DNA from: an uncultured bacterium | Lineage (GTDB): Bacteria; Krumholzibacteriota; Krumholzibacteriia; JACNKJ01 | Assembly (NCBI GenBank): GCA_963695095.1 | Contig: CAVOFT010000001.1 | Coordinates: 736,001 to 800,000 of the forward strand | Direction of reading: 5' to 3' | Length of the DNA stretch: 64,000 nucleotides | In this document: piece after piece, positions 1-64,000 of the stretch | Numbering within the stretch: position 1 is the stretch's first letter | Layout: each line of letters begins with the position of its first letter | The notes under the pieces: generated by a model | The model's database searches: none | Told to the model about the DNA's origin: nothing | Seen by the model: the letters and a program-made list of their open reading frames with translations, nothing else | Made by a program: the position numbers and the translations under genes

Positions 1-208
1 GCGGCGCATGACAATTCTTAAACCACTCTGTTTCAACTAGATACGAAGGCGCCCGCCCCCGGGGGCGGGTCGTGCTGCGCTCCGCCGCCCCCGCGCCGTC
101 CTGGGCAGTGGACGCCGACCCCCGCGCTGTGGACACTCCTGAGGACAGCAGGGCTCGCGGCCGGCCTGGCAGCGCGGCGCCTGCCGCCGCCCGCCGAAGG
201 GAGAGAGC

Positions 209-636
209 ATGGACTACCGGGAGACGCCCCGCGGCTACTTCGTCCGCATCGACCGGGGCGAGGAGATCGTCGCCACCCTCACCCGCTTCCTCGCCGAGCG
301 CGGCATCCGCTGCGGGGCGATCACGGGCATCGGCGCCGTGGACTCGCCCGAGCTGGGTCTCTTCACGATGACGACGAAGGAGTACCGCCGCCGCCGCTTC
401 GCCGGCGAGTACGAGATCGTCGCCCTGACCGGCAACGTGAGCAGCCTGGAGGGCAAGCCCTTCGCGCATATGCACGGGCTCTTCTCGGACGCTCGACTGC
501 CAGGTGGTCGGCGGGACATGTCTTCGAGGCCGTCGTGGGCGTGACCTGCGAGATCGACCTCGCGGTCTACCCCGGCGAGATGCAGCGCCGGCCCGACCCG
601 GCGACCGGCCTCAACCTGCTGGACTTCCGCGCCTGA
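209..636 (+). CDS. PPC domain (DUF296) putative DNA-binding protein, with two apparent 1-nt insertions (~494, ~516)
   Basis: RIDRGEEI, GAITGIGAV, EIVALTGNVS, HMHG motifs; correcting two indels gives CQVVGGHVFEAVVGVTCEI...TGLNLLDFRA* ending TGA at 634-636; purine-rich RBS before ATG 209. Confidence 0.75.
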
Positions 637-711
637 ACGCCAAGACGCGCCCCAAGGAGCGGGCGCGCCAGGATCGACGGCCGGGCGGGGCTCCGCCCGA
701 GCCGCCTGGCA

Positions 712-858
712 TCAGTAGAGCGCGCGAATGGCGCTGAAGGACGAAGCGGCGAGCGGCTCGTCGCCGAGTTCGGCCCGGATGTCCTCGGCGGCGCAGGGTG
801 AAGTGGCGATCAGAATGAGGACGAGAGCGATCAAGAACCCCAGCAGCTTGCGCGCCAT
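712..858 (-). CDS. 48-aa secreted microprotein: signal peptide plus C-terminal SFSAIRALY motif
   Basis: Hand translation MARKLLGFLIALVLILIATSPCAAEDIRAELGDEPLAASSFSAIRALY*; GGAGG RBS 7 nt upstream; not in the ORF track (too short). Confidence 0.75.
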   Translation of the reverse strand: MARKLLGFLIALVLILIATSPCAAEDIRAELGDEPLAASSFSAIRALY

Positions 859-915
859 CCCCACACCTCCATGCCCAGGGACACTCGAGACGCCTACGGC
901 TACGCATCAATAAGA

Positions 916-1083
916 GGCGGGGAAGACCGCAGGGAACCTGGGGAGGGAAAGCGGACCCTGGTTTGAGGCGGCGCGCCCCGCACGCACGGGGCTCTGTTCC
1001 GCGGGCGCTGCTCCGCCCTTGGGAACCTTGGCGCCGGCCTCTTTGCTTTCCCGGGGACCCGTTCGCGCTGTGGCTTCCCCGCC
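916..1083 (-). ncRNA. Putative structured RNA (long rod with two apical hairpins); 6S-like or cis-leader candidate
   Basis: Nested complementarity GGCGGGGAAG/CTTCCCCGCC, GGGAAAGC/GCTTTCCC, GAGGCGGCGC/GCGCCGGCCTC plus two internal hairpins; lies just downstream of a sigma70-like promoter. Confidence 0.45.
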
Positions 1084-1133
1084 GGTGGAGGGGGCCTTCC
1101 CCTCCGATTCGACCAGTGGTTGGCTGTGCTCGA

Positions 1134-1161
1134 AGTATAGCCCCGTTTCGGCGATCGTCAA
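1134..1161 (-). promoter_or_regulatory. sigma70-like promoter
   Basis: TTGACG-N16-TATACT on the minus strand. Confidence 0.6.
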
Positions 1162-1209
1162 ACGCGCGGGGCAATTTCTTCGCGGACCGCGCGCGTGTTT
1201 GCACCAGGG

Positions 1210-3032
1210 TCAGAGCGGCCAGCTCTCCGTCTCGATCAGACGATCGGCCAGGCGCCGCCGCAGGGCCACCGTGTCGATCGGCGTGTGCGCGAGCAAGTGA
1301 CTCAGGCCGGCGAGATGCAGACTCAAGGCGTCGTCGCTCAGCGCGCCCGCCAAGGCCTCGCGCGCGCTGCGCTCCAGGCGCGTGAGATGGGTGGCGCAGA
1401 CCAGCCGTGTCAGATCGGCGGCGAAGGCCGTGGCGTCCGCGTCCCCGCGCGCCTCGATCTTGAGCGCGCGCAGCAGGCTGGACTCCATCGCGTAGATGTC
1501 CATGACCATGTCGGAGAGGAAGGAGATCAGCTCCTCGTGCTCCATGGGCTCGCTTGAGCCCGTCGCCCAGCGCCTCGGCCACGGCGCCCAGCGCCAGCAG
1601 GGTCGCCTGCTTGCCCTGCGCCACGGCGCTGCGCTCGGCAGCGAGGAAGCCATCGGTCGCGCCCGCCGGGACGGCCGGCGCCGGCAGCGCATCGATCAGC
1701 AGCTTGGCGCGCGCAAAGACGGGCAGGTGGTTCTTGGCCGCCTTCTTGAGCACGTCGCCCGCGATGATGAGGCGGTTGATCTCGTTCGTGCCCTCGAAGA
1801 TGCGGTTGATGCGGCTGTCGCGGTAGTAGCGCTCGGCCACGTACTCCTGCGAGTAGCCGTAGCCGCCGTGGATCTGCACGCACTCGTCCACGCAGTAGTC
1901 GAGCACCTCGGAGCAGTAGACCTTCATCATCGAGCACTCGGTCATGTACTCGCGGATGCCGTGCTCGACGACCTGGCCGTCGTAGTCGGGCGCCGCCTTG
2001 TCGAGGCTGGCGATGTTCTGGTCGATGTAGCCCGCCGTGCGGTAGACCATGCTCTGGGCGGCGTACACGCGCGCGGCCATCTCGCCGATCTTGTGCTTGA
2101 TCATGCCGAAGCTGGGTGATCGGCCGGCCGAACTGCTGGCGGCCGTTGCCGTAGCGCACGGCATCCAGCATGGCCAGCTCGGCGCCGCCCACCGCGCCCG
2201 CGCCCAGCTTGAAGCGCCCCACGTTGAGGATGTTGAAGGCGATCGCCGCGCCGCGGCCGATGCGGCCGAGCACGTTGGCGGCCGGCACCTTGACGTCCTC
2301 GAGCACCAGGGTGCGCGTCGAGGAGCCCTTGATGCCCAGCTTCTTCTCCTCGTTGCCCGAGCGGAAGCCCGGCATGTCCTTCTCGAGGATGAAGGCCGTG
2401 AAGCGATCCCTGCCGCCCGCTTCCTCGGGTGGCACCTGGGCGAAGACGATGAAGAGGTCGGCGAAGCCGGCGTTGGTGATCCACATCTTCTCGCCGTTGA
2501 GCACGAAGTGGCTGCCGTCGGCGCTGGGCACGGCCTTGGCGCGGGCGGCCATGGCGTCGGAGCCGCTGCCGGCCTCGGTGAGGGCGTAGGCGCCGAGCAG
2601 CTCGCCCGTGGCCAGGCGCGGCAGGTACTTCTGCTTCTGCTCGGGCGTGCCGAAGTAGACGATGGGCAGGGTGCCGATGCCCGTGTGGGCGCCGTGCCCG
2701 ACCTGGAAGGAGCCGCTGGGGGACAGCTTCTCGGCGACCAGCATGCCCACGCGCTTGGGCATCGCCATGCCGCCGTAGGCCTCGGGCACGTCCAGGGCGA
2801 GCAGGCCGAGGCCGCCGGCCTCCTTGAGCAGGCCGGCCATGGCGCCGGGTGTCAGCGATTCCAGCGCGTCGAGCTGCGGCAGCACCGAGCCCTGGACGAA
2901 CTTCTCGACCATGTCGCCGATCATGCGCTCGTCCTGGCTGAAATCCTCGGGCGCGAAGACCTGCTCCGGCGGATGCTCGTCCACGAGGAAGCTACAGCCC
3001 AGGATCATCGTCGCCTTGCTCTCGTCCGCCAT
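1210..3032 (-). CDS. Acyl-CoA dehydrogenase (FadE/VLCAD-like), frameshifted at ~2115 and ~1553
   Basis: YALTEAGSGSDA, GEKMWITN, KLGIKGSST, ECVQIHGGYGY, YRDSRINRIFEGTNEINR; split across three ORF-track frames. Confidence 0.9.
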
Positions 3033-3147
3033 CACATCCGTCCTTTCCCGTGGTGATCGACTGCGGGGGCGCAGGTCCCTGCCTGCCCGATGATAGCGAG
3101 CGCGCCCGGCCCGCGTCCAGCGCGAGCACGTAGCGCGCCCGTGCCGC

Positions 3148-4932
3148 TCAGGTGGCCGGCGGCCCCGTGCCCGGCACCTCGGGCTTGACCATCAGCGTCC
3201 GCTCGCGTGTGCACAGGGCCAGCCCCGGCGTGCCCTTGCGCGGTTTGCGCACATAGCGTTTCTCCGTGTAGATCACGGGGACGAGCCCGCTGTGCCGGGC
3301 CTTGCTGTGGAAGGCCGCGATCGCGGCCGCGGCCTCCAGGATGAACTTGGGCGGCGCGCCGCGATGGCCGCCCGTGCGCAGGATGACGTGGCTGCCCGAG
3401 GCGCCCGCGGCGTGGAACCAGAGGTCCTGGCTGGCGGCCTCGCGGTGGGTCAGCTCGTCGTTCTCGCGGTTGTTGCGCCCGACGAGCACCTCCCAGCCGC
3501 CCGGCAGCGCGTAGCGGCGAAACGGGCGCTTGGCGGGCTGGGGGCGGCTGCCGGGCGTCGTCGAGCGCAGGTCGAAGAGCGAGGCGGCGTGACCCAGGCG
3601 CAGCAGTTCCTCGCGCAGGGCCTCGATCTCGGCCAGGTCCCGGCAGCGGCAATTGGCCAGCGCGGGCAGCCGCTCCAGCAGCAATTCCTCGTCCTCGATG
3701 ATGCGCCGACGCACCTCTTCCAGGCGCAGCTCGACGGTCTGCAGGCCGCGCTGGCCCTTGGCGGCCCGCTGGTAGAGCCGGCCCAGGTTCTCCTGGGGGC
3801 TGCGCGCGGGATCGAGGGGGATCTCCAGCGACCGCTCGCCGTCGTGCACGTCCGGGTACTCCACGGAGGCCGCGCCCCGCCGCACCTCGTGCAGGTGGGC
3901 GGCCAGGGTGTCGGCCTGGCGGCGCAAATCGCCGCCCGCGGCGGCGCGCTCCCAGTCCGCCTCGAGCCGCGTCAGGAGGCGGCGATTGCGCTGGTGCCGC
4001 TGCTCGAGGCCCCGGCGCAGGGTGGCCATCAGCTCGGACATCTGCAGGCGCGCCATGCAGCCGCGGCCCATGAAGTTCAGCGCGCTGGGATAGTCCTCGA
4101 AGCGGAAGACGTCCTGCCCCGCCATGGCCGGGTCCGGGCCCGTCGACAGCGGGAAGGGGTGGATGCGGCAGGGCCGCGGGCTGCCCGGCGGGTAGCTGAG
4201 CACGTGGATGGTCTCGCGGCCCTGGCGCACGCGCTCGACCCAGCGGCCGAGCCGCCTCGCCAGCACGACGCAGGGATCCTCGCGCGGGTGCGGTTCGGGG
4301 CGCTGGACCAGGTAGCGCACGGAGATCGGCTTGAAGCCGCGGATCCCGCGACAGAGGTCCTCGGGCAAGGCCGCCTCGCCGCCCACGCGCACGCGCTCGA
4401 GCAGGGCTGCGGGCCAGGCCGCGAAGCCGGCCGGGGCGAGCGGCAAGTCTTGCCCTGATTCGTCGGCGGCCTGGGCGTAGACTGCCCCCGGCCGGTGCTC
4501 GGAGCCGCCCTTGCGCGTGGCGCGGATGACGCGCCCCTCGACGTCGGTCAGAACCAGGCGCCCGCCGGCAAAGAACTCCACGTAGAGATGCAAGTAGCCG
4601 AATTCCCTGAAATTAGCGGAAGCGCTGAAGTCCAGGCGCAGCAGGCTTTGCCCGGGCACCGGCGACCCGCCCAGGAAGCTGGCGCCTTCGAGATGGGGCG
4701 GCAGGAAGCTGAAGTCGTGGCGCTGGTCCTGGAACCGAATATGCTCGAACTCCTCGTGGAGCTTCGTGTCCAGGTGCAGTCCCTGCGCGCCCTGGTGCAG
4801 GTGCAGCAGAAGAACCTGGCCCCCTTCGAAGACCAGCGCCAGCACGGGACCATTCCAGGTGATGCGCTGGAGGCGGCGCCCCTGAAGCCGGTCGAGCAGC
4901 GGAGCGGCCATCAGGAGATTCGGGAAGTCCAC
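3148..4932 (-). CDS. NFACT/FbpA (RqcH-like) protein with C-terminal NFACT-R domain
   Basis: LEIPLDPARSPQEN..YQRAAK, VGRNNRENDELT, DLWFHAAGASGSHV, YTEKRYVRKPRK; GTG start at 4932 (TTG 4953 is the alternative). Confidence 0.85.
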   Translation of the reverse strand: MDFPNLLMAAPLLDRLQGRRLQRITWNGPVLALVFEGGQVLLLHLHQGAQGLHLDTKLHEEFEHIRFQDQRHDFSFLPPHLEGASFLGGSPVPGQSLLRLDFSASANFREFGYLHLYVEFFAGGRLVLTDVEGRVIRATRKGGSEHRPGAVYAQAADESGQDLPLAPAGFAAWPAALLERVRVGGEAALPEDLCRGIRGFKPISVRYLVQRPEPHPREDPCVVLARRLGRWVERVRQGRETIHVLSYPPGSPRPCRIHPFPLSTGPDPAMAGQDVFRFEDYPSALNFMGRGCMARLQMSELMATLRRGLEQRHQRNRRLLTRLEADWERAAAGGDLRRQADTLAAHLHEVRRGAASVEYPDVHDGERSLEIPLDPARSPQENLGRLYQRAAKGQRGLQTVELRLEEVRRRIIEDEELLLERLPALANCRCRDLAEIEALREELLRLGHAASLFDLRSTTPGSRPQPAKRPFRRYALPGGWEVLVGRNNRENDELTHREAASQDLWFHAAGASGSHVILRTGGHRGAPPKFILEAAAAIAAFHSKARHSGLVPVIYTEKRYVRKPRKGTPGLALCTRERTLMVKPEVPGTGPPAT

Positions 4933-5078
4933 GGGACCCTTCTCCCCGCTCAAGTCACCGAGGGAAGCTGCCGAAACCCGGGGAAGCGACGTCGCTGGTC
5001 CTTGCGGGCGACGCGCCCGGCGCAGGGACCGGCGCTGATTCGGTACTGAGAATCGAGATCAGGAGAAGCTAGCACGGA

Positions 5079-7502
5079 ATGAGCAGCGCCGCAACCGGAG
5101 CCCGGCACCTCAGCGTCTTGTGCGCCGCGGCCTTGCTGTGGGCAGCCCTGCTGCTGCCCGCGCCGGCACTGGCCCAGCTCGACTCCGACGGCGACCTGCT
5201 CGACGACTCCGTCGAGACCGCGGCCGGCACTGACCCCTTCGATCCCGACAGCGACGACGACGAGGTCCTCGACGGCCTCGAGACCGCCTGGAACTCGGAC
5301 ACCGACGGCGACGGCCTCATCAATGCCCTCGACCGGGACAGCGACGGCGACGGCCTCCACGACGGCCAGGAAGTCGCCCTGGGCACGAGCATGGTGCTGG
5401 TGGACAGCGATGTCGACGGCCTCGATGACTACGCCGAGGTGATGGTCTACCACACCAATCCCGCCCTCTACGACACGGATGCCGAGGGTTTGAACGATTT
5501 CGAGGAAGTCGCCTTCGGCATCGACGGCCTGCTCACCGACCCCTGGCGCGCGGATACCGACGGCGACGGCCTCAGCGACTACCAGGAGCGCCCTCTGGCC
5601 TACGGCGGCTACGGCACCAACGCCACGCGGCCGGATACCGACTCGGACGGCCTCAACGACTACGAAGAGGTCTTCCCGGGCCAGGACGGCTACACGACGA
5701 ATCCGCGCCTCGCCGATACGGACACGGACGGGCTCAGCGACGGCGCCGAGTTCATCCACGGCACCAGCCCCGTGGCGGCCGACACCGATGGCGACGGCCT
5801 GAACGATTTCCAGGAGCTCTTCACCTACGGCACCAACCCGCGCCTCGCCGACACCGACGCCGACGGCGTCAGCGACTGGGGCGAGATCCAGGTCTACGGC
5901 ACCGATCCCCTGCTCGTGGACACGGACGGCGATGGGCTGATGGACGGCGAGGAGATCACCGCGGGCTGGGACGGCTACCAGACCGATCCGCTGGACCCGG
6001 ACACCGACAACGACGGCGTCAACGACGGCCACGAGGCGGACCTGGGCACGAATCCCCTGCAGCCGGACAGCGACGGCGACGGCCTGTCCGACGGCGACGA
6101 GGTGGCCGGCGGCACCAACCCCAACGCCGCCGACACGGACGGCGACGGCATCAACGATCGCAACGAGATCCTGGCCGGGCTCCTGCCCTTGGTGCCGGAC
6201 AGCGACGGCGACGGCCTGCTCGACGGCGACGAGCCCTTCTGGAACAGCGACACGGACGGTGACGGCGTCATCAACGCGCTGGATCCGGACAGTGACAACG
6301 ACGGCATCATCGACGGCCAGGAAGGCGCGCTCGGCGGCAATCCGCTGCTGGCCGATACCGATGGGGACGGCCTCGCCGACGGCATCGAGGCCATCCTCGG
6401 CACCTTCCTCGATGACGACGACACGGAGGACGACGGCGTCACCGACGCCGCGGAGATCGCCCTGGGTACGGATCCCCGGCTCCGGGACAGCGACGGCGAC
6501 GGCCTCGGCGACGGCCTCGAGATCGGCCTCACGGCGCCGCAGGGCGACGACACCGCGGCCGGCCACTTCACGAGCGACGCGGATCCGTCGACGACCACGA
6601 ATCCCCTGCTCGCCGATACCGACGGCGACGGCCTCGCCGACGGCTTCGAGGACGCCAACGGCAACGGGCGCCGCGACGGCAACGATCCCACCGACGGCGT
6701 GAGCGACTGGGGCACGGGCGGCGAGGTGAATCCGCTGGCCCTGGATACCGACGGCGACGGCTTCAGCGACAGCAACGAGATCGCCGCCGGCGGCGACCCG
6801 CTGCTGCCCTTCACCTCGCAGGACCTCGACTGGAGCGCGGACAGCCTGGCCATGGCAGTGGCGCTGGGCGCGGTGCACAGCGATTCGCTCGCGCTCGTCA
6901 ACACCACCGCCGGCCTGAATCCCGATCCCAGCGACGGGCCCGGCCGCGGCGACATCGAGGCGGTGCGCATCGAGGCGAGCGACCTCTACAGCGATAGCGG
7001 CCGCCGCCTGCCCGCCGAGTGGCTGCGTTTCCAGCCCGACCGCATCTTCGTGCTGCCCAGCGGCGTCGACAGCCTGGTGACGATCTCCGTGCTCCTGCCC
7101 AAGAGCGCCGCCTCGGGCACCTTCCGCGGCGTCGTCACGGCCAGCGCCGGCGGCGGCGTGCCCTTCGCCCAGTTCCAGCTCGTCGTCAACGTGACCGGCG
7201 GCGGCGCCCTCGAAGTGCTGCCCAATCCCGTCTACGCCGATCGCAGTCCGAGCTGCGAGTTCAGCTTCCGCAGCGAGCCGGGGCTGGAGATCGCCATCGA
7301 CATCTACACGATGGCCCTGGAGCAGGTCTGCACGCTGCTCGGGGAGGGCATCTACACCGACGCCGAGATGCACAGCGTGATCTGGGACCTGGCCAACGCC
7401 GGCGGGCGGCGGGTGGCCAGCGGCGTCTACCTGGCGGTGGCGCGCTTCAAGACGCCGGCGGGCGAGAGCATCGAGCGGCGCAAGGTCATGGTGGTCCACT
7501 AG
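5079..7502 (+). CDS. Secreted Ca-binding thrombospondin type-3-like repeat protein with C-terminal FlgD-Ig/T9SS-type domain
   Basis: Signal peptide (..PALA/Q); more than 20 D-[TS]-D-x-D-G-[LIV]-x-D...G-T-[DN]-P repeats; C-terminus VLPNP...WD...VASGVYL..KVMVVH. Confidence 0.85.
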
Positions 7503-7510
7503 GAGGGGCG

Positions 7511-8929
7511 ATGAGCGAGCGACGCCAGAAATACATCCTCGCGCTCTTCATCGCGCTGTTCTTCTTCCTGCTCGGCCTCACCGAGCGCGAGGCGGATGGC
7601 GCCGAGCTGAACGACCACGTGGGCTCGAGCCACTCGGTGGTGGGCGCCCTCGGCCTGGACGCGCGCGCGGCGGCGCTGGGCTTCGCCGTCACTGCCGTGG
7701 ACCTGGGCGCCGCCAACCTCAATTACAATCCGGCGGCCATGGCCCTGGCCAGCTCGCGGCATCTCTACCTGGGCCATGTGGACTGGGTGCTGGACACGAG
7801 CCTGAGCGAGAGCGTGGCCCTGCTGCCGATGGCGGGCGAGAACGTGCTCGGGCTGGGCCTGCTCTACTTCGATCAGGGCACCATCGACGAGGTGCTCGAC
7901 GACGGCAGCTACACCGGCGAGCGCCTGGGCGCGCGCGATTTCCAGGCCAGCCTCGGCCTCGGCCACCGCTTTCCTTACGGCATCAACGTCGGCATGCGCT
8001 TCGTCGTGTTCCACAAGACGCTGGGCTGGGAGCGCGCCGCGGGCATGATGGGCGACCTGGGCATCCTCAGCCCGGACCTGGACGGCTTCCGCCTCGGCGC
8101 CGCGATCCAGGGCTTCGGCCCGGCGCTGCGCTTTCGCGAGATCGAGGATCCCGCGCCCCTGCGCTATCGCCTGGGCGTGGCGCACACCGCGGTCGTGGAC
8201 CGGGACTTCCGGCTGCTCACCTGCCTGGACTTCGTGATCCCCCGCGACAACTACAATGCCTTCCACGTCGGCAGCGAGTGGGAGTACCACGAGCTGCTCG
8301 CCCTGCGCGTGGGCTATGGCCGCACGCTGCTGGAGGACGGCACGCCCGAGAGCGACCGCTTCAGCTACGGCGCCGGCCTGCGCCTGGGCGGCTATCGCTT
8401 CGACTACGCCTACTCGCCCAAGTCCGACTTCGACCCCGTGCACCGCTTCTCGGTGAACTTCGCCCTCGCCTCGCCGCCGCCGGCGGCGCTGCCCGCGATC
8501 GCGCCCATGGCCGCCGGAACGATGGCGACAGCGGACGCGGACAGCGGCGTCTCCGTGGGCGTCGAGCCCCTGCCGCGGGTGACCGTGCTGCGTGGCATCA
8601 ACTTCGACATCGCCAGCGCCGAGATCGGCCCCGAGAGCCGGCCGCTGCTGAACACCATCTACGAGCGCCTGCTACACACGCCCCACGTGGAGGCGGTGGA
8701 GATCCAGGGCCACACGGACAACACGGGTGACCCGGAGTTCAACCGCCGGCTCTCGCTCGAGCGCGCCCGCGCCGTGCGCGACTACTTCGTGCTGCAGGGC
8801 TACGGGGTGGACAAGCTCGGCGTGATGGGCTTCGGCGACACGGTGGCCCTGGTCGGCAACGACACGGCCGAGGGTCGCGCCGCCAACCGCCGCATCGAGC
8901 TGCACGTGATCCGGCGCGTCACCGACTAG
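7511..8929 (+). CDS. PorV/FadL-like outer-membrane barrel fused to a C-terminal OmpA-like peptidoglycan-binding domain
   Basis: DARAAALG, YNPAAMA, LALRVGY, SYGAG..YRFDYAY..HRFS (PorV/PorQ-type); INFDIASA, IQGHTDNTG, LSLERA, NRRIE (OmpA_C); AGGAGG RBS. Confidence 0.8.
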   Translation: MSERRQKYILALFIALFFFLLGLTEREADGAELNDHVGSSHSVVGALGLDARAAALGFAVTAVDLGAANLNYNPAAMALASSRHLYLGHVDWVLDTSLSESVALLPMAGENVLGLGLLYFDQGTIDEVLDDGSYTGERLGARDFQASLGLGHRFPYGINVGMRFVVFHKTLGWERAAGMMGDLGILSPDLDGFRLGAAIQGFGPALRFREIEDPAPLRYRLGVAHTAVVDRDFRLLTCLDFVIPRDNYNAFHVGSEWEYHELLALRVGYGRTLLEDGTPESDRFSYGAGLRLGGYRFDYAYSPKSDFDPVHRFSVNFALASPPPAALPAIAPMAAGTMATADADSGVSVGVEPLPRVTVLRGINFDIASAEIGPESRPLLNTIYERLLHTPHVEAVEIQGHTDNTGDPEFNRRLSLERARAVRDYFVLQGYGVDKLGVMGFGDTVALVGNDTAEGRAANRRIELHVIRRVTD

Positions 8930-8959
8930 CGCGCGGCGGGCGGACCATGACCAACCGAA

Positions 8960-9024
8960 GGGCTGCAGCGACCCTCCTCCGCGCACCGCTTCACAGGTGC
9001 GCGTCAGAGGGCCGCTGCGGCCCC
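8960..9024 (+). repeat. Hairpin repeat copy A (REP-like)
   Basis: 42-nt core (8972-9013) identical to the reverse complement of copy B at 12172-12237; the outer stem differs but still pairs. Confidence 0.85.
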
Positions 9025-9099
9025 ACGCTCACACGCGCTCCATCCGCCGCGCGCTAGTTGGTGCCCTTGGCGGGCCAGCTTCGAGCGCCTGCGCAAGCA

Positions 9100-9240
9100 A
9101 GGGCACGCCGAAGCGAAGGACGAGCTTCCGCTGGCTGCCCCTGCGGCACTGGCCGAGGCGGAGTGTACACGTGTACAAAACGAGCCGCCCTGCCAGGGCG
9201 TGATCTGCTGCTGCGGGGCATGCGGCGCCGGGTACGCGCA
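9100..9240 (+). pseudogene. Degenerate gene fragment homologous to 60935-61040 (possibly HNH-endonuclease family), containing palindrome TGTACACGTGTACA
   Basis: Reads ..LAAPAALAEAECTRVQNEPPCQGVICCCGACG; nucleotide similarity to the 60.9 kb remnant. Confidence 0.55.
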
Positions 9241-9260
9241 TGCCTGCTGAAGGATGGAGC

Positions 9261-12042
9261 CTAGCGCAAGAGAACGAGCTTGTGCTCGGCCGTGAAGCCG
9301 CCGGCGGCGAAGCGCGCGAAGTAGACGCCCGAGGCCAGCGCGCGTCCGGCTTCGTCGCGGCCGTTCCAGTCCACCGCATGGTTGCCCGCCGGCAGCGTCT
9401 CGCCCTTGAGCAGGCGCGCCACGCGACGGCCGTTCACGTCGAAGATCGCCAGCTCCACCGCGGCCGCCCGCGGCAGCGCGAAGCGCAGGGTGGTCTTGGG
9501 GTTGAAGGGGTTCGGCTGCGGCGCCGCGAAGGCGAAGGCGCCGGGACCCGCCTCCTCAGCGGCCGTCACGCCACAGCCCCAGCCATAGGCGCCCATCTGC
9601 ACGTGGCAGTCGTTGTTGGCCGGCAGGCAGGGCGAGCTCGCGTCCAGCGTGTAGTCGCCCCCGGGGGCGTCGCAGAAGAGCGGATCCTCGCTGATGTTGC
9701 CGTCGCTGCCCGTGGGGTCGGGGCAGTTGCCGTAGTTCGCGGGCGTGTTGGCGAAGGCGTCGCTGCAGCTGATGAGCAGCGTGTTGCCCGCATCGCGGCA
9801 GTAGATCGCCCCGCCGCCGCCCGCCGAATTGAATGCCATCAGCGCGCGGGAGATCGTGGCCGTCGAGGCGTTCTTCAGGGCGATGCCGCCGCCGCCCCAG
9901 GGCGTCGAGTTGCCCACCAGCGTCAGCTCCGTCAGCGTGACGTTCGACCCGGTGACGAAGATGCCCGCACCGTCGTAGTCGGCAGTGCAGCCAACAGCGA
10001 CAATACTCTCGAGCACTGACATGGAGTTCTCGAGCACGAGGCCGCCGCCATACTCGGCATCGCAGTCTACGAAGCGCAAGTCGCGGAGTGTCGGCGAGCC
10101 GTTCCAGACATAAACGCCGCCGCCCTTGTCGTAGACGCCGGTGTTCATGGCCTTGCCGTTTCGGATCGTGAAGCCTTCGAGGCGGCACGAAGCGCTCTCG
10201 CCATCGCTCATGCGGAAGCCGCGGCCGGCATCGCCGCAGTCCAGGGTGGTCACCGCCGAGCCGCCCTCGGAGATCACCACCAGATCGCGGCCGGCGAAGA
10301 GCAGGTTCCGGTTCTCGGGTCCCGCGTAGGTGCCCGGCGCGACGAGCACGGTATCGCCGTCGAGGCTGGCGGCGAAACCGGCAGCGAGAGTGGCGTGGTC
10401 GGCCGGTACCCGATGCAGCGTGCGCCGCTCGCCAATATAGTCCTGGTTCGGCTGGTCGGCCTGGAGATCGAGGTACTCGCGATGGCTGGGTGAGAAGACG
10501 TAGCCGGGCGTGACAGGAGTCAGCGTCCCGCTCCAGCCTTCGAGACGATCGATGCTGTAGTGCCCGGTGGCATCCGTGCGCACGGAGTAGGCGAGGCCAT
10601 CGATCTGGACGCCGGCCAGCGGCTGACCATCGTCAGTGGTGATGATGCCGCTGATCGAGTAGGCCGCAAGGTCACAGCCCACCGGCAGTGCGCCGATCAG
10701 CACCCCGCAGTCGTTGTTCGCCGGCGCGCAGGCGGATCCCGCGGCCGGGGCAAAGGCCGGTTCGGGTTCATCGCCTCCGCAGAAGAGCGGATCCGCGCTG
10801 ATGTTGCCGTTCAGGCCGGTCTGATCGGCCAGCGTGCCGCCGTAGTTGCCGTCCGGATTGGCGAAGAAGTCCGAGCAGACCACGCTGGGAACGCCGGTTC
10901 CATCGACGAAGAGGCCTGTCCCGACCTCATTGTGAGCAACGATGACTCGCTCCAGCACCGGGGCGGCGGACCAGCAGAAGATGGAGCTGCTCGGGTCGCG
11001 CGCGAGCCAATGCGGCTGATACACTCGGCTACCTGTGATCGTCACGCCGCGAAGAATCGGCGACGACTCGACCACCTTGATCGCACTACCGGCAAAGTCG
11101 GTGCCATTGTCGACGAACAGCACATCCTCGAGCAGCGGCGCGGCACCCTCCGAGCATTCGAGACCTCCGCCGCCATCGGCGGCGTCGTTGCCAATGAAAA
11201 TGCATCGGCGCAGAGTCGGCGAAGAGCTCCAGCAGGCCATGCCGCCGCCTCCGTCGATCACGCCAGGTAGTTCGTGCGCCTCCCAATTGCCCTCGAAGCG
11301 GCAATCCTCGAAGGTGGGTGATGGCTGCGACGTGCAGGCTACGCCGCCACCGCCGCGCTGGTAGGCAGAGCAGTTGCGGACCGTGACATGGCGGAAGACA
11401 GCCGCGGACGCCGAAACCAAGATGCCGCCCCCCCAGACCATGTTGGCGCTGCAGTCTTCGACCAGCATCCCCTCGAAGACCGGAGCGCCACCCGCAACGA
11501 AAACTCCCCCGCCCGAGTAGCAGTCCCTAACCTCGATGCTCTCAATCCGCGGAGAGCCTCCTTCCATGTGCAGAGCCGGTCCGCGAAAGTATGCAGGGCC
11601 GAACTCCGACCAGGGGGCGTCGAAGTCCTCGAGGTGGAGGTTCGCCAGCGTGGGCGAGGCCCCGAAGATGGTGACCCCGCTCGGCGTATGCTCTCCCCGG
11701 TTGTTGCGCAGGGTCATGTCGCGCAGGACCGCCGCCTGCGTCTCCCCGCTCTCAAACAGCACAGCCGGTTGCCCGCTGTCCTCGCAGTCGAGAATGGTCG
11801 CCCCCGGCCCCGCGCCCGCGATGACGATGTCCTTGCCGCCATAGTCGAGCTGGGTGTTGCCGGGGCCGAGGTAGAGCCCGGCCGCGAGCAGGATGCTGTC
11901 GCCGGGCGCTGCCGCGGCGATCGCCTGCTGCGATGGTGGCGAAGTCGCCCGTGCCGGCGGCATTCAGGTGGTAGGTCGCCGCGGGGAGGACCCCCGCCGC
12001 GCTGGAGACCAGCAACAAGGCCAGGGCGAACGCGCGCATCAT
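9261..12042 (-). CDS. Secreted parallel beta-helix (pectin-lyase-fold/Pmp-like) protein, internally duplicated, with C-terminal FlgD-Ig domain; frameshift ~11931
   Basis: Signal MMRAFALALLL..; two units each starting (A/Q)I..A..GD.(I/V).+A.G.Y.GP.N and ending NIS.DPLFC..SxC.PANNDC; GGGG/GGA repeats; PNPFNP..WNGRDEAG..SGVYF. Confidence 0.85.
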
Positions 12043-12171
12043 CCCCTCCCGCGTCGCAGACACCTAATTCTAGACTAATTGGTAGGGGATGTCCACTCGC
12101 GCAGGGGGGGGGGTAAGCGCTTATCAATGCATCAGATACCGGCGCGCGCGGCGGGTGACGCCCCAGCAGGT

Positions 12172-12237
12172 GGGGCTGTCGTGGCCCTCTGACGCGCACC
12201 TGTGAAGCGGTGCGCGGAGGAGGGCCACGACAGCCCC
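12172..12237 (-). repeat. Hairpin repeat copy B (REP-like)
   Basis: 18-bp perfect outer stem GGGGCTGTCGTGGCCCTC/GAGGGCCACGACAGCCCC with inner GCGCACC/GGTGCGC stem; core identical to copy A. Confidence 0.85.
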
Positions 12238-12242
12238 GCTAT

Positions 12243-12995
12243 CTACTGGAACTTCACCCGCCGCTCGTCCCCATCGATGACCTGGATATCCCCCAGCGCG
12301 TCCAGCCCGACGATCTCCAGCTTGCCGTCGCCGTCGATGTCGAAGATGTCCATCACATCGCCGAAGGGCCGCTCGAACTCCCACTTGAGCTGGCGAAAGC
12401 GGGCGTCGAGCACCTGGCCGCTGCTGAGCACGATGTCCGGCTGCCCGTCGGCGTCCACGTCCGCCACGAGCACCTTGCGCGCCTTGTACTCCTCGGCGCT
12501 GCGGAACTCCTCGCTCTCCTTGTCGCCCGACATGATCACCAGCCGGTTATCGGCCACGATCACGATCTCCGGCTTGCCGTCGCCGTCCACCTCGGCCACC
12601 GTGAAGCTCTCCAGGGACTGGAAATAGTTCTCGGGCGTGCGCCAGATGTCCTCCAGCGTGTCCAGGTTGATGACGAACAGGTCCCCCCGCCGCGTGCTGA
12701 CGATCAGCTCGTTGCGCCGGTCGCCCGTGGCGTCGGCCACGCGCACCTCCTTGACCGGCGCCCAGACTTCCCGCTGCCGCTTCGTTTGCAGGCGGCCGGT
12801 GGCGCGGTCGCGCTCGATGAAGTAGAGGAAGCCCCGCTGGGTGCCGTAGACGAAGGAATCCAGGGTGTCGTCGATCATCTCGGCACTGTCATGGTGCTCC
12901 ACGAAGGCCCAGGGATAGGACTGGTTGACCCAGTCCTGGGCCCCGGCGGGGGCGGCGAGGCCGGCGAGCGCGAGCAGGGCGGCGAACTGGCGCAT
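12243..12995 (-). CDS. Secreted FG-GAP/VCBS-repeat protein
   Basis: Signal MRQFAALLALAGLAAPAGA; repeats EVDGDGKPEIV, DVDADGQPDIV, DIDGDGKLEIV. Confidence 0.75.
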   Translation of the reverse strand: MRQFAALLALAGLAAPAGAQDWVNQSYPWAFVEHHDSAEMIDDTLDSFVYGTQRGFLYFIERDRATGRLQTKRQREVWAPVKEVRVADATGDRRNELIVSTRRGDLFVINLDTLEDIWRTPENYFQSLESFTVAEVDGDGKPEIVIVADNRLVIMSGDKESEEFRSAEEYKARKVLVADVDADGQPDIVLSSGQVLDARFRQLKWEFERPFGDVMDIFDIDGDGKLEIVGLDALGDIQVIDGDERRVKFQ

Positions 12996-13103
12996 GGCTC
13001 TCCTTGCGGGTGGGAATGCCCAAAGATAGCACGCCTTGCCCGCGGCACAAAGCGCCTGAACCCGGCGCCCCCGGCTTGAATGCTGCCCGGCCGGGGGGTG
13101 CGC

Positions 13104-13132
13104 TTTACACGACAGGGGCTTTGGCGTACCTT
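13104..13132 (+). promoter_or_regulatory. sigma70-like promoter for the DUF4912-GH57-yicC-gmk run
   Basis: TTTACA-N17-TACCTT. Confidence 0.45.
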
Positions 13133-13172
13133 GGAGGCCTCTACTTGATCGATGGCCGACGGAGGTGCGCCC

Positions 13173-14036
13173 ATGGCGGGGCGTTTGAGTGATCGTTACA
13201 GCCCGGCGGCGCTGGAAGCGCTGCGCGTGGCCGACCTGCGCGAGCTGGCCCGCAAGCACAAGCTCGTCGGCACCAGCGCGCTGCGCAAGGCCGAGCTGGC
13301 CGCCGCGCTCCACCGACACTTCATTCAATTGGACGAGGCTGCCGCGGCCCGCCAGCGCGAGCGCGCCGATCGCCTGCCCGCCCAGACCGCCGCGCCGGCG
13401 CCCGTGGCGCCCGTGCCCGCCAGCGAGGCGGCTCCGCCCACGCCACCGGCGGCCGATCCGGGCTCCATGCGCGATCCGGCCTGGTACGCGCCGCCCCTGC
13501 CCGAGCGCTACGACGTGGATCGCCTCACGCTCATGGTGCGCGATCCCCACTGGCTCTTCTGCTACTGGGAACTGCGCCCGGCCCTGATCGCCGAAGCCCG
13601 CGCCGAGTTCCCCGGCCCGAGCTGGGTCGTCCTGCGCATCCTCCATCTCGACGAGGCGGAGGGCGTCCACGACACCTGGACCATCGACATCGGCAGCGAG
13701 GCCCGGAGCTGGTACGTCAACACCGGCCGGCCGGGCGGCCGCTTCCGCGCCGAGCTCGGCCTCACGGACGCCGACGGCCGCTATCGCCTGCTCGTGGCGA
13801 GCAACACGGTCCGCGCGCCCATGGACACCCCCTCGGTGCGCTGGGACGAGGAGTGGGTGGGCGTCAGCCGCGAAGTCTGGGAGCAGATCGAGCGCGCGCC
13901 GCGTCCCTTCCCGGGCTCGCTCGGGGGCTGGGATCATCTCCGCCGCGATCTGGCCCGCCTGGGATCCGAGCGCGTGGGCGCGTCAGAGCGCCTCTCCGCC
14001 ACCGCGCCCGGCGCCGGCAAGGGGAAGGGCTCGTGA
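13173..14036 (+). CDS. DUF4912 domain protein with Rho-N-like N-terminus
   Basis: LRVADLRELARK..LRKAEL; LPERYDVDRLTLMVRDPHWLFCYWE; SNTVRAP; GGAGG RBS. Confidence 0.85.
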   Translation: MAGRLSDRYSPAALEALRVADLRELARKHKLVGTSALRKAELAAALHRHFIQLDEAAAARQRERADRLPAQTAAPAPVAPVPASEAAPPTPPAADPGSMRDPAWYAPPLPERYDVDRLTLMVRDPHWLFCYWELRPALIAEARAEFPGPSWVVLRILHLDEAEGVHDTWTIDIGSEARSWYVNTGRPGGRFRAELGLTDADGRYRLLVASNTVRAPMDTPSVRWDEEWVGVSREVWEQIERAPRPFPGSLGGWDHLRRDLARLGSERVGASERLSATAPGAGKGKGS

Positions 14037-15688
14037 GCCCCGCGCCCCGCCCCGGCCGCGTGGCCCTCGTGCTGCACCACCACCTGCCCTACATCCGGCA
14101 CCCCGAGTACGAGGACTTCATGGAGGAGGACTGGCTCCACCAGGCGGTGGCGGAGACCTATCTGCCGCTGCTGGGCGTCTTCGAGCGCCTGCGCGCCGAC
14201 GGCGTGCCCTACCGGGTCACCGTCTCGCTGACGCCGCCCCTGATCTCCATGCTCGACGACCCGCTGCTGCGCGACCGCACCGAGCGCCACCTGACGCGCC
14301 TGCTGCGCCTGGCCGAGGCCGAAGTGCTGCGCACCCGCGGCGATGACGGCCGCGCGCGCCTGGCCAGCTACTACCGCGAGCACTTCGGCGGCATGCGCGA
14401 CCGCTACCTGCAGGAGTACGGCCGCGACATCGTCTCGCGCTACCGCGACCTGCAAGACAGCGGGCACCTGGAGATCGTCACCTGCGGCGCCACGCACGGC
14501 TTCCTGCCGCTGATGAACGATCATCAGCCGGCCATGCGCGCGCAGATCGCCGTCGCCGTCGAGCACTACCGCGGGCGCTTCGGCCGCCAGCCGCGCGGCA
14601 TCTGGCTGGCCGAGTGCGGCTATCAGCCCGGCGTCGAGCAGCTCCTCGCCGATGCGGGCCTCGAGTACTTCTTCGTGGACACGCACGGCCTGGCCTTCGC
14701 CGAGCCGCGCCCGCGCTACGGCGTCTTCGCGCCGATCATGACGGACAGCGGCGTGGCCGCCTTCGGCCGCGACCTCGAATCGAGCCACCAGGTCTGGAGC
14801 GCCGAGGCGGGCTATCCGGGCGATCCCGTCTACCGCGAGTTCTACCGCGACCTGGGCTGGGACCTGGACCTCGACTACCTGAAGCCCTTCCTCGGCCACC
14901 ACGGCTTCCGCAAGTCCACGGGCGTCAAGTATCACCGCGTGACCGGCAAGGTCGCCCTGCACGAGAAGCAGCTCTACGACCCCTGGGCCGCGCGGGACAA
15001 GGCGGACGAGCACGCCGGCAACTTCCTCTTCAACCGTGAGCGGCAGGTCGAGGATCTCGCCGGCCGCATGGATCGGCCGCCCGTGATCGTGGCGCCCTAC
15101 GACGCCGAGCTCTTCGGCCACTGGTGGTACGAGGGGCCGCGCTTCCTCGAGTCCTTCATCCGCAAGAGCGCCTACGACACGCGCCTGTACAGCCTGGCCA
15201 GTCCGGGCGACGTGCTCGACGAGCAGCCCATCAACCAGCGGGCCACGCCCAGCTTCTCGAGCTGGGGCTACAAGGGCTACTGCGAGTTCTGGCTCAACGG
15301 CGACAACGACTGGATCTACCGCCACCTGCACCAGGCCCAGGAGCGGATGACCCGCCTGGCCGATGCCGGCGGCGCCGGCGGCGGCCAGCTCCGGGAGCGC
15401 TTGCTGGCGCAGGCCGGGCGCGAGCTGCTGCTCGCGCAGAGCAGCGACTGGGCCTTCATCATGAAGACGGGCACGGTGGTCGAGTACGCCGAGAAGCGCA
15501 CCAAGGAGCACCTGCACCGCTTCGCGGCGCTGGCGGACATGCTCGAGGGCGGCGCGCTGGACGAGGGCCGTCTCGCCGACTACGAGGGCCGCGACAACAT
15601 CTTCCCCGCCATCGACTGGCGGCACTGGCGCAGCCGCCCCGGCGAAGTCCTCGCCGCCGGCGCCCTGCGCGCGCCCGCCGCCGGCTAG
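14033..15688 (+). CDS. GH57 1,4-alpha-glucan branching enzyme (DUF1957)
   Basis: LVLHHHLPY, THGFLPL, GIWLAECGY, PYDAELFGHWWYEG, ELLLAQSSDWAF. Confidence 0.92.
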   Translation: MSPAPRPGRVALVLHHHLPYIRHPEYEDFMEEDWLHQAVAETYLPLLGVFERLRADGVPYRVTVSLTPPLISMLDDPLLRDRTERHLTRLLRLAEAEVLRTRGDDGRARLASYYREHFGGMRDRYLQEYGRDIVSRYRDLQDSGHLEIVTCGATHGFLPLMNDHQPAMRAQIAVAVEHYRGRFGRQPRGIWLAECGYQPGVEQLLADAGLEYFFVDTHGLAFAEPRPRYGVFAPIMTDSGVAAFGRDLESSHQVWSAEAGYPGDPVYREFYRDLGWDLDLDYLKPFLGHHGFRKSTGVKYHRVTGKVALHEKQLYDPWAARDKADEHAGNFLFNRERQVEDLAGRMDRPPVIVAPYDAELFGHWWYEGPRFLESFIRKSAYDTRLYSLASPGDVLDEQPINQRATPSFSSWGYKGYCEFWLNGDNDWIYRHLHQAQERMTRLADAGGAGGGQLRERLLAQAGRELLLAQSSDWAFIMKTGTVVEYAEKRTKEHLHRFAALADMLEGGALDEGRLADYEGRDNIFPAIDWRHWRSRPGEVLAAGALRAPAAG

Positions 15689-15713
15689 GGCGCCGCGGCC
15701 GAGGGAGTCAAGC

Positions 15714-16589
15714 GTGATCAGGAGCATGACGGGCTTCGGCAGCGCGCGGCGCGCGGCGACGGACTTCGAGATCCTCGTCGACCTGCGCTCCGTGAACAAT
15801 CGCTTCTTCGACTTCCAGGCCCGCCTGCCCCGCGAGCTGAGCTACATCGAGGGGGAGCTGCTCGAGCGCTGCAAGGCGCGCGGGCTGCGCGGACGCGTGA
15901 ACGTCCAGGTCGCCCTGGAGCGAACGGCCGGCGCCGCGCGGCCGCGCCTGGATGCGGAGGTCATGGCCGCTTACATCGAGGCCGTCGACAAGCTCTGCGC
16001 CGAGCACGGCTTCGCCGAGCGCGGGAGCGCGGCCCAGTTCCTCGCCCTGCCCGAGCTCTTCGGCGCGCCGGCCAGCGAGCCGGATCGCGAGCTGGTCTCG
16101 CGACTGGTCGGCGAGGCCCTCGAGGAAGCGCTCGACGGCCTGGCGGCGATGAAGCTGCGCGAAGGCGCGGCGCTGGCCGCGGAGCTGGACGGCCGGGTGG
16201 CGGTCCTCCAGGCCGCGCTCGGCCGCATCGAGGCCGGCCTGCCCGAAGCGCGGGCGACCCTCAAGGCCGGGCTCGAGGCCCGCATCGCCGACTTGCTGGG
16301 CGAGCTGGCGGTGGATCCCCAGCGGCTCGCGCAGGAGCTGGCCATCCTCATCGACCGCAGCGACCTCACCGAGGAGACCGTGCGCCTGGCCAGCCATCTG
16401 GAGCAGTTCCGGGCGGCACTGGCCGACGGCGGCGAGGTTGCCAAGAAGCTCGGCTTCCTGCTGCAGGAGATCCTGCGCGAGGCCAACACGATCGGCGCCA
16501 AGGCCCAGGCGCTGGCGATCGTCCAGGAAGTGCTGCTGATCAAGGAAGAGACGGAGAAGATCCGCGAGCAGATCCAGAACATCGAGTGA
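15714..16589 (+). CDS. yicC: YicC/YloC family endoribonuclease
   Basis: IRSMTGFG, RSVNNRF, LLQEILREANTIGAK, KIREQIQNIE. Confidence 0.95.
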   Translation: MIRSMTGFGSARRAATDFEILVDLRSVNNRFFDFQARLPRELSYIEGELLERCKARGLRGRVNVQVALERTAGAARPRLDAEVMAAYIEAVDKLCAEHGFAERGSAAQFLALPELFGAPASEPDRELVSRLVGEALEEALDGLAAMKLREGAALAAELDGRVAVLQAALGRIEAGLPEARATLKAGLEARIADLLGELAVDPQRLAQELAILIDRSDLTEETVRLASHLEQFRAALADGGEVAKKLGFLLQEILREANTIGAKAQALAIVQEVLLIKEETEKIREQIQNIE

Positions 16590-17263
16590 CGAACCCCACC
16601 CCGCCCTGCAGCACGCCCTGTCCGCCGGACCCCCAGGGGTCGGGCCTGGCCGTGGTCGTCTCCGGCCCCTCGGGCGCCGGCAAGACGACGCTCGTCAAGC
16701 ACATGATGCTGCGCAGTTCGCGCAGCCACTTCTCGATCAGCGCCACGACGCGGGCGCCGCGAGGCGAGGAGGTCGACGGGGTCGATTACCGCTTCCTGGC
16801 CCGCGAGGCCTTCCTCGATCTGCGCGACAAGGGCGGCCTGCTCGAGTGGGCCGAAGTGCACGGCGAGTTCTACGGCACGCCGCGCGGCGAGGTCTGTCCC
16901 TATCTGCAGGACGGCCGCCACGTCTTCCTCGACATCGACGTGCAGGGCGCGCTCAGCGTGAAGCAGGCGCTGCCCGCGCAGTCCTGGCTGCTCTTCGTGT
17001 TGCCGCCGGACATGGCGCTGCTCGCCGCGCGCCTGCGCGGCCGCGGCACCGATGCCGAGGACGTCGTCGCCCGCCGCCTGGCCAACGCGATCGGCGAGCT
17101 GGCCGCGCTGCCGCGCTTCGACGCCGTCGTGGTGAACGATGAGCTGGCTCAGGCCGTCGAGCGGGCCGCCCTGCTCCTGGCCGGCCGCGAGCGCAACCTG
17201 GCGGCCTGGCTGGCGGCGGGGGGCCGCGAGTTCATGCGCGGGGCCTTCGGCGTCGCGGTCTGA
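16586..17263 (+). CDS. gmk: Guanylate kinase
   Basis: SGPSGAGKTT, SATTRAPRGEEVDGVDY, EWAEVHGEFYGT, LDIDVQGA. Confidence 0.95.
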   Translation: MTNPTPPCSTPCPPDPQGSGLAVVVSGPSGAGKTTLVKHMMLRSSRSHFSISATTRAPRGEEVDGVDYRFLAREAFLDLRDKGGLLEWAEVHGEFYGTPRGEVCPYLQDGRHVFLDIDVQGALSVKQALPAQSWLLFVLPPDMALLAARLRGRGTDAEDVVARRLANAIGELAALPRFDAVVVNDELAQAVERAALLLAGRERNLAAWLAAGGREFMRGAFGVAV

Positions 17264-17280
17264 TTCCGTAGCTCGCAAAA

Positions 17281-17293
17281 TATCAACAAGTTA
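17281..17293 (+). promoter_or_regulatory. IHF-consensus site upstream of rpoZ
   Basis: TATCAACAAGTTA matches WATCAANNNNTTR and follows an A-tract in an AT-rich spacer. Confidence 0.45.
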
Positions 17294-17376
17294 CTGCTTT
17301 GGCGCTTGTGTTTCGCCGCAGTCCTTGATAACTTGCTTGTTCCCATCATCCCCAACGGCTGCGAGGTATCCCCGCT

Positions 17377-17640
17377 ATGGGCTTCGTTCCCATCGAGAAG
17401 GTCACGACTCGCGTTCGCAACAAGTACGAGGCCGTGCTGGTGGCCGCCAAGGAAGCGCGCGTGCAGAACAGCATCGCCCAGCTCCGGGACCAGGATCCCA
17501 ACGGCGTCTACCCGAAGATCACCACGCTGTCCCTGACCCGGCTCATCGCCGGCAAGATCCGCTACTCCTACGGCGAGATCGAGCCGCTGGCCCCCGAGGA
17601 GACGACCGAGCAGCTCGATCTGGAAGAAGAGAGCAGCTAG
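17377..17640 (+). CDS. rpoZ: RNA polymerase omega subunit
   Basis: NKYEAVLVAAKEAR motif; position between gmk and coaBC. Confidence 0.85.
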   Translation: MGFVPIEKVTTRVRNKYEAVLVAAKEARVQNSIAQLRDQDPNGVYPKITTLSLTRLIAGKIRYSYGEIEPLAPEETTEQLDLEEESS

Positions 17641-17644
17641 CGCC

Positions 17645-18904
17645 ATGCCCGGCGATGCGCCCAGTCCCCTCGCGGGCCTGCGGATCGTCCTCGGCGTCTC
17701 GGGCGGCATCGCCGCCTACAAGGCGGCCGTCCTGTTGCGCCTCCTGCGCAAGGACGGAGCGGAAGTCGTCGTGACGATGACCGAGGCCGCCACCCAGTTC
17801 ATCGGCCCCCTGACGATGGCCACCCTGAGCGGCAAGCCCGTCATCACCAGTCTCTGGGAGCGGGTGGCGGACGCGACCCTGCCCAGCGACGTCGAGCACA
17901 TCGGCCTCGTCAAGTGGGCCGACCTCGCCCTGCTGGCGCCGGCCACGATGAACACCCTCGGCGAGCTGGCCCGCGGCCTGGCGGACGACCCCGTCACCAC
18001 CTTCTTCGGCGCCTTCCCGGCCGAGCGCGCCCTGCTCGCCCCGGCGATGAACGGCGGCATGTGGCGCAACCCCGCCACGCGCAAGAACGTGCGCCTGCTG
18101 CGCGCCCGCGGCTACACGATCACCGGCCCCGGCCGCGGCGAGCTGGCCTGCGGCGACGAGGACGAGGGCCGCATGGCCGAGCCCGAGCAGATCATGAACG
18201 CCCTGGCCGGTCTCGTGAGGCGGGGGCCGCTGGCCGGGCGTCGCGTCCTGGTCACGGCCGGCCCCACGCGCGAATGGATCGACCCCGTGCGCTACTTGAG
18301 CAATGCCTCGACGGGCACGATGGGCCTGGCTATCGCCGAGGCGGCCCGCGCCCTCGGCGCAGGGGTCACCCTGGTCGCCGGCCCCGGCGTGGCGGCGGCG
18401 CATGCGGCCATCCGCCGCGTCGACGTGGAGAGCGCCGCCGACATGGCCAGTGCCGTCCATGCGGCCGCCGCCGAGGCCGAGCTGACCGTGATGGCCGCCG
18501 CGGTGGCCGACTGGCGGCCGGTGGCCGCCGCACCCGGCAAGCTCAAGAAGGCGGCCGGCCCGCCGGCGGTGGCGCTGGAGCCCACGGAGGACATCCTCGC
18601 CGCGCTCGCCGCGCGCGGCCTGGGCGGCCTGCGCGTCGGCTTCGCCCTCGAGACCACGGGGCTCGAGGAGAGCGCCCGCGCCAAGCTGGAGGCGAAGGGG
18701 CTCGCGCTGGTGGTGGCCAACGCCGTCGGCGAGGGCGCCGGCTTCGGCACCGGCGACAACACGGTGCTCGTGCTGGGCCCCGCCGGTTTCCGGCGCGAGT
18801 ACCCGCGCATGGACAAGCGGGCCCTCGGCCGCGAACTCATGGCGCTCTTCGCCGACCGTCTGGGCAAGACCGATGCGGACCGCGCCGAGGCCGGCCACCA
18901 CTAA
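17645..18904 (+). CDS. coaBC: Phosphopantothenoylcysteine decarboxylase/ligase
   Basis: GVSGGIAAYKA, APAMN, LACGDEDEGRM, VTAGPTREWIDPVRYLSN, GFALET. Confidence 0.95.
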   Translation: MPGDAPSPLAGLRIVLGVSGGIAAYKAAVLLRLLRKDGAEVVVTMTEAATQFIGPLTMATLSGKPVITSLWERVADATLPSDVEHIGLVKWADLALLAPATMNTLGELARGLADDPVTTFFGAFPAERALLAPAMNGGMWRNPATRKNVRLLRARGYTITGPGRGELACGDEDEGRMAEPEQIMNALAGLVRRGPLAGRRVLVTAGPTREWIDPVRYLSNASTGTMGLAIAEAARALGAGVTLVAGPGVAAAHAAIRRVDVESAADMASAVHAAAAEAELTVMAAAVADWRPVAAAPGKLKKAAGPPAVALEPTEDILAALAARGLGGLRVGFALETTGLEESARAKLEAKGLALVVANAVGEGAGFGTGDNTVLVLGPAGFRREYPRMDKRALGRELMALFADRLGKTDADRAEAGHH

Positions 18905-20610
18905 TGCGACTCTGGGCGCCCGATCTCCAACCCAAGTTGATCACCGTGCTGCGCGAGGGTTACTCGCGGCAGCAGTTCGGGCGGGACGCCATGGCCGGTC
19001 TCGTCGTGGGCATCGTCGCCCTGCCCCTGGCGATCGCCTTTGCCATCGCCTCAGGCGTGCGCCCGGAGCAGGGCATCTACACGGCCATCGTGGGCGGCTT
19101 CCTGATCTCCGCCCTCGGCGGCAGCCGCGTGCAGATCGGCGGGCCGACTGGCGCCTTCGTCATCATCGTTGCGGGGGTGGTCGAGCGCTTCGGCTACGAG
19201 GGGCTTGCCGTGGCCACCCTGCTCGCGGGGGCTATCCTGGTGCTGATGGCCCTGGTGCGCCTCGGTGCGGTGATCCGCTTCATCCCCTATCCCGTCACCA
19301 TCGGCTTCACGACGGGTATCGCTCTCATCATCGCTACCGGGCAGCTGCGCGACGGCCTCGGCCTGCCGATGGACAGCCTGCCCGCGGGCTTCCTGGCCAA
19401 GTGCGCTGCCTACGGCGAGCACCTCGGCGGCGCCGACGGCAATTCGCTCGCGCTCGCCCTGCTCACGATGGGCGTCATCTGGCTCTGGCCGCGCATCACG
19501 ACCCGCGTGCCCGGTCCCCTGATCGCCCTCGTCGTCGCCACCGCCGTGGTCCACGCGCTGGACCTCGACGTGGAGACCGTGGGCAGCCGCTTCGGCGGCG
19601 TGCCCAGCGGGCTGCCCAGGCTGATCTGGCCCCAGGTCGAACCAGGAATGATCTCTGCGCTGTTGCCGGCGGCAATCTCGATCGCCGTGCTGGCGGGCAT
19701 CGAGTCGCTGCTCAGCGCTCTCGTCGCCGACGGCATGATTGGCGGCCGCCATCGCAGCAACGCCGAGCTGCTCGGCCAGGGGGTGGCGAACCTCGTAACC
19801 CCGCTCGTGGGTGGCATCCCGGCCACGGGCGCCATCGCGCGCACGGCCACCAACGTCAAGTCGGGTGGGCGCACTCCCCTCGCCGGCATCATGCATGCGC
19901 TCTTCCTGCTCACCGTCGTTGTGGTCGGCGGCCGCTGGGCAGCGCTGATTCCGCTACCGGCCCTCGCGGGCTTCCTCGTCATCATCGCCTACAACATGAG
20001 CGAGTGGCGGCACTTCTTGCGCCTCTTCCGCGGCCCGCGGAGCGACGTGCTCGTGCTGCTCACCACCTTCCTGCTCACGGTGCTCGTGGACATCAACGTC
20101 GCCATCCAGGCGGGCGTCGTGCTGGCGGCGCTTCTGCTCATGCACCGCATGGCCGAGGTGAGCGTGGTCAAGCCGGTCACGGACCTGCTCGACTACGAGG
20201 ATGGCGCTGCCGGCCAGGTCGCCGCCGCGCCGCCACCACCCGGTGTCGAGGTCTTCGAGATCAACGGTTCCTTCTGCTTCGGCGCCGTCGGCAAGTTCAC
20301 CGAGATCACGGCGAGCTTGAAGACGCGGCCGCGGGTGGTCATCCTGCGCATGCGCAACGTGCTGGCGATGGACGCCACGGGCCTCCATGCGCTCGAGAGC
20401 GTGGCCGCCCGCTACCGCCGCCAGCGGACGACGCTGCTACTCACCGGCGTCCACGCGCAGCCCATGCTCGCCCTGGCCAAGAGCGGCACCTTGGTCCAGA
20501 TCGGCTCGGAGAACCTGTATCAGGACTTCGAGCTGGCCCTCGCGCGGGCACGCGAGCTCGTCGCTGCTGGCGAGTCGCGGCCGCCAGAAGCACGAGAAGA
20601 GAAGCGATGA
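18904..20610 (+). CDS. SulP family anion transporter with STAS domain
   Basis: VALPLAIAFAIASG, QIGGPTGAF, ESLLSA, TGAIARTATN, C-terminal FEINGSFCFGA..DATG. Confidence 0.92.
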   Translation: MRLWAPDLQPKLITVLREGYSRQQFGRDAMAGLVVGIVALPLAIAFAIASGVRPEQGIYTAIVGGFLISALGGSRVQIGGPTGAFVIIVAGVVERFGYEGLAVATLLAGAILVLMALVRLGAVIRFIPYPVTIGFTTGIALIIATGQLRDGLGLPMDSLPAGFLAKCAAYGEHLGGADGNSLALALLTMGVIWLWPRITTRVPGPLIALVVATAVVHALDLDVETVGSRFGGVPSGLPRLIWPQVEPGMISALLPAAISIAVLAGIESLLSALVADGMIGGRHRSNAELLGQGVANLVTPLVGGIPATGAIARTATNVKSGGRTPLAGIMHALFLLTVVVVGGRWAALIPLPALAGFLVIIAYNMSEWRHFLRLFRGPRSDVLVLLTTFLLTVLVDINVAIQAGVVLAALLLMHRMAEVSVVKPVTDLLDYEDGAAGQVAAAPPPPGVEVFEINGSFCFGAVGKFTEITASLKTRPRVVILRMRNVLAMDATGLHALESVAARYRRQRTTLLLTGVHAQPMLALAKSGTLVQIGSENLYQDFELALARARELVAAGESRPPEAREEKR

Positions 20611-21341
20611 GCGAGGAATTCAAGAACGTCTACGACGATGCCCGGCGGGCCGAAGCCTATGCCCAGCTCGAGTTTCCCGGCACCTACCACCTGGCCTTCC
20701 GCGACCTGCCGGCGCTCATCGCGGCGCAGGTGCGCGGGCGCCGCGCCCTGGACTTCGGCTGCGGCGCCGGGCGCTCGACGCGCTTCCTGGGCGGGCTCGG
20801 CTTCACGGCAGTGGGCATCGACATCGCCGAGCCCATGCTCGCCCTCGCGCGTGCCGCCGATCCGGCCGGCGACTACCGCCTGGTGAGCACGGCCGGCCTC
20901 GCCGACTTGACGGCGGCCTCCTTCGATCTCGTGCTCTCGGCCTTCACCTTCGACAACATCCGGGACCGGGCGGAGAAGGTGTCGCTCTTCCGGTGCCTGG
21001 GCCGCCTGCTGGCTCCGGCCGGGCGGATCGTCAGCATCGTCTCGTCGCCCGACATCTACCTGAACGAGTGGGCCTCCTTCAGCACCAAGGAGTATCCGGA
21101 GAACCGGGCGGCGCAGAGCGGCGAGCGCGTGCGCATCGTCATGCTCGACGTGCCGGACCGGCGCCCCGTGGAAGACGTCGTCTGCTTCGAAGCGGACTAC
21201 CTGGAGATCTACCGGGAGTCCGGGCTCGCCGTGCGCGAAGCGCTGCGCCCGCTGGCCCGCGGTGACGAGCCCTGGCCCTGGGTGAGCGAGACGCACATCG
21301 CGCCCTGGGTGATCTATCTACTGGGCCGCATCGAGGCCTGA
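20607..21341 (+). CDS. Class I SAM-dependent methyltransferase
   Basis: ALDFGCGAGRS motif I, GIDIAEPML, FDLVLS. Confidence 0.88.
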   Translation: MSEEFKNVYDDARRAEAYAQLEFPGTYHLAFRDLPALIAAQVRGRRALDFGCGAGRSTRFLGGLGFTAVGIDIAEPMLALARAADPAGDYRLVSTAGLADLTAASFDLVLSAFTFDNIRDRAEKVSLFRCLGRLLAPAGRIVSIVSSPDIYLNEWASFSTKEYPENRAAQSGERVRIVMLDVPDRRPVEDVVCFEADYLEIYRESGLAVREALRPLARGDEPWPWVSETHIAPWVIYLLGRIEA

Positions 21342-21401
21342 GCTTGCGCGGCCGGCGCTGCCGGCCTGCGCATCGCGCGGAGCCCGCTGCCGGCGGAGTC
21401 C

Positions 21402-22025
21402 CTAGTAGAGCGACTTGATGCGACTCAGCGTCGCGGGCTCCGTGGCGGTCGCCGGCGAGAGCACGATGCCGTCGATGCCCAGGAAGGCATTCAGGCCGTT
21501 CACGCTGTGCGGCCCGAAGCCCAGCGCATGCTCGCTGGCCACCACGGTGAAGGTGATGCTGCCGGCCGACCACAGGTTGTTCGGCAGGGCGCCCGTCGTC
21601 GGCGCCATCTCGGCGGAGTAGAGCCCGCTGCCCTCGCCGTCGATGTAGAGCTGCCAGTTCGCGATGGCGCTCCAGCTGCCGCCGACGTTGCTGACGCCGA
21701 AGCCCAGGTTGGACTGGTAGAAGGTGACGGTGTACTCGGCGAAGGGGATCAGCCCGCTCACGGTCTGCTGAAAGGCCTCGGTGCCGACGGGGTTCACGGT
21801 CACGGTCTGGGTGCCGGCGACGAAGCTGCCGCCGTCCGGCGACAGATTGTAGGCCTCGTGCGGACCGGCGGCATCCTCGGTGTCGCAGTCGGGAAACAGC
21901 TGCGCCCAGCCGATGGGCAGGACCGAATAGCCGGCGGGGCCGGTCAGGCTGCCATTCACGAAGGACTGGCCGAGCGCGGGCGCCGCGCCGAGCAAGATGA
22001 TCACTACGAAGACCGCGCGGTGCAT
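21402..22025 (-). CDS. Secreted hypothetical protein (carbohydrate-binding-like) with C-terminal TLSRIKSLY motif
   Basis: Signal peptide; FVNGSL, FQQTVSGL, IDGIVL; ends ATEPATLSRIKSLY. Confidence 0.7.
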   Translation of the reverse strand: MHRAVFVVIILLGAAPALGQSFVNGSLTGPAGYSVLPIGWAQLFPDCDTEDAAGPHEAYNLSPDGGSFVAGTQTVTVNPVGTEAFQQTVSGLIPFAEYTVTFYQSNLGFGVSNVGGSWSAIANWQLYIDGEGSGLYSAEMAPTTGALPNNLWSAGSITFTVVASEHALGFGPHSVNGLNAFLGIDGIVLSPATATEPATLSRIKSLY

Positions 22026-22306
22026 GGCACAGCTCGCTTGGCGATGGGTGGGAGCGAATGGCCGCAGGATTGCCAGCGGAGCATGATTCTGGCACTCCAG
22101 GGGGCTCAGATCAACCCGATTGCACGGGGTATTCGGAGTCGAGAGGCGGATAATCGCCGGACGGCGCGGGTGCGCCGACCGGCGCGGGTGCGCCGGCCGG
22201 CGTCATCGCTGATTCTGCTGGCACCGGCAGCCGCCGGGCCTCTACCTTTGCGGCTGCGTCCGCCTGCGGGGGACTTGATCACGAACTCTGAGCGGGAGCA
22301 ATCGCC

Positions 22307-22744
22307 ATGGCTGAATTGAAGACGCGCCCCCAGGGGGGCGCCGCCGAAGTGAAGGCCTTCCTGGCCGCCATCCCCGACGCGGCGCGGCGGGCCGATGCGC
22401 AGGCCATCTTCAAGCTGATGCGCGAGGCGACGGGCAAGCCGGCCCAGCTCTGGGGCGACAGCATCGTCGGCTTCGGCCGCTACCACTACAAGTACGCGAG
22501 CGGCCGCGAGGGCGACTGGTTTCTCACCGGCTTCTCGCCGCGCAAGCAGGCGCTGACGCTCTACATCATGACCGGCTTCACGCGCTACGCGGCTCTGCTG
22601 GCCAAGCTCGGCAAGTTCAAGACCGGCAAGTCCTGCCTCTATCTGAATCGCCTGGCAGACGTCGATCTCGCGGTCCTGCGGGAGTTGATCGAGGCGTCCG
22701 TGGCGCATGCGGCTCAGCTGCCGGCCTGCGGACACGACGGCTGA
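22307..22744 (+). CDS. DUF1801 domain protein
   Basis: LWGDSIVGFGRYHYKYASGREGDW, GFSPRKQALTLY, KTGKSCLY. Confidence 0.85.
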   Translation: MAELKTRPQGGAAEVKAFLAAIPDAARRADAQAIFKLMREATGKPAQLWGDSIVGFGRYHYKYASGREGDWFLTGFSPRKQALTLYIMTGFTRYAALLAKLGKFKTGKSCLYLNRLADVDLAVLRELIEASVAHAAQLPACGHDG

Positions 22745-22777
22745 GTCGGCCTTCCCTCGTCACACACGGAGGTTGTC

Positions 22778-23335
22778 ATGGTTTCCCTGCTGTCGCTCTG
22801 GCTGCCGATCCTGCTGTCGCCGGTCTTCGTCTTCGCGGTCAGCTCTTTCATCCACATGGTCCTGCAGTACCACAGCAAGGACTTCCGCAAGCTGCCCGAC
22901 GAGGACGGCGTGATGAAGGCCCTGCGCCCCTTCGCGCTCCCGCCCGGGGAGTACGTGCTCCCGCACGCCGGCAGCATGAAGGGGCTGAGCGCGCCCGACT
23001 ACCTCGCCAAGCGCGACGCGGGCCCGGTGGCCATGATGATGGTGGCGCCCAGCGGCCCGACCGGGATGGCCCGGGGCCTGCTGCTGTGGTTCGTCTACAG
23101 CTTGGTGGTCAGCGGCTTTGCGGCCTACATCGCCGGGCGCGCGCTCGAGCCCGGTGCGCACTACCTGGCCGTCTTCCGCTTCGTGGGCACCACGGCCTTC
23201 ATCGGCTATGCCCTCGCGCTCTGCCAGAACTCGATCTGGTACCGGCGGGCCTGGAGCACGACGATCAAGACCGCCTTCGACGGCCTCATCTACGGCCTGG
23301 TGACGGCCGGCGTCTTCGGCTGGCTCTGGCCCTAG
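22778..23335 (+). CDS. Conserved hypothetical membrane protein
   Basis: About 4 hydrophobic segments; SSFIHMVL, ends FGWLWP; GGAGG RBS. Confidence 0.75.
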   Translation: MVSLLSLWLPILLSPVFVFAVSSFIHMVLQYHSKDFRKLPDEDGVMKALRPFALPPGEYVLPHAGSMKGLSAPDYLAKRDAGPVAMMMVAPSGPTGMARGLLLWFVYSLVVSGFAAYIAGRALEPGAHYLAVFRFVGTTAFIGYALALCQNSIWYRRAWSTTIKTAFDGLIYGLVTAGVFGWLWP

Positions 23336-23376
23336 CGGCGCGAGCGCTGGCTGGGGCAGGGCGCCCCCGGGGGCCG

Positions 23377-23757
23377 CTAGGCGGGCTCGCCCCCGTTGAG
23401 CAGGCGGCGCAGGGCGGCGATGAAGGCCGGCCAGTCGAGCGGCTTGGCGAAGATGGCATCGGCGCCGAGCAAGTGGGCCGAGCGCAGATAGGTGTCCGGA
23501 TCGCCCATGCCGCCGCCGGAGATGGCGACCACCCTCACCGCCGCATTGATGCGGCGCAGCTCGCGCAGGGTCTCCAGGCCCTCCATGTCGGGCAGGATGA
23601 TGTCCAGGATCACGAGCCGGTAGTCGCCGCGGCGGAACTCGGCCAGTCCGGGCTTGCCGTCCGCGGCGGTGACCACCGCGTAGCCCTCCTTGTGCAGGCG
23701 CTCGGTCAGCATCCGGCAGAACTGGGCGTCGTCGTCGATGAGCAGCAGCTTAGTCAT
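23377..23757 (-). CDS. Single-domain response regulator
   Basis: LLLIDDD, ILDIILPDMEG, AISGGG, FAKP. Confidence 0.88.
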   Translation of the reverse strand: MTKLLLIDDDAQFCRMLTERLHKEGYAVVTAADGKPGLAEFRRGDYRLVILDIILPDMEGLETLRELRRINAAVRVVAISGGGMGDPDTYLRSAHLLGADAIFAKPLDWPAFIAALRRLLNGGEPA

Positions 23758-26629
23758 GGCCGAATCGAGCTCCTTCGCGGTTGGCCGCCAGCATCCTTCC
23801 GGCGATCTGACACAGGGTTGGCAGGCTGAGCGGCTTGAGCAGGATCTCGACCCCACCCATGAGCTTCAACTCCGTCTCGGCAGCTCTCTCAGTATAGCCT
23901 GTAATAACCAGAATGGGGAGGTGGGGGCGTAGTTTCCTCACCGCTGTAACAAGTTTGTCGCCGCGGAGCCCCGGCATGTTCAAGTCGCTGATCAAGAGAT
24001 CGTAAGCCGCCGGGTTCTCCTTGAAGCGCGCGAGCGCCTCGTCGCCCCGCGGGCAGGCGGTCACGCGGTGGCCTGCCCCGGTCAGGGCCTGCTCGCAGAG
24101 GGCGAGCAGCTGCGGATCGTCCTCTGCAATAAGGATGCGCCCGAGGGCGGCGGCCGGCGACGCCAGGGGCTCGTCCGCAGGAGGCGGGGCGGCGGCCAAT
24201 CTGGGCAGTAGGATCTCGACGCGGAACCCCTGTCCCGGGGCGCTGTCCACCTCGATGCTGCCGCCCAGTCCGCTGACGATGCCGTGCACCACGGCAAGGC
24301 CCATCCCGATGCCCTGCCCCGGGGCCTTCGTCGTGAAGAAGGGCTCGAACACTCGCGCCAGCAAGGCGGCATCGAGGCCCTGCCCCGTGTCGGTGACGCG
24401 CAGGCGCAGGTAATCCCCGGGCGGCAACTCCGGGCCGGCCCAGCGCCGCGGCGCATCCAGGTGCCGGCAATCCAGCTCGATGGCGAGAGTGCCCTCCCCG
24501 TTCCGCATCGCCTGCGCCGAATTCCCGCAAAGATTGAGGAGCAGCTGGTGCAGCTGGGAGGGCGCTGCGAGGATCTGGGCGTTCCCGCAGCGGTCGTCGA
24601 AGGCGATACGAATACCGCTAGGCATCGAGGCGCGCAGGAACCCGAGGGCCTCCTCGATGAAGGCGCCCAGGATGACGGGCTCCGTGCTGAGCGGCTCACG
24701 CCGGCTGAAGGAGAGGAGCTGCCGCACCAGAGCCTGGGCGCGACTGGCAGCCGTGAGCACTTCGCCGAGATGGCGGCGGGTGGTCGCGCCCGCCGGTTCG
24801 GCGCCCGCGGCCATTTCGGTGAAGCCGATGATGCTGCCCAGGACATTGTTGAAATCGTGGGCGATGCCGCCGGCCAGGGTGCCGATGGCCTCCATCTTCT
24901 GCGCCTGCAAGAGCCGCTCCTCCATGGCGCGCAGCTCGCTCTGATCGAAATGCACGGCGACGAAGCTGCCGACCACCCCCTGCGCATCCGGGATCGGGGT
25001 GATCGAGGCCACCGTGTGCAGGGGGCTACCGTCCCGGCGGCGCAGGATGTGGGGCCCCCGCCAGACCTGTCCCGCCCCCAGCGCCGCGCGCACCTCGGCA
25101 ATCAGCTCCGGGGGCGTTGCGCGCTCCCAGAGGAAGTCCGCCACCCGCCCCAGCGCCTCGTCCTGCGCATAGCCGGTCATGCGCACGAAAGCAGGGTTCG
25201 CGTAGAGAATGACGCTGTCGCGATCCATGACCAGCACGGACTCGGCGGCCTGCTCGATCGCCGCGGTCAGGCGCCGCTGCTCGACGTCGGCCCGCCGGCG
25301 CAGCGTGACGTCGCGGCCGATGCCCACCGTGCCCATGATGGAGCCCGCGGCATCGAAGAATGGCGTCTTGATGGTTTCGAACCAGCGCGTCTCCCCCGAG
25401 GGCAGGGTCAGCGGTTCCTCGATGGCGAGCGGCCGGCCGCTGACCAGCACGCGCGCATCATCGGCCGCGAAACGCTCGGCCTGAGCAAGGTCGGCCCAAA
25501 GTTCGGCGTCCCTCTTGCCTACTATTTCCTCCGGCCGCCGGCCGCAGGAGGCCGCGAAGGGCGCGTTCGCGCTGAGGTAGACCCCGTGCCGGTCCTTCAT
25601 CCAGGCGCTGTCGGGTATGGTGTCCAGGATGCTGCGCTGGATGTTCAGGGTCTCGGCGAGTTTCTCCTCCACGGCGCGCCGGTCGCTGATGTCGCGCGAG
25701 ACGAGGATCAGGCGACCCGCCTCCGGCGCGTCCGGGTCGCGCAGGAGGCGCAGGCGGCTCTCCATCCAGAGGTAGCCTCCATCCCGATGCCGGGCGCGGA
25801 AGGTGGCCGTCCAGGTCTCCGGCAGCTCCGCGTGCGCGGTCAATGCCGCCGCCAGCCCGGGGCCGTCCGCGGGGTGGACGAAATCCAGCAGATCGCGGCC
25901 CATCATCGCTTCCGGTGCGTGGCCGAGGATGCCGCGACAGGCCGGGGACATGTAGACCGTCTCGCGTCTGTCTCCCAGCACGGAGAGGATGTCCGTGGCG
26001 TTGTCGGTCAGGAGCCGCATCTGATGCTCGCTGGCCTCCAGCTCCCGCCGGCTGCGCACCAGCTCCTCCTGGCCGATCAGCAGCTTGCCGAGCAGGTAGC
26101 TGCCCAGGGGGTAGAGCGTGAGCACGGGCAGGGCGATGCGGCGGATGGTGAACTGGGCCAGTTCCCAGGGCAGCGAGAGCATACACAGGACCATCGCGAT
26201 GTGCACTGCGAGGCCGAGCCCGAGCAGGCCGGCATCGCCGCGCAGGGCCGGCCGGCGCCGGCTGGCGGCGCGGAAGAGCAGGCCCAGGGCCGTGCTGCTC
26301 AAAATCGTGAGCACGCCGGGCGGCAGCCCGACGCCACCCATGCCGATGCGCACGCCGAGGCTGAGTCCGGCGGCGATGAGGCCCGCGAGGGGGCCCGCCA
26401 CGAAGGCGCCTACGCCGAGCACGATCGTGCGGCCGTCGAAGAAGAGACCGGGGGTCACCACCACCGGCTTCAGCATGCCCGCAATGGCCACGGCGCCGAA
26501 GACGAGTCCGGCCACGGCCTGCCCAAGGCGCGACTCGCCCCGCCAGCGCCGCAGGACGAAGGCATAGAGGCTGATCAGCGCCAGCAAGAAGGCGATGTTC
26601 TGGGTGAGCGAGAAGAAGAGCTCGGCCAT
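23750..26629 (-). CDS. Hybrid sensor histidine kinase (5TM-LytS-type membrane domain, 3 PAS, HisKA, HATPase, receiver)
   Basis: FFDGRTIV, PAS repeats, LAGGIAHDFNN, DTGQG, FEPFFTTK..GMGL, SDLNMP. Confidence 0.92.
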   Translation of the reverse strand: MAELFFSLTQNIAFLLALISLYAFVLRRWRGESRLGQAVAGLVFGAVAIAGMLKPVVVTPGLFFDGRTIVLGVGAFVAGPLAGLIAAGLSLGVRIGMGGVGLPPGVLTILSSTALGLLFRAASRRRPALRGDAGLLGLGLAVHIAMVLCMLSLPWELAQFTIRRIALPVLTLYPLGSYLLGKLLIGQEELVRSRRELEASEHQMRLLTDNATDILSVLGDRRETVYMSPACRGILGHAPEAMMGRDLLDFVHPADGPGLAAALTAHAELPETWTATFRARHRDGGYLWMESRLRLLRDPDAPEAGRLILVSRDISDRRAVEEKLAETLNIQRSILDTIPDSAWMKDRHGVYLSANAPFAASCGRRPEEIVGKRDAELWADLAQAERFAADDARVLVSGRPLAIEEPLTLPSGETRWFETIKTPFFDAAGSIMGTVGIGRDVTLRRRADVEQRRLTAAIEQAAESVLVMDRDSVILYANPAFVRMTGYAQDEALGRVADFLWERATPPELIAEVRAALGAGQVWRGPHILRRRDGSPLHTVASITPIPDAQGVVGSFVAVHFDQSELRAMEERLLQAQKMEAIGTLAGGIAHDFNNVLGSIIGFTEMAAGAEPAGATTRRHLGEVLTAASRAQALVRQLLSFSRREPLSTEPVILGAFIEEALGFLRASMPSGIRIAFDDRCGNAQILAAPSQLHQLLLNLCGNSAQAMRNGEGTLAIELDCRHLDAPRRWAGPELPPGDYLRLRVTDTGQGLDAALLARVFEPFFTTKAPGQGIGMGLAVVHGIVSGLGGSIEVDSAPGQGFRVEILLPRLAAAPPPADEPLASPAAALGRILIAEDDPQLLALCEQALTGAGHRVTACPRGDEALARFKENPAAYDLLISDLNMPGLRGDKLVTAVRKLRPHLPILVITGYTERAAETELKLMGGVEILLKPLSLPTLCQIAGRMLAANREGARFGHD

Positions 26630-26714
26630 GTCGCCTCTTCTGCAGGAGTTGCCGGCACGAGCGATCTAATTTTTAGCATATGCAACTCGGAAGTCCAGAG
26701 ATATCGAGCCCGAC

Positions 26715-26743
26715 TTGGCAGGGAGCCGGCGGGCCGCTATACT
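26715..26743 (+). promoter_or_regulatory. sigma70-like promoter upstream of UDG-dnaB
   Basis: TTGGCA-N17-TATACT. Confidence 0.5.
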
Positions 26744-26802
26744 CGCCGGCCGGGCGCCCCTGGCTGCCCTCTCGCCCCCGAGCCGCTCAGGAAGGACCCG
26801 CC

Positions 26803-27549
26803 GTGGAGGAACAGGTGCTGAAGGAGGTCGCGGCCGACCTGCGCCGCTGGATCCAGCAGCAGCGCGCCGAGGGCGTCGAGGAGTTGCTGCTGCCTGCGAT
26901 GCCGGCGGCACCGGCTGAGCCGTTGCCGCCAGAGGCCGCGTCCGTGGACCCGGTCTTGCGCGGCGTTCTGCTCGAGCGCCATCCGGCCTGGCGGGACACG
27001 CCGCTGCTGCCGCTGGCGGAGGAGATCGATGCCTGCCGTCGCTGCAACCTCGGCGCTCAGCGCCAGTGCTCGGTGCCGGGCACGGGGCATCCGCAGGCCA
27101 AGCTCGTCTTCGTCGGCGAGGCGCCCGGGGCGGACGAGGACCGCCAGGGCATCCCCTTCGTCGGTCGCGCGGGGCAGCTCCTGGACAAGATCCTCGCCGC
27201 CATCGAGCTGCGCCGCGAGGACGTGCACATCCTCAATATCCTGAAATGCCGGCCGCCGGAGAATCGCAACCCGGCGCCTCAGGAGATCGAGGCCTGCCGG
27301 CCCTTCCTCGAGCGGCAGATCGATCTCCTCGAGCCGCGCCTGCTGATGGCGCTGGGCCTCTTCGCCGGGCAGTGGCTGACCGGCAAGAAGCTCAGCCTCA
27401 CCAAGCTGCGCGAGACCGGGCCCTACGCGTACCGGGGCATTCCCGTCTACGCCACTTTCCACCCGGCGGCGCTCCTGCGCAATCCGAACTGGAAGCGCCC
27501 GGCCTGGGACGATTTCAAGCGCATCCGCGAGGAGTACAACAAGCTGTGA
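26803..27549 (+). CDS. Uracil-DNA glycosylase, family 4 (Fe-S)
   Basis: CRRC, VGEAPG, PFVGRAG, NILKCRPPENR, TFHPAALLR; GTG start. Confidence 0.92.
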   Translation: MEEQVLKEVAADLRRWIQQQRAEGVEELLLPAMPAAPAEPLPPEAASVDPVLRGVLLERHPAWRDTPLLPLAEEIDACRRCNLGAQRQCSVPGTGHPQAKLVFVGEAPGADEDRQGIPFVGRAGQLLDKILAAIELRREDVHILNILKCRPPENRNPAPQEIEACRPFLERQIDLLEPRLLMALGLFAGQWLTGKKLSLTKLRETGPYAYRGIPVYATFHPAALLRNPNWKRPAWDDFKRIREEYNKL

Positions 27550-28916
27550 GCGCCTACCAGGAACCCACCCGCACCGGTCGCGATCCGCGCGTGCCGCCGC
27601 ACAGCCGCGAGGCCGAGGAAGCCATCCTCGGGGCGCTGCTCCTGGATCGCAACGCCATCTTCAAGGCCATCGAGCTCCTGCAGCCCGAGTTCTTCTACGC
27701 CGAGAAGAACGCGGCCATCTTCCGGGCGATGGTCAGCCTCTTCCAGCGCGGCGAGGCGGTGGACATCATCACGCTCACCGAGGAGCTGCGCCGAGCGGGC
27801 AGCCTCGACCGCGCGGGCGGCGCCAGCTACCTGGGCGGCCTGCAGGAGAGCGTGGCCACGGGCGCGCACATCGAGCACTATGCGCGCATCGTCTCGGAGA
27901 AGGCCACGCTGCGCCGCATGATCGAGATCAGCGGCGAGATCGTGGAGAGCTGCTTCGAGGCGCGCGACGAGGCCATGGACATCCTCGACCGCGCCGAGTC
28001 GTCGATTCTCGCCGTCAGCCAGGGGCGCCTGCGCCAGGGCTTCGAGCCCATCAACGAGATCCTCAAGGCCACCTTCCAGAACATCCAGCGCGTCTACGAC
28101 AGCAAGACGCACATCACCGGCGTGGCCACGGGCTACGAGCGGCTGGATCTGCTCACGGGCGGCCTGCAGCCTTCGGATCTGCTCATCGTGGCCGGCCGAC
28201 CGAGCATGGGCAAGACCAGCTTCGTGCTCAACGTCGCCCAGCACGCGGCGATCGAGGAGAAGAAGAGCGTCGCCATCTTCTCGCTCGAGATGAGCAAGGA
28301 GCAGCTCGTGCAGCGCCTGCTCACGGCCGAGGCGCGGCTCGATGCGCACAAGCTGCGCACGGGCAACCTCAAGGACGGCGACTGGCCCCTGCTCACGCAG
28401 GCGGCAGGTCAGCTGGCCGAGGCGCCCATCTACATCGACGACACGCCGGCGATCAGCGTGCTCGAGATGCGCGCCAAGAGCCGGCGCCTGCAGGCGCAGA
28501 AGGGCCTGGACCTGATCGTCATCGACTATCTCCAGCTCGCCCGCGCAGTCAGCCGCGCCGACAATCGCCAGCAGGAGATCAGCGAGATCAGCCGCGGCAT
28601 GAAGGCCCTGGCCAAGGAGCTGCAGGTGCCGGTGGTGGCCCTCAGCCAGCTCAGCCGCGCCCTCGAGAGCCGCACCGACAAGCGGCCGATGCTCTCGGAC
28701 CTTCGCGAATCGGGGGCCCTCGAGCAGGACGCGGACGTGGTGATGTTCATCTACCGACCCGAGGTCTACGACAAGGACGACGAGGAGCTGGAGGGCCGGG
28801 CCGAGCTGATCATCGGCAAGCAGCGCAACGGCCCCATCGGCACGGTGCCGCTCTACTTCGTCAAGGAGTACACGCGCTTCGAGAATCCGGCGCGCGGGGA
28901 CGACTACTATGCCTGA
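27546..28916 (+). CDS. dnaB: Replicative DNA helicase
   Basis: PPHSREAE, AGRPSMGKT, IDYLQL, LSQLSR, SDLRESGALEQDAD, KQRNGP; no intein apparent. Confidence 0.96.
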   Translation: MSAYQEPTRTGRDPRVPPHSREAEEAILGALLLDRNAIFKAIELLQPEFFYAEKNAAIFRAMVSLFQRGEAVDIITLTEELRRAGSLDRAGGASYLGGLQESVATGAHIEHYARIVSEKATLRRMIEISGEIVESCFEARDEAMDILDRAESSILAVSQGRLRQGFEPINEILKATFQNIQRVYDSKTHITGVATGYERLDLLTGGLQPSDLLIVAGRPSMGKTSFVLNVAQHAAIEEKKSVAIFSLEMSKEQLVQRLLTAEARLDAHKLRTGNLKDGDWPLLTQAAGQLAEAPIYIDDTPAISVLEMRAKSRRLQAQKGLDLIVIDYLQLARAVSRADNRQQEISEISRGMKALAKELQVPVVALSQLSRALESRTDKRPMLSDLRESGALEQDADVVMFIYRPEVYDKDDEELEGRAELIIGKQRNGPIGTVPLYFVKEYTRFENPARGDDYYA

Positions 28917-29751
28917 GCCCGCCTCGCCCGCCTCGGCAGCGGTGGATGCGCTCAACGCCGTCCTGCTGCAGCGCATCGAGGTGGCGCCCGGCCTGCTCAT
29001 CCTGCGCGTGGCTCCCGACGGCTGGGAGCTCTCCGCCTTCAGCGCCGGCCAGTTCGCCGTGCTCGGCCTGCCGGGCAGCGCTCGGCGCTATCGCCTGGCC
29101 GATGCCGAGGACGAGCCGGCGCCGCCGGACAAGCTCATCCGCCGCGCCTATTCGGTGGCCTCCTCGTCGCTGGATCGGCAATACCTGGAGATCTACGTCA
29201 CCCTGGTGAGCTCGGGCGCGCTCACGCCGCGGCTCTTCGCCCTGCAGCCGGGCGACCGCCTCTTCCTCGGCAAGAAGATCACGGGCATGTTCACGCTGGA
29301 CAGCGTGCCGAAGTCGGCGCACCTGGCGCTCGTCGCCACGGGCACGGGGCTGGCGCCCTACATGAGCATGCTGCGCAGCGAGCTGCTCTGCGACCCGGCC
29401 CGCCGCGTGGCGGTGCTGCTCGGGGCGAGGCACTCCTGGGACCTCGGCTACCGCGGCGAGCTGATCACGATGATGCGCCTGTGCCCGAGCTTCAGCTACC
29501 TGCCCATCATCAGCCGCCCCGACGACGAGCCGCAGGCCTGGCCGGGCGCCGTCGGCCACGTGCAGGACCTCTGGCGCGGCGGGGCGCTCGCCGCGGCCTG
29601 GGGCGAGGCGCCGAGCGCTCGGACCACGCACGTGCTGCTCTGCGGCAGCCCGGGCATGATCGACGGCATGGTGGCCCTGCTCGAGGCCGAGGGCTTCCGC
29701 GAGCACAGCAAGAGAGAACCCGGTCAGATTCACGTGGAGCGTTACTGGTAA
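28909..29751 (+). CDS. Ferredoxin-NADP+ reductase
   Basis: RAYSVAS, GALTPRL, ATGTGLAPY, LCGSPGMI, ends VERYW. Confidence 0.9.
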   Translation: MPEPASPASAAVDALNAVLLQRIEVAPGLLILRVAPDGWELSAFSAGQFAVLGLPGSARRYRLADAEDEPAPPDKLIRRAYSVASSSLDRQYLEIYVTLVSSGALTPRLFALQPGDRLFLGKKITGMFTLDSVPKSAHLALVATGTGLAPYMSMLRSELLCDPARRVAVLLGARHSWDLGYRGELITMMRLCPSFSYLPIISRPDDEPQAWPGAVGHVQDLWRGGALAAAWGEAPSARTTHVLLCGSPGMIDGMVALLEAEGFREHSKREPGQIHVERYW

Positions 29752-29753
29752 GC

Positions 29754-30305
29754 ATGCAGTACACCGTCCGCCGTCTCGATGCCGCCGCCCGCGAGGACTT
29801 CTTCCGCCTGCACTCTGCCGCCAACGGCCACGACTGGTGCTTCTGCGTGGCCTGGTGGGTGGAGAGCTTTGCCGGCTGGAACGAGCGCCGCGCCGACCAG
29901 AACCGCGCCCTGCGCGAATCGCTCTTCGCGCGCGGCGAGCAGGACGGCTACCTGCTCTATGCGGGCAAGGAGCCCGTCGCCTGGTGCCAGTGCGCGCCGC
30001 GCGATCGGCTCCGGCATCTGGCCGGCCGCTACACCGAGGGCCCCGATCCCTCGGCCTGGGCGCTCGGCTGCTTCTTCACGGCGCCGGCCTGGCGCGGCAA
30101 GGGCTGCACGCGAGCGCTACTCACGGGCATCCTCGCCGACCTGCGCGGGCGCGGGGTCAAGCGCCTGGAGGCCTTCCCGCGCGGCGAGGGCCGTCTGCCC
30201 GACGAGGAGGTCTGGACCGGTCCCGCCGGTCTCTTCGCCGAGTTCGGCTTCGCGGCCGAGGCCGAATACGGCAGCGTCATCCGCTATGCCCTGGCGCTGA
30301 GCTGA
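29754..30305 (+). CDS. GNAT family acetyltransferase
   Basis: WCFCVAWW, AWCQCAPR, CFFTAPAWRGKG, LEAFP. Confidence 0.8.
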   Translation: MQYTVRRLDAAAREDFFRLHSAANGHDWCFCVAWWVESFAGWNERRADQNRALRESLFARGEQDGYLLYAGKEPVAWCQCAPRDRLRHLAGRYTEGPDPSAWALGCFFTAPAWRGKGCTRALLTGILADLRGRGVKRLEAFPRGEGRLPDEEVWTGPAGLFAEFGFAAEAEYGSVIRYALALS

Positions 30306-30355
30306 GGGACCCGGATTGCTGCTATACTCAGGGCGGCAATCGCTGGAGGTTCGCC

Positions 30356-32131
30356 ATGCTCTCGATCCGCACCTTCGCCGCAGCGCTGCTGGCGCTTGCC
30401 GCCGCCCCGGCGGCCGCCGGTGAGCTGAATCCAGCCTTCCGCGAACAGCTGGCCCTCGCCCGGGCCGACACCCTGCTCAGCGTGATCGTGACCCTCGGCG
30501 AGCAGGCACCGGTGGCGGCCCTCAGCGCGCGCTTGACGGCTGCCGGCGCGAGCAGGGCGCAGCGGCACAGCGAGGTCTTGCACAGCCTGCACGAGACGGC
30601 CCGCGGCCAGGGCCCCCTCCTCGCGTGGTTGGACGGCCAGCGCGAGGCGGGTGCGGTCGCGGGTTACACCGCCCACTGGATCGCGAACCTCGTGGTGGTG
30701 GCGGCCACGCCCGCAGCCGTCGCGGAGCTGGCCGCGCGGGCAGATGTCGCCGCCGTCGAGGCGAACTTCAGCGCGCTGCCGCTCGAAGCCGAGATCGGGC
30801 AGGCGCCGCCGCCCTGGCCCAGTGTCGGCCTGACGCCGGGTATCGTGGCCATCGGCGCCGATCGCGTCTGGCGCGAGCTGGGGATCACCGGCGCGGGCGC
30901 GCTGGTCGCCGTCATCGACACGGGCGTGGATGGCGGGCATCCCGCTCTCGCCGCGCGCTGGCGCGGCCTCGTGGCGCCGGCCGCGGACTGCTGGCTCGAC
31001 CTGCTGGGCGTCTCGCCCACCTTTCCCGTCGATCCGCAAAGCCACGGCACCCACGTGATGGGCACCCTCGCCGGCCTCGCTCCCGGCGACAGCATCGGCG
31101 TGGCGCCGGGAGCGCTGTGGATCGCGACCAACGCGATCGGTCAGGGCGTGGGCACGCCCTTCAACAACGACGTCATCGCGGCCTTCGCCTGGCTGGCCGA
31201 TCCCGACGGCGACCCCGAGACCGTGGACGACGTGCCGGACGTGGTGATGAACGCCTGGGGCGTCAACGAATTGCTGGGCTACGCGGACTGCGACAGCCGC
31301 TGGTGGGCCGTGATCGACCACTGCGAGGCCGCGGGCGTCGTGGCGCTCTTCGCCGCCGGCGGCGACGGGCCGGCCGCGGGCAGCATCCGCTCGCCGGCCG
31401 ACCGCGCCGCCACGGCGCTGAGCAGTTTTGCCGTGGGCGCGGTGGATGCGAGCGATCCGGCGGCCTGGCCCTATCCTCTCGCCTCCTTCTCGAGTCGGGG
31501 TCCCTCGGGCTGCGACGTGCCGCCCGCGCTCGCCATCAAGCCCGAGCTGGTGGCGCCCGGCGTGAACGTGGTTTCGGCGGTGGCCGGCGGCGGCTACGCG
31601 AACTACAGCGGCAGCGCGATGGCGGGACCGCATGTGGCGGGCGTCGTGGCGCTCATGCGCAGCGCGAATCCGGACCTCGAGGTGGACGACATCAAGCAGA
31701 TCCTGCTCGAGACCGCCCGCGACGAGGGCCCGGCCGGCGACGACAACGGCTACGGCCGGGGCTGCGTGGACGCCTTCGCCGCCGTGAGCATGGCGCTGCA
31801 GGTCGATCCCACGGCCGCACCGGCGGCCGGTCTCTGGGAGCAAGTAGCCGCGCGGCTCGCGCCGGCCCACCCCAATCCCTTCCGGCCCCGCGAAGGCGCG
31901 GTCGCACTGGCCTTCAGCCTGAGCGCGCCGGCCAGTGTGCGCCTGGCCGTCTACGATGTCGCAGGCCGCCGTCTGCGCACCCTGGTGGCGGAGCCGCTTC
32001 CCGCGGGCGAGCATGCGGCGCGCTGGGACGGCCGTGACGATCAGGGCCGTCCGGCCGGCGCTGGCGTCTATCTCTGCCGCCTCGAGGTCGGTGCGAGCTG
32101 CCTTGCCCGCCGCCTGGTGCTGCTGCATTGA
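30356..32131 (+). CDS. S8 subtilase-fold secreted protein with FlgD-Ig tail, catalytic Ser apparently lost
   Basis: IDTGVD and HGTHVMG present, but GSAMA replaces GTSMA and AAGGDG replaces xAGNxG; PNPF..WDGRDDQG..GVY. Confidence 0.85.
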   Translation: MLSIRTFAAALLALAAAPAAAGELNPAFREQLALARADTLLSVIVTLGEQAPVAALSARLTAAGASRAQRHSEVLHSLHETARGQGPLLAWLDGQREAGAVAGYTAHWIANLVVVAATPAAVAELAARADVAAVEANFSALPLEAEIGQAPPPWPSVGLTPGIVAIGADRVWRELGITGAGALVAVIDTGVDGGHPALAARWRGLVAPAADCWLDLLGVSPTFPVDPQSHGTHVMGTLAGLAPGDSIGVAPGALWIATNAIGQGVGTPFNNDVIAAFAWLADPDGDPETVDDVPDVVMNAWGVNELLGYADCDSRWWAVIDHCEAAGVVALFAAGGDGPAAGSIRSPADRAATALSSFAVGAVDASDPAAWPYPLASFSSRGPSGCDVPPALAIKPELVAPGVNVVSAVAGGGYANYSGSAMAGPHVAGVVALMRSANPDLEVDDIKQILLETARDEGPAGDDNGYGRGCVDAFAAVSMALQVDPTAAPAAGLWEQVAARLAPAHPNPFRPREGAVALAFSLSAPASVRLAVYDVAGRRLRTLVAEPLPAGEHAARWDGRDDQGRPAGAGVYLCRLEVGASCLARRLVLLH

Positions 32132-32187
32132 GCTGAAACAGACGACTTCGGCAGCGAAACATCCGCATGACGGCGCGGAACTCGTTG

Positions 32188-32196
32188 TGATATAAT
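32188..32196 (+). promoter_or_regulatory. Extended -10 promoter element upstream of the second subtilase
   Basis: TGATATAAT. Confidence 0.45.
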
Positions 32197-32321
32197 CCTA
32201 ACTGCCACGCCTTGGACCCAGCGACCCTCGGCACACCCGCCCAAGCTCGCTGCCCGACCCAGCGGACCGGCGCCAAGCGCCGGCTACCACGCACATGCAA
32301 GGATCTCGGAGGAGGAAGCCC

Positions 32322-35222
32322 ATGCGTCTCGTCAAAGCGCTCGCCTTGGCGGCCCTGTTGCTCGTCCCCACTCTGTCCTTCGCGGGGGAGATCCACCCCG
32401 CCCTGGCCGAGCGGATGGACGCGGCCCCGGCCGATGAGGCCATCAAGATCATCGTCACCATGACGGAGCAGGCGCCCATCGCCGAGCTCAACCAGTCGCT
32501 CAAGCAGGAGCGCGCCAGCCTGGAGCGCCGCCACCGCGAGGTGATCCTGAGCCTTCAGGACGTCTCCCGTTCGCAGACCGCGCTGCGCAGCTGGCTGGAC
32601 CTCCAGCTCGCGAGCGGCGCCGTGCGCGGCTACACGCCGCACTGGATCGCCAATCTCATCGTGGTCTCGGCGACGCCCGGCGCCATCGCCGCCATCGCGG
32701 CGAGGCCGGACGTGGCCTTCGTCGAGCTGGACTTCAAGCCCGAGCTGATCGCGCCCGTGCTGAGGCCCTCGCAGGACAGCGAGCTCGGCGAGGCCGGTAC
32801 CCGCGGCATCGGCGTCACCCCCGGCCTGCGGGCGCTGAATGCGCCGCAGGTCTGGTACGAGCTGGGCATCACCGGCGCCGGCCGCCTGGTCGCCAACCTC
32901 GACACCGGCGTCGACGGCAACCACCCCGCCCTGGCCTCGCGCTGGCGCGGCAACCATGCCCCGGCCAGCGAGTGCTGGCTCGACGTGCTCGGCGGCTACC
33001 CAGCTCCCCGACGACGACAACGGCCACGGCACCCACGTCATGGGCACCATGACCGGTCTGGCCCCCGACGACACCATCGGCGTGGCGCCGGGCGCCGAGT
33101 GGATCGCCTGCAACGCCATCGACCAGGGCGTGGGCAGCGACTTCGACAACGACATCATCGCCTCCTTCCAGTGGTTCGCCGATCCCGACGGCAACCCCTA
33201 CACCGTCGATGACGTGCCCGATGTCGTCCAGAACTCCTGGGGCATCAACGAGGGCTTCGGCGGCGGCTACACCGACTGCGACGCGCGCTGGTGGGCGGTG
33301 ATCGACAACTGCGAGGCCGCCGGCGTCGTGGTCACCTGGTCGGCCGGCAACGAGGGCCCCGGCGCACCAGCCTGCGCTCGCCGGCCGACCGCGCCACCAC
33401 GGCCTTCAACTGCTTCGCCATCGGCGCCGTCGACGCCACCAACTACGGCTGGCCCTACCCGATCGCGAGCTTCTCGAGCCGCGGTCCGCACGCGGCTGCG
33501 ACGTGGTCGCCCGCGCTGAAGATCAAGCCCGAGGTCTCCGCGCCCGGCGTCGACGTCTACTCCTCCGTGCCCGGCGGCGGCTACAGCGCCAGCTAGAGCG
33601 GCACCTCGATGGCCGGCCCGCACGTGGCCGGCGTCGTCGGCCTCATGCGCCAGGCCAACCCCGACCTCGACGTCGACACGATCAAGCAGATCCTGATGGA
33701 GACCGCCGTCGACGAGGGCACGGCCGGCGAGGACAACATCTACGGCTACGGCTTCGTCGACGCCTACGCGGCCGTCCTGGCGGCCATGGAGGGCTTCGGC
33801 TCGCTCGAGGGCTACGTGCGCAACGCCAGCTACGGCAACGTGCCCCTGCCCGGCGCCACGGTGGAGCTCCTGAGCACCACCTTCCACTGGACCGCCGACG
33901 CGGCCGGTTTCTATCACGGCTCCGCGAGCGCGAACAACTACACCGCCCGCGCCAGCCTGGCCGGCTTCGCCGACCAGAACGTGGCCGTGACGATCACCGA
34001 TGGCACGCCCACCCTGCAGGACTTTGCGCTCACGGACATCGCCGGGCCGACGCTCAGCAACCTGACGCCGGGCGGCAGCACGAGCAACACGGCCGGTCCC
34101 TATCCGGTCAGCGTCAATGCGCAGGACTACAGCACGGTGGCCTCGGTCACGCTCTACTACCGCGTCAACATGGGCGCCTGGCAGAGCACGCCGATGACGG
34201 GCGGGCCGCTCACCTTCACGGCGAGCATGCCCGGCTCCTTCGCCAACAGCCACCTGGACTACTACGTCCAGGCCACCGACGGCGTCAGTCACAGCAGCGT
34301 GCTGCCCGCGGGCGCGCCCCTGGCCTTCGAGACGCTCTACATCACCGAGCAGGTCTACGCCTTCGACGCCGAGAGCGGCCAGGGCAGCTGGACGCTCGGT
34401 GTCGCCGGCGATGCCGCCACCAGCGGCCTGTGGGTTCGGGCCGATCCCATCGGCACGAACTACAACGGCACGCCGATGCAGCCCGAGGACGACCACACGG
34501 CCGCCCCCGGCATCTACTGCTTCGTCACCGGCAACGGCACCGTCGGCGGCGCGGTCGGCGACCAGGACGTGGACGGCGGCTGCACCACCCTGCTCAGCCC
34601 GATCTTCGACCTCAGCACGGCGGATCGCGCCTTCGTGCGCTACTGGCGCTGGTATGGCGAGGGCGGCAACTCGACGGACGACGCCTTCGTCGTGCAGATC
34701 ACGAGCAACGGCAGCAGCTGGGTGCAGCTCGAGAGCGTACCGAACATCGCCAATAGCTGGACCCTGGTGAACGAGGAGATCACGGGCCTGGTGCCGCTCA
34801 CCAGCACGGTGCAGCTGCGCTTCCTGGCCTGCGACCTCAACACCGCCGGCCTGGTCGAGGCGGCCATCGACGACATCGCCCTCGAGACCTACGACGCCAA
34901 CTTGACGGCAGTGCCGGGCGACGCGACGCCGCAGTGGTCGCTCTCGCTCCAGCAGAGCCAGCCCAACCCCTTCCGTCCCGGCGACGGTCCGACCACCCTG
35001 CGCTTCAGCCTGGAGTCGCAGACGCGGGCGCGCCTGGCCGTCTACGATATCGCCGGCCGCCTGGTGCGGACGCTGACCGACGGCGCCTTCGCGCCCGGCG
35101 AGCATGCGCTCAGCTGGGACGGCAAGGACGCCCATGGGCAGCAGGTCAGCTCGGGAGTCTACTTCTACCGGCTCGAGGCCCAGGGCCAGAGCCAGAGCCG
35201 CAGCCTGGTGCTGGTCCGCTAG
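32322..35222 (+). CDS. S8 serine protease with carboxypeptidase-regulatory-like, Ig/jelly-roll and FlgD-Ig domains; interrupted by indels (~32995, ~33365, ~33490-33507) and an in-frame TAG (33594)
   Basis: LDTGVD, HGTHVMG, SAGNEG and GTSMAGPHVAG spread over four ORF-track pieces; paralogous to 30356-32131. Confidence 0.8.
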
Positions 35223-35270
35223 GACCCGCGGCCCGGTACGCGAGAGGCGCAGCACACGCCAACGGCGAGG

Positions 35271-35298
35271 GGCCGGCGGGGAAACCCGCCGGCCTTTT
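35271..35298 (+). terminator. Rho-independent terminator
   Basis: GGCCGGCGGG-GAAA-CCCGCCGGCC-TTTT. Confidence 0.8.
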
Positions 35299-35349
35299 GC
35301 TTGCGCGGCCGACCGGCGCCCCGCATTTTTCCGACCCCTGCCGCCCGAG

Positions 35350-36912
35350 GTGCGAACCCTGCGCCATTTCCTGCTGTCCGGCGTCACCCTCGCCTCGCTC
35401 CTCCTGCTCCCGACACGGCCGGCGATCGCCACGGCCTTCGTCCAGGACCCGGCGCCCTCGCCCGCGGACCAGTGCAAGCTGGACGACATCGCCGCCTCGC
35501 CCACGGGGCGCATCGCCGCCGCCGGCTGGGAGCGCACCTTCATGACCGGCGGCTCGCCGGGCACTCCGCTCATCGTCGAGAAGTCGGCCGCCGCGGGCAG
35601 CTGGACGGTGCTCGACAACCCCGACCAGGGCTTCACCTGGCACGACCTCGGCGCGGTGGACTACCTGCCCGGCCATCCCGACGAGGATCTCGTGGCGGTG
35701 GGCACCTATTACCCGGACATTCTCCTCGCCCACGGCCATGGGCTCCTGCTGCGCTACCGCCGCGCCGCGGGCGCCTGGGACATGGGCACCTTCAACGATC
35801 CCGGCGCCGAGTTCCACTTCGTCGAGGACGCCGTCTTCGATCCCCTCGATCCGAATCGCCTGCTCATCGCCGGCACGCGTGGCGTCGACGATGGCGTCGG
35901 CTCCTGCTTCCGCTTCACGACGATGGTGGTCGCCTATCGCCTGGACACGATGAGCTACGAGATCCTGCCGACCACGGCCCTCGGCGGCCTGAGCTCGATC
36001 GTGGCCCTGCCGGACGGGCGCTTCCTGGCCGTCGGCATCGCGGCCGGCGACTGCGACTACCTCAACATCCCGATCGTGCTGCTCATCGACGGCGCGACGA
36101 GCACGGTGCTGCCCAACCCGCCGCCCTGGCCGGGCTACCCCGCCTACCGGCTGAACTACGCGCTCACGCTGGCGGACGGCCGCGTGCTGATGGTGGGCAT
36201 GGCGACGCCGAACGGGGGCTCGCACTTCGTCACGCTGGGTTACGTCTTCGACCCGGCCACGAATGGCTGGATGGTGACCAAGCCCCTGGACCCCGACACC
36301 AGCACGCACCCGGCGGGCTTCACGAACCAGCTCTGGAGCTTGACGCCTGGGCTGGACGGCCGCATCTACGCGGTGGGGCGCTATCACTACATCAGCGACA
36401 TGGGCTACCACTACTATCGGGCGCTCATCGAGAGCTGGGATGGTGCGAACTGGCGCCTGGAGGAGACGCCGGAGGAGTTCGGCTCGCCATGGAACACCCA
36501 GCTCTGGGGCGTCTGCACGCATCCGACGGCGGGTGTCTGGGCGGCCGGCTACTGGGATCCCGCCGAGTACCCGGACCGCTCGCTGGTGCTGCGGCAGGCC
36601 GACCCGCCCACGGGCGCGGTCGACGCGGCGGCCGCGGGCGCGCTCGGCTGCGAGGCCTTCCCCAATCCCTTCCGCGAATCGACGCGCCTGCGCTTCAGCC
36701 TGCGCACGGAGGGGCCGGCGGAGCTGGCCATCTTCGATGTCTCGGGGCGTCGCCTGCGCGCGCTCGCCGCGGGCGCGCTATCTGCCGGCGAGCATGCCTT
36801 CACCTGGGATGGCCGCGATGATGAGGGCCGCGCGCTGAGCGCGGGCGTCTACCTGGCGCGGCTGGAGGCGGAGGGCGCGAGCGAGAGCCGCAGTCTGGTC
36901 TTGCTGCGCTAG
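35350..36912 (+). CDS. Secreted beta-propeller-like protein with FlgD-Ig tail
   Basis: Signal-like N-terminus from GTG 35350; repeated [IVW]-x-A-[VA]-G blades, LIESWDGANW; PNPF..WDGRDDEG..GVY. Confidence 0.7.
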   Translation: MRTLRHFLLSGVTLASLLLLPTRPAIATAFVQDPAPSPADQCKLDDIAASPTGRIAAAGWERTFMTGGSPGTPLIVEKSAAAGSWTVLDNPDQGFTWHDLGAVDYLPGHPDEDLVAVGTYYPDILLAHGHGLLLRYRRAAGAWDMGTFNDPGAEFHFVEDAVFDPLDPNRLLIAGTRGVDDGVGSCFRFTTMVVAYRLDTMSYEILPTTALGGLSSIVALPDGRFLAVGIAAGDCDYLNIPIVLLIDGATSTVLPNPPPWPGYPAYRLNYALTLADGRVLMVGMATPNGGSHFVTLGYVFDPATNGWMVTKPLDPDTSTHPAGFTNQLWSLTPGLDGRIYAVGRYHYISDMGYHYYRALIESWDGANWRLEETPEEFGSPWNTQLWGVCTHPTAGVWAAGYWDPAEYPDRSLVLRQADPPTGAVDAAAAGALGCEAFPNPFRESTRLRFSLRTEGPAELAIFDVSGRRLRALAAGALSAGEHAFTWDGRDDEGRALSAGVYLARLEAEGASESRSLVLLR

Positions 36913-36916
36913 CCGG

Positions 36917-36963
36917 CGCGTTGCCACGTGGCAACGCGATCCGGTCCTTGTCACGTGACAAGG
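36917..36963. repeat. Two adjacent perfect palindromes with TTGYCACGTGRCAA core
   Basis: CGCGTTGCCACGTGGCAACGCG (36917-36938) and CCTTGTCACGTGACAAGG (36946-36963). Confidence 0.85.
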
Positions 36964-36972
36964 CGCAGAGGC

Positions 36973-37068
36973 TCAGCGAATCAACACCAGCTTCTGCGAG
37001 GCCCTGCCGGCCTCCGTTTCCAGTAGGCACAGGTAGACGCCCGAGCCGACCGCCTCCCGGCCGGGCCC
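36973..37068 (-). pseudogene. Orphan C-terminal FlgD-Ig/sorting-domain fragment
   Basis: Translates GPGREAVGSGVYLCLLETEAGRASQKLVLIR*; no start codon. Confidence 0.65.
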
Positions 37069-37800
37069 TCAGGCGCTGCCCGACTGCTTGGCGGCCTCCA
37101 GCGCCATCTCGTGGGCCAGCTCGGGCCCGAGGAAGCGCTCGGCGGCGCTGTGGCCGGCGTAGATCAGCGGCGTGAGGATCACCGCCACCGTGAACTTGTA
37201 GAGGTACTGCGTCACGGCGATGCTGAGGAACTGCGCGCCCGTCAGCTTGCCCGGCAGGTAGAAGGCGATGCCGAGGATCACGATCGTGTCCACAGCCTGC
37301 GAGAAGATGGTCGAACCCGTCGCGCGCAGCCAGAGGCGGCCGGGCCCCGTCACCCGCCGCAGGCGGTGGAAGATGAGCACGTCGGTGAGCTGGCTGAGGG
37401 CGAAGGCGGTGAGCGAGCCGACGATGATCCACAGCGACTGGCCGAAGACCTGCGCGAAGGCCGCGCCCGAAACAGGCGAGAAATCGGTGGCCGGGATCCG
37501 CAACGCGGCGAAGAGCGCGATGAAGGCGTAACTGATCATGCCCACGCCCAGGAAGGTGAGCTGCCGCACGCCGCGCTTGCCGTAGTACTCGTTCACGAGG
37601 TCCGTGGTGAGGAAGACCACCGGCCAGGGGATGACGCCCACGGACATCAGGAAGGGACCGATCTCCAGGAGGCCCAGCTTGAGCACGAAGTCCGGCGAGC
37701 TGAGGTAGAAGAGCTTGCCGCCGATGAGCTCGCCGAGCAGCGCGTTGGTGAGGAAGAAGCCGCCGAGGATGAGGAAGAGCGTATCGCGGCGGGTCTTCAT
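37069..37800 (-). CDS. Queuosine precursor transporter (YhhQ/VUT family)
   Basis: FLTTDLVNEYYGK, GSLTAFALSQLTDV, LWLRATGSTIFSQAVDT. Confidence 0.88.
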   Translation of the reverse strand: MKTRRDTLFLILGGFFLTNALLGELIGGKLFYLSSPDFVLKLGLLEIGPFLMSVGVIPWPVVFLTTDLVNEYYGKRGVRQLTFLGVGMISYAFIALFAALRIPATDFSPVSGAAFAQVFGQSLWIIVGSLTAFALSQLTDVLIFHRLRRVTGPGRLWLRATGSTIFSQAVDTIVILGIAFYLPGKLTGAQFLSIAVTQYLYKFTVAVILTPLIYAGHSAAERFLGPELAHEMALEAAKQSGSA

Positions 37801-37893
37801 GGCCATGGCCGGGCGCTCCTGCTCGGGCGAGGGTTCGGCAAGGGGTGGCGCGAACCCTACGAAGCGTGGCCGGCGCTGTCAAGGCGCCGGGCG

Positions 37894-38943
37894 CTACTGC
37901 CCCGGCGTGAAGACGAAGGGCGCCCGGAAGCTCACGCGGCCCGCCGGCACGGCGCCGAAGCTCCAGGCCTTCACCTGCGCCAGCACGCAGTCGAGCACGG
38001 CGGCGCTCCTGAGGCCGTCCTCGAGCACGGCGGCCTCGCTGACGCCGCCGTCGGCCTCCACCGTGAGGCGCAGCACCAGCTTGCCGCCGAGCGTGGCGTC
38101 GCGCTTCAGCGCGTTGTCGTAGCAGTAGCGGATGCCCGGCGCGTAGCGCTGCAGCACGGCGAGCAGGGAGGCGTTGCTGCGGATCTCGCCGCCGCCCGGC
38201 GCGCCCCCCGCCCGGGCGCCCGCTGCCCCAGCGCCTTCTGCGCCCTCGCTGCCCGCGCTCCAGTCGCCGATCTCCACGCTGAGCCCGGCCGCCAGCAGCA
38301 CGGGCCCGCCGCCCGCGGGCGCGGCGGCCGCCACGCTGCTCTCGACACTGCCCAGCGCCTCCTGCCCGCGGCCGCGGCGCAGGCGGCCGCGCGCCGCCCC
38401 GGCGGAGGGCGCCGCGGGGGCGTCCCCGGCGGGCAGCGCGGTGGAGAGCTTGGCCAGCGTGGCGTCCAGGGCCTGGGTCGTCGAGGCGAGAGCCTGCGTC
38501 GCCGCCTCGGCCTGGCGGCGTCCGGCCAGGCCCTGATCGGGCGCCACGCGCGGCGCCTGGGCCAGCCGCTCCACCCGCCGCGGCGCGCGCTCGGGCTCGG
38601 GCGCGGGGGTCGGGTCCGGCGGCTGCGGCGCGGCGGCCTCGGCTGCCGGCGCCGCCGCTAGCGGCGAGGCGACCGGCGCGCTCGCGACCGGCACCGGCGG
38701 CTCCGGGCGGCGCTCCTCGAGGATCAGCCGCGCGAGACGCTCGGGCATGGCCTCGAGCGTGGGCGCCTCCTCCACCGGCGCCGGCGCGAAGAGCAGCACC
38801 GCGAGGACGAGGAGGCCCAGCGCGGCGGCCATGGCGAAGGAGCGCCGCGTGCGCGCATCCATCTCGCCGATCAGGATGACGTGCCAGGGCAGCCGATAGC
38901 TGCGCGCGATGGGGCTGAGCGGCCGGCCGAGGGCGAAGGCCAT
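37894..38943 (-). CDS. TonB-like protein with AgmX/PglI-type C-terminal domain (GltG-like)
   Basis: N-terminal TM, PERLARLI, Pro/Ala-rich linker, IRYCYDNALKRDATLGGKLVLRLTV..FRAPFVF. Confidence 0.8.
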   Translation of the reverse strand: MAFALGRPLSPIARSYRLPWHVILIGEMDARTRRSFAMAAALGLLVLAVLLFAPAPVEEAPTLEAMPERLARLILEERRPEPPVPVASAPVASPLAAAPAAEAAAPQPPDPTPAPEPERAPRRVERLAQAPRVAPDQGLAGRRQAEAATQALASTTQALDATLAKLSTALPAGDAPAAPSAGAARGRLRRGRGQEALGSVESSVAAAAPAGGGPVLLAAGLSVEIGDWSAGSEGAEGAGAAGARAGGAPGGGEIRSNASLLAVLQRYAPGIRYCYDNALKRDATLGGKLVLRLTVEADGGVSEAAVLEDGLRSAAVLDCVLAQVKAWSFGAVPAGRVSFRAPFVFTPGQ

Positions 38944-39449
38944 CAGGAGTCCTTGATCACGGCCAGGGCGATGTCGCCGTAGCCGCTCTGGTTGCAGGTG
39001 TACATGACGCGCTGCAGGATGGCGAACTCGATGTCGCGATCGCCCTGGATCGCCACGCGCGGCCGGGCGCTCTCGCCCGTGCGCCGCGCGGCCAGGGCCT
39101 CGCTCTTCGCGCGCTCGGTCTGGAGGCGCTCGCCCAGGCCCGCGATCCAGAGCGACTCGCCCGCCAGACTCGCGCCGACCGAGGCCACCATCTCGTCGCC
39201 GACGAGGATGGCGTCGTCGAAGACCGCCACCACGAGCGCGGGCCGGGCGGCGTCCTGGCTGCGCGACGCGGGCAGATCCACGCCCGGCACGGGGGTCAGC
39301 GCCTCGCCGTCCACCACGAAGCTCTTGAGCAGGAAGAGCAGCAGCGAGGTGAAGATGTCCATCATCGAGGTCATGCGCAGCACGGCCTTGCGGTTCTCCC
39401 GCCGCAGGCGGCTGAAGCCGCCCCGACTGCGCCGCGTCGAAGCCTTCAT
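38943..39449 (-). CDS. ExbD/TolR family protein (AglQ/S-like)
   Basis: MTSMMDIFTSLLLFLLKSF, IQGDRDIEF..RVMYTC..GY. Confidence 0.88.
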   Translation of the reverse strand: MKASTRRSRGGFSRLRRENRKAVLRMTSMMDIFTSLLLFLLKSFVVDGEALTPVPGVDLPASRSQDAARPALVVAVFDDAILVGDEMVASVGASLAGESLWIAGLGERLQTERAKSEALAARRTGESARPRVAIQGDRDIEFAILQRVMYTCNQSGYGDIALAVIKDS

Positions 39450-39910
39450 CGCGAGCCTCCCTCGCCGCTCGCGGCGGCCAGGGCGATCCGGGGCCAGCCG
39501 GCCTCGCGGGCGATGTCCATGGTCGCCACGATGCGCTCGTAGCGCGTGTGCGGCGCCGAGACGATGATGATGTCCTTCTCGGCCGGATGCGTAGCGGCCA
39601 GCTCGCCGAGCAATGCGCCCAGGCGCGCGACGCCGGTCGGGCCATCGTCGCCCGCCGCGGGCGCGAGGCCCCGGCCCGCCAGGCGCCAGCCCCGCTCCTC
39701 CAGGCGCAGGGACAGCTCGAGGCCGGCCTCGTCGGTCGCCGGCGCGCTCGCATCGTCCGCGGGCATCTGCATGTCGATCACGGTCACCTGCAGGAAGACG
39801 GCCGAGATCAGCAGCATCGGGATCAGCGCCACGAAGATGTTCATCAGCGGCAGCATCTCCAGCTCCTCGGCGACGAGCTGCCGGAAGCTGCCGCGCGCGC
39901 GGCGGCCCAT
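39446..39910 (-). CDS. ExbD/TolR family protein (AglQ/S-like)
   Basis: LPLMNIFVALIPMLLISAVF, YERIVATMDIAR. Confidence 0.85.
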   Translation of the reverse strand: MGRRARGSFRQLVAEELEMLPLMNIFVALIPMLLISAVFLQVTVIDMQMPADDASAPATDEAGLELSLRLEERGWRLAGRGLAPAAGDDGPTGVARLGALLGELAATHPAEKDIIIVSAPHTRYERIVATMDIAREAGWPRIALAAASGEGGSR

Positions 39911-39911
39911 G

Positions 39912-40559
39912 CTAGATCTCCTCCGTGCCGCCCGTGAGCAGGCTGATCAGGCGCACGCTGAGTGCGTCCACGTTGTCGACGATGCCCTCCACCTTGCTCA
40001 CCAGGAAGCCGTGGATGAGCAGGGCCGGCACGGCGACGATGAGGCCGAAGGCCGTCGTGTTCAGCGCCTGGCTGATGCCCGCGGCGAGAAAGGCCGAGCG
40101 CTGGGAGGGATCGGCGGCGTCCACGGCGTTGAAGGCGGTGGTCAGGCCGAAGATGGTGCCCAGCAGGCCGAGCAGGGTGGCCGTGTTGGCCAGCATGTTC
40201 AGGTAGGAGAGCCGGCGGCCCAGCGGGGGCAGCACCACGGTGGCGGCGCTGTCGGCCGCCGCCTGCAGGGTCTCTTCGCTCGCCGCGGCCGCGCCCTCGC
40301 GCTGCAGGATGGCCTTGGCAACGCGCGTGACCGGGGACTCCACCTTCTGGCAGAGCGCGACGGCCCCGCCCTTGTCGCCGCGGCGCACCAGGCGCAGCAG
40401 GTCGCGGCTCATCTTCGTGGAGTTGAGCTGGGCCGCGCGCTGGATCACCCAGAGTCGCTCCAGGCTGAGGGCGAAGACCAGCAGGCCGGTGATCAGGATC
40501 ACGATCATGAAGGGGCCGCCGTTCTTGAAGAAGGCGGCGAAGGTGGCGACGGGGTTCAT
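39912..40559 (-). CDS. MotA/TolQ/ExbB proton channel (AglR-like)
   Basis: GGPFM, ANTATLLGLLGTIFGL, GISQALNTTAFGLIVAVP. Confidence 0.93.
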   Translation of the reverse strand: MNPVATFAAFFKNGGPFMIVILITGLLVFALSLERLWVIQRAAQLNSTKMSRDLLRLVRRGDKGGAVALCQKVESPVTRVAKAILQREGAAAASEETLQAAADSAATVVLPPLGRRLSYLNMLANTATLLGLLGTIFGLTTAFNAVDAADPSQRSAFLAAGISQALNTTAFGLIVAVPALLIHGFLVSKVEGIVDNVDALSVRLISLLTGGTEEI

Positions 40560-40562
40560 GCC

Positions 40563-40916
40563 TCACTCCTCGACTACGGGGTTGGGTCCGGGATCCTGCG
40601 CAGCCGGCCGGCTCGTCGGCAGGGCCGCGGCGCGCAGCGCAAGCTGTGGGGGCGGCGCGGGCTCGAGCAGGCCGGCGGCGGCGATGAGTTGCCAGCCCAG
40701 GCGCAGCTCGACGCGGGCCGGCTCGCGGGCGTTGATGAAGAGCACTTCCGGGCCCTTCGCCACGCCCTCGATGGTGATGGCCTCCAGGCTGCGTTCGGCG
40801 CCGCCGGCGGTCGGCTGGGGCTCCGCGGCTGCCGCCGCCCGTTCGGTCGCCGCTGCTGCCGGAGCGAGCGCGAGGGCCAGCAGGAGCGCGATCCGCAGCG
40901 CCTCAGTTCGCATCAT
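40563..40916 (-). CDS. Small secreted protein, GltF/CglF-like
   Basis: Signal peptide; LEAITIEGVAKGPEVLFINAR resembles the I-E-G-x3-P-x3-I motif; position between the TPR gene and ExbB. Confidence 0.55.
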   Translation of the reverse strand: MMRTEALRIALLLALALAPAAAATERAAAAAEPQPTAGGAERSLEAITIEGVAKGPEVLFINAREPARVELRLGWQLIAAAGLLEPAPPPQLALRAAALPTSRPAAQDPGPNPVVEE

Positions 40917-41826
40917 GCTTCGCCTCCGGGTCGGGTGCCGGGGCCGGCGGGCTGAGCGCGAGATGGCCCGCGGCCGGCGCGCCGGCCAGGGCGCGGCCCA
41001 GGGCATCGGGATCCACGCCGCCGCCGGGCGCGAGCCGGCGGTAGGCGAGGAAGTGCGCGCGGGCCGCCGCCTCGTCGAAGCGATAGTTCAGCGCCACGAT
41101 GGCCAGGTTGTAGTGGGCGCCCGCGCAGCGCGGATCGAGGGCGAGGGCGCGCTCGAACTCGGCGGCGGCCGCCTCGGGCCGGCCCGCATAGAGGAGGCCG
41201 ATGCCCAGGTTGTTCGCCGCGGCGGCCGAGCGGGGCGCCGCCTCGGCGGCCGCGCGCAGGTGGGGCTCGGCGGCAAAGGGATTTTCTCCGCGCAGGAGAA
41301 GGAAGCCCAGCGCGGCGGCCGTGCCCGACGCCTCCGGATCCAGTGCGCGGCTCAGGCGGGCCGATTCCTCCAGCTCGCCGAGCGCGTCGAGCTGCAGCGC
41401 GAGGGCGGCCGTCAAGGGGCCTCTGGGCTCGGCGCCGCCAGCCAGCGCCGCGCGCAGCAGCGCGGCCCCTGCGGCGAACTCGCCCGCCGCGTAGTGCAGC
41501 TTCGCCCGCAGGCTCAGCGAGGGAGCGTCGAGGGGATCCGCCGCCAGGGCGGCGTCCAGCGCAGCGCCCGCCGCCGGCAGGGAATCGACGGCCGCCAGCA
41601 GCGCGGCCAGGCGATAGGGCCAGTAGGGCTCCTGGGGCGCCCGGGCCGCCCAGGCGCGCAGCGAGTCCCCCTCGGCCGCGAGCTGCGCGCCGGCGTCTGC
41701 GGGCCGCGTGGCCGGCGCCTGGAGCGCACCGCCTCCCGCGCAGCCGGCCAGGACCGCGACGGCGAGCGGTGCCAGCGCCCGGGGGCGCGCGCAGCGGCTT
41801 GCAATCTGGAGCAGGCGGGACGGCAT
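40903..41826 (-). CDS. TPR lipoprotein (GltE/AglT-like)
   Basis: Lipobox LAGC; ANNLGI, FERALALDP, AHYNLAIV. Confidence 0.75.
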   Translation of the reverse strand: MPSRLLQIASRCARPRALAPLAVAVLAGCAGGGALQAPATRPADAGAQLAAEGDSLRAWAARAPQEPYWPYRLAALLAAVDSLPAAGAALDAALAADPLDAPSLSLRAKLHYAAGEFAAGAALLRAALAGGAEPRGPLTAALALQLDALGELEESARLSRALDPEASGTAAALGFLLLRGENPFAAEPHLRAAAEAAPRSAAAANNLGIGLLYAGRPEAAAAEFERALALDPRCAGAHYNLAIVALNYRFDEAAARAHFLAYRRLAPGGGVDPDALGRALAGAPAAGHLALSPPAPAPDPEAKHDAN

Positions 41827-41906
41827 GGCGCTCCTCGTGCTTTCCCACGCCGCCGGTCGGGGTTGCCGCGGCGCGCTGAAATCACTGCTCGCAAGTCGCA
41901 TACCCA

Positions 41907-44900
41907 TCAAGGACGTAGCGGCGGATCAGAGGCCGCCACCAAGGGGAATTCCAGCTCGGGCAGGTGCAGGAAGCGCCGAGCAATCCGCGGCCACAACTCG
42001 TTTTTGGTGATTGCGACCCAGTTGTCCGGGTCTTCATCCGTGGGATCGGCCAGGCGCACGAGCTCGCTCCAGGTCTGCTCGCCGCGGGCGTGGAGTTCCC
42101 AGGCGCGATCCTCGAGCACCTCGAGATAGGCGAGACGGTCGTCGCCGGCGAGGGCCGCGGGCGCCGGGGCGGCGAGCAGCGCGTCGCCCAGCTCGTAGAG
42201 CGACTGGCCGAGCAGGTGCGCTGCCGCCCGCGACCAGCGCCGACTGCCGCGGGCGAGCACGTGCTGGCTCTGCTCGGCGAGGGCAGCGAGCAGGGCCTGC
42301 TTGCGCTCGAGGCCGGCCTCCAGCGGCGCGGCCAGGGCGACCGCCGCGAAGTCCCGGTGAAGAGCCAGGCAGGCGAGGTAGTCGACGTGGGCGAGCAGGT
42401 CCGCATCGGCGAGAGCGGGCTGCCGGGCGGCGCCGTCGAGATAGGCGGCGAGGGGACCGCCCGCCGCCCGGGCGTCGGCGAGGGGGGCGTCGCCCCGGGC
42501 CGCGAGCGCGGCGAGGGCGCGCGCGTGGAGAATCTCCGTGAGCGCCGCCGGGTGCGCGGGGAAGCGCGCGAGGAACTCGTCGCGATAGCGCTCGGCATCG
42601 GCGGCTCCCGCCGCGCCCGCCGCGAGATCGATGGCATGGAGCAGGGCAGCGGGTGCCTGGGCCAGCTCCTCGGCGCTGCGCGCGCCGGCGGCATAGGCGG
42701 CCAGGGCGGCGGCGGCCCGCCGCGGTGCGACCTTCGCGAAGAGCGCGGCTATCTGCAGCCGGGCATCGCCGGCGAGGCGGCTGTCCGGATGGCCTTCGGC
42801 CAGCGCGGTGAAGGCGCCGGCCGCCGCCTCGCGCTCGCCGCAGGCGGCGAAGCCCAATCCCGCGCGGTAGTGGGCCTCGTCTGCAAGCGCAAAGGCGGGC
42901 CAGGCGGCGGCGAGATCGGCGAAGCGGCGCGCGCCGGCGCAGTCGCTGCTGTCGGCGGCCATGGCCGCTGCGGCGGCGAGGAAGTGGCTCTCGGGCACGC
43001 GCAGGGCGAGGGCCGCGCCGAGGCTGTCGGCGCTCGCGGCGCCCGTGCCGCCCGCCGCACGCGCTGCGAGCGCGAGAGCCTCCTCGTAGCGCGAGGCGGC
43101 CGCGGCGGCCTCGCCCGCGCGGCTCAGGGCGTCTCCGCTGCGGGCGGCGGCCAGGGGGGCGGCCGCGTGGGCGGGCCAGCGCCGGGCGAAGGCCGCGAAG
43201 CCGGCCGCCGCTTCCCGGTGCCGAGCATCGCCGTCGCGCAGGCTGGACAGGCGCCAGAGCAGGGCCGGCGCGCGGGCGTCATTCGGCTGGCGATCGAGAT
43301 AGCGATCGCCGGCGGCGAGGAAGCGCGCGCGGGCGGCGGGGAGGGCATCGCCCGCGGCGGCGCCCTGCAGGGCATCGAGCAGGGCCAGGGCCTGCCAGTC
43401 GGCGAGGGCGGCCAGGTCCGCGTCCTCGGCGGCGCAGGCATAGTGGGCGAGGGCGGCCTCGCCGTCGCCCAGCTGCGCGGCCGCCTCGCCCGCTGCGAGT
43501 TGCCGGCGGGAGCGCTCGGCATCCTCGGGCCAGTGGGCGAGCAGCAGTTCGAGGCTCTCGCGCGCCCGGTGCCAGTCGCCGGCCGCCCCCCGCGCGCGGG
43601 CGCGAGCGAGGGCCTGGCTGGCCCGCTCGATCAGGCAGGCGCGCGCGAAGTCGCCGGCCGCCTGGGCAAGACTGTCCTCGGCCGCGCTGCGCGCTGCCTG
43701 CCAGCCGCTGCCCGGACGGAAGTGCAGAGCGAGCGTGCCCAGCTCGGCATCGACGCGCGTGGAGTCGCCGACGGCCCGGCGGTCGGCGAGCAGCAGCTGC
43801 GCCTGGGCGAGGGTGCCCGGCGCCAGCGGCCAGCGGGCAAGCCAGAGCGAGTCGGCGGCGGCCGCTTCCGCATGGAAAGCGTAGCTGCGCAGCAGGTCCG
43901 CCACATCCGTGAGCAGCGTCGGCGCGTAGGGCCGCTCGCCCTCACCCGCGAAGAAGCCCGCCCAGGCGGGCGCGCCGCCCGCCCGGGCCAGACATTCGGC
44001 GAGATGCGCCCGGGCCTCCCGAGCCAGCGACGCGCCGGCGCCGGCCGCGGCCTCGGCTTCCAGGTCGATGAGTCGGCGATAGAGCGCTGCGGCCTCGAGG
44101 AAGCGATCCTCGCCGTAGCGAAGCCAGCCCAGCGTGTAGAGCGCCACGCGCGTCAGTTCGGGGCTGCCCGTGGCGGCCACGGCGTCGTAGTGCAGGGCCG
44201 CCCGCGCGCGGTCGCCGCGGGCGAGGGCGCGCTCGGCGAGCCGAAGACGCGCCTGCGGCAGTTCGGGTGCCTCCGGGTGCTCGGCCAGCAGCGACTCGAG
44301 CTGGGCCTCGCCCTCGGGATCGCCCTGCTCGTCGAGCAGCATGCCGAGATTGAAGCGCACGGCGCCGCGGCCGGGATAGTCCGCGTCCTCGGCGAGGATG
44401 GCGCGGTAGAGCGCGCAAGCCGGCTCGAGATCCAGGAAGGGCGCCAGGGCGCGCTCGGCGGCGGCGTCGGCCGCGCCCTCCGCGCCGAGGAAGGCGGCCA
44501 TGCGCGCGGCGAAGGCCTCGCGCGCCTCATTCAAGCGCAACTCGGCGAGATGGAAGCGCAGCTCCCCGCGCGCCGTCGACTGCGGGTGGGCGGCGAGGAA
44601 GGCTTCGCAGCGCAGGCGCGCCTCGGCGTGGGCCGCGCTGGCAAGGGCGCCGCCAGCGGGAGTCTCGCTGCGCTGCAGCGCCGCCTCCGCGAGCTGGTAG
44701 TCGAGCAGCTCCTGCTCGGCGTCCAGGCGCTTCAAGCGCTCGGCGATGAGCCAGGCTGCTGCGCGCCCCTTTTGCGCGGCGAGGCGGGCGGCAGCGCTTG
44801 CCGCCTCGGCATGGGCAGCGGCCAGCGCGGCGCTCAGCGCCTCGCCCTGGGGATCGCCGGCGGCCAGGCAAGCGGCCAGCCTCGCCTCGATGTCCAGAGC

Positions 44901-46523
44901 GCCCGCTGCCTGCGCGCCGAGCGCAGCGGCGGCCAGGGCGGGCCAGCCCGAGAGCCGCGCGCGGCCCGCACCCAGGGTCGCCGCCAGTTCGCCCGGCAGC
45001 CAGGCCGCGTAGTCGCGGCCATAGCCAGCCAGCTCGGCGGCGAGAGCGCCGTCGGCGGCCAGCACGCTGTCGGCATCGAGCGCTCTCCGCGCGCGGCGAG
45101 CCCGGGGCCCCTCCAGCCGCAGATGAACGAGCGCAGCCTGCGCCTCGGCCTGAAGCGCGGCGCGGCGGACGAGGCGCGCGGCGCGGGCGAGCAGCGCGTC
45201 GCGATAGGCGGCGATGAAATCGGCGAGCCCCGCCTCGGCCCTGCCCGCGGCGGCGCTCAGGCTGTCGACCGGCAGGCCCGTCGCGGCGAGCGCCGCCCGC
45301 AGGGCGGCCAGGCGCGCGGCCTCGTCCTCGAGATGCCGGCGGCGCGCGGCGCGGTCCGCTTCATGGGCGCTGAGGGCCGCGGCCGCCTGGGCGGCGGCCC
45401 AGCGGGTCGCAGCCAGCGCGTCGTCGGCGGCGGCCAGGCTGTCGTGGAAGGCCGGCGCCAGGACGAGCGCCGGGCCGCGCGCCGGCTCGAGCTGGAGCAG
45501 GGCGCCGGCGCTGCGGCCGGCCTCGCCGAGGGCGAGGCGGCGATCGGCGGCGGCCTCGGCGATGGCCGCCTCGAGAGCAGCGCGCGCTGCGGCGCTGATC
45601 ACGAGGCCGCCGGGCCGCGCCAGTGCGAGCAGGGAATCGGCGGCGACGGCGGGATCGAGCGCGGCCAGCTGCGCGCGCTCGGTGCGGCGCGCCGCTTCGA
45701 GCGCGACGAGCAGGGACCAGGCCGCTTCGCCATCTCGCGCATCGAGCAGGCGACGTGCGGCGAGCAGGGCGGGCTCGCCGCCGGCGGCCGGCTCTGCCGG
45801 CAACGCGCGGCGGGCGGCGTCGGCCACCAGGGCGCGCTCCCAGGCCTGGGCGGGCGCCTGCGCTGCGAGGGCGCGCCAGTGGGAGAGCGCATCCTCGCCG
45901 GTGGCTTCGGCCAGCCGGGCCGCGAGCTGCAGGCGCAGCAGGGTGGGCAGCGCCCCATCCGCTGCGGCCAGGAGCGCTCGCGCCCGGGCCAGCGCCTCCG
46001 TCCGCGCTTCCGCTGGCGCGCCGGCGGCGCGGCTCAGGGCCCGCTCGATGGCGAGGGCGGCCAGGAGCGGCGGGTCGCCGGGCTGCCAGTCCTCGCTGCG
46101 CTCGGCGAGCAGGGCCAGCGCGCGCCGGGCCGAAGCGGCCTCGCCCGCGGGGCGGGCAGCCAGGGCTGCGAGCGCGGCGCCGTCACCGGCCTCGGCGGCA
46201 GCGAGCGCTGCGAGAAGCGAGGCCCGCTCGGCGTCCGCCCTGCCCAGCAGCGCGGCATCGATGGTCGCCAGCGGCAGGAGCGCCACTGCCGGCGCGCTCA
46301 GTCCCCAGAGGCCGAGACTGCGGCCGAGCCCGAGGGCGGCCGCAGTAGCGGGATCCAGCGGCTGGGGCAGGGGCGCGAGGCGAGCCCGGCCGCCGGCAGC
46401 GGGCGCCGCAGTCCCCGCCTCGGCCTCGGCGGCGCGCGCCGGCTCCGCCAGCGGGGCCAGGCCGGGCAGGCCCAGCGCGAGGGCGGCCAGCAGCGGGATC
46501 GGGAGCAGTCGACGCACGCCCAC
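41907..46523 (-). CDS. Giant Ala-rich periplasmic TPR protein (GltD/AgmU-like C-terminus)
   Basis: Signal peptide; many TPR helices (LRFHLAE, ALYTLGW, AHYRAG); C-terminal LLAAPAP..LAYLEVLEDRA..NWV. Confidence 0.7.
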   Translation of the reverse strand: MGVRRLLPIPLLAALALGLPGLAPLAEPARAAEAEAGTAAPAAGGRARLAPLPQPLDPATAAALGLGRSLGLWGLSAPAVALLPLATIDAALLGRADAERASLLAALAAAEAGDGAALAALAARPAGEAASARRALALLAERSEDWQPGDPPLLAALAIERALSRAAGAPAEARTEALARARALLAAADGALPTLLRLQLAARLAEATGEDALSHWRALAAQAPAQAWERALVADAARRALPAEPAAGGEPALLAARRLLDARDGEAAWSLLVALEAARRTERAQLAALDPAVAADSLLALARPGGLVISAAARAALEAAIAEAAADRRLALGEAGRSAGALLQLEPARGPALVLAPAFHDSLAAADDALAATRWAAAQAAAALSAHEADRAARRRHLEDEAARLAALRAALAATGLPVDSLSAAAGRAEAGLADFIAAYRDALLARAARLVRRAALQAEAQAALVHLRLEGPRARRARRALDADSVLAADGALAAELAGYGRDYAAWLPGELAATLGAGRARLSGWPALAAAALGAQAAGALDIEARLAACLAAGDPQGEALSAALAAAHAEAASAAARLAAQKGRAAAWLIAERLKRLDAEQELLDYQLAEAALQRSETPAGGALASAAHAEARLRCEAFLAAHPQSTARGELRFHLAELRLNEAREAFAARMAAFLGAEGAADAAAERALAPFLDLEPACALYRAILAEDADYPGRGAVRFNLGMLLDEQGDPEGEAQLESLLAEHPEAPELPQARLRLAERALARGDRARAALHYDAVAATGSPELTRVALYTLGWLRYGEDRFLEAAALYRRLIDLEAEAAAGAGASLAREARAHLAECLARAGGAPAWAGFFAGEGERPYAPTLLTDVADLLRSYAFHAEAAAADSLWLARWPLAPGTLAQAQLLLADRRAVGDSTRVDAELGTLALHFRPGSGWQAARSAAEDSLAQAAGDFARACLIERASQALARARARGAAGDWHRARESLELLLAHWPEDAERSRRQLAAGEAAAQLGDGEAALAHYACAAEDADLAALADWQALALLDALQGAAAGDALPAARARFLAAGDRYLDRQPNDARAPALLWRLSSLRDGDARHREAAAGFAAFARRWPAHAAAPLAAARSGDALSRAGEAAAAASRYEEALALAARAAGGTGAASADSLGAALALRVPESHFLAAAAAMAADSSDCAGARRFADLAAAWPAFALADEAHYRAGLGFAACGEREAAAGAFTALAEGHPDSRLAGDARLQIAALFAKVAPRRAAAALAAYAAGARSAEELAQAPAALLHAIDLAAGAAGAADAERYRDEFLARFPAHPAALTEILHARALAALAARGDAPLADARAAGGPLAAYLDGAARQPALADADLLAHVDYLACLALHRDFAAVALAAPLEAGLERKQALLAALAEQSQHVLARGSRRWSRAAAHLLGQSLYELGDALLAAPAPAALAGDDRLAYLEVLEDRAWELHARGEQTWSELVRLADPTDEDPDNWVAITKNELWPRIARRFLHLPELEFPLVAASDPPLRP

Positions 46524-46524
46524 C

Positions 46525-47292
46525 TCAGTCCTGCCAGATCGTCGCCGTGATACCCGACATGTCGGCGGCCGAGTGCAGGCCGGACAGGTCGAGCTGGAGC
46601 AGGGTCAGTCGATCGCGCGGCGCCTCGGCGAGCACCTCGAGCAGCCCGCTGCCGCCGAAGCTGAACTCGAGCCGGTGCAGGCGCGGCTCCACGTACTCGT
46701 GGAGCACCTGCACGAGTCCGCCGCGGCGCAGGGCCGCGCGCTGGCCGGCATCGAGGGCCACCTGCCAGCTCCCGCCGTCCTCGTCGCGGATGGCCAGGCC
46801 CGGCGGCTCGAAGCCCGCCGGCAGGCCCTTGAGCAGGATGATGAGGGCGGTCTCCTGCTCGCCGCGCAGCAGGGCGTCGAGATCGCGCAGGCGCTGGCCC
46901 TGGGCGTCGAGCTGGCGATCCATGAGATCGAGCCGATCGGCGAGCCGGGCGAGATCGGCGATCTGGGTGGCGCCGGCCGGGCCGCTCCCGAGCAGGGCGC
47001 TCTCGGCCTGCACGCTGTCGCGCGCCGCCGCGATCTCGCCGAGGATGCGCTGCAGGAAGAGCTCGCGCTCGCTGAGCGCCTGGGCCTCGCCGTCGAGGGG
47101 CAGCGCGCGCTGGCGCAGCAGGTCGAGACGGCCGCGCAGGAAGTCGCGGTTGGCGTGGAGGAACCGCAAGTACGGCGTGTCACTGCCTTTGCTATCGGTG
47201 CGCTCGACGCGCACCGGCGCGGCCTCCTCGGCGCGCAGGGGCGCGGCCCCGGCAACGAGGATGAGCAGGGCGACGAGTCGGGCCAGGCGCAT
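46525..47292 (-). CDS. Secreted coiled-coil hypothetical protein
   Basis: Signal peptide, heptad region, ALRRGGLVQV..HRLEF. Confidence 0.6.
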   Translation of the reverse strand: MRLARLVALLILVAGAAPLRAEEAAPVRVERTDSKGSDTPYLRFLHANRDFLRGRLDLLRQRALPLDGEAQALSERELFLQRILGEIAAARDSVQAESALLGSGPAGATQIADLARLADRLDLMDRQLDAQGQRLRDLDALLRGEQETALIILLKGLPAGFEPPGLAIRDEDGGSWQVALDAGQRAALRRGGLVQVLHEYVEPRLHRLEFSFGGSGLLEVLAEAPRDRLTLLQLDLSGLHSAADMSGITATIWQD

Positions 47293-47294
47293 CG

Positions 47295-47867
47295 CTATCC
47301 CCTCCAGGTGCGGACGCGCTTGCCCGTGGCGGCATCGAGCAGCACGTAGAGCGACGGCGCGCCCGGCGCGCTGTAGACGAGGGCCCAGGTGCTGAGATCG
47401 GGCCGCTGGAGATGCAGGACCCCCCGCAGGAGCAGCAGGCTGCTGAGCCGGCCGCCGTGCTCCGCGCAGTAGGCGCGGCCGCCCGCGGCATCGCCGGCCG
47501 CGCGGGCGGCGTCCGAGTCCAGCCAGTCCGCAGCCAGGGGCGGCGCCGCGAACTCGAACTCCAGGTCGCGGGCCAGAGTGATGCGGCCGCCGGCCAGGGA
47601 GTAGGCGCGACTGCGGCCCCGCGTTTCGGAGTGGAAGAGATAACCCCAGCGCGGCGCGGCGCCCAGGCTGTCCGGGTCGGCATCGTTCTCCACGTAGACG
47701 AGCTGCGCGTCGGGCGCCCAGCTCCGCGCCGCAGCTTCGGCCAGGGCCAGCTCGGCGCGGGCGGACACGGCCGGCGCTTCCGCGCCGAGGGCGGGAGCGG
47801 CGAGCGCCGCCAGGGCAACGAGCATCAAGGCCGGCAGGGCCGGCCGGGGCAGGCGTGTGGACGGCAT
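47295..47867 (-). CDS. Secreted PepSY-like hypothetical protein
   Basis: Signal peptide; WAPDAQL, WGYLF, WLDSDAA, LLDAATGK. Confidence 0.6.
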   Translation of the reverse strand: MPSTRLPRPALPALMLVALAALAAPALGAEAPAVSARAELALAEAAARSWAPDAQLVYVENDADPDSLGAAPRWGYLFHSETRGRSRAYSLAGGRITLARDLEFEFAAPPLAADWLDSDAARAAGDAAGGRAYCAEHGGRLSSLLLLRGVLHLQRPDLSTWALVYSAPGAPSLYVLLDAATGKRVRTWRG

Positions 47868-47876
47868 GGCGGTCTC

Positions 47877-48803
47877 CTAGAAGAGCAGGCTGCTGCCGAG
47901 GCTGAACTCGACATTGTTGTTGTCCCGCCGCGCGCTGGCGGCGCCGGAGGCGAAGCGGTAGTTGCGGAATTCCCAGCGCATGGCCATGCGCTTGCTGAAG
48001 AAGAGCAGGCTGCCCGCGCCCAGGTTGACGCTGGACTCGGTGGCGCCGCGCAGGATGCTGCTGCCCAGACCGCCGGTGAGGAAGGGCTCCATCTGCCGGC
48101 CGGGCAGGAGCTTCAGGTTGAGGTTGAACGAGTAGTAGAGCATGTGGAACTGCTCCTCCTCGAGAGCGAGGTTGAACAGGCTCTCCACGATCTCGGCCGG
48201 CCGCGCGACGCGCGTCCAGGCCAGGCCGCCCTCGATCTCCAGGTGGTCCAGCAGCTGGTAGCCGAGGCTGCCGCCGAGCACGAGCGAGTTGCTCTTGCGA
48301 TCGAAGGCATAGGCGCCGGTGTAGGCGCGCAGGCTGTAGCTGCCGACGCGGGAGAAGAGGCGGGGATTGGGGCGGAACTCCAGGCCCGAGAGATCATCGA
48401 ACTCCTCGCAGAGGTCCCTGTGCACCCAGCCCGTGCGCTCATCGTCGAGGCGCAGGTTGATCCAGTCGCCGCGCTTGGCGACAACCTTGAACGCCGCGCC
48501 GGCGCCGCCCGTGGCCACGATCGCGAACTCGGCCCCCGGCCCGCTGCGCAGCAGCTGCTCGCCGTCCCCCTTGAGCCGCACGGACTTCTCCCGCAGCACG
48601 TGCGGGCCGTTCAGCGGCGTGGACCAGAGCGGCGCCGCGCTGGAGTCGGCGGCCGCGGGGGCCGGCATGGGCAGCGGAGCGGAGGCCAGCTGCCCGCGCG
48701 CGGGCGTCGCCCAGAGCGCGCTCAGCGCGAGAAGGAGGGTGAAGGGGCCGCTTGGACCTCGCTGCAGGAATCGGGCGGGCACGCTGTCTCCTTTGCTGCT
48801 CAT
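47877..48803 (-). CDS. SH3b domain plus 8-stranded outer-membrane beta-barrel protein
   Basis: LRSGPGAEF..GDW..TGWV; PFLTGGLG, NLGAG, ends FSLGSSLLF. Confidence 0.78.
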   Translation of the reverse strand: MSSKGDSVPARFLQRGPSGPFTLLLALSALWATPARGQLASAPLPMPAPAAADSSAAPLWSTPLNGPHVLREKSVRLKGDGEQLLRSGPGAEFAIVATGGAGAAFKVVAKRGDWINLRLDDERTGWVHRDLCEEFDDLSGLEFRPNPRLFSRVGSYSLRAYTGAYAFDRKSNSLVLGGSLGYQLLDHLEIEGGLAWTRVARPAEIVESLFNLALEEEQFHMLYYSFNLNLKLLPGRQMEPFLTGGLGSSILRGATESSVNLGAGSLLFFSKRMAMRWEFRNYRFASGAASARRDNNNVEFSLGSSLLF

Positions 48804-48810
48804 CGGCTGC

Positions 48811-49581
48811 TCATCGGTTCGGGGGTTCGGGCCGGCCGCGAGTGGCCGCGAGGCGGCCGGGCAGCCAGTCCAGGCGCAGGCTCAGCCGCCAGTTGCTCCG
48901 TCGCTCGCGCTCGAGGACGAGGGCCTCGCCCACGCGCCGGGCGCTGTCGAGGGCGAAGGCGAGGGCATCCAGATCCAGACCGAGGGCGAACTCCGCGGCC
49001 AGGGCGCGGCGCAGCAGCAGGCCGCCGCCGCCGCAGAGCGCGTCCACGGGGGCGAAGTCGATCCGCAGGTCCTCGCCCGCCGGCCCCGCGCCGGCGAGCA
49101 GGAGCTGGTCGGGCGCATAGCCGAGGCGCAGCCAGCCGAGATGGCCCTGCAGCCAGAGCTCCAGCCCCGCCGGCCTGGCGAGGCGGCGGCCGAGCTGAGC
49201 CTCGAGACTGGTCAGAGCCAGCTCGAGCGCAGCGGGCGCAGCGGGCAGGCCCGTCGCCTGGCTGCCGCCATGGCGCTGCAGGCGCAGGCCGTAGGCGCTC
49301 GCCCCTCGCTCCCAGGCGAGCCCGCCGCCCAGCAGGGCCCGAGGCCCGGTGTCCCAGCGGAAGTCGGCGAAGCTCGCGTCCGGCCGGGCGAGGCCGGCTG
49401 CGGCCTCCAGGCGCCAGCCGGCCCGGGAGACGCGCGGCCAGGCCGCTGCCGCGAGGGCAATGAGCAGCGCCAGCCAGGGCCAGAGCGCGAGCCAGCGCCT
49501 GGAGCTGCGGCGGCCGCGTACAGCGGCAGGGCGCGGCGCCTGCCGCGGATGGCCGGGCTCCGCATCCCAGAGGGAACTCAC
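48811..49581 (-). CDS. Putative outer-membrane beta-barrel protein
   Basis: Hydrophobic signal region, alternating amphipathic strands, NWRLSLRLDW; start uncertain. Confidence 0.5.
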   Translation of the reverse strand: MSSLWDAEPGHPRQAPRPAAVRGRRSSRRWLALWPWLALLIALAAAAWPRVSRAGWRLEAAAGLARPDASFADFRWDTGPRALLGGGLAWERGASAYGLRLQRHGGSQATGLPAAPAALELALTSLEAQLGRRLARPAGLELWLQGHLGWLRLGYAPDQLLLAGAGPAGEDLRIDFAPVDALCGGGGLLLRRALAAEFALGLDLDALAFALDSARRVGEALVLERERRSNWRLSLRLDWLPGRLAATRGRPEPPNR

Positions 49582-50183
49582 GGCGCGCTCCGATCCAGGC
49601 GCAGCGCGAAGCCCGTGGCGAGGATCTCCAGGCTGTCCATGGCGACGGGCGTGACGACCACCGTGTCCGCCATGCCCGCGCGGCGCAGCTCCTCGCCCTG
49701 GCCGAAGAAGAGCAGGAGCCAGAGCGCTTCCGTCGAATCGAGATCCGCGGGCAGGGGCGCCGCGAAGGCGAGCTGGGCATCCATCATCAGGTGATCGAAG
49801 CCGGTGACGGCGCGCGAGGCGCCGGCCACCGGCGTCGTGGCGGCGAGCAGAGCCTGCACGCGGCGGCTGTGCTGGCGCGGCTCATCGTCCGCGCGCAGGG
49901 GATGGGCGGCGAGGAGCGCGGCGTCGCCCCGGCGCAGCTCGATGGCGAGATCGCCCGTGCGGATGGCGCGGAAGGTGATGCGGACATCGACGCTCACCGC
50001 GAGGGTGCCGCTGGGCGCGACGAGGGCGCCGGCCGCCGGCTGGCTCGAGAGCAGGTCCAGACGGGTCCAGGTCTCCTCGACGCCGGGCGCCTCGAGACAG
50101 CCGCCTCCCGCCGCCGCGAGGGCGAGCGGCGGGAGGACGGCCATCGCGAAGCGCGCGCGCCGGAATCTGCCGGGGATGTTCAT
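49578..50183 (-). CDS. Hypothetical lipoprotein
   Basis: Hydrophobic stretch then GGGC; 4-nt overlaps with both neighbours. Confidence 0.6.
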   Translation of the reverse strand: MNIPGRFRRARFAMAVLPPLALAAAGGGCLEAPGVEETWTRLDLLSSQPAAGALVAPSGTLAVSVDVRITFRAIRTGDLAIELRRGDAALLAAHPLRADDEPRQHSRRVQALLAATTPVAGASRAVTGFDHLMMDAQLAFAAPLPADLDSTEALWLLLFFGQGEELRRAGMADTVVVTPVAMDSLEILATGFALRLDRSAP

Positions 50184-51565
50184 TTCAGCAGGAGCAGCTT
50201 GCCCTGCTGCCGGGAATCGCCCTGGCTCAGGCGGCTGAAGTAGACGCCCGAGGGGAGGGCCTCGCCGCGCTCGTCGCGGCCGTCCCAGACCACGGCCTGC
50301 TCGCCCGCCGGGTAGCTGCCCTCGGCGAGCACGCGCAGGAGGCGCCCCTGCAGATCGTGGACCGCGAGGCGCAAGGGCGCGCCGCCGGCCGGCACGCTGA
50401 AGCGCAGGGTCGTGCTGGGATTGAAGGGATTGGGGTGATTGCCCAGCAGCGCGAGCGCGGCCGGAGTCCCGCCCTCGGCGGCCGGATCGCTCTCGCCCTG
50501 ATCGGGGGCGAGCGCGTAGAGGCGCAGGCCGCTGCCCTCGCCCCAGGCCTCGACCACGAGACCCACCGACTCCTGCCGCCGCAACTGGGTGCCCCGGCGA
50601 TGGTCGGTCACGGTCACCGTCGGCACGCAGAAGTCGCGCGGAGCCGCGAGGGCGGCCTCGAGGTCGCCCAGCGGCGCCAGGCTCGGCGAGAACTTGCGCA
50701 GGACGCCGGCCCGGGGCGCGGCGGCGTAGAGGTTGCCCCAGCCGTCGAGGTCCAGGCCCTCGACGCTGCCCAGGCCGTGGGCGAGCGCGCGCTCCCAGCG
50801 CAGGGCCCCGCCCGCTTCGCTGAGCTCGACGATGCGGCCGCCGTGGGCGTCGGCGACGACGACGCGATGCGCGCCGCGCGCCGCGTCCCAGCGGGCGGCG
50901 ATGGCGACGGGCCCGGCGAAGCGGCCCACCCCGCCGCCGAGGGCGCCGAAGCGCTCGCCCAGGGCGAAGCGCCCGTTCTCGACGGCGAAGCTGGCCACGC
51001 GATTGGCGCCCGTCTCCACGACGAAGAGGCGGTCGTCGGCGGCGGCGAAGGGCGTGCCGCCATCGGACCAGGCCAGGTCGCGCGGCGCTTTGAGGCCATC
51101 GATCGCGTAGAGCGGCGTCAGGCTCAGGGTCTCGCTGTCGTAGACGGCCTGGAACACCAGCACGCGACCATTACCGCTGTCAGCCAGGTAGATGCGGCCG
51201 GCGTCGTCGGCGGCCAGGCCGCGGGGCTCGACGAGCGCGCCGAAGGCGCTCCCTTCGCCCGTGAAGGCCGCCAGACCCAGGGTGGGGTCGCCGAAGAGCA
51301 GGCGGTTCCAGACCGGATCGCTCATCACCTGCAGGTAGCGCGCCTCGAGGTAGGGGAAGCGATCGTAGATGTCCACGCGGCCCACGATCACGCCGGCTGC
51401 CACGGCGCCGAAGAGATCGCGGTCCAGCTCCGCGCGGCTGGCGGCGCGGTCGAGCAGGCTGCGCTCGCCCGCGCCCGGCCAGGCCAGCGGGGTGAAGGTG
51501 GCGGCGGCGGCCGTCCCCGCGCAGGCGAGGAGGAGAGCCGCGGTCCCGAGGAAGAGGTGTCGCAT
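50180..51565 (-). CDS. NHL-repeat beta-propeller protein with FlgD-Ig tail
   Basis: PRGLA..IYLADSGNGRV, LFVVETGANRV, FAGPVAIA; NHPNPFNP..WDGRDERG..SGVYF. Confidence 0.82.
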   Translation of the reverse strand: MRHLFLGTAALLLACAGTAAAATFTPLAWPGAGERSLLDRAASRAELDRDLFGAVAAGVIVGRVDIYDRFPYLEARYLQVMSDPVWNRLLFGDPTLGLAAFTGEGSAFGALVEPRGLAADDAGRIYLADSGNGRVLVFQAVYDSETLSLTPLYAIDGLKAPRDLAWSDGGTPFAAADDRLFVVETGANRVASFAVENGRFALGERFGALGGGVGRFAGPVAIAARWDAARGAHRVVVADAHGGRIVELSEAGGALRWERALAHGLGSVEGLDLDGWGNLYAAAPRAGVLRKFSPSLAPLGDLEAALAAPRDFCVPTVTVTDHRRGTQLRRQESVGLVVEAWGEGSGLRLYALAPDQGESDPAAEGGTPAALALLGNHPNPFNPSTTLRFSVPAGGAPLRLAVHDLQGRLLRVLAEGSYPAGEQAVVWDGRDERGEALPSGVYFSRLSQGDSRQQGKLLLLK

Positions 51566-51595
51566 GATGGGCTCCTTTCTCGATTCTCCCGAGTC

Positions 51596-52738
51596 CTAGA
51601 AGGTCAAGCTGAGGCCCGTCTCGAAGACGTTGGCCGCGAAGGCGTTGGTGTTGAAGTAGCGCTCGTAGCCCAGGCGCAGGCGCGCCGAGCGCAACAGGCT
51701 GAAGCGGGCGACGAGGGCCTGCGGCGCCCACTCCAGGCGGCCGCCGAACAGGTGCGCGTCGAAGGGGCCGAGCCGGTAGTCGCCGCTGCGATAGCCGCCG
51801 ATGCCCTCGGCGGCGGTGTACTCTTCAGCCCAGAACCAGGCGCTGCCCTGGTGATAGAAGCGATAGCGGTAGCGCACGACGAACTCCCGGCCCAGGTACT
51901 GATTGAGCTTGAGCCCCAGGGTGTGGGAGTCGAGCTGCCAGTCGTCCTGGTAGTAGCGGTACTCGACGTTCAGGCTCGAGCGTTCGCCGAGGTAGCGGTT
52001 GAGCTTGAGGAAGACATCCTCCCGCCGCCGCGAGTCGGGGTGCATCTCGGGCAAGCGCTCGCCACCCGCGTAGACCGCGCGGTAGAGGTTGTGCTGGAGC
52101 CCGCCATGCCGATTCAGCTCCAGACCCACGCGCAGCACCGTCTTCGGGTCGAGCACGCGCGTCGCCACCACGTTGAAGTGCGTGACGTCCTTCTCATCCG
52201 CCGCCGCCGCGTCCTCGTCGGCGAGCGGCTCGATGGTGTCCCAGCCATAGCTGAGGCCCACCGACAGATTGAGCTGGTCGCCGAAGAGGTCGCGACTCGT
52301 GCCGGCCGACACCATGCTGGCATCGTAGTCCGACTCGATGGAGCGGTAGTAGCCGAGTGCAGCCGGTCCCAGGGCGAGGCTTGCCTGCATGGCATTGCGG
52401 ATCTTCGTGTACTCGCTGAAGGCATCGCCGGCGCCGGCGATGGGCCGGCTGGCGGCGGTGATGGCGTCGGCCGCCTCGACGCTGCCGGCCGGCGACGGCA
52501 CGGGGGGAATGCTCACGCGCTCGTGGTCGAACTCCACATTCAGTCGACTGCGGCCGAGCGATAGGCCGTAGGAGACGTAGTGCGAGCGCACCTGGACGCC
52601 CTCCACATCGGTGAAGTAGTGGTAGAGCGCGCCGGCCTCCTGCTCGCCGGGCTCCGGCCAGGCCAGGGCCGGCGCCGCGACCGCGCCCAGCAGGGCGGCA
52701 AGGATGGCGCGCGGCCAGATCCGATGCCGGGGGATCAC
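51596..52738 (-). CDS. DUF3570 family outer-membrane protein
   Basis: DAITAAS, SIESDY, PEMHPDSR, YRYYQDDW..SHT, YRFYHQ, DYRL; C-terminal F; GTG start overlapping the DUF4266 stop. Confidence 0.8.
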   Translation of the reverse strand: MIPRHRIWPRAILAALLGAVAAPALAWPEPGEQEAGALYHYFTDVEGVQVRSHYVSYGLSLGRSRLNVEFDHERVSIPPVPSPAGSVEAADAITAASRPIAGAGDAFSEYTKIRNAMQASLALGPAALGYYRSIESDYDASMVSAGTSRDLFGDQLNLSVGLSYGWDTIEPLADEDAAAADEKDVTHFNVVATRVLDPKTVLRVGLELNRHGGLQHNLYRAVYAGGERLPEMHPDSRRREDVFLKLNRYLGERSSLNVEYRYYQDDWQLDSHTLGLKLNQYLGREFVVRYRYRFYHQGSAWFWAEEYTAAEGIGGYRSGDYRLGPFDAHLFGGRLEWAPQALVARFSLLRSARLRLGYERYFNTNAFAANVFETGLSLTF

Positions 52739-52968
52739 TTGCACGCGCAGCCTCCCCCGGCGCCGCCGGCGCCGCCCGTCGAGGCCTCGCGGGCTTCCAG
52801 CCACTTCAGTTCCTTGGCCTCCTCGTCGCCTTCGGCGGCGAAGTCCATGATCGGGTCGGCCAGGTACTCGCGCTCATAGGGCCGCGCGCCGGCGCAGCCG
52901 CCGGCAGCGATGACGAGCGCGAGCAGGAGCGTGGCCAGCGGCGCGCGGCAGGACGGCGGGATACGCAT
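52735..52968 (-). CDS. DUF4266 family small lipoprotein
   Basis: AGGC lipobox, PYEREYLADPIM, REASTGG..GGGCACK. Confidence 0.85.
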   Translation of the reverse strand: MRIPPSCRAPLATLLLALVIAAGGCAGARPYEREYLADPIMDFAAEGDEEAKELKWLEAREASTGGAGGAGGGCACK

Positions 52969-53516
52969 CAGCGACTCCCCATGGCAGCGGTTGTGGGTGG
53001 AGCGGCGGCTGCCGCGAGCAACTCGGCGATGCTCGCCTCCAGGCGCTCCAGGCCGCGGGCGTCGGAGCCCAGCACGGCGAGACGCCGGGCGCCCTCGCCG
53101 TCGAAGACGAAGCTGCAGGGCAAGGCCGGGAGGTCGAGCTGCTTGGCCAGTCCATCGGGGCCGTCCAGGTAGAGCGGCATCGTCAGCCCGAGGTCGGCGG
53201 CGAATTGTCGCGCCTTCTCCGGATCACGATCGATGGAGACGACCCGCAGCTCGAGGCCGGCTGCCTGCCAGCGGGCCGCGCGGGCATCCAGCCAGGGCAG
53301 CTCGCGGCGACACGGCACGCACCAGCTCGCCCAGAAGTGGAGGAGCAGGGGCCGGCCTGGCAAGGGCGTGATGGTCGCGGCGCCGGTCTCCGCGAGGGCC
53401 GCCAGCGGGCGCGCGGCCAGGGCCTGCCGGGCGGGGTCGGGGTCGGCGGCTGCACGGCCGACCGGCGCCGCGAGCCCAGCCGCCAGGAGAATCGTCAAGA
53501 CCAGTGGTCCTCGCAT
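52968..53516 (-). CDS. TlpA/ResA-like thioredoxin (disulfide reductase)
   Basis: LLHFWASWCVPCRRELP, LPCSFVFD; signal peptide. Confidence 0.88.
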   Translation of the reverse strand: MRGPLVLTILLAAGLAAPVGRAAADPDPARQALAARPLAALAETGAATITPLPGRPLLLHFWASWCVPCRRELPWLDARAARWQAAGLELRVVSIDRDPEKARQFAADLGLTMPLYLDGPDGLAKQLDLPALPCSFVFDGEGARRLAVLGSDARGLERLEASIAELLAAAAAPPTTAAMGSR

Positions 53517-53524
53517 GTCTGCTC

Positions 53525-55501
53525 CTAGCGGTACTGGGCGCCGAGCATCACCCAGAGGCGGAAGAGTTCGCGTTCGCGATCGGTGAGGGCGTTCGCACCG
53601 TCCGGATGGCGGCCGCTGCCCTCCCGGTTGCCGAGGCCCTCGGTGGCGTCGATGAGCAGCGAGCGGCGTGGGAAGCCCGGCCTCACCACCTGCGTCTCGA
53701 GGTGTTCGGAATCGCCGGAGAGATTGGTGTAGCCGCGCGGGAAGATCGCTCCCGTCTCTAGCGTGTCGGGCGCCGCGCCGAGGTCCAGGCCCGCCGGCGC
53801 CGGCAGGGTGTCGCCTTCCGCGATGACCGTCACGTGGTGGCAGGAAAGGCACTTGGCGTCGACGATGGGCGCGATGTGGTCCACGTAATTGATGACCTCG
53901 AAGTCCACCGGGTCCAGGTTCAGATTCGTGGCGGGGAGCGCGTCGGCCATCGGGAAGGGGTTGGTGGGCGGATCCGTGACCCGCTCGCGGTCCGTGTGGC
54001 AGCCCGTGCACTGGTTGACGTTCTCGCCGGGGCGCACGTAGAGCCAGGTGCGCTTGACGACGAAGCCGCGACCGTGCTCGTCGAGAGTGGCGAAGGAGAT
54101 CGGCGTATCGGCAGGCACCTCGATCTTGAAAGAGCCATCCGCCTGGACAGGCGCATAGCCGAGGAAGGCCCGCTTCTCGAACTCATTGGCCGAGAAATCG
54201 TTCATCTCGCCGGCCAAGGTGGGCCGCGCGGTGAAGACGGCGACCTGCGGCACCGGCGTCTCGCCGCGCACTGGGACTTCCTGGTCGTCCTGCAGGCTGC
54301 GGTTGAAGACGTCATGCGCGAGGAAGGTGCCGGAGTCGTAGGCGCGATTCACGGTGTCCGGGATGACGAGCGGCTTCTCGCGCGGCCACAGGAGCTGGGC
54401 GTCGTACTCGTTCGCCGCGGGATCGTTGTAGAGGAAGCTCAGCTCGTCAAGGCTCAGCGTCGCCGGATCATCCGGCGTGCCCGCGCCGCTCTGGTTGATC
54501 GTGAAGGTGTAGAGGCCGTAGTCAACCTGATCGTCCTCGGCGGCAGGCAGGGTGTAGCTGGCGACGTAGCGGTTGCCGCCGAGCGGGAAGGGGTACTTGA
54601 AGGCGCCGTAGGTCCAGGGCGCGCCATCCGTGTTGACGTCGGGGGTGAGCACGTCCCAGTAGTCGCTGTCCGGGCCGGGCGCCGGATCGGCGGGCCCGTT
54701 CTCGAGCTTGATGACGACGATGGGCCCGGCATCCTCGTTCACCATCGTGCTCTCGACGGCGATCAGGCGCCCGTCCGGCGTCGGCTGGGCGTGGAAGAAG
54801 TTGCGGTCATGGGGGCCGTACATGTGAAAGGTGCCCGTGCCGTCGGGATTGGTGAAGAAGAGCGGAAAGCGGTTGAAGTTGCCGAAGTGCTCCCAGCGCG
54901 TGTACATGATGTGGCCGTCCGCGAGCACGGTCGGGTCGAAGTCGTCGCTCTGGTTGAAGCTGATGCGTTCCAGGTTGCCGCCGTCGGCGTCGCAGGCGTA
55001 GAGGTGCTCGGCTGGCGAGTGGTTGTACTCGTCCATTTCGCCGGCGCGGCTGCTCGTGAAGACGATGCGGCCGTCGGGCAGGTAGAGCGGGTCGAAGTCG
55101 TGGCCGCCGCCCGCGGTCACGCGGCGCAGGCCGGCGCCATCGGCGCCGATCTCCCAGATGTTGCGGCTGGACTCGCCCGGCGCTCGCATCGAAAACAGGA
55201 TGCGCTCGCCGTCCCAGCTCACGCAGGGGTCGCTGATGCTGGCCCCGTTGAAGCTGGTGATGGCCGTCACCCGGCCGTCCGGCGCGATGGGCTGGAGCTT
55301 GTAGAGGTTGCCGCCGCCCCAGCTGCGATTGAGCGTTTCCTCGGCGCTGGTCTTGAGGAAGACGAGGGCGGGCGTCGCCGCGTCGCCGATGATGGCATCC
55401 GCGGGGGCGTCCTCGCGGCAGCCGGTCGCCGCGGCCAGCAGCGCCAGCGGCAGGAGCGCCGGCCAGCGGCGCCAGCGAGAGGGTGTGAGCGTGGCAGGCA
55501 T
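53525..55501 (-). CDS. TolB/PD40-propeller lipoprotein with HZS-alpha-like domain and two CxxCH haem motifs
   Basis: Lipobox ATGC; DPCVSWDG, DFDPLYLPDGRIVFTSSR, YTRWEH, DGSF..VPADTP..VRPGE..CTGCH; CLSCH. Confidence 0.8.
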   Translation of the reverse strand: MPATLTPSRWRRWPALLPLALLAAATGCREDAPADAIIGDAATPALVFLKTSAEETLNRSWGGGNLYKLQPIAPDGRVTAITSFNGASISDPCVSWDGERILFSMRAPGESSRNIWEIGADGAGLRRVTAGGGHDFDPLYLPDGRIVFTSSRAGEMDEYNHSPAEHLYACDADGGNLERISFNQSDDFDPTVLADGHIMYTRWEHFGNFNRFPLFFTNPDGTGTFHMYGPHDRNFFHAQPTPDGRLIAVESTMVNEDAGPIVVIKLENGPADPAPGPDSDYWDVLTPDVNTDGAPWTYGAFKYPFPLGGNRYVASYTLPAAEDDQVDYGLYTFTINQSGAGTPDDPATLSLDELSFLYNDPAANEYDAQLLWPREKPLVIPDTVNRAYDSGTFLAHDVFNRSLQDDQEVPVRGETPVPQVAVFTARPTLAGEMNDFSANEFEKRAFLGYAPVQADGSFKIEVPADTPISFATLDEHGRGFVVKRTWLYVRPGENVNQCTGCHTDRERVTDPPTNPFPMADALPATNLNLDPVDFEVINYVDHIAPIVDAKCLSCHHVTVIAEGDTLPAPAGLDLGAAPDTLETGAIFPRGYTNLSGDSEHLETQVVRPGFPRRSLLIDATEGLGNREGSGRHPDGANALTDRERELFRLWVMLGAQYR

Positions 55502-55545
55502 GGTCCACTCCTTGCGGTTGCGGTTCTCCCGGTGAAGTCGAGCGA

Positions 55546-56163
55546 TCAACGCGCCAGGCTGCGGTAGAAGATGAAGCCGGCGCTGTAGTCGGCGTAGTCG
55601 TAGACGAGCGTGCCGCCGGCCGTGGGATGCAGCACGCGCCGTCCGCGGGCATCGAGGCGCAGGGCGAGGTCGTCACGCAGGAAGAGCTCGAGTCCGCCGC
55701 CCGCGCTGAGCACGTTGCGGGTGACGGAGTCCGCCAGCAGGGCGCCGCCGGGGAAGGCGATCATCATGCCGTAGCTCGCGGTGAGGTAGGGCTGCAGGCG
55801 CCAGGGCAGGGGCCGGCGGAGCAGCAGGCCGAAGTCGTGGAAGAGCGCATGCACGGACGAGGCCGGGTTGTGGGCGACCGTGGCCTCGTAGGCCAGCCAG
55901 CTGCGCGGCGCGTAGGCGGCGCGCAGCAGGTACTGACGCTGGCCGCCCAGCTCGCCGGCGCCGATGCTGAAGCCGAAGCGCCGCTGGTAGGGGCGATCGC
56001 CGGGCGCGAGGGCCAGCCGGCCCTGGGCCAGCGCGGGAACGAGGTACTCGACCTCCGCCCTGCCAGCGGCGGCCGGCGCCGCGGCTGCGCCGAGCGGCGC
56101 GCCGGCGAGGGCGGCGGCCCCGAGCAGCCCGGCGAGGGCGCGCCTGCTGCTGAGCGCGGCCAT
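55546..56163 (-). CDS. Small outer-membrane beta-barrel protein
   Basis: Signal peptide; LQPYLTASYG, SAGGGLELF..LRLDAR, YSAGFIFY. Confidence 0.7.
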   Translation of the reverse strand: MAALSSRRALAGLLGAAALAGAPLGAAAAPAAAGRAEVEYLVPALAQGRLALAPGDRPYQRRFGFSIGAGELGGQRQYLLRAAYAPRSWLAYEATVAHNPASSVHALFHDFGLLLRRPLPWRLQPYLTASYGMMIAFPGGALLADSVTRNVLSAGGGLELFLRDDLALRLDARGRRVLHPTAGGTLVYDYADYSAGFIFYRSLAR

Positions 56164-56639
56164 CACTGCCACGCTCCGGCGAGAATCCAGTCGCGGATGG
56201 CGATGAAGCCGGGATCGTCGCTGCTGTCGAAGCCCGCGAGGCTTTCGCCGGCGTGGTCGAGGCCGCCCGCCTCCTGGCTGAGGGGCTTGAGCAGCAGCGG
56301 GCTGGCCAGGGGGTCCCAGCCGTAGACCTGCAGGGCGGCCTGTTCGAAATCGAAGCCGGGGTCGGGATCCTCGGGGGGCGAGAGCTCGAAGCTGCCCCGC
56401 GGGCCGCCGCCGTGGCAGAGCGCGTTGTTGCAGCCCTCGGCCACGAGGACTGGCCTCACTTCGGCGGCGAAGCGGACCGCATCGAGGACGAAGAGGGAGT
56501 CGCCGCCGGGCGGCGCGGGCGCAGCGGCCGGCCCACGGCAGGCGCTGACGGCGAGGGCCATCAACAAGAGCGCGAGCGCGGCCGGCTTCGGCTCGCGGCC
56601 GGCGGCAACCCCTGTCCGTCGACTTCCCTTCGCCTCCAC
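56163..56639 (-). CDS. Putative c-type cytochrome lipoprotein with CX4CH motif
   Basis: Lipobox VSAC; VRPVL..GCNNALCHGG, SPLLLKPL..HAG, IRDWI; AAGGAG RBS before GTG. Confidence 0.7.
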   Translation of the reverse strand: MEAKGSRRTGVAAGREPKPAALALLLMALAVSACRGPAAAPAPPGGDSLFVLDAVRFAAEVRPVLVAEGCNNALCHGGGPRGSFELSPPEDPDPGFDFEQAALQVYGWDPLASPLLLKPLSQEAGGLDHAGESLAGFDSSDDPGFIAIRDWILAGAWQ

Positions 56640-56767
56640 GCTGACTCCTTCCGGGCCGACCTCGTGCAGAGTGCCGGCGCCTGGCTAGCTCGGGCGCGCC
56701 GTCCGCGAGCGCCCGGATCCCCGGGCATTTCCCATCGCGGCTCGCCCCTTGGGTCGGGCCGGGAGAC

Positions 56768-56784
56768 AGCAATGCCTGCGCCAA
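56768..56784 (-). promoter_or_regulatory. sigma54 (-24/-12) promoter
   Basis: TTGGCGC-AGGCA-TTGCT matches TGGCAC-N5-TTGC(A/T), about 130 nt upstream of the first operon gene. Confidence 0.7.
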
Positions 56785-56894
56785 ACCGGAAGGAATAGCT
56801 AAATAGAGGATTTCGGATGCGAAACAGCCGGTATCATGGGACCGTGCACGGGAAGATGAAGCCAATTGGGGACGGGGGGACAGCGGAGCCTGGG

Positions 56895-57986
56895 CTAGAA
56901 GTGCTGCACGCGGTAGCGTCGAGACAGGGCGGGATCGAGGGTGAAGGCGCCGGCGAGGGTCTCCTCCACCCAGATGAGGTCGGGTCCTGCCGCGTCGGGG
57001 CGGCGTTCGACGAGGATGACGTCCATGTCCAGGCGCGCCCGGGCGAGCCGGCGCGCCGCCGTCGGGCCGAGCACGGTGAGGGCCGTCGCCCAGGCATCGG
57101 CGAGCGTGGCGCTGTCCATGACGACGGTCACCGAGGCCAGGGAATCCACGGGCCAGCCGCTGCGGGGGTCGAGGATGTGCCCGTAGCGCCTGCCCCCGGC
57201 GGCGACGAACTGCTCGTAGTCGCCGCTGGTGGCCACGGCGGCACGCGGCAGGGTGAGTGTGCCGAGGGTATGCTCGCGGTCGGCCGGATCGCGCAGGCCG
57301 AGCCGCCAGGCGGCGCGCCCGGGCGGCGCGCCGAGGAGGGCGATGTTGCCGGACAGGTCGACGAGCGCGTCCTGCACGCCCAGCGCGACCAGCGAGTCGC
57401 GAGCGCAGTCGACGGCATGGCCCTTGGCAATGCCGCCGAGATCCAGGCGCAGGCCGGGGCGCAGGGCGCTGAGCCGGTCGGCGGCGGGCGGACAGCGCAG
57501 CTTGCGGAAACCGATGTCGGGCAACAGCGCGGCGATGGCCGCGGAGTCCGGCAGCTGCCTGGCGCCGCCGAGGAAGCCCCAGAGGCGGACCAGCGGCTCC
57601 ACGGTGGGATCGAAGGCGCCCGCGCTCTCCGCCGCGACCTGCAGGGCTGCAGCGAGGACGCGCGCGGTCTCCGGCTCAGGCGCGAGCGGCGCGCCGTCCA
57701 CCGTGCCGTCGAGGGCGGCGTTGATGCGCGCCACTTCGCTGGTGCCGGTCCAGTTGCTCATCAGCGAGTCCACGCGGGTGAAGCCGGCCAGGACGCGGGT
57801 GGCCAGAGGCGCGAGCGCGAGGGAATCCGCACCGACGAGCGTCAGCGTGACCGTCGTGCCCATGGTGCGCGTGGTGAAGCGAATCGGCCGGACGGCGGGC
57901 GCGGCAAGGCTTCCGTCCGGCAGCGCCGCCGCGGCGACGAGGAAGACGATCATGAAGGCGATGGGCAGGCGGCGTCGCGGCGACAT
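56895..57986 (-). CDS. apbE: FAD:protein FMN transferase
   Basis: TMGT, SEVARIN, GAFDPTVEPL..LWG, LDLGGIAKG, ATSGDYE, HILDPRSG, ADAWATA. Confidence 0.93.
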   Translation of the reverse strand: MSPRRRLPIAFMIVFLVAAAALPDGSLAAPAVRPIRFTTRTMGTTVTLTLVGADSLALAPLATRVLAGFTRVDSLMSNWTGTSEVARINAALDGTVDGAPLAPEPETARVLAAALQVAAESAGAFDPTVEPLVRLWGFLGGARQLPDSAAIAALLPDIGFRKLRCPPAADRLSALRPGLRLDLGGIAKGHAVDCARDSLVALGVQDALVDLSGNIALLGAPPGRAAWRLGLRDPADREHTLGTLTLPRAAVATSGDYEQFVAAGGRRYGHILDPRSGWPVDSLASVTVVMDSATLADAWATALTVLGPTAARRLARARLDMDVILVERRPDAAGPDLIWVEETLAGAFTLDPALSRRYRVQHF

Positions 57987-58186
57987 GCCGGCAGTCTAGG
58001 GGCCGGGCGCTCCGCGCGCAAGCGACCCGGGCGTCCCGACGGCAGTCGATCGCGGCGTTCCCGGGCGGGGGCGCCGCCTTTTCATGTCCGGCTTCGGCAA
58101 TGGGGAGGGCTGGCAATGGCGCCTGCACAGCCGCTATACTGCGCCGACCGAACCCGACTGCCGGATTCCAATCGTGGAGGACCCGC

Positions 58187-60616
58187 ATGGCCGACCTGCG
58201 CGCTGCTCGCCGCCTGCCCATCGACAAGCTCCGCTGGACCTGCGATGAGAGCGGCTTCGACTTCGACACCACCAAGAGCGTGCCTGCCCTCAAGGAGATC
58301 GTGGGCCAGCCGCGGGCCATCCAGAGCCTGGAGTTCGGCCTCAAGATCGGCGACCACGGCTACAACATCTACGTGAGCGGGCTCACGGGCGTTGGCCGCG
58401 TGACCTTGATCAAGATGCACCTGGAGGAGCTGGTCAAGTTCGCCCCGCGGCCCGAGGACATCTGCTTCGTCAACAACTTCGAGGAAGCCGATGTGCCGCG
58501 CGTGCTCATCCTGCCGCCGGGCAAGGGCGCCGAGCTGCGCCGGCACGTCAACCAGCTGGTCGAGACCCTGCGCGAGGAGGTGCCGCGGGCCTTCGAGAGC
58601 AAGGAGTACGAGGGGCAGGTCTCGGCCGTGGCCCAGGCCAGCCAGACCCGCCAGCAGGAGCTCCTGAGCGACCTGGAGCGCTTCGCCAGCGACCGCAACT
58701 ACACCATCGAGTTCACGAAGGTGGGCATCACCTTGCAGCCGGTCAAAGACGGCGAAGCACTGGACGCCGAGGGCGTGGCTGCGCTCTCGGCGCCGGAGAA
58801 GGAGGAGCTCGAGCAGCACCGCCAGGCGGTGCAGGAGGAAGTGCAGCGCTTCCTCAAGGCTGCCAAGGAGCTGAACAGGGACACGCGCGAGAAGATCGAC
58901 GACATCAAGAACCGCGTCGGGGTCTTCGTGGTGGGCAGCATCATCGACATCTACAAGGACAAGTACGAAGAGCATCCGGCGGTGATCGCCTACCTGAACG
59001 CTTTCCAGCAGCATGTGGTCGAGCAGCTGGGCGACTTCGGCGACGAGGAGGAGAAGCCGCAGATGCCCTTCATGGGCGGGCGGCCCGAGGCCGACGGCGA
59101 CAAGTTCGCGAAGTACCGGGTCAACTTGGTCGTCGACAACAGTGCCACGACGGGAGCGCCGGTGGTGATCGAGACCAGCCCCAGCTACTACAATCTCTTC
59201 GGCCGCATCGAGCGGAAGAGCTACATGGGCGCGCTGGTCACCAACTTCCAGCTCATCAAGGCGGGCAGCATCCTCAAGGCGCGGGGAGGCTATCTGGTGG
59301 TCAATGCCCTGGACGTGCTCACCAGCCCGGGCGTCTGGGAGGGCCTGAAGAAAGTGGTCAAGTACAACCAGGTGCGCATCGAGGATCTGGGCGAGCAGTA
59401 CAGCCTGGTGCCCCTGGCGGGCATGAAGCCCGAGCCCATTCCGACCAGGCTCAAGATCATCATGATCGGCTCGGCCCGCATCTATCGCCTGCTGCAGTCA
59501 CTCGACGAGGACTTCCGCAAGATCTTCAAGGTGAAGGTGGACTTCGACACGCGCATGCCGATGGAGCAGGCACGCCAGGAGTACCCGGCCTTCATCAGCA
59601 CGCGCGTGCGCGAGGAAGGCCTGCTGCACTTCGATCGCGGCGGTGTGGCCGCCGTCATCGAGGATGCCGCCCGCCAGGTGGACGACCGCGCCTACGCCTC
59701 CACACGCTTCGCCGATGCCGCCGACCTCGTCCGCGAGGCCAGCTTCTTCGCCCACGAGGCGGGGGCGAAGCTCGTCACCCGCGCGCACGTCGAGCGGGCC
59801 ATTCTCGAGAAGCGGCAGCGCTCGAACCTGATCGAGGAGCGCATCCAGCAGCTCTTCGCCGAAGGCACCCTGCTCGTGGATGTGGCCGGCGAGCGCGTCG
59901 GCCAGATCAACGGCCTGGCCGTGCTCGACCTCGGCGACATCCGCTTCGGCAAGCCCAGTCGCATCACCGCGAAGACCTGGATGGGGCGAGCCGGCGTCAT
60001 CGACATCGAGCGCGAAGCCAAGCTGGCGGGGCAGATCTATCAGAAGGGCGTGCTCATTCTATCCGGCTACTTCGGCGCCACCTATGCCCAGCGCCGTCCG
60101 CTGGCGCTTTCGGCGAGCCTGGCCTTCGAGCAGAGCTACGAGGGCGTCGACGGCGACAGCGCTTCGAGCACCGAGCTCTACGCGCTGCTCAGCAGCCTGT
60201 CCGGCCTGCCGCTGCGCCAGGGCATCGCGGTGACGGGCAGCGTCAACCAGCACGGGGAGGTGCAGCCCATCGGCGGCGCGAACGAGAAGATCGAGGGCTA
60301 TTTCGCCGTCTGCAAGCTGAAGGGCCTCACCGGCGAGCAGGGCGTGATGATCCCCGCCAGCAACGAGCGGCACCTGATGCTGACTGCCGAGCTGCGCGAG
60401 GCGGTGGCTGCAGGGCGCTTCCACATCTGGAGCGTGGAAAGCATCGACCAGGGCCTGGAGATCCTCACCGGCCGGCCGGCGGGCGCACCCGACGCTGAGG
60501 GTATCTACCCCGAGGGCAGCGTGCACCGCGCCGTGCAGGATCGCCTCACCGCCTTCGCCGACGGCCTCAAGGGCGAGAAGGGTGCGGACGAGAAGCCGGC
60601 GGGCAAGGAGGACTGA
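58187..60616 (+). CDS. Lon-like protease (LonC/AAA_32 type)
   Basis: IVGQPRA, NLFGRIE, VGQINGL, FEQSYEGVDGDSAS, TGSVNQHG..QPIGG.NEKIEG. Confidence 0.9.
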   Translation: MADLRAARRLPIDKLRWTCDESGFDFDTTKSVPALKEIVGQPRAIQSLEFGLKIGDHGYNIYVSGLTGVGRVTLIKMHLEELVKFAPRPEDICFVNNFEEADVPRVLILPPGKGAELRRHVNQLVETLREEVPRAFESKEYEGQVSAVAQASQTRQQELLSDLERFASDRNYTIEFTKVGITLQPVKDGEALDAEGVAALSAPEKEELEQHRQAVQEEVQRFLKAAKELNRDTREKIDDIKNRVGVFVVGSIIDIYKDKYEEHPAVIAYLNAFQQHVVEQLGDFGDEEEKPQMPFMGGRPEADGDKFAKYRVNLVVDNSATTGAPVVIETSPSYYNLFGRIERKSYMGALVTNFQLIKAGSILKARGGYLVVNALDVLTSPGVWEGLKKVVKYNQVRIEDLGEQYSLVPLAGMKPEPIPTRLKIIMIGSARIYRLLQSLDEDFRKIFKVKVDFDTRMPMEQARQEYPAFISTRVREEGLLHFDRGGVAAVIEDAARQVDDRAYASTRFADAADLVREASFFAHEAGAKLVTRAHVERAILEKRQRSNLIEERIQQLFAEGTLLVDVAGERVGQINGLAVLDLGDIRFGKPSRITAKTWMGRAGVIDIEREAKLAGQIYQKGVLILSGYFGATYAQRRPLALSASLAFEQSYEGVDGDSASSTELYALLSSLSGLPLRQGIAVTGSVNQHGEVQPIGGANEKIEGYFAVCKLKGLTGEQGVMIPASNERHLMLTAELREAVAAGRFHIWSVESIDQGLEILTGRPAGAPDAEGIYPEGSVHRAVQDRLTAFADGLKGEKGADEKPAGKED

Positions 60617-60672
60617 GACCGGCCGGGTCGACAGGGGCGAGGTGGGCCGCGCTGTTCGGTGCAGCGATGGTC

Positions 60673-60701
60673 TTGACAGAGCGTGGATCATATAGTATAA
60701 T
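60673..60701 (+). promoter_or_regulatory. Perfect-consensus sigma70 promoter
   Basis: TTGACA-N17-TATAAT. Confidence 0.8.
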
Positions 60702-60748
60702 ACATGCCATCCCCGCCTCCCGCGACCTCGTCCCGACGAGGCCTCTCC

Positions 60749-61060
60749 ATGTCCGAGTTCGCGCCCAATCTCCCCGCCGCTGCGGTGGATGCGCGCCTGC
60801 GCGCGGCCGTCGCCGATCCGCGCCACGCCGAGCAGCGCGCCGTGCTCTGGTTCGCCGAGCTGATGCGCCGCCGCCTCTACCGCGACTGCGGTTACGCCAG
60901 CATTCATGCCCGCGCCGCGAAAACCGGGAGCGCCTGCTGGCTGCCTTCGCCGCGCTGGCGGATGCCAGTGTACACGTGTACAAAACGAGGCACCCTGCCA
61001 GGTGGTGATCTACCGCTGCGAGGAGTGCGGCGCTGCGCGGCGGCCTTGCCGCCGCCGGGC
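60749..61060 (+). pseudogene. Internally deleted, frameshifted gene remnant (possibly HNH-endonuclease family)
   Basis: MSEFAPNL..AVLWFAELMRRRLYRDCGYASIHA, then a frame change to CTRVQNEAPCQVVIYRCEECG; homologous to 9100-9240. Confidence 0.55.
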
Positions 61061-61156
61061 CGATTGACGACATTGTCCTCTGGATTTGCGCCCGCAGGGG
61101 TGGTCCCCGCGGCGGCCGGCAGGGCCACGCGCCCCTGTCATAACTAAGGAGAGCAG

Positions 61157-61654
61157 ATGCCGAGCACCACCGAGAACCTCGCCGAGGCCTTTGCCGGCGA
61201 GAGCCAGGCCAACCAGAAGTACCTCGCCTTCGCCGCCCAGGCCGAGAAGGACGGCTTCGCCAACGTTGCCAAGCTCTTTCGCACGACGGCCGAGGCCGAG
61301 CGCATCCACGCCGGGGGCCATCTGCAGGCTCTGGCGAAGGTGAGCGATACGGCGGCCAATCTGCAGGCCGCCATCGCCGGCGAGACCTACGAATCCACCG
61401 AGATGTACCCGCCGATGCTCGAGCAGGCTGAAGAGGAAGGCCACGGCGCGCGGCGCATGTTCGGCTTCGCGGTCGAGGCGGAGGCCGTGCACGCCAAGCT
61501 CTACCGGCTCGCACTGGCGGCGGTGAAAAGTGGCAAGGACCTGGCCGAGACCGCCTTCCACCTCTGCCCGATCTGCGGCCACATCGAACTCGGCGCGCCA
61601 CCCGAGCGCTGCCCGATCTGCAAGGCGCCGGCGGCGCGCTTCGTGCAGCTCTAG
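61157..61654 (+). CDS. rbr: Rubrerythrin
   Basis: AFAGESQAN, AEAERIHA, GETYE, EAVH, CPICGH..CPIC; AAGGAG RBS. Confidence 0.92.
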   Translation: MPSTTENLAEAFAGESQANQKYLAFAAQAEKDGFANVAKLFRTTAEAERIHAGGHLQALAKVSDTAANLQAAIAGETYESTEMYPPMLEQAEEEGHGARRMFGFAVEAEAVHAKLYRLALAAVKSGKDLAETAFHLCPICGHIELGAPPERCPICKAPAARFVQL

Positions 61655-62775
61655 CCGCGGGGCCGCTGGACCTGGCGCTCCGGCAGGAGGCGCCGGTAAA
61701 CAGCCAGGGTGCTCTCGGCCACGCGGTCCCAGGAGTAGTTGCCCACCGCATGCGCGTAGGCGCGCTCGCCGCCTGCGCGCACGGCAGGCGCATCGGCCAG
61801 CAGCGCCGCGAGCTGCCTGCGCAGGTCGGCCACATCGCGCGAGCGGAAGCTGAAGCCCACGCCTTCCACCAGCTCGAGGTTCTCGGGAATGTCGCTGGAG
61901 AGCACGCAGCGGCCGAAGCTCATCGCCTCGAGCAGGGCGATCGAGAGGCCCTCGATCTCGCTGGGCTGCACGTAGAGGTAGGCGTTGCTGAAGAGCTCCT
62001 CGAGCAAGCTGCCGCCCACGAAGCCCGTGAAGACGATGCGCGCATCTCCCGCCGCCAGGGCCTTCAGCTCGGCCACGTAGCGGTCCTCGTGCAGGCCCTC
62101 GCCCGCGATCACCAGGCGCTTGTCGGTGTCCAGCTCGCGGAAGGCGCGGATGAGGTGATGGGCGCCCTTCTCCGGCGTCAGCCGGGCGATGAAGAAGAGG
62201 TAGTCGCCCTCGCCCAGGCCCCAGCGCTCGCGGATCTGATCCGGCGCCCGCCGCTCCGGGGCCTGGATGCCGTTGGGGATCGCGTCCACGCGCCGGCCGA
62301 ACTTGCGCAGGTAGTAGTCCTGCAGCACCTGGCTGACGACGATGGTCGCGTTGGGGAAGCGCACGCTGAAGCCCTCGCAGGCCTGCAGGTAGCGCCGCGC
62401 GAGGCGGCCCCACTTCGCGCGCTGCCAGTCCAGGCCGTGCACGGTCACCACCGTCTTGTGTCCGACCAGGCGCGGCAGCCAGGCGAAGATGCTCGGCCCC
62501 AGCGCGTGGAAGTGCACGATGCCGCGCGGACGGCCGAGCACGTCCAGGGTGGAGAGGAAGGCGTAGAGAATCGTGTCGAAGTGCTTGGTGCGCAGGGTGG
62601 GCAGCCGGCGGATGCGCACGCCCTTGTACTCGCGCATGGGCGCCACGTAGTAGCTGCGCCCGTAGACCGTGATCGCCGCCCGCCCGGTCAGCCGCGTGGC
62701 GATTTCCTCGATATGCCGCTCGATGCCGCCCTGCGTCGTGGGTATGCCGCGCGTGCCGATGTGGTATACCTTCAT
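61651..62775 (-). CDS. GT4 family glycosyltransferase
   Basis: IGTRGIP..GGIE, TVHGLDW, PSEIEGLSIALLEAMS, SDIPEN. Confidence 0.9.
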   Translation of the reverse strand: MKVYHIGTRGIPTTQGGIERHIEEIATRLTGRAAITVYGRSYYVAPMREYKGVRIRRLPTLRTKHFDTILYAFLSTLDVLGRPRGIVHFHALGPSIFAWLPRLVGHKTVVTVHGLDWQRAKWGRLARRYLQACEGFSVRFPNATIVVSQVLQDYYLRKFGRRVDAIPNGIQAPERRAPDQIRERWGLGEGDYLFFIARLTPEKGAHHLIRAFRELDTDKRLVIAGEGLHEDRYVAELKALAAGDARIVFTGFVGGSLLEELFSNAYLYVQPSEIEGLSIALLEAMSFGRCVLSSDIPENLELVEGVGFSFRSRDVADLRRQLAALLADAPAVRAGGERAYAHAVGNYSWDRVAESTLAVYRRLLPERQVQRPRG

Positions 62776-62900
62776 GGGCAGGGGCGCCTCTGGACGCGGG
62801 CCGCTCGCGGAATGCGGGAGACCTCTCATCCTAGGCAGGGCCCCGGACACTGTCAACCTCGGCTCCGCCGCGGGCGGGCCGCTCCCTGCGGAGTGCAAGG

Positions 62901-64000
62901 GTGAGGGAACTGGTCGTCGGCATCGCGGGATCGGGCAAGACCCGCCACTGCCTCGAGCGCAGCCGGGCTGCCCTCGCGGCCGGTCGCCCCGTGCTCTACC
63001 TGGTGCCCAATGCCGATGAGGCCGCGCTCGTGCGCCGCCGCCTGCTCGAGGCCGCGGGTGGGGGCGCCGCTTTCTTGCCGGGCATCCTCACCTGTCGCCT
63101 GCTGGCGCGCCGCATCTTGGACGGCGCGCTGCCCGGCTGGTCCGAGCGCGATCCGCTGGCCCGCCGGCTCGCGCTGCGCGCTCTGCTCGAGCGCTGGCAG
63201 GGCCGGCTGGGTCCGCCGCGCTTCGAGCGCAGCGCCCAGACGCCGGGCTTCCTCGCGGCCCTCGACGACTTGCTAGCGGAACTCGCCATGGCGGACTTGC
63301 CGCCGGCCGCCCTGGCCGGACTCGCGGCCGCGGCCGCCACCGCCGAGGATCGCCGCCGCCTGGAGGCCCTGGCCGCGCTCGCGGCGGAGGCCGGTGGCGA
63401 GACCCTCCAGTTCGACCCACCGGCCCTGCTCGCCCGCGCGGGGGCGCTGGCGGCGGCCGATCCCCAGCGCGCACTGGGCGACGCCCTGGCGCGCAGCAGC
63501 CAGCCGGGCGAGGCGCTGCTCGTCCTCGATGGCTTCAGTCACCTCGGCGCCCTCGAACTCGGTCTGCTCGAAGCGCTGCTGCCGGCCGTGGGGGAGGCCT
63601 GCTTCGCGCTCTGCCTCGATCCGGCGGATCTTGCGGTCGGGGCCGGGCCGCGCTCGCCCTTCGAAGGCCTGCACGCCCTGGCGCGCCGCTGCCTCGAGGG
63701 CGGCTGGACCCTGCTGCCGCTGGGCGAGACCCAGCGCGCCGCTTCGCCCTTGCTGCGCGGGCTGGCCGCCCGGCTCTTCCGGCCAGAGGGCGCTCTGCCG
63801 ACGGCCCACGCCGAGGGCGACGTAGGCGCGAACGCTCTGGGGCTGATCGAGGGCAGCACGCCCCGGGACGAGGCCGAGGGCGTCCTGCGCGAGATTCGCC
63901 GCGCGCTGGCAAGCGGCCTGGCGCCCGAGCAGATCGCCGTTCTCCATCGCCAGGAGGCCATGGGCGAGCTGCTGGCCGGCCTGCTCGTCGCCGCCGGCAT
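62901..64000 (+). CDS. addB: AddB/RexB-like helicase-nuclease subunit, N-terminal part (runs off the window)
   Basis: Hand translation from GTG 62901: VVGIAGSGKT, LYLVP, LVLDGFSHL, EAEGVLREI..IAVLHR; absent from the ORF track because it has no stop in the window. Confidence 0.7.
   Translation, partial: MRELVVGIAGSGKTRHCLERSRAALAAGRPVLYLVPNADEAALVRRRLLEAAGGGAAFLPGILTCRLLARRILDGALPGWSERDPLARRLALRALLERWQGRLGPPRFERSAQTPGFLAALDDLLAELAMADLPPAALAGLAAAAATAEDRRRLEALAALAAEAGGETLQFDPPALLARAGALAAADPQRALGDALARSSQPGEALLVLDGFSHLGALELGLLEALLPAVGEACFALCLDPADLAVGAGPRSPFEGLHALARRCLEGGWTLLPLGETQRAASPLLRGLAARLFRPEGALPTAHAEGDVGANALGLIEGSTPRDEAEGVLREIRRALASGLAPEQIAVLHRQEAMGELLAGLLVAAG

Follow-up and report, generated by a model that had tools for sequence, protein, structure and literature searches.

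A run of 20 genes from an uncultured bacterium of the phylum Krumholzibacteriota, lying in a window of 64,000 nucleotides (the whole stretch of DNA that was analysed), on balance appears to encode one conserved envelope system, formed by the fusion into a single operon of an older redox module of the outer membrane with a Glt/Nfs-type core and a dedicated ApbE flavin transferase. In the best explanation we can offer, the redox module comprises the HzsA-like, C-x(4-5)-CH and TlpA-like proteins, DUF4266, DUF3570, an SH3 barrel and an NHL protein, and the core complex comprises an ExbB/TolQ-like protein, two unlike ExbD/TolR-like proteins, a GltG-type TonB-like protein, a giant TPR protein and a TPR lipoprotein. 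The system was found in two uncultured FCB-type phyla, labelled Krumholzibacteriota/Latescibacteria and Eisenbacteria, and hints at a role for the Glt-type motor core in non-gliding bacteria. Our literature search found no paper on a link between the motor core and the redox module.

Organization of the operon

From 57986 down to 37894, apbE and 19 more genes form an uninterrupted run on the minus strand. Domain calls made with Pfam and NCBIfam confirmed the initial annotation in its account of 20 genes on one strand and of their domains. The genes are, in order of transcription:

56895..57986, minus: ApbE flavin transferase, exported, 363 aa, first gene (PF02424, 6.4e-79)
56163..56639, minus: lipoprotein, 158 aa, with C-x(4-5)-C-H-G-G-G-x-R-G (alignment of 50 orthologues)
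55546..56163, minus: small secreted protein, 205 aa (sub-threshold TIGR04565, 16.9 bits)
53525..55501, minus: HzsA-like di-haem beta-propeller lipoprotein, 658 aa (HZS_alpha 1.4e-17, plus PD40)
52968..53516, minus: TlpA/ResA-like periplasmic thiol:disulfide oxidoreductase, 182 aa (AhpC-TSA/Redoxin/Thioredoxin_8)
52735..52968, minus: DUF4266 lipoprotein, 77 aa, Gly-rich tail ending C-A-C (PF14086, 1.2e-13)
51596..52804, minus: diverged DUF3570 outer-membrane barrel, 402 aa as called, start uncertain (PF12094, 132 bits, 3e-38)
50180..51565, minus: NHL-repeat protein with FlgD_ig-type C-terminal domain, 461 aa (NHL 2e-9, FlgD_ig 6e-8)
49578..50183, minus: lipoprotein, 201 aa (lipobox Cys invariant)
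48811..49581, minus: secreted protein, 256 aa (OMP_b-brl 0.008, under cut-off)
47877..48803, minus: SH3 plus OMP_myx_plus-type outer-membrane barrel, 308 aa (SH3_3 2e-7, OMP_b-brl 3e-6)
47295..47867, minus: secreted protein, 190 aa, weakly PepSY-like (PepSY in orthologues)
46525..47292, minus: secreted protein, 255 aa (kept in 73/80 loci)
41907..46523, minus: giant secreted Ala-rich TPR protein, 1538 aa, GltD position (TIGR02795 only)
40903..41826, minus: TPR lipoprotein, 307 aa, GltE position (TPR families, Pfam)
40563..40916, minus: small secreted protein, 117 aa, GltF position (assigned by position)
39912..40559, minus: ExbB/TolQ-like proton channel, 215 aa (PF01618, MotA_ExbB, 8e-25)
39446..39910, minus: ExbD/TolR-like protein 1, 154 aa (PF02472, 7.6e-15)
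38943..39449, minus: ExbD/TolR-like protein 2, 168 aa (PF02472, 8e-13)
37894..38943, minus: TonB-like protein, 349 aa as called (NF033768, AgmX/PglI tail, 72.7 bits against a cut-off of 40)

Neighbouring genes overlap or lie at most 44 nt apart at 17 of the 19 boundaries. One of the two larger junctions is the 255-nt gap between apbE and the C-x(4-5)-CH gene, which is also the sole candidate for an internal promoter; the gap between the giant TPR gene and the TPR lipoprotein gene is up to 80 nt, the start there being uncertain. A hairpin scan detected no credible internal terminator in the operon, returning two weak hairpins, both inside a coding region, where shuffled sequences led us to expect 3.3. 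Judged by eye, each non-motor product begins with a signal peptide or lipobox. The genome carries two apbE genes and, since the other one adjoins its own FMN_bind gene, we count the operon ApbE as dedicated. In genomes of family f3, apbE is placed after tonB on the opposite strand.

The redox module and other exported proteins

The operon DUF3570 protein belongs to a low-score class (132 bits, canonical copies scoring 284-434) and, judged by its sequence, is a diverged paralogue. Its AF2 model is an all-beta barrel (pLDDT 80.7) whose best Foldseek matches are OccK/OmpG/BcsC barrels, with the first strand at residue 52, directly after the signal peptide. The window copy has D-A-I-T-A-A-S at residues 113-119, and the relaxed motif D-A-[IV]-[ST]-[TSAG]-A-S is present in 65/65 operon DUF3570s and conserved in DUF3570 alone among the operon proteins. 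In relatives, the homologous site is the strict ApbE motif D-x-x-[ST]-G-A-S-[RK]-P. The DUF3570, DUF4266 and ApbE families that the initial annotation had linked to flavinylation were all recovered, but the strict published flavinylation motif [S/T]GA[S/T] occurs in only 6 of the 65. In one study, a model substrate whose G was replaced by A kept about 50% flavinylation (PMC12052999), and the published DUF3570 cassette is described in another as a proven ApbE substrate system (PMC8238504). The T/A/S-variant site of the operon protein may likewise be flavinylated.

DUF4266 ends in a C-terminal CxC in 32/32 cases. When modelled together with DUF3570 it gave a complex score of 0.65, the best of three controls scoring 0.01; of 157 solved complexes 116 attain the mark for this score, as do 2 of 215 mismatched pairs. 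Agreement between the model runs is 49% of contacts or better, and partner pLDDT is 54 or higher. The contacted residues alternate along the strands, and many are invariant. Neither the C-x-C tail nor the flavin loop figures among the confident contacts. The model supports a plug of DUF4266 in the lumen of the DUF3570 barrel, which is new here.

Two lipoproteins are putative haem carriers. The HzsA-like protein aligns collinearly (E 1e-20) with 5c2v_A, the alpha subunit of hydrazine synthase, over both CxxCH motifs as well as the propeller and middle domain, and two CxxCH are present in 57/57 orthologues. The 158-aa lipoprotein had been described as a CX4CH protein; across 50 orthologues the cysteine-CH motif is indeed invariant, but its spacing is either 4 or 5. 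It has a second invariant His, H129, and zero Pfam or NCBIfam matches, and its AF2 model is helical (pLDDT 80). The resemblance of this model to c-type cytochromes is weak and at noise level (FoxE, Z 4.2, rmsd 3.5, 79 aligned), and hhalign gave no match to the HzsA-like haem domain. We regard it, from its variable-spacing motif, as a candidate atypical mono-haem protein. In the TlpA-like protein W..CxxC is kept in 42/42, and the ResA and TlpA NCBIfam models score under cut-off; DsbD_TM and cytochrome c assembly genes are present elsewhere in the genome.

The NHL protein is likely a type IX secretion cargo: it scores 20.8 bits against TIGR04183 (cut-off 23), and the genome encodes SprA and has 148 FlgD_ig matches. 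Against TIGR04565, the myxobacterial model OMP_myx_plus, the window copy of the SH3 barrel scores 53.4 bits (cut-off 60), and 10/10 family members match (best 1.3e-19). Two further products are presumed outer-membrane barrels, namely the 205-aa protein, presumably small, whose position is kept in 57 loci, and the 256-aa protein, with tblastn matches in 75/80 loci and none in family-f3 genomes. The 201-aa lipoprotein has no family match in Pfam or NCBIfam and was found in 72/80 loci. PepSY was detected in 7/25 orthologues of the 190-aa protein (best E 0.0025), the window copy giving no match, and the 255-aa protein has no credible family in Pfam, PDB or Atlas.

The core complex

The core proteins resemble the proton-driven Agl-Glt core of the Myxococcus gliding machine, as the initial annotation had proposed. 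Pfam and NCBIfam models recovered the AgmX/PglI tail, ExbB and the two ExbD proteins; homology to GltD, GltE or GltF could not be demonstrated with them for the operon genes. The TonB-like protein has a single membrane helix, a linker rich in Ala and Pro, and a C-terminal domain of the GltG/AgmX type; only its C-terminus aligns with the GltG model (51 bits, cut-off 650). It has no Pfam match at E <=0.01, and it passes NF033768 but falls short of the ordinary TonB C-terminal model TIGR01352 (18.9 bits, cut-off 27.1).

The giant protein has zero Pfam matches and a single family match, a YbgF-like TPR stretch (TIGR02795) at residues 1216-1327; a homologue is present in 52/52 loci having at least 4 kb downstream of the SH3 barrel. 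The TPR lipoprotein scores 28.4 bits against the GltE model NF033758 (cut-off 225). The 117-aa protein, earlier labelled GltF-like, has no Pfam or NCBIfam family and a tblastn match in only 8/80 loci. The best NCBIfam model for the ExbB-like protein is TolQ (60 bits, under cut-off).

Distribution of the two halves

Among 151 Krumholzibacteriota genomes, the operon-type DUF3570 and the GltG/AgmX-type tail occur together in 32, DUF3570 alone in one, the tail alone in two and neither in 116, related genomes in these counts being non-independent samples; in a first sample of 41 genomes, co-occurrence was 14/14 and 0/27. Of the 35 genomes carrying either marker, 32 thus have both; the other three are a genome of 83% completeness (DUF3570 only), a case at the edge of a contig and a case with a deletion scar. 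In the scarred, tail-only genome (G086), apbE residues 33-87 abut tonB residues 212-347, and both halves were lost together. In 16 of the 32 two-marker genomes the markers share a contig and a strand and are separated by 12-15.3 kb; in 15 they lie on separate contigs of fragmented assemblies. In G033 they are 2.1 Mb apart, so physical linkage is dispensable.

Across 80 loci from different species-level genomes, the same 20-gene order was found wherever the contig allows, with both halves in that single order in 45/45 loci with enough flank; the order is the same in both phyla, whose proteins are 35-65% identical. In a sister lineage, the redox module stands alone, motor and apbE being absent from flanks of about 6-10 kb, and the NHL protein, DUF3570, the HzsA-like protein and the SH3 barrel remain together. 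The SH3 barrel and the NHL protein therefore belong to the redox module, and the boundary between the halves was originally drawn in the wrong place. In the second phylum, 4/10 genomes have the tail without DUF3570, and locus L105 is a bare Glt-type core with zero redox genes.

Proposed working and alternative explanations

In the single system that we favour, ApbE would attach FMN to the Ser of the DUF3570 D-A-I-T-x-A-S loop, and the barrel lumen would hold the DUF4266 lipoprotein. Electrons would pass from cytoplasmic thioredoxin through DsbD/CcdA (encoded elsewhere) to TlpA, the C-x-C tail of DUF4266 and the barrel flavin, which would exchange them, in one direction or the other, with the haem lipoproteins and with the secreted NHL protein at the outer membrane. 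With the TonB-like arm and TPR scaffolds as its link to that membrane, the proton-driven core would gate, position or assemble the redox complex. The motor role, the direction of electron flow and the substrate we infer; the energised transport or export and the surface location suggested initially may likewise apply. The initial annotation is partly supported overall: a single machine agrees with the joint occurrence of the halves, the lack of a dividing terminator and the type of the TonB-like protein, but 6/40 clusters run TPR-TPR-TonB without ExbB/ExbD, and bare cores and lone redox modules exist.

Those six clusters also suggest a tether in place of an engine, the TonB-like and two TPR proteins serving only as anchor or scaffold between the outer-membrane redox complex and the inner membrane or cell wall, or helping in its assembly, with proton flow unneeded for the chemistry. 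G013 and G018 have no orthologous ExbB elsewhere in the genome (best 33-34% identity), ExbD1 has Asn in place of the canonical membrane Asp in the window copy and in 33/35 orthologues, and the sister-lineage redox module has no adjoining motor. We nevertheless think a tether unlikely: ExbB and two ExbD stand in fixed order in 34/40 clusters and ExbD2 keeps its membrane Asp in 33/33. A TonB-like protein that lacks a stator of its own can make use of a foreign one, as in Ton/Tol cross-talk, which is conceivable here with 8 MotA/ExbB paralogues in the genome, the operon copy being one. That the halves are two independent systems, adjacent through shared ancestry or regulation and uncoupled physically or functionally, is quite improbable. 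Canonical tlpA-DUF4266-DUF3570-apbE cassettes, the bare core and the redox module each occur alone, and the parts are far apart in G033; against this stand the constant order across two phyla, the joint presence in all but three of the 35 carriers, the tight junctions free of a terminator, and the position of apbE in G033, with the motor part and not with DUF3570.

The likeness of the core to Agl-Glt and of the SH3 barrel to OMP_myx_plus would also fit an adhesion or gliding device, in which a type-IX-secreted NHL adhesin is shown by the barrels and moved by the motor, like Myxococcus CglB, the redox proteins serving its maturation only. The NHL C-terminal domain is shared with about 148 other matches in this SprA-encoding genome, and Myxococcus Glt outer-membrane barrels present an adhesin, according to an excerpt of PMC11761067. 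We give such a device little credence, however, because the 349-aa TonB-like protein has no FHA or other cytoplasmic domain for coupling to a cytoskeletal track, Pfam and NCBIfam searches of the operon recovered none of GltC, H, I, J and K, and the NHL, DUF3570 and HzsA-like proteins travel together even without an adjoining motor; Luciano et al. judged the core insufficient for motility (PMC3169522). Reductive metal uptake, with the flavin barrel acting at the outer membrane as a reductase of Fe(III) or Cu(II) and the TonB-like motor powering passage in place of a classical TonB-dependent receptor, is a similarly slim prospect. TlpA-type proteins act in the maturation of copper and haem proteins. 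As the initial annotation had noted, the operon has no such receptor (no Plug or TonB_dep_Rec domain in Pfam), so the TonB-like arm needs another, non-classical target. A VIT1 iron transporter lies within 25 published DUF3570 clusters, as given in an excerpt of PMC8238504. Against uptake, the operon and the genes next to it include none for a metal transporter, metallochaperone or siderophore, the DUF3570 barrel lacks both a plug and an extension at its N-terminus, and its lumen is modelled as filled by DUF4266.

Operon structure and gene content

The genome that contains the window (G000) comprises 3.64 Mb in two contigs, with the window located at G000:C1:736001-800000. On its minus strand, from 57986 down to 37894, apbE is followed by 19 further genes that overlap or lie no more than 44 nt apart, with the exception of a spacing of 255 nt after apbE and of up to 80 nt before the gene for the TPR lipoprotein. 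The operon and the two genes within it whose individual sequences are compared further below are as follows.

57986-37894 (minus strand): operon of 20 genes, with apbE first and tonB last
39446-39910 (minus strand): gene for ExbD1
38943-39449 (minus strand): gene for ExbD2

The initial annotation had proposed that these genes form one operon joining an Agl/Glt-like proton motor to a surface-redox module built on haem, thiols and flavinylation. Pfam and NCBIfam searches bore out its assignments of ApbE, HZS_alpha/PD40, TlpA-like redoxin, DUF4266, DUF3570 and NHL plus FlgD_ig domains, together with those of the SH3 domain and outer-membrane barrel, the TPR lipoprotein, ExbB and the two ExbD proteins. 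It had also pointed to the lack of a classical TonB-dependent receptor, and no operon protein matched Plug or TonB_dep_Rec in Pfam. No credible terminator that would separate the two halves was found inside the operon, and scans for sigma-70 promoters, not informative in an organism of this type, gave no match. The flanking genes are unrelated to the operon, with a queuosine-precursor transporter downstream and a divergently oriented LonB/LonC-like protease upstream. Among the less familiar operon products, the 201-aa lipoprotein matched no Pfam family, and the 255-aa secreted protein had no relative in the PDB and matched only unnamed clusters in the Atlas.

Co-occurrence of the redox and motor halves

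We searched whole genomes separately for DUF3570 and for the C-terminal domain of the GltG/AgmX/PglI type that ends the TonB-like protein (the tail). In a first sample of 41 genomes of the window's class, DUF3570 scored either 284-434 bits (canonical class) or 116-159 bits (window-like class). A window-like DUF3570 was present in 14 genomes, exactly those in which the tail exceeded its cut-off, and none of the 27 others had such a tail. The second sample consisted of 151 genomes drawn evenly from the phylum, in which DUF3570 was sought with a profile of the operon-type barrel. Here both markers were present in 32 genomes and a single marker in only 3, which argues against the two halves being rare companions; since related genomes are not independent, these counts express consistency and are not to be read as statistics.

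Occurrence of the operon-type DUF3570 and the GltG-type tail in 151 genomes of the phylum
DUF3570 present, tail present: 32 genomes
DUF3570 present, tail absent: 1 genome (83% complete)
DUF3570 absent, tail present: 2 genomes
DUF3570 absent, tail absent: 116 genomes

Where both markers were found, they shared a contig and a strand, at a distance of 12-15.3 kb, in 16 of the 32 genomes, and on separate contigs of fragmented assemblies in 15. In one genome, the single-contig assembly G033, they are 2.1 Mb apart. Its split point (loci L017 and L018, at 1.24 Mb and 3.39 Mb of G033:C1) falls between the gene for the 190-aa secreted protein and that for the giant TPR protein, and its apbE is found with the motor part, after tonB on the opposite strand, and not with DUF3570. 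As for the genomes with the tail only, the contig of G077 starts within exbB, while in G086 apbE residues 33-87 directly adjoin tonB residues 212-347, its C-terminal third, indicating that the operon interior was deleted as one block. The scar (locus L108, G086:C8:229500-249499, at about 873-1429) marks the loss of about 19 kb from a genome that is otherwise 96% complete.

The full gene order from apbE to tonB was recovered in six genomes of three families, at 35-85% identity, by tblastn with the window proteins against fetched loci. A broader scan of one genome per species with an alignment of the SH3 barrel returned 95 relatives, and the 80 loci that were kept carry the labels Krumholzibacteriota, Latescibacteria or Eisenbacteria, plus a few other, unverified labels. 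All kept loci are collinear as far as the contig extends. DUF3570 and the haem propeller were present in 60/60 loci with at least 5.5 kb upstream, the giant TPR protein in 52/52 loci with at least 4 kb downstream, and both halves in all 45 loci having both flanks, counts that show the companions of the SH3 barrel, since the set was picked by this middle gene.

Several findings count against a strict coupling of the two halves. ExbB and ExbD are missing from 6 of the 40 loci with enough flank, leaving the order TPR-TPR-TonB, and genome-wide searches of G013 and G018 found no orthologous ExbB elsewhere. In the second phylum, Eisenbacteria, the tail was found in 9 of the 10 genomes searched and DUF3570 in just 5. 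The second tail of genome G041 belongs to a bare core, ordered TPR-x-lipoprotein-TPR-x-ExbB-ExbD-ExbD-TonB, without redox genes.

A motor-less redox module in a sister lineage

A metagenome scan with out-group DUF3570s (an alignment of three sequences) returned 296 relatives, 80 of which were kept, and the 36 loci of at least 7 kb were mapped. Thirteen of these are canonical cassettes of the tlpA-DUF4266-DUF3570-apbE type. Seven loci, whose lineage has a GC content of about 51-55%, encode the SH3 barrel, DUF3570, the NHL protein, the HzsA-like protein, TlpA and DUF4266 in an order differing from that of the window, and their flanks gave no hits for apbE, TPR, ExbB, ExbD or TonB. At locus L116, Pfam delineated an eight-gene redox module between unrelated housekeeping genes. 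The existence of a motor-less sister module suggests that the older unit is an outer-membrane redox module that includes the SH3 barrel and the NHL protein, and the gene arrangements indicate that the window's lineage fused this module to a Glt-type core and apbE.

The SH3 barrel was also compared with the TIGR04565 (OMP_myx_plus) model, to which we take GltA/B to belong; 10 of 10 members match, the window copy reaching 53.4 bits against 60. We considered the middle-block barrels as equivalents of GltA/B for the motor and rejected this assignment, because the SH3 barrel accompanies the redox module where no motor adjoins. In L116, the DUF3570 frame (9623-11113 of that locus) has 496 aa and the NHL protein (11103-13550) has 815 aa, both exceeding their window counterparts in length.

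Relationship of the motor part to Glt/Nfs and Ton/Tol-Pal systems

As described by Luciano et al. in a 2011 survey (PMC3169522), the Glt/Nfs 'core complex' of non-gliding bacteria consists of aglR, aglQ, aglS, gltD, gltE, gltG and gltC plus one extra gene. Like this core, the motor part combines in one operon a TolQ/ExbB-like protein, two TolR/ExbD-like proteins, a TonB-like protein with an AgmX/PglI tail, a giant periplasmic TPR protein and a TPR lipoprotein. The AglR-type homologue matches PF01618 (8e-25), with TolQ as the best NCBIfam model at 60 bits, under its equivalog cut-off. The two TolR/ExbD-like genes are adjacent and match PF02472 (7.6e-15 and 8e-13), and the GltG-type protein matches NF033768 (AgmX/PglI C-terminal domain) at 72.7 bits against a cut-off of 40, as the sole copy over the cut-off in G000. 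The 1538-aa protein fits GltD in size, export signal, TPRs and gene position, and matched no GltD model, only the YbgF-like TIGR02795. The TPR lipoprotein has a lipobox and TPRs, and its match to the GltE model NF033758 (28.4 bits against a cut-off of 225) covers generic TPR repeats only. Homology of operon proteins to GltD and GltE was not detectable with NCBIfam, and Pfam and NCBIfam revealed no GltI/GltJ-like gene in the operon.

The resemblance to the Agl-Glt core claimed in the initial annotation holds for ExbB, the two ExbD proteins, the GltG-type tail and their encoding in one operon, and does not extend to GltC or to the cytoplasmic domains of the gliding machine. Unlike the Glt/Nfs core, the operon has two TPR proteins only and no GltC-like third one; the bare core of G041 (locus L105), a typical example of such a version in the second phylum, does have a 614-aa TPR gene. 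A further difference is that the motor part is fused to 13 more exported redox or outer-membrane genes, and the operon occurs in phyla outside the 2011 survey (PMC3169522). In contrast to the Myxococcus Agl-Glt machinery (PMC3169522, PMC11761067), the TonB-like protein is 349 aa long, matches GltG or GltJ only at its C-terminus and has no cytoplasmic coupling (FHA). The proton-binding membrane Asp is replaced by Asn in 33 of 35 ExbD1 orthologues and is kept in all 33 of ExbD2, implying that the axle is asymmetric and has only one protonatable site. One ExbD paralogue of the operon therefore differs from AglQ and AglS, both of which are said in a review to keep the membrane Asp (PMC9389320).

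We also weighed whether the tonB gene groups with ordinary Ton or Tol-Pal systems. What the operon shares with these is an ExbB/TolQ-type channel, ExbD/TolR-type subunits, a one-helix arm, a Pro/Ala-rich linker and a TonB-like C-terminal fold. Unlike them, it has two different ExbD genes and no TonB-dependent receptor, Pal or TolB, the PD40 stretch being that of the haem protein. The TonB-like protein passed the AgmX/PglI model and reached 18.9 bits on TIGR01352, against a cut-off of 27.1, which places it apart from the ordinary Ton and Tol-Pal proteins and with the Glt-type core.

At L105 (G041:C6:301500-321499), the bare core is preceded by genes for an ECF sigma factor and for a CarboxypepD_reg/Plug/VWA/YfbK_C protein of 1049 aa, and an oppositely oriented ClpB-like AAA gene lies in between.

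A diverged DUF3570 barrel with a relaxed putative flavin site

PF02424, PF12094 and PF14086 occur together in the operon over their cut-offs, and the redoxin matches are to PF00578, PF08534 and PF13905, not to the published PF13899. The same four families make up the ApbE-DUF3570-thioredoxin-like-DUF4266 clusters called 'DsbD systems' (PMC8238504), and the likeness includes a DUF4266 that ends in C-x-C and a DUF3570 with an ApbE-type site. The tlpA-DUF4266-DUF3570 order is that of the relatives' canonical cassette. Compared with these clusters, the operon differs in its diverged DUF3570 (116-159 bits versus 284-434 for canonical copies), whose site reads D-A-I-T-[T/A/S]-A-S and not [S/T]GA[S/T]; in the position of apbE, either at the 5' end or at the far end on the opposite strand; in having no DsbD gene adjacent; and in that its DUF3570 is always accompanied by the HzsA-like haem protein, the NHL protein and the SH3 barrel. 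The survey of Meheust et al. 2021 (PMC8238504) took in five genes on each side, so that the motor could not have been seen. In relatives, a compact tlpA-DUF4266-DUF3570-apbE cassette of the canonical kind is encoded at another place in the genome, and canonical and window-like DUF3570 coexist in some genomes. The operon DUF3570 is therefore a diverged paralogue.

That the cluster is of the flavinylation type, as first annotated, is upheld by the joint presence of the four families and not by the strict [S/T]GA[S/T] motif. Two such motifs are expected of a cassette DUF3570; here 6/65 orthologues have the motif, and the window copy lacks it. A relaxed site, D-A-[IV]-[ST]-[TSAG]-A-S followed by R-P, is present in 65/65 operon DUF3570s, and in the window protein it reads D-A-I-T-A-A-S from residue 113, with Ser119 as the last residue. 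The other operon proteins have no conserved motif of the ApbE-site kind. At the same site the nearest out-group proteins among the best 150 of 2702 representative relatives read D-x-x-[ST]-G-A-S-R-P, and 9 of the 10 sister-lineage loci read D-G-[IV]-[ST]-G-A-S-[KR]-P. In a model substrate, a G-to-A change left about 50% flavinylation, as reported in a review (PMC12052999), and the second ApbE of G000 adjoins its own FMN_bind gene. From the invariant relaxed site, the strict motif in relatives, the residual activity and the other ApbE with its own FMN_bind gene, we infer that the operon DUF3570 barrel is likely to be flavinylated at Ser119.

The structural model of DUF3570 is an outer-membrane barrel (pLDDT 80.7, pTM 0.75) with the flavin motif in the long loop between strands 3 and 4, and Foldseek returned the OccK, OmpG and BcsC barrels. 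Prediction of a DUF3570-DUF4266 complex gave a score of 0.65, compared to 0.01 for the best of 3 controls. The mark for this score is reached by 116/157 solved complexes and 2/215 mismatched pairs, counts that hold only roughly here because our own alignments were used. Contact agreement between runs was at least 49%, with a partner pLDDT of at least 54. The modelled contacts join alternate lumen-facing strand residues of DUF3570, many of them invariant, to DUF4266 residues 35-69; neither the C-x-C tail nor the flavin loop appears among the confident contacts. The model supports a placement of DUF4266 within the DUF3570 barrel.

Haem, thiol and NHL proteins

The HzsA-like protein resembles hydrazine synthase alpha (PDB 5c2v chain A, E 1e-20) in its beta-propeller, its HZS_alpha middle domain with the first CxxCH and its C-terminal second CxxCH, and two CxxCH motifs are present in 57/57 orthologues. 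Unlike hydrazine synthase alpha, it is a lipoprotein, scores 102.7 bits on NF052339 against an equivalog cut-off of 800, and has no HzsB or HzsC beside it among the Pfam and NCBIfam hits of the operon; nothing suggests anammox chemistry. TlpA has CxxC in 42/42 and DUF4266 its C-terminal C-x-C in 32/32, the window copy ending G-G-G-C-A-C-K, and supply-side genes for DsbD_TM and cytochrome c assembly are present elsewhere in G000.

The lipoprotein first described as 'CX4CH' does have a conserved Cys/Cys-His motif, the spacing of which is in fact C-x(4-5)-C-H-G-G-G-x-R-G. The two Cys and the His are invariant, as is a distal H129. A Pfam search of 25 members and a Foldseek search gave no match, nor did a profile comparison reveal any similarity to the HzsA-like protein's haem domain. 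Fold comparison gave weak matches, the best being FoxE (Z 4.2), which hint that this lipoprotein might be a cytochrome.

The NHL protein scores 33 bits on FlgD_ig (cut-off 27) and 20.8 on the TIGR04183 sorting model (cut-off 23). G000 encodes SprA and has 148 FlgD_ig matches genome-wide, so that FlgD_ig seems to serve generally as the signal for type IX sorting in this organism, and the NHL protein is probably a type IX secretion cargo.

A possible role for the composite system

Collectively, the operon encodes a real and strongly conserved composite system. Each part belongs to a known kind, the novelty residing in how the parts are combined and in the diverged barrel, and we infer the function of the system. 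Within library limits, our literature search found no paper joining Agl/Glt with ApbE/DUF3570. MtrCAB-type porin-cytochrome conduits and lipoprotein-plugged barrels such as LptDE provide analogies of working principle. As in these, a redox-centre or lipid-anchored protein would sit inside an outer-membrane barrel, here in a model only, and by analogy electrons or a tethered group could cross the outer membrane. In contrast to these systems, there is no sequence or fold kinship beyond the generic barrel, the carrier would be flavin and thiols where Mtr has a deca-haem chain, and we know of no proton motor for Mtr. The conduit would comprise a flavinylated barrel with a thiol-lipoprotein plug and would be connected to haem lipoproteins and to a propeller that is secreted. 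It is conceivable, if rather unlikely, that the Glt-type core in its non-gliding form acts as the proton-driven energiser of such a trans-outer-membrane redox conduit, which would be a motor-coupled extracellular redox machine of a new class, with the Myxococcus gliding and spore-coat machines as later re-uses.

Since 2011, the 'core complex' that underlies Myxococcus gliding has lacked a known role in other bacteria. The flavinylated DUF3570 system has likewise been without a known function since 2021, and HzsA-like haem proteins outside anammox bacteria have been orphans. The occurrence of all three in one operon across two phyla gives each of them a defined partner set and raises the testable idea that a proton motor serves a complex for electron transfer at the outer membrane. 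Moreover, the modelled DUF4266 in the barrel, if real, would explain how the wider DUF3570 family could carry electrons across the outer membrane.

Additional observations

Against a plasmid collection, neither DUF3570 nor the TonB-like protein gave a match, and the HzsA-like protein matched only unrelated SUMF1-fused or PD40 proteins. The second ApbE, which lies outside the window next to the FMN_bind gene, matches in two adjacent frames (G000:C1:2672767-2673577 and 2674490-2674729), suggesting a possible frameshift or assembly error. Around the operon, the window contains the following features.

58052-58077 (plus strand): strong hairpin of 11 pairs, rich in G+C and with a T run after it, just before the start of the LonB/LonC-like gene, in the 113-nt divergent region between this gene and apbE
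61157-61654 (plus strand): rubrerythrin, an ordinary gene beyond the Lon-like gene
61651-62898 (minus strand): family-4 glycosyltransferase, likewise ordinary and beyond the Lon-like gene
35104-36912 (plus strand): FlgD_ig-type protein of 602 aa, encoded on the strand opposite to the operon and just beyond its downstream end

Finally, the G+C content of the motor and TPR part (window 38001-50000) is 74-79%, compared to about 67-72% in most of the window, which is partly due to the Ala-rich TPR proteins.
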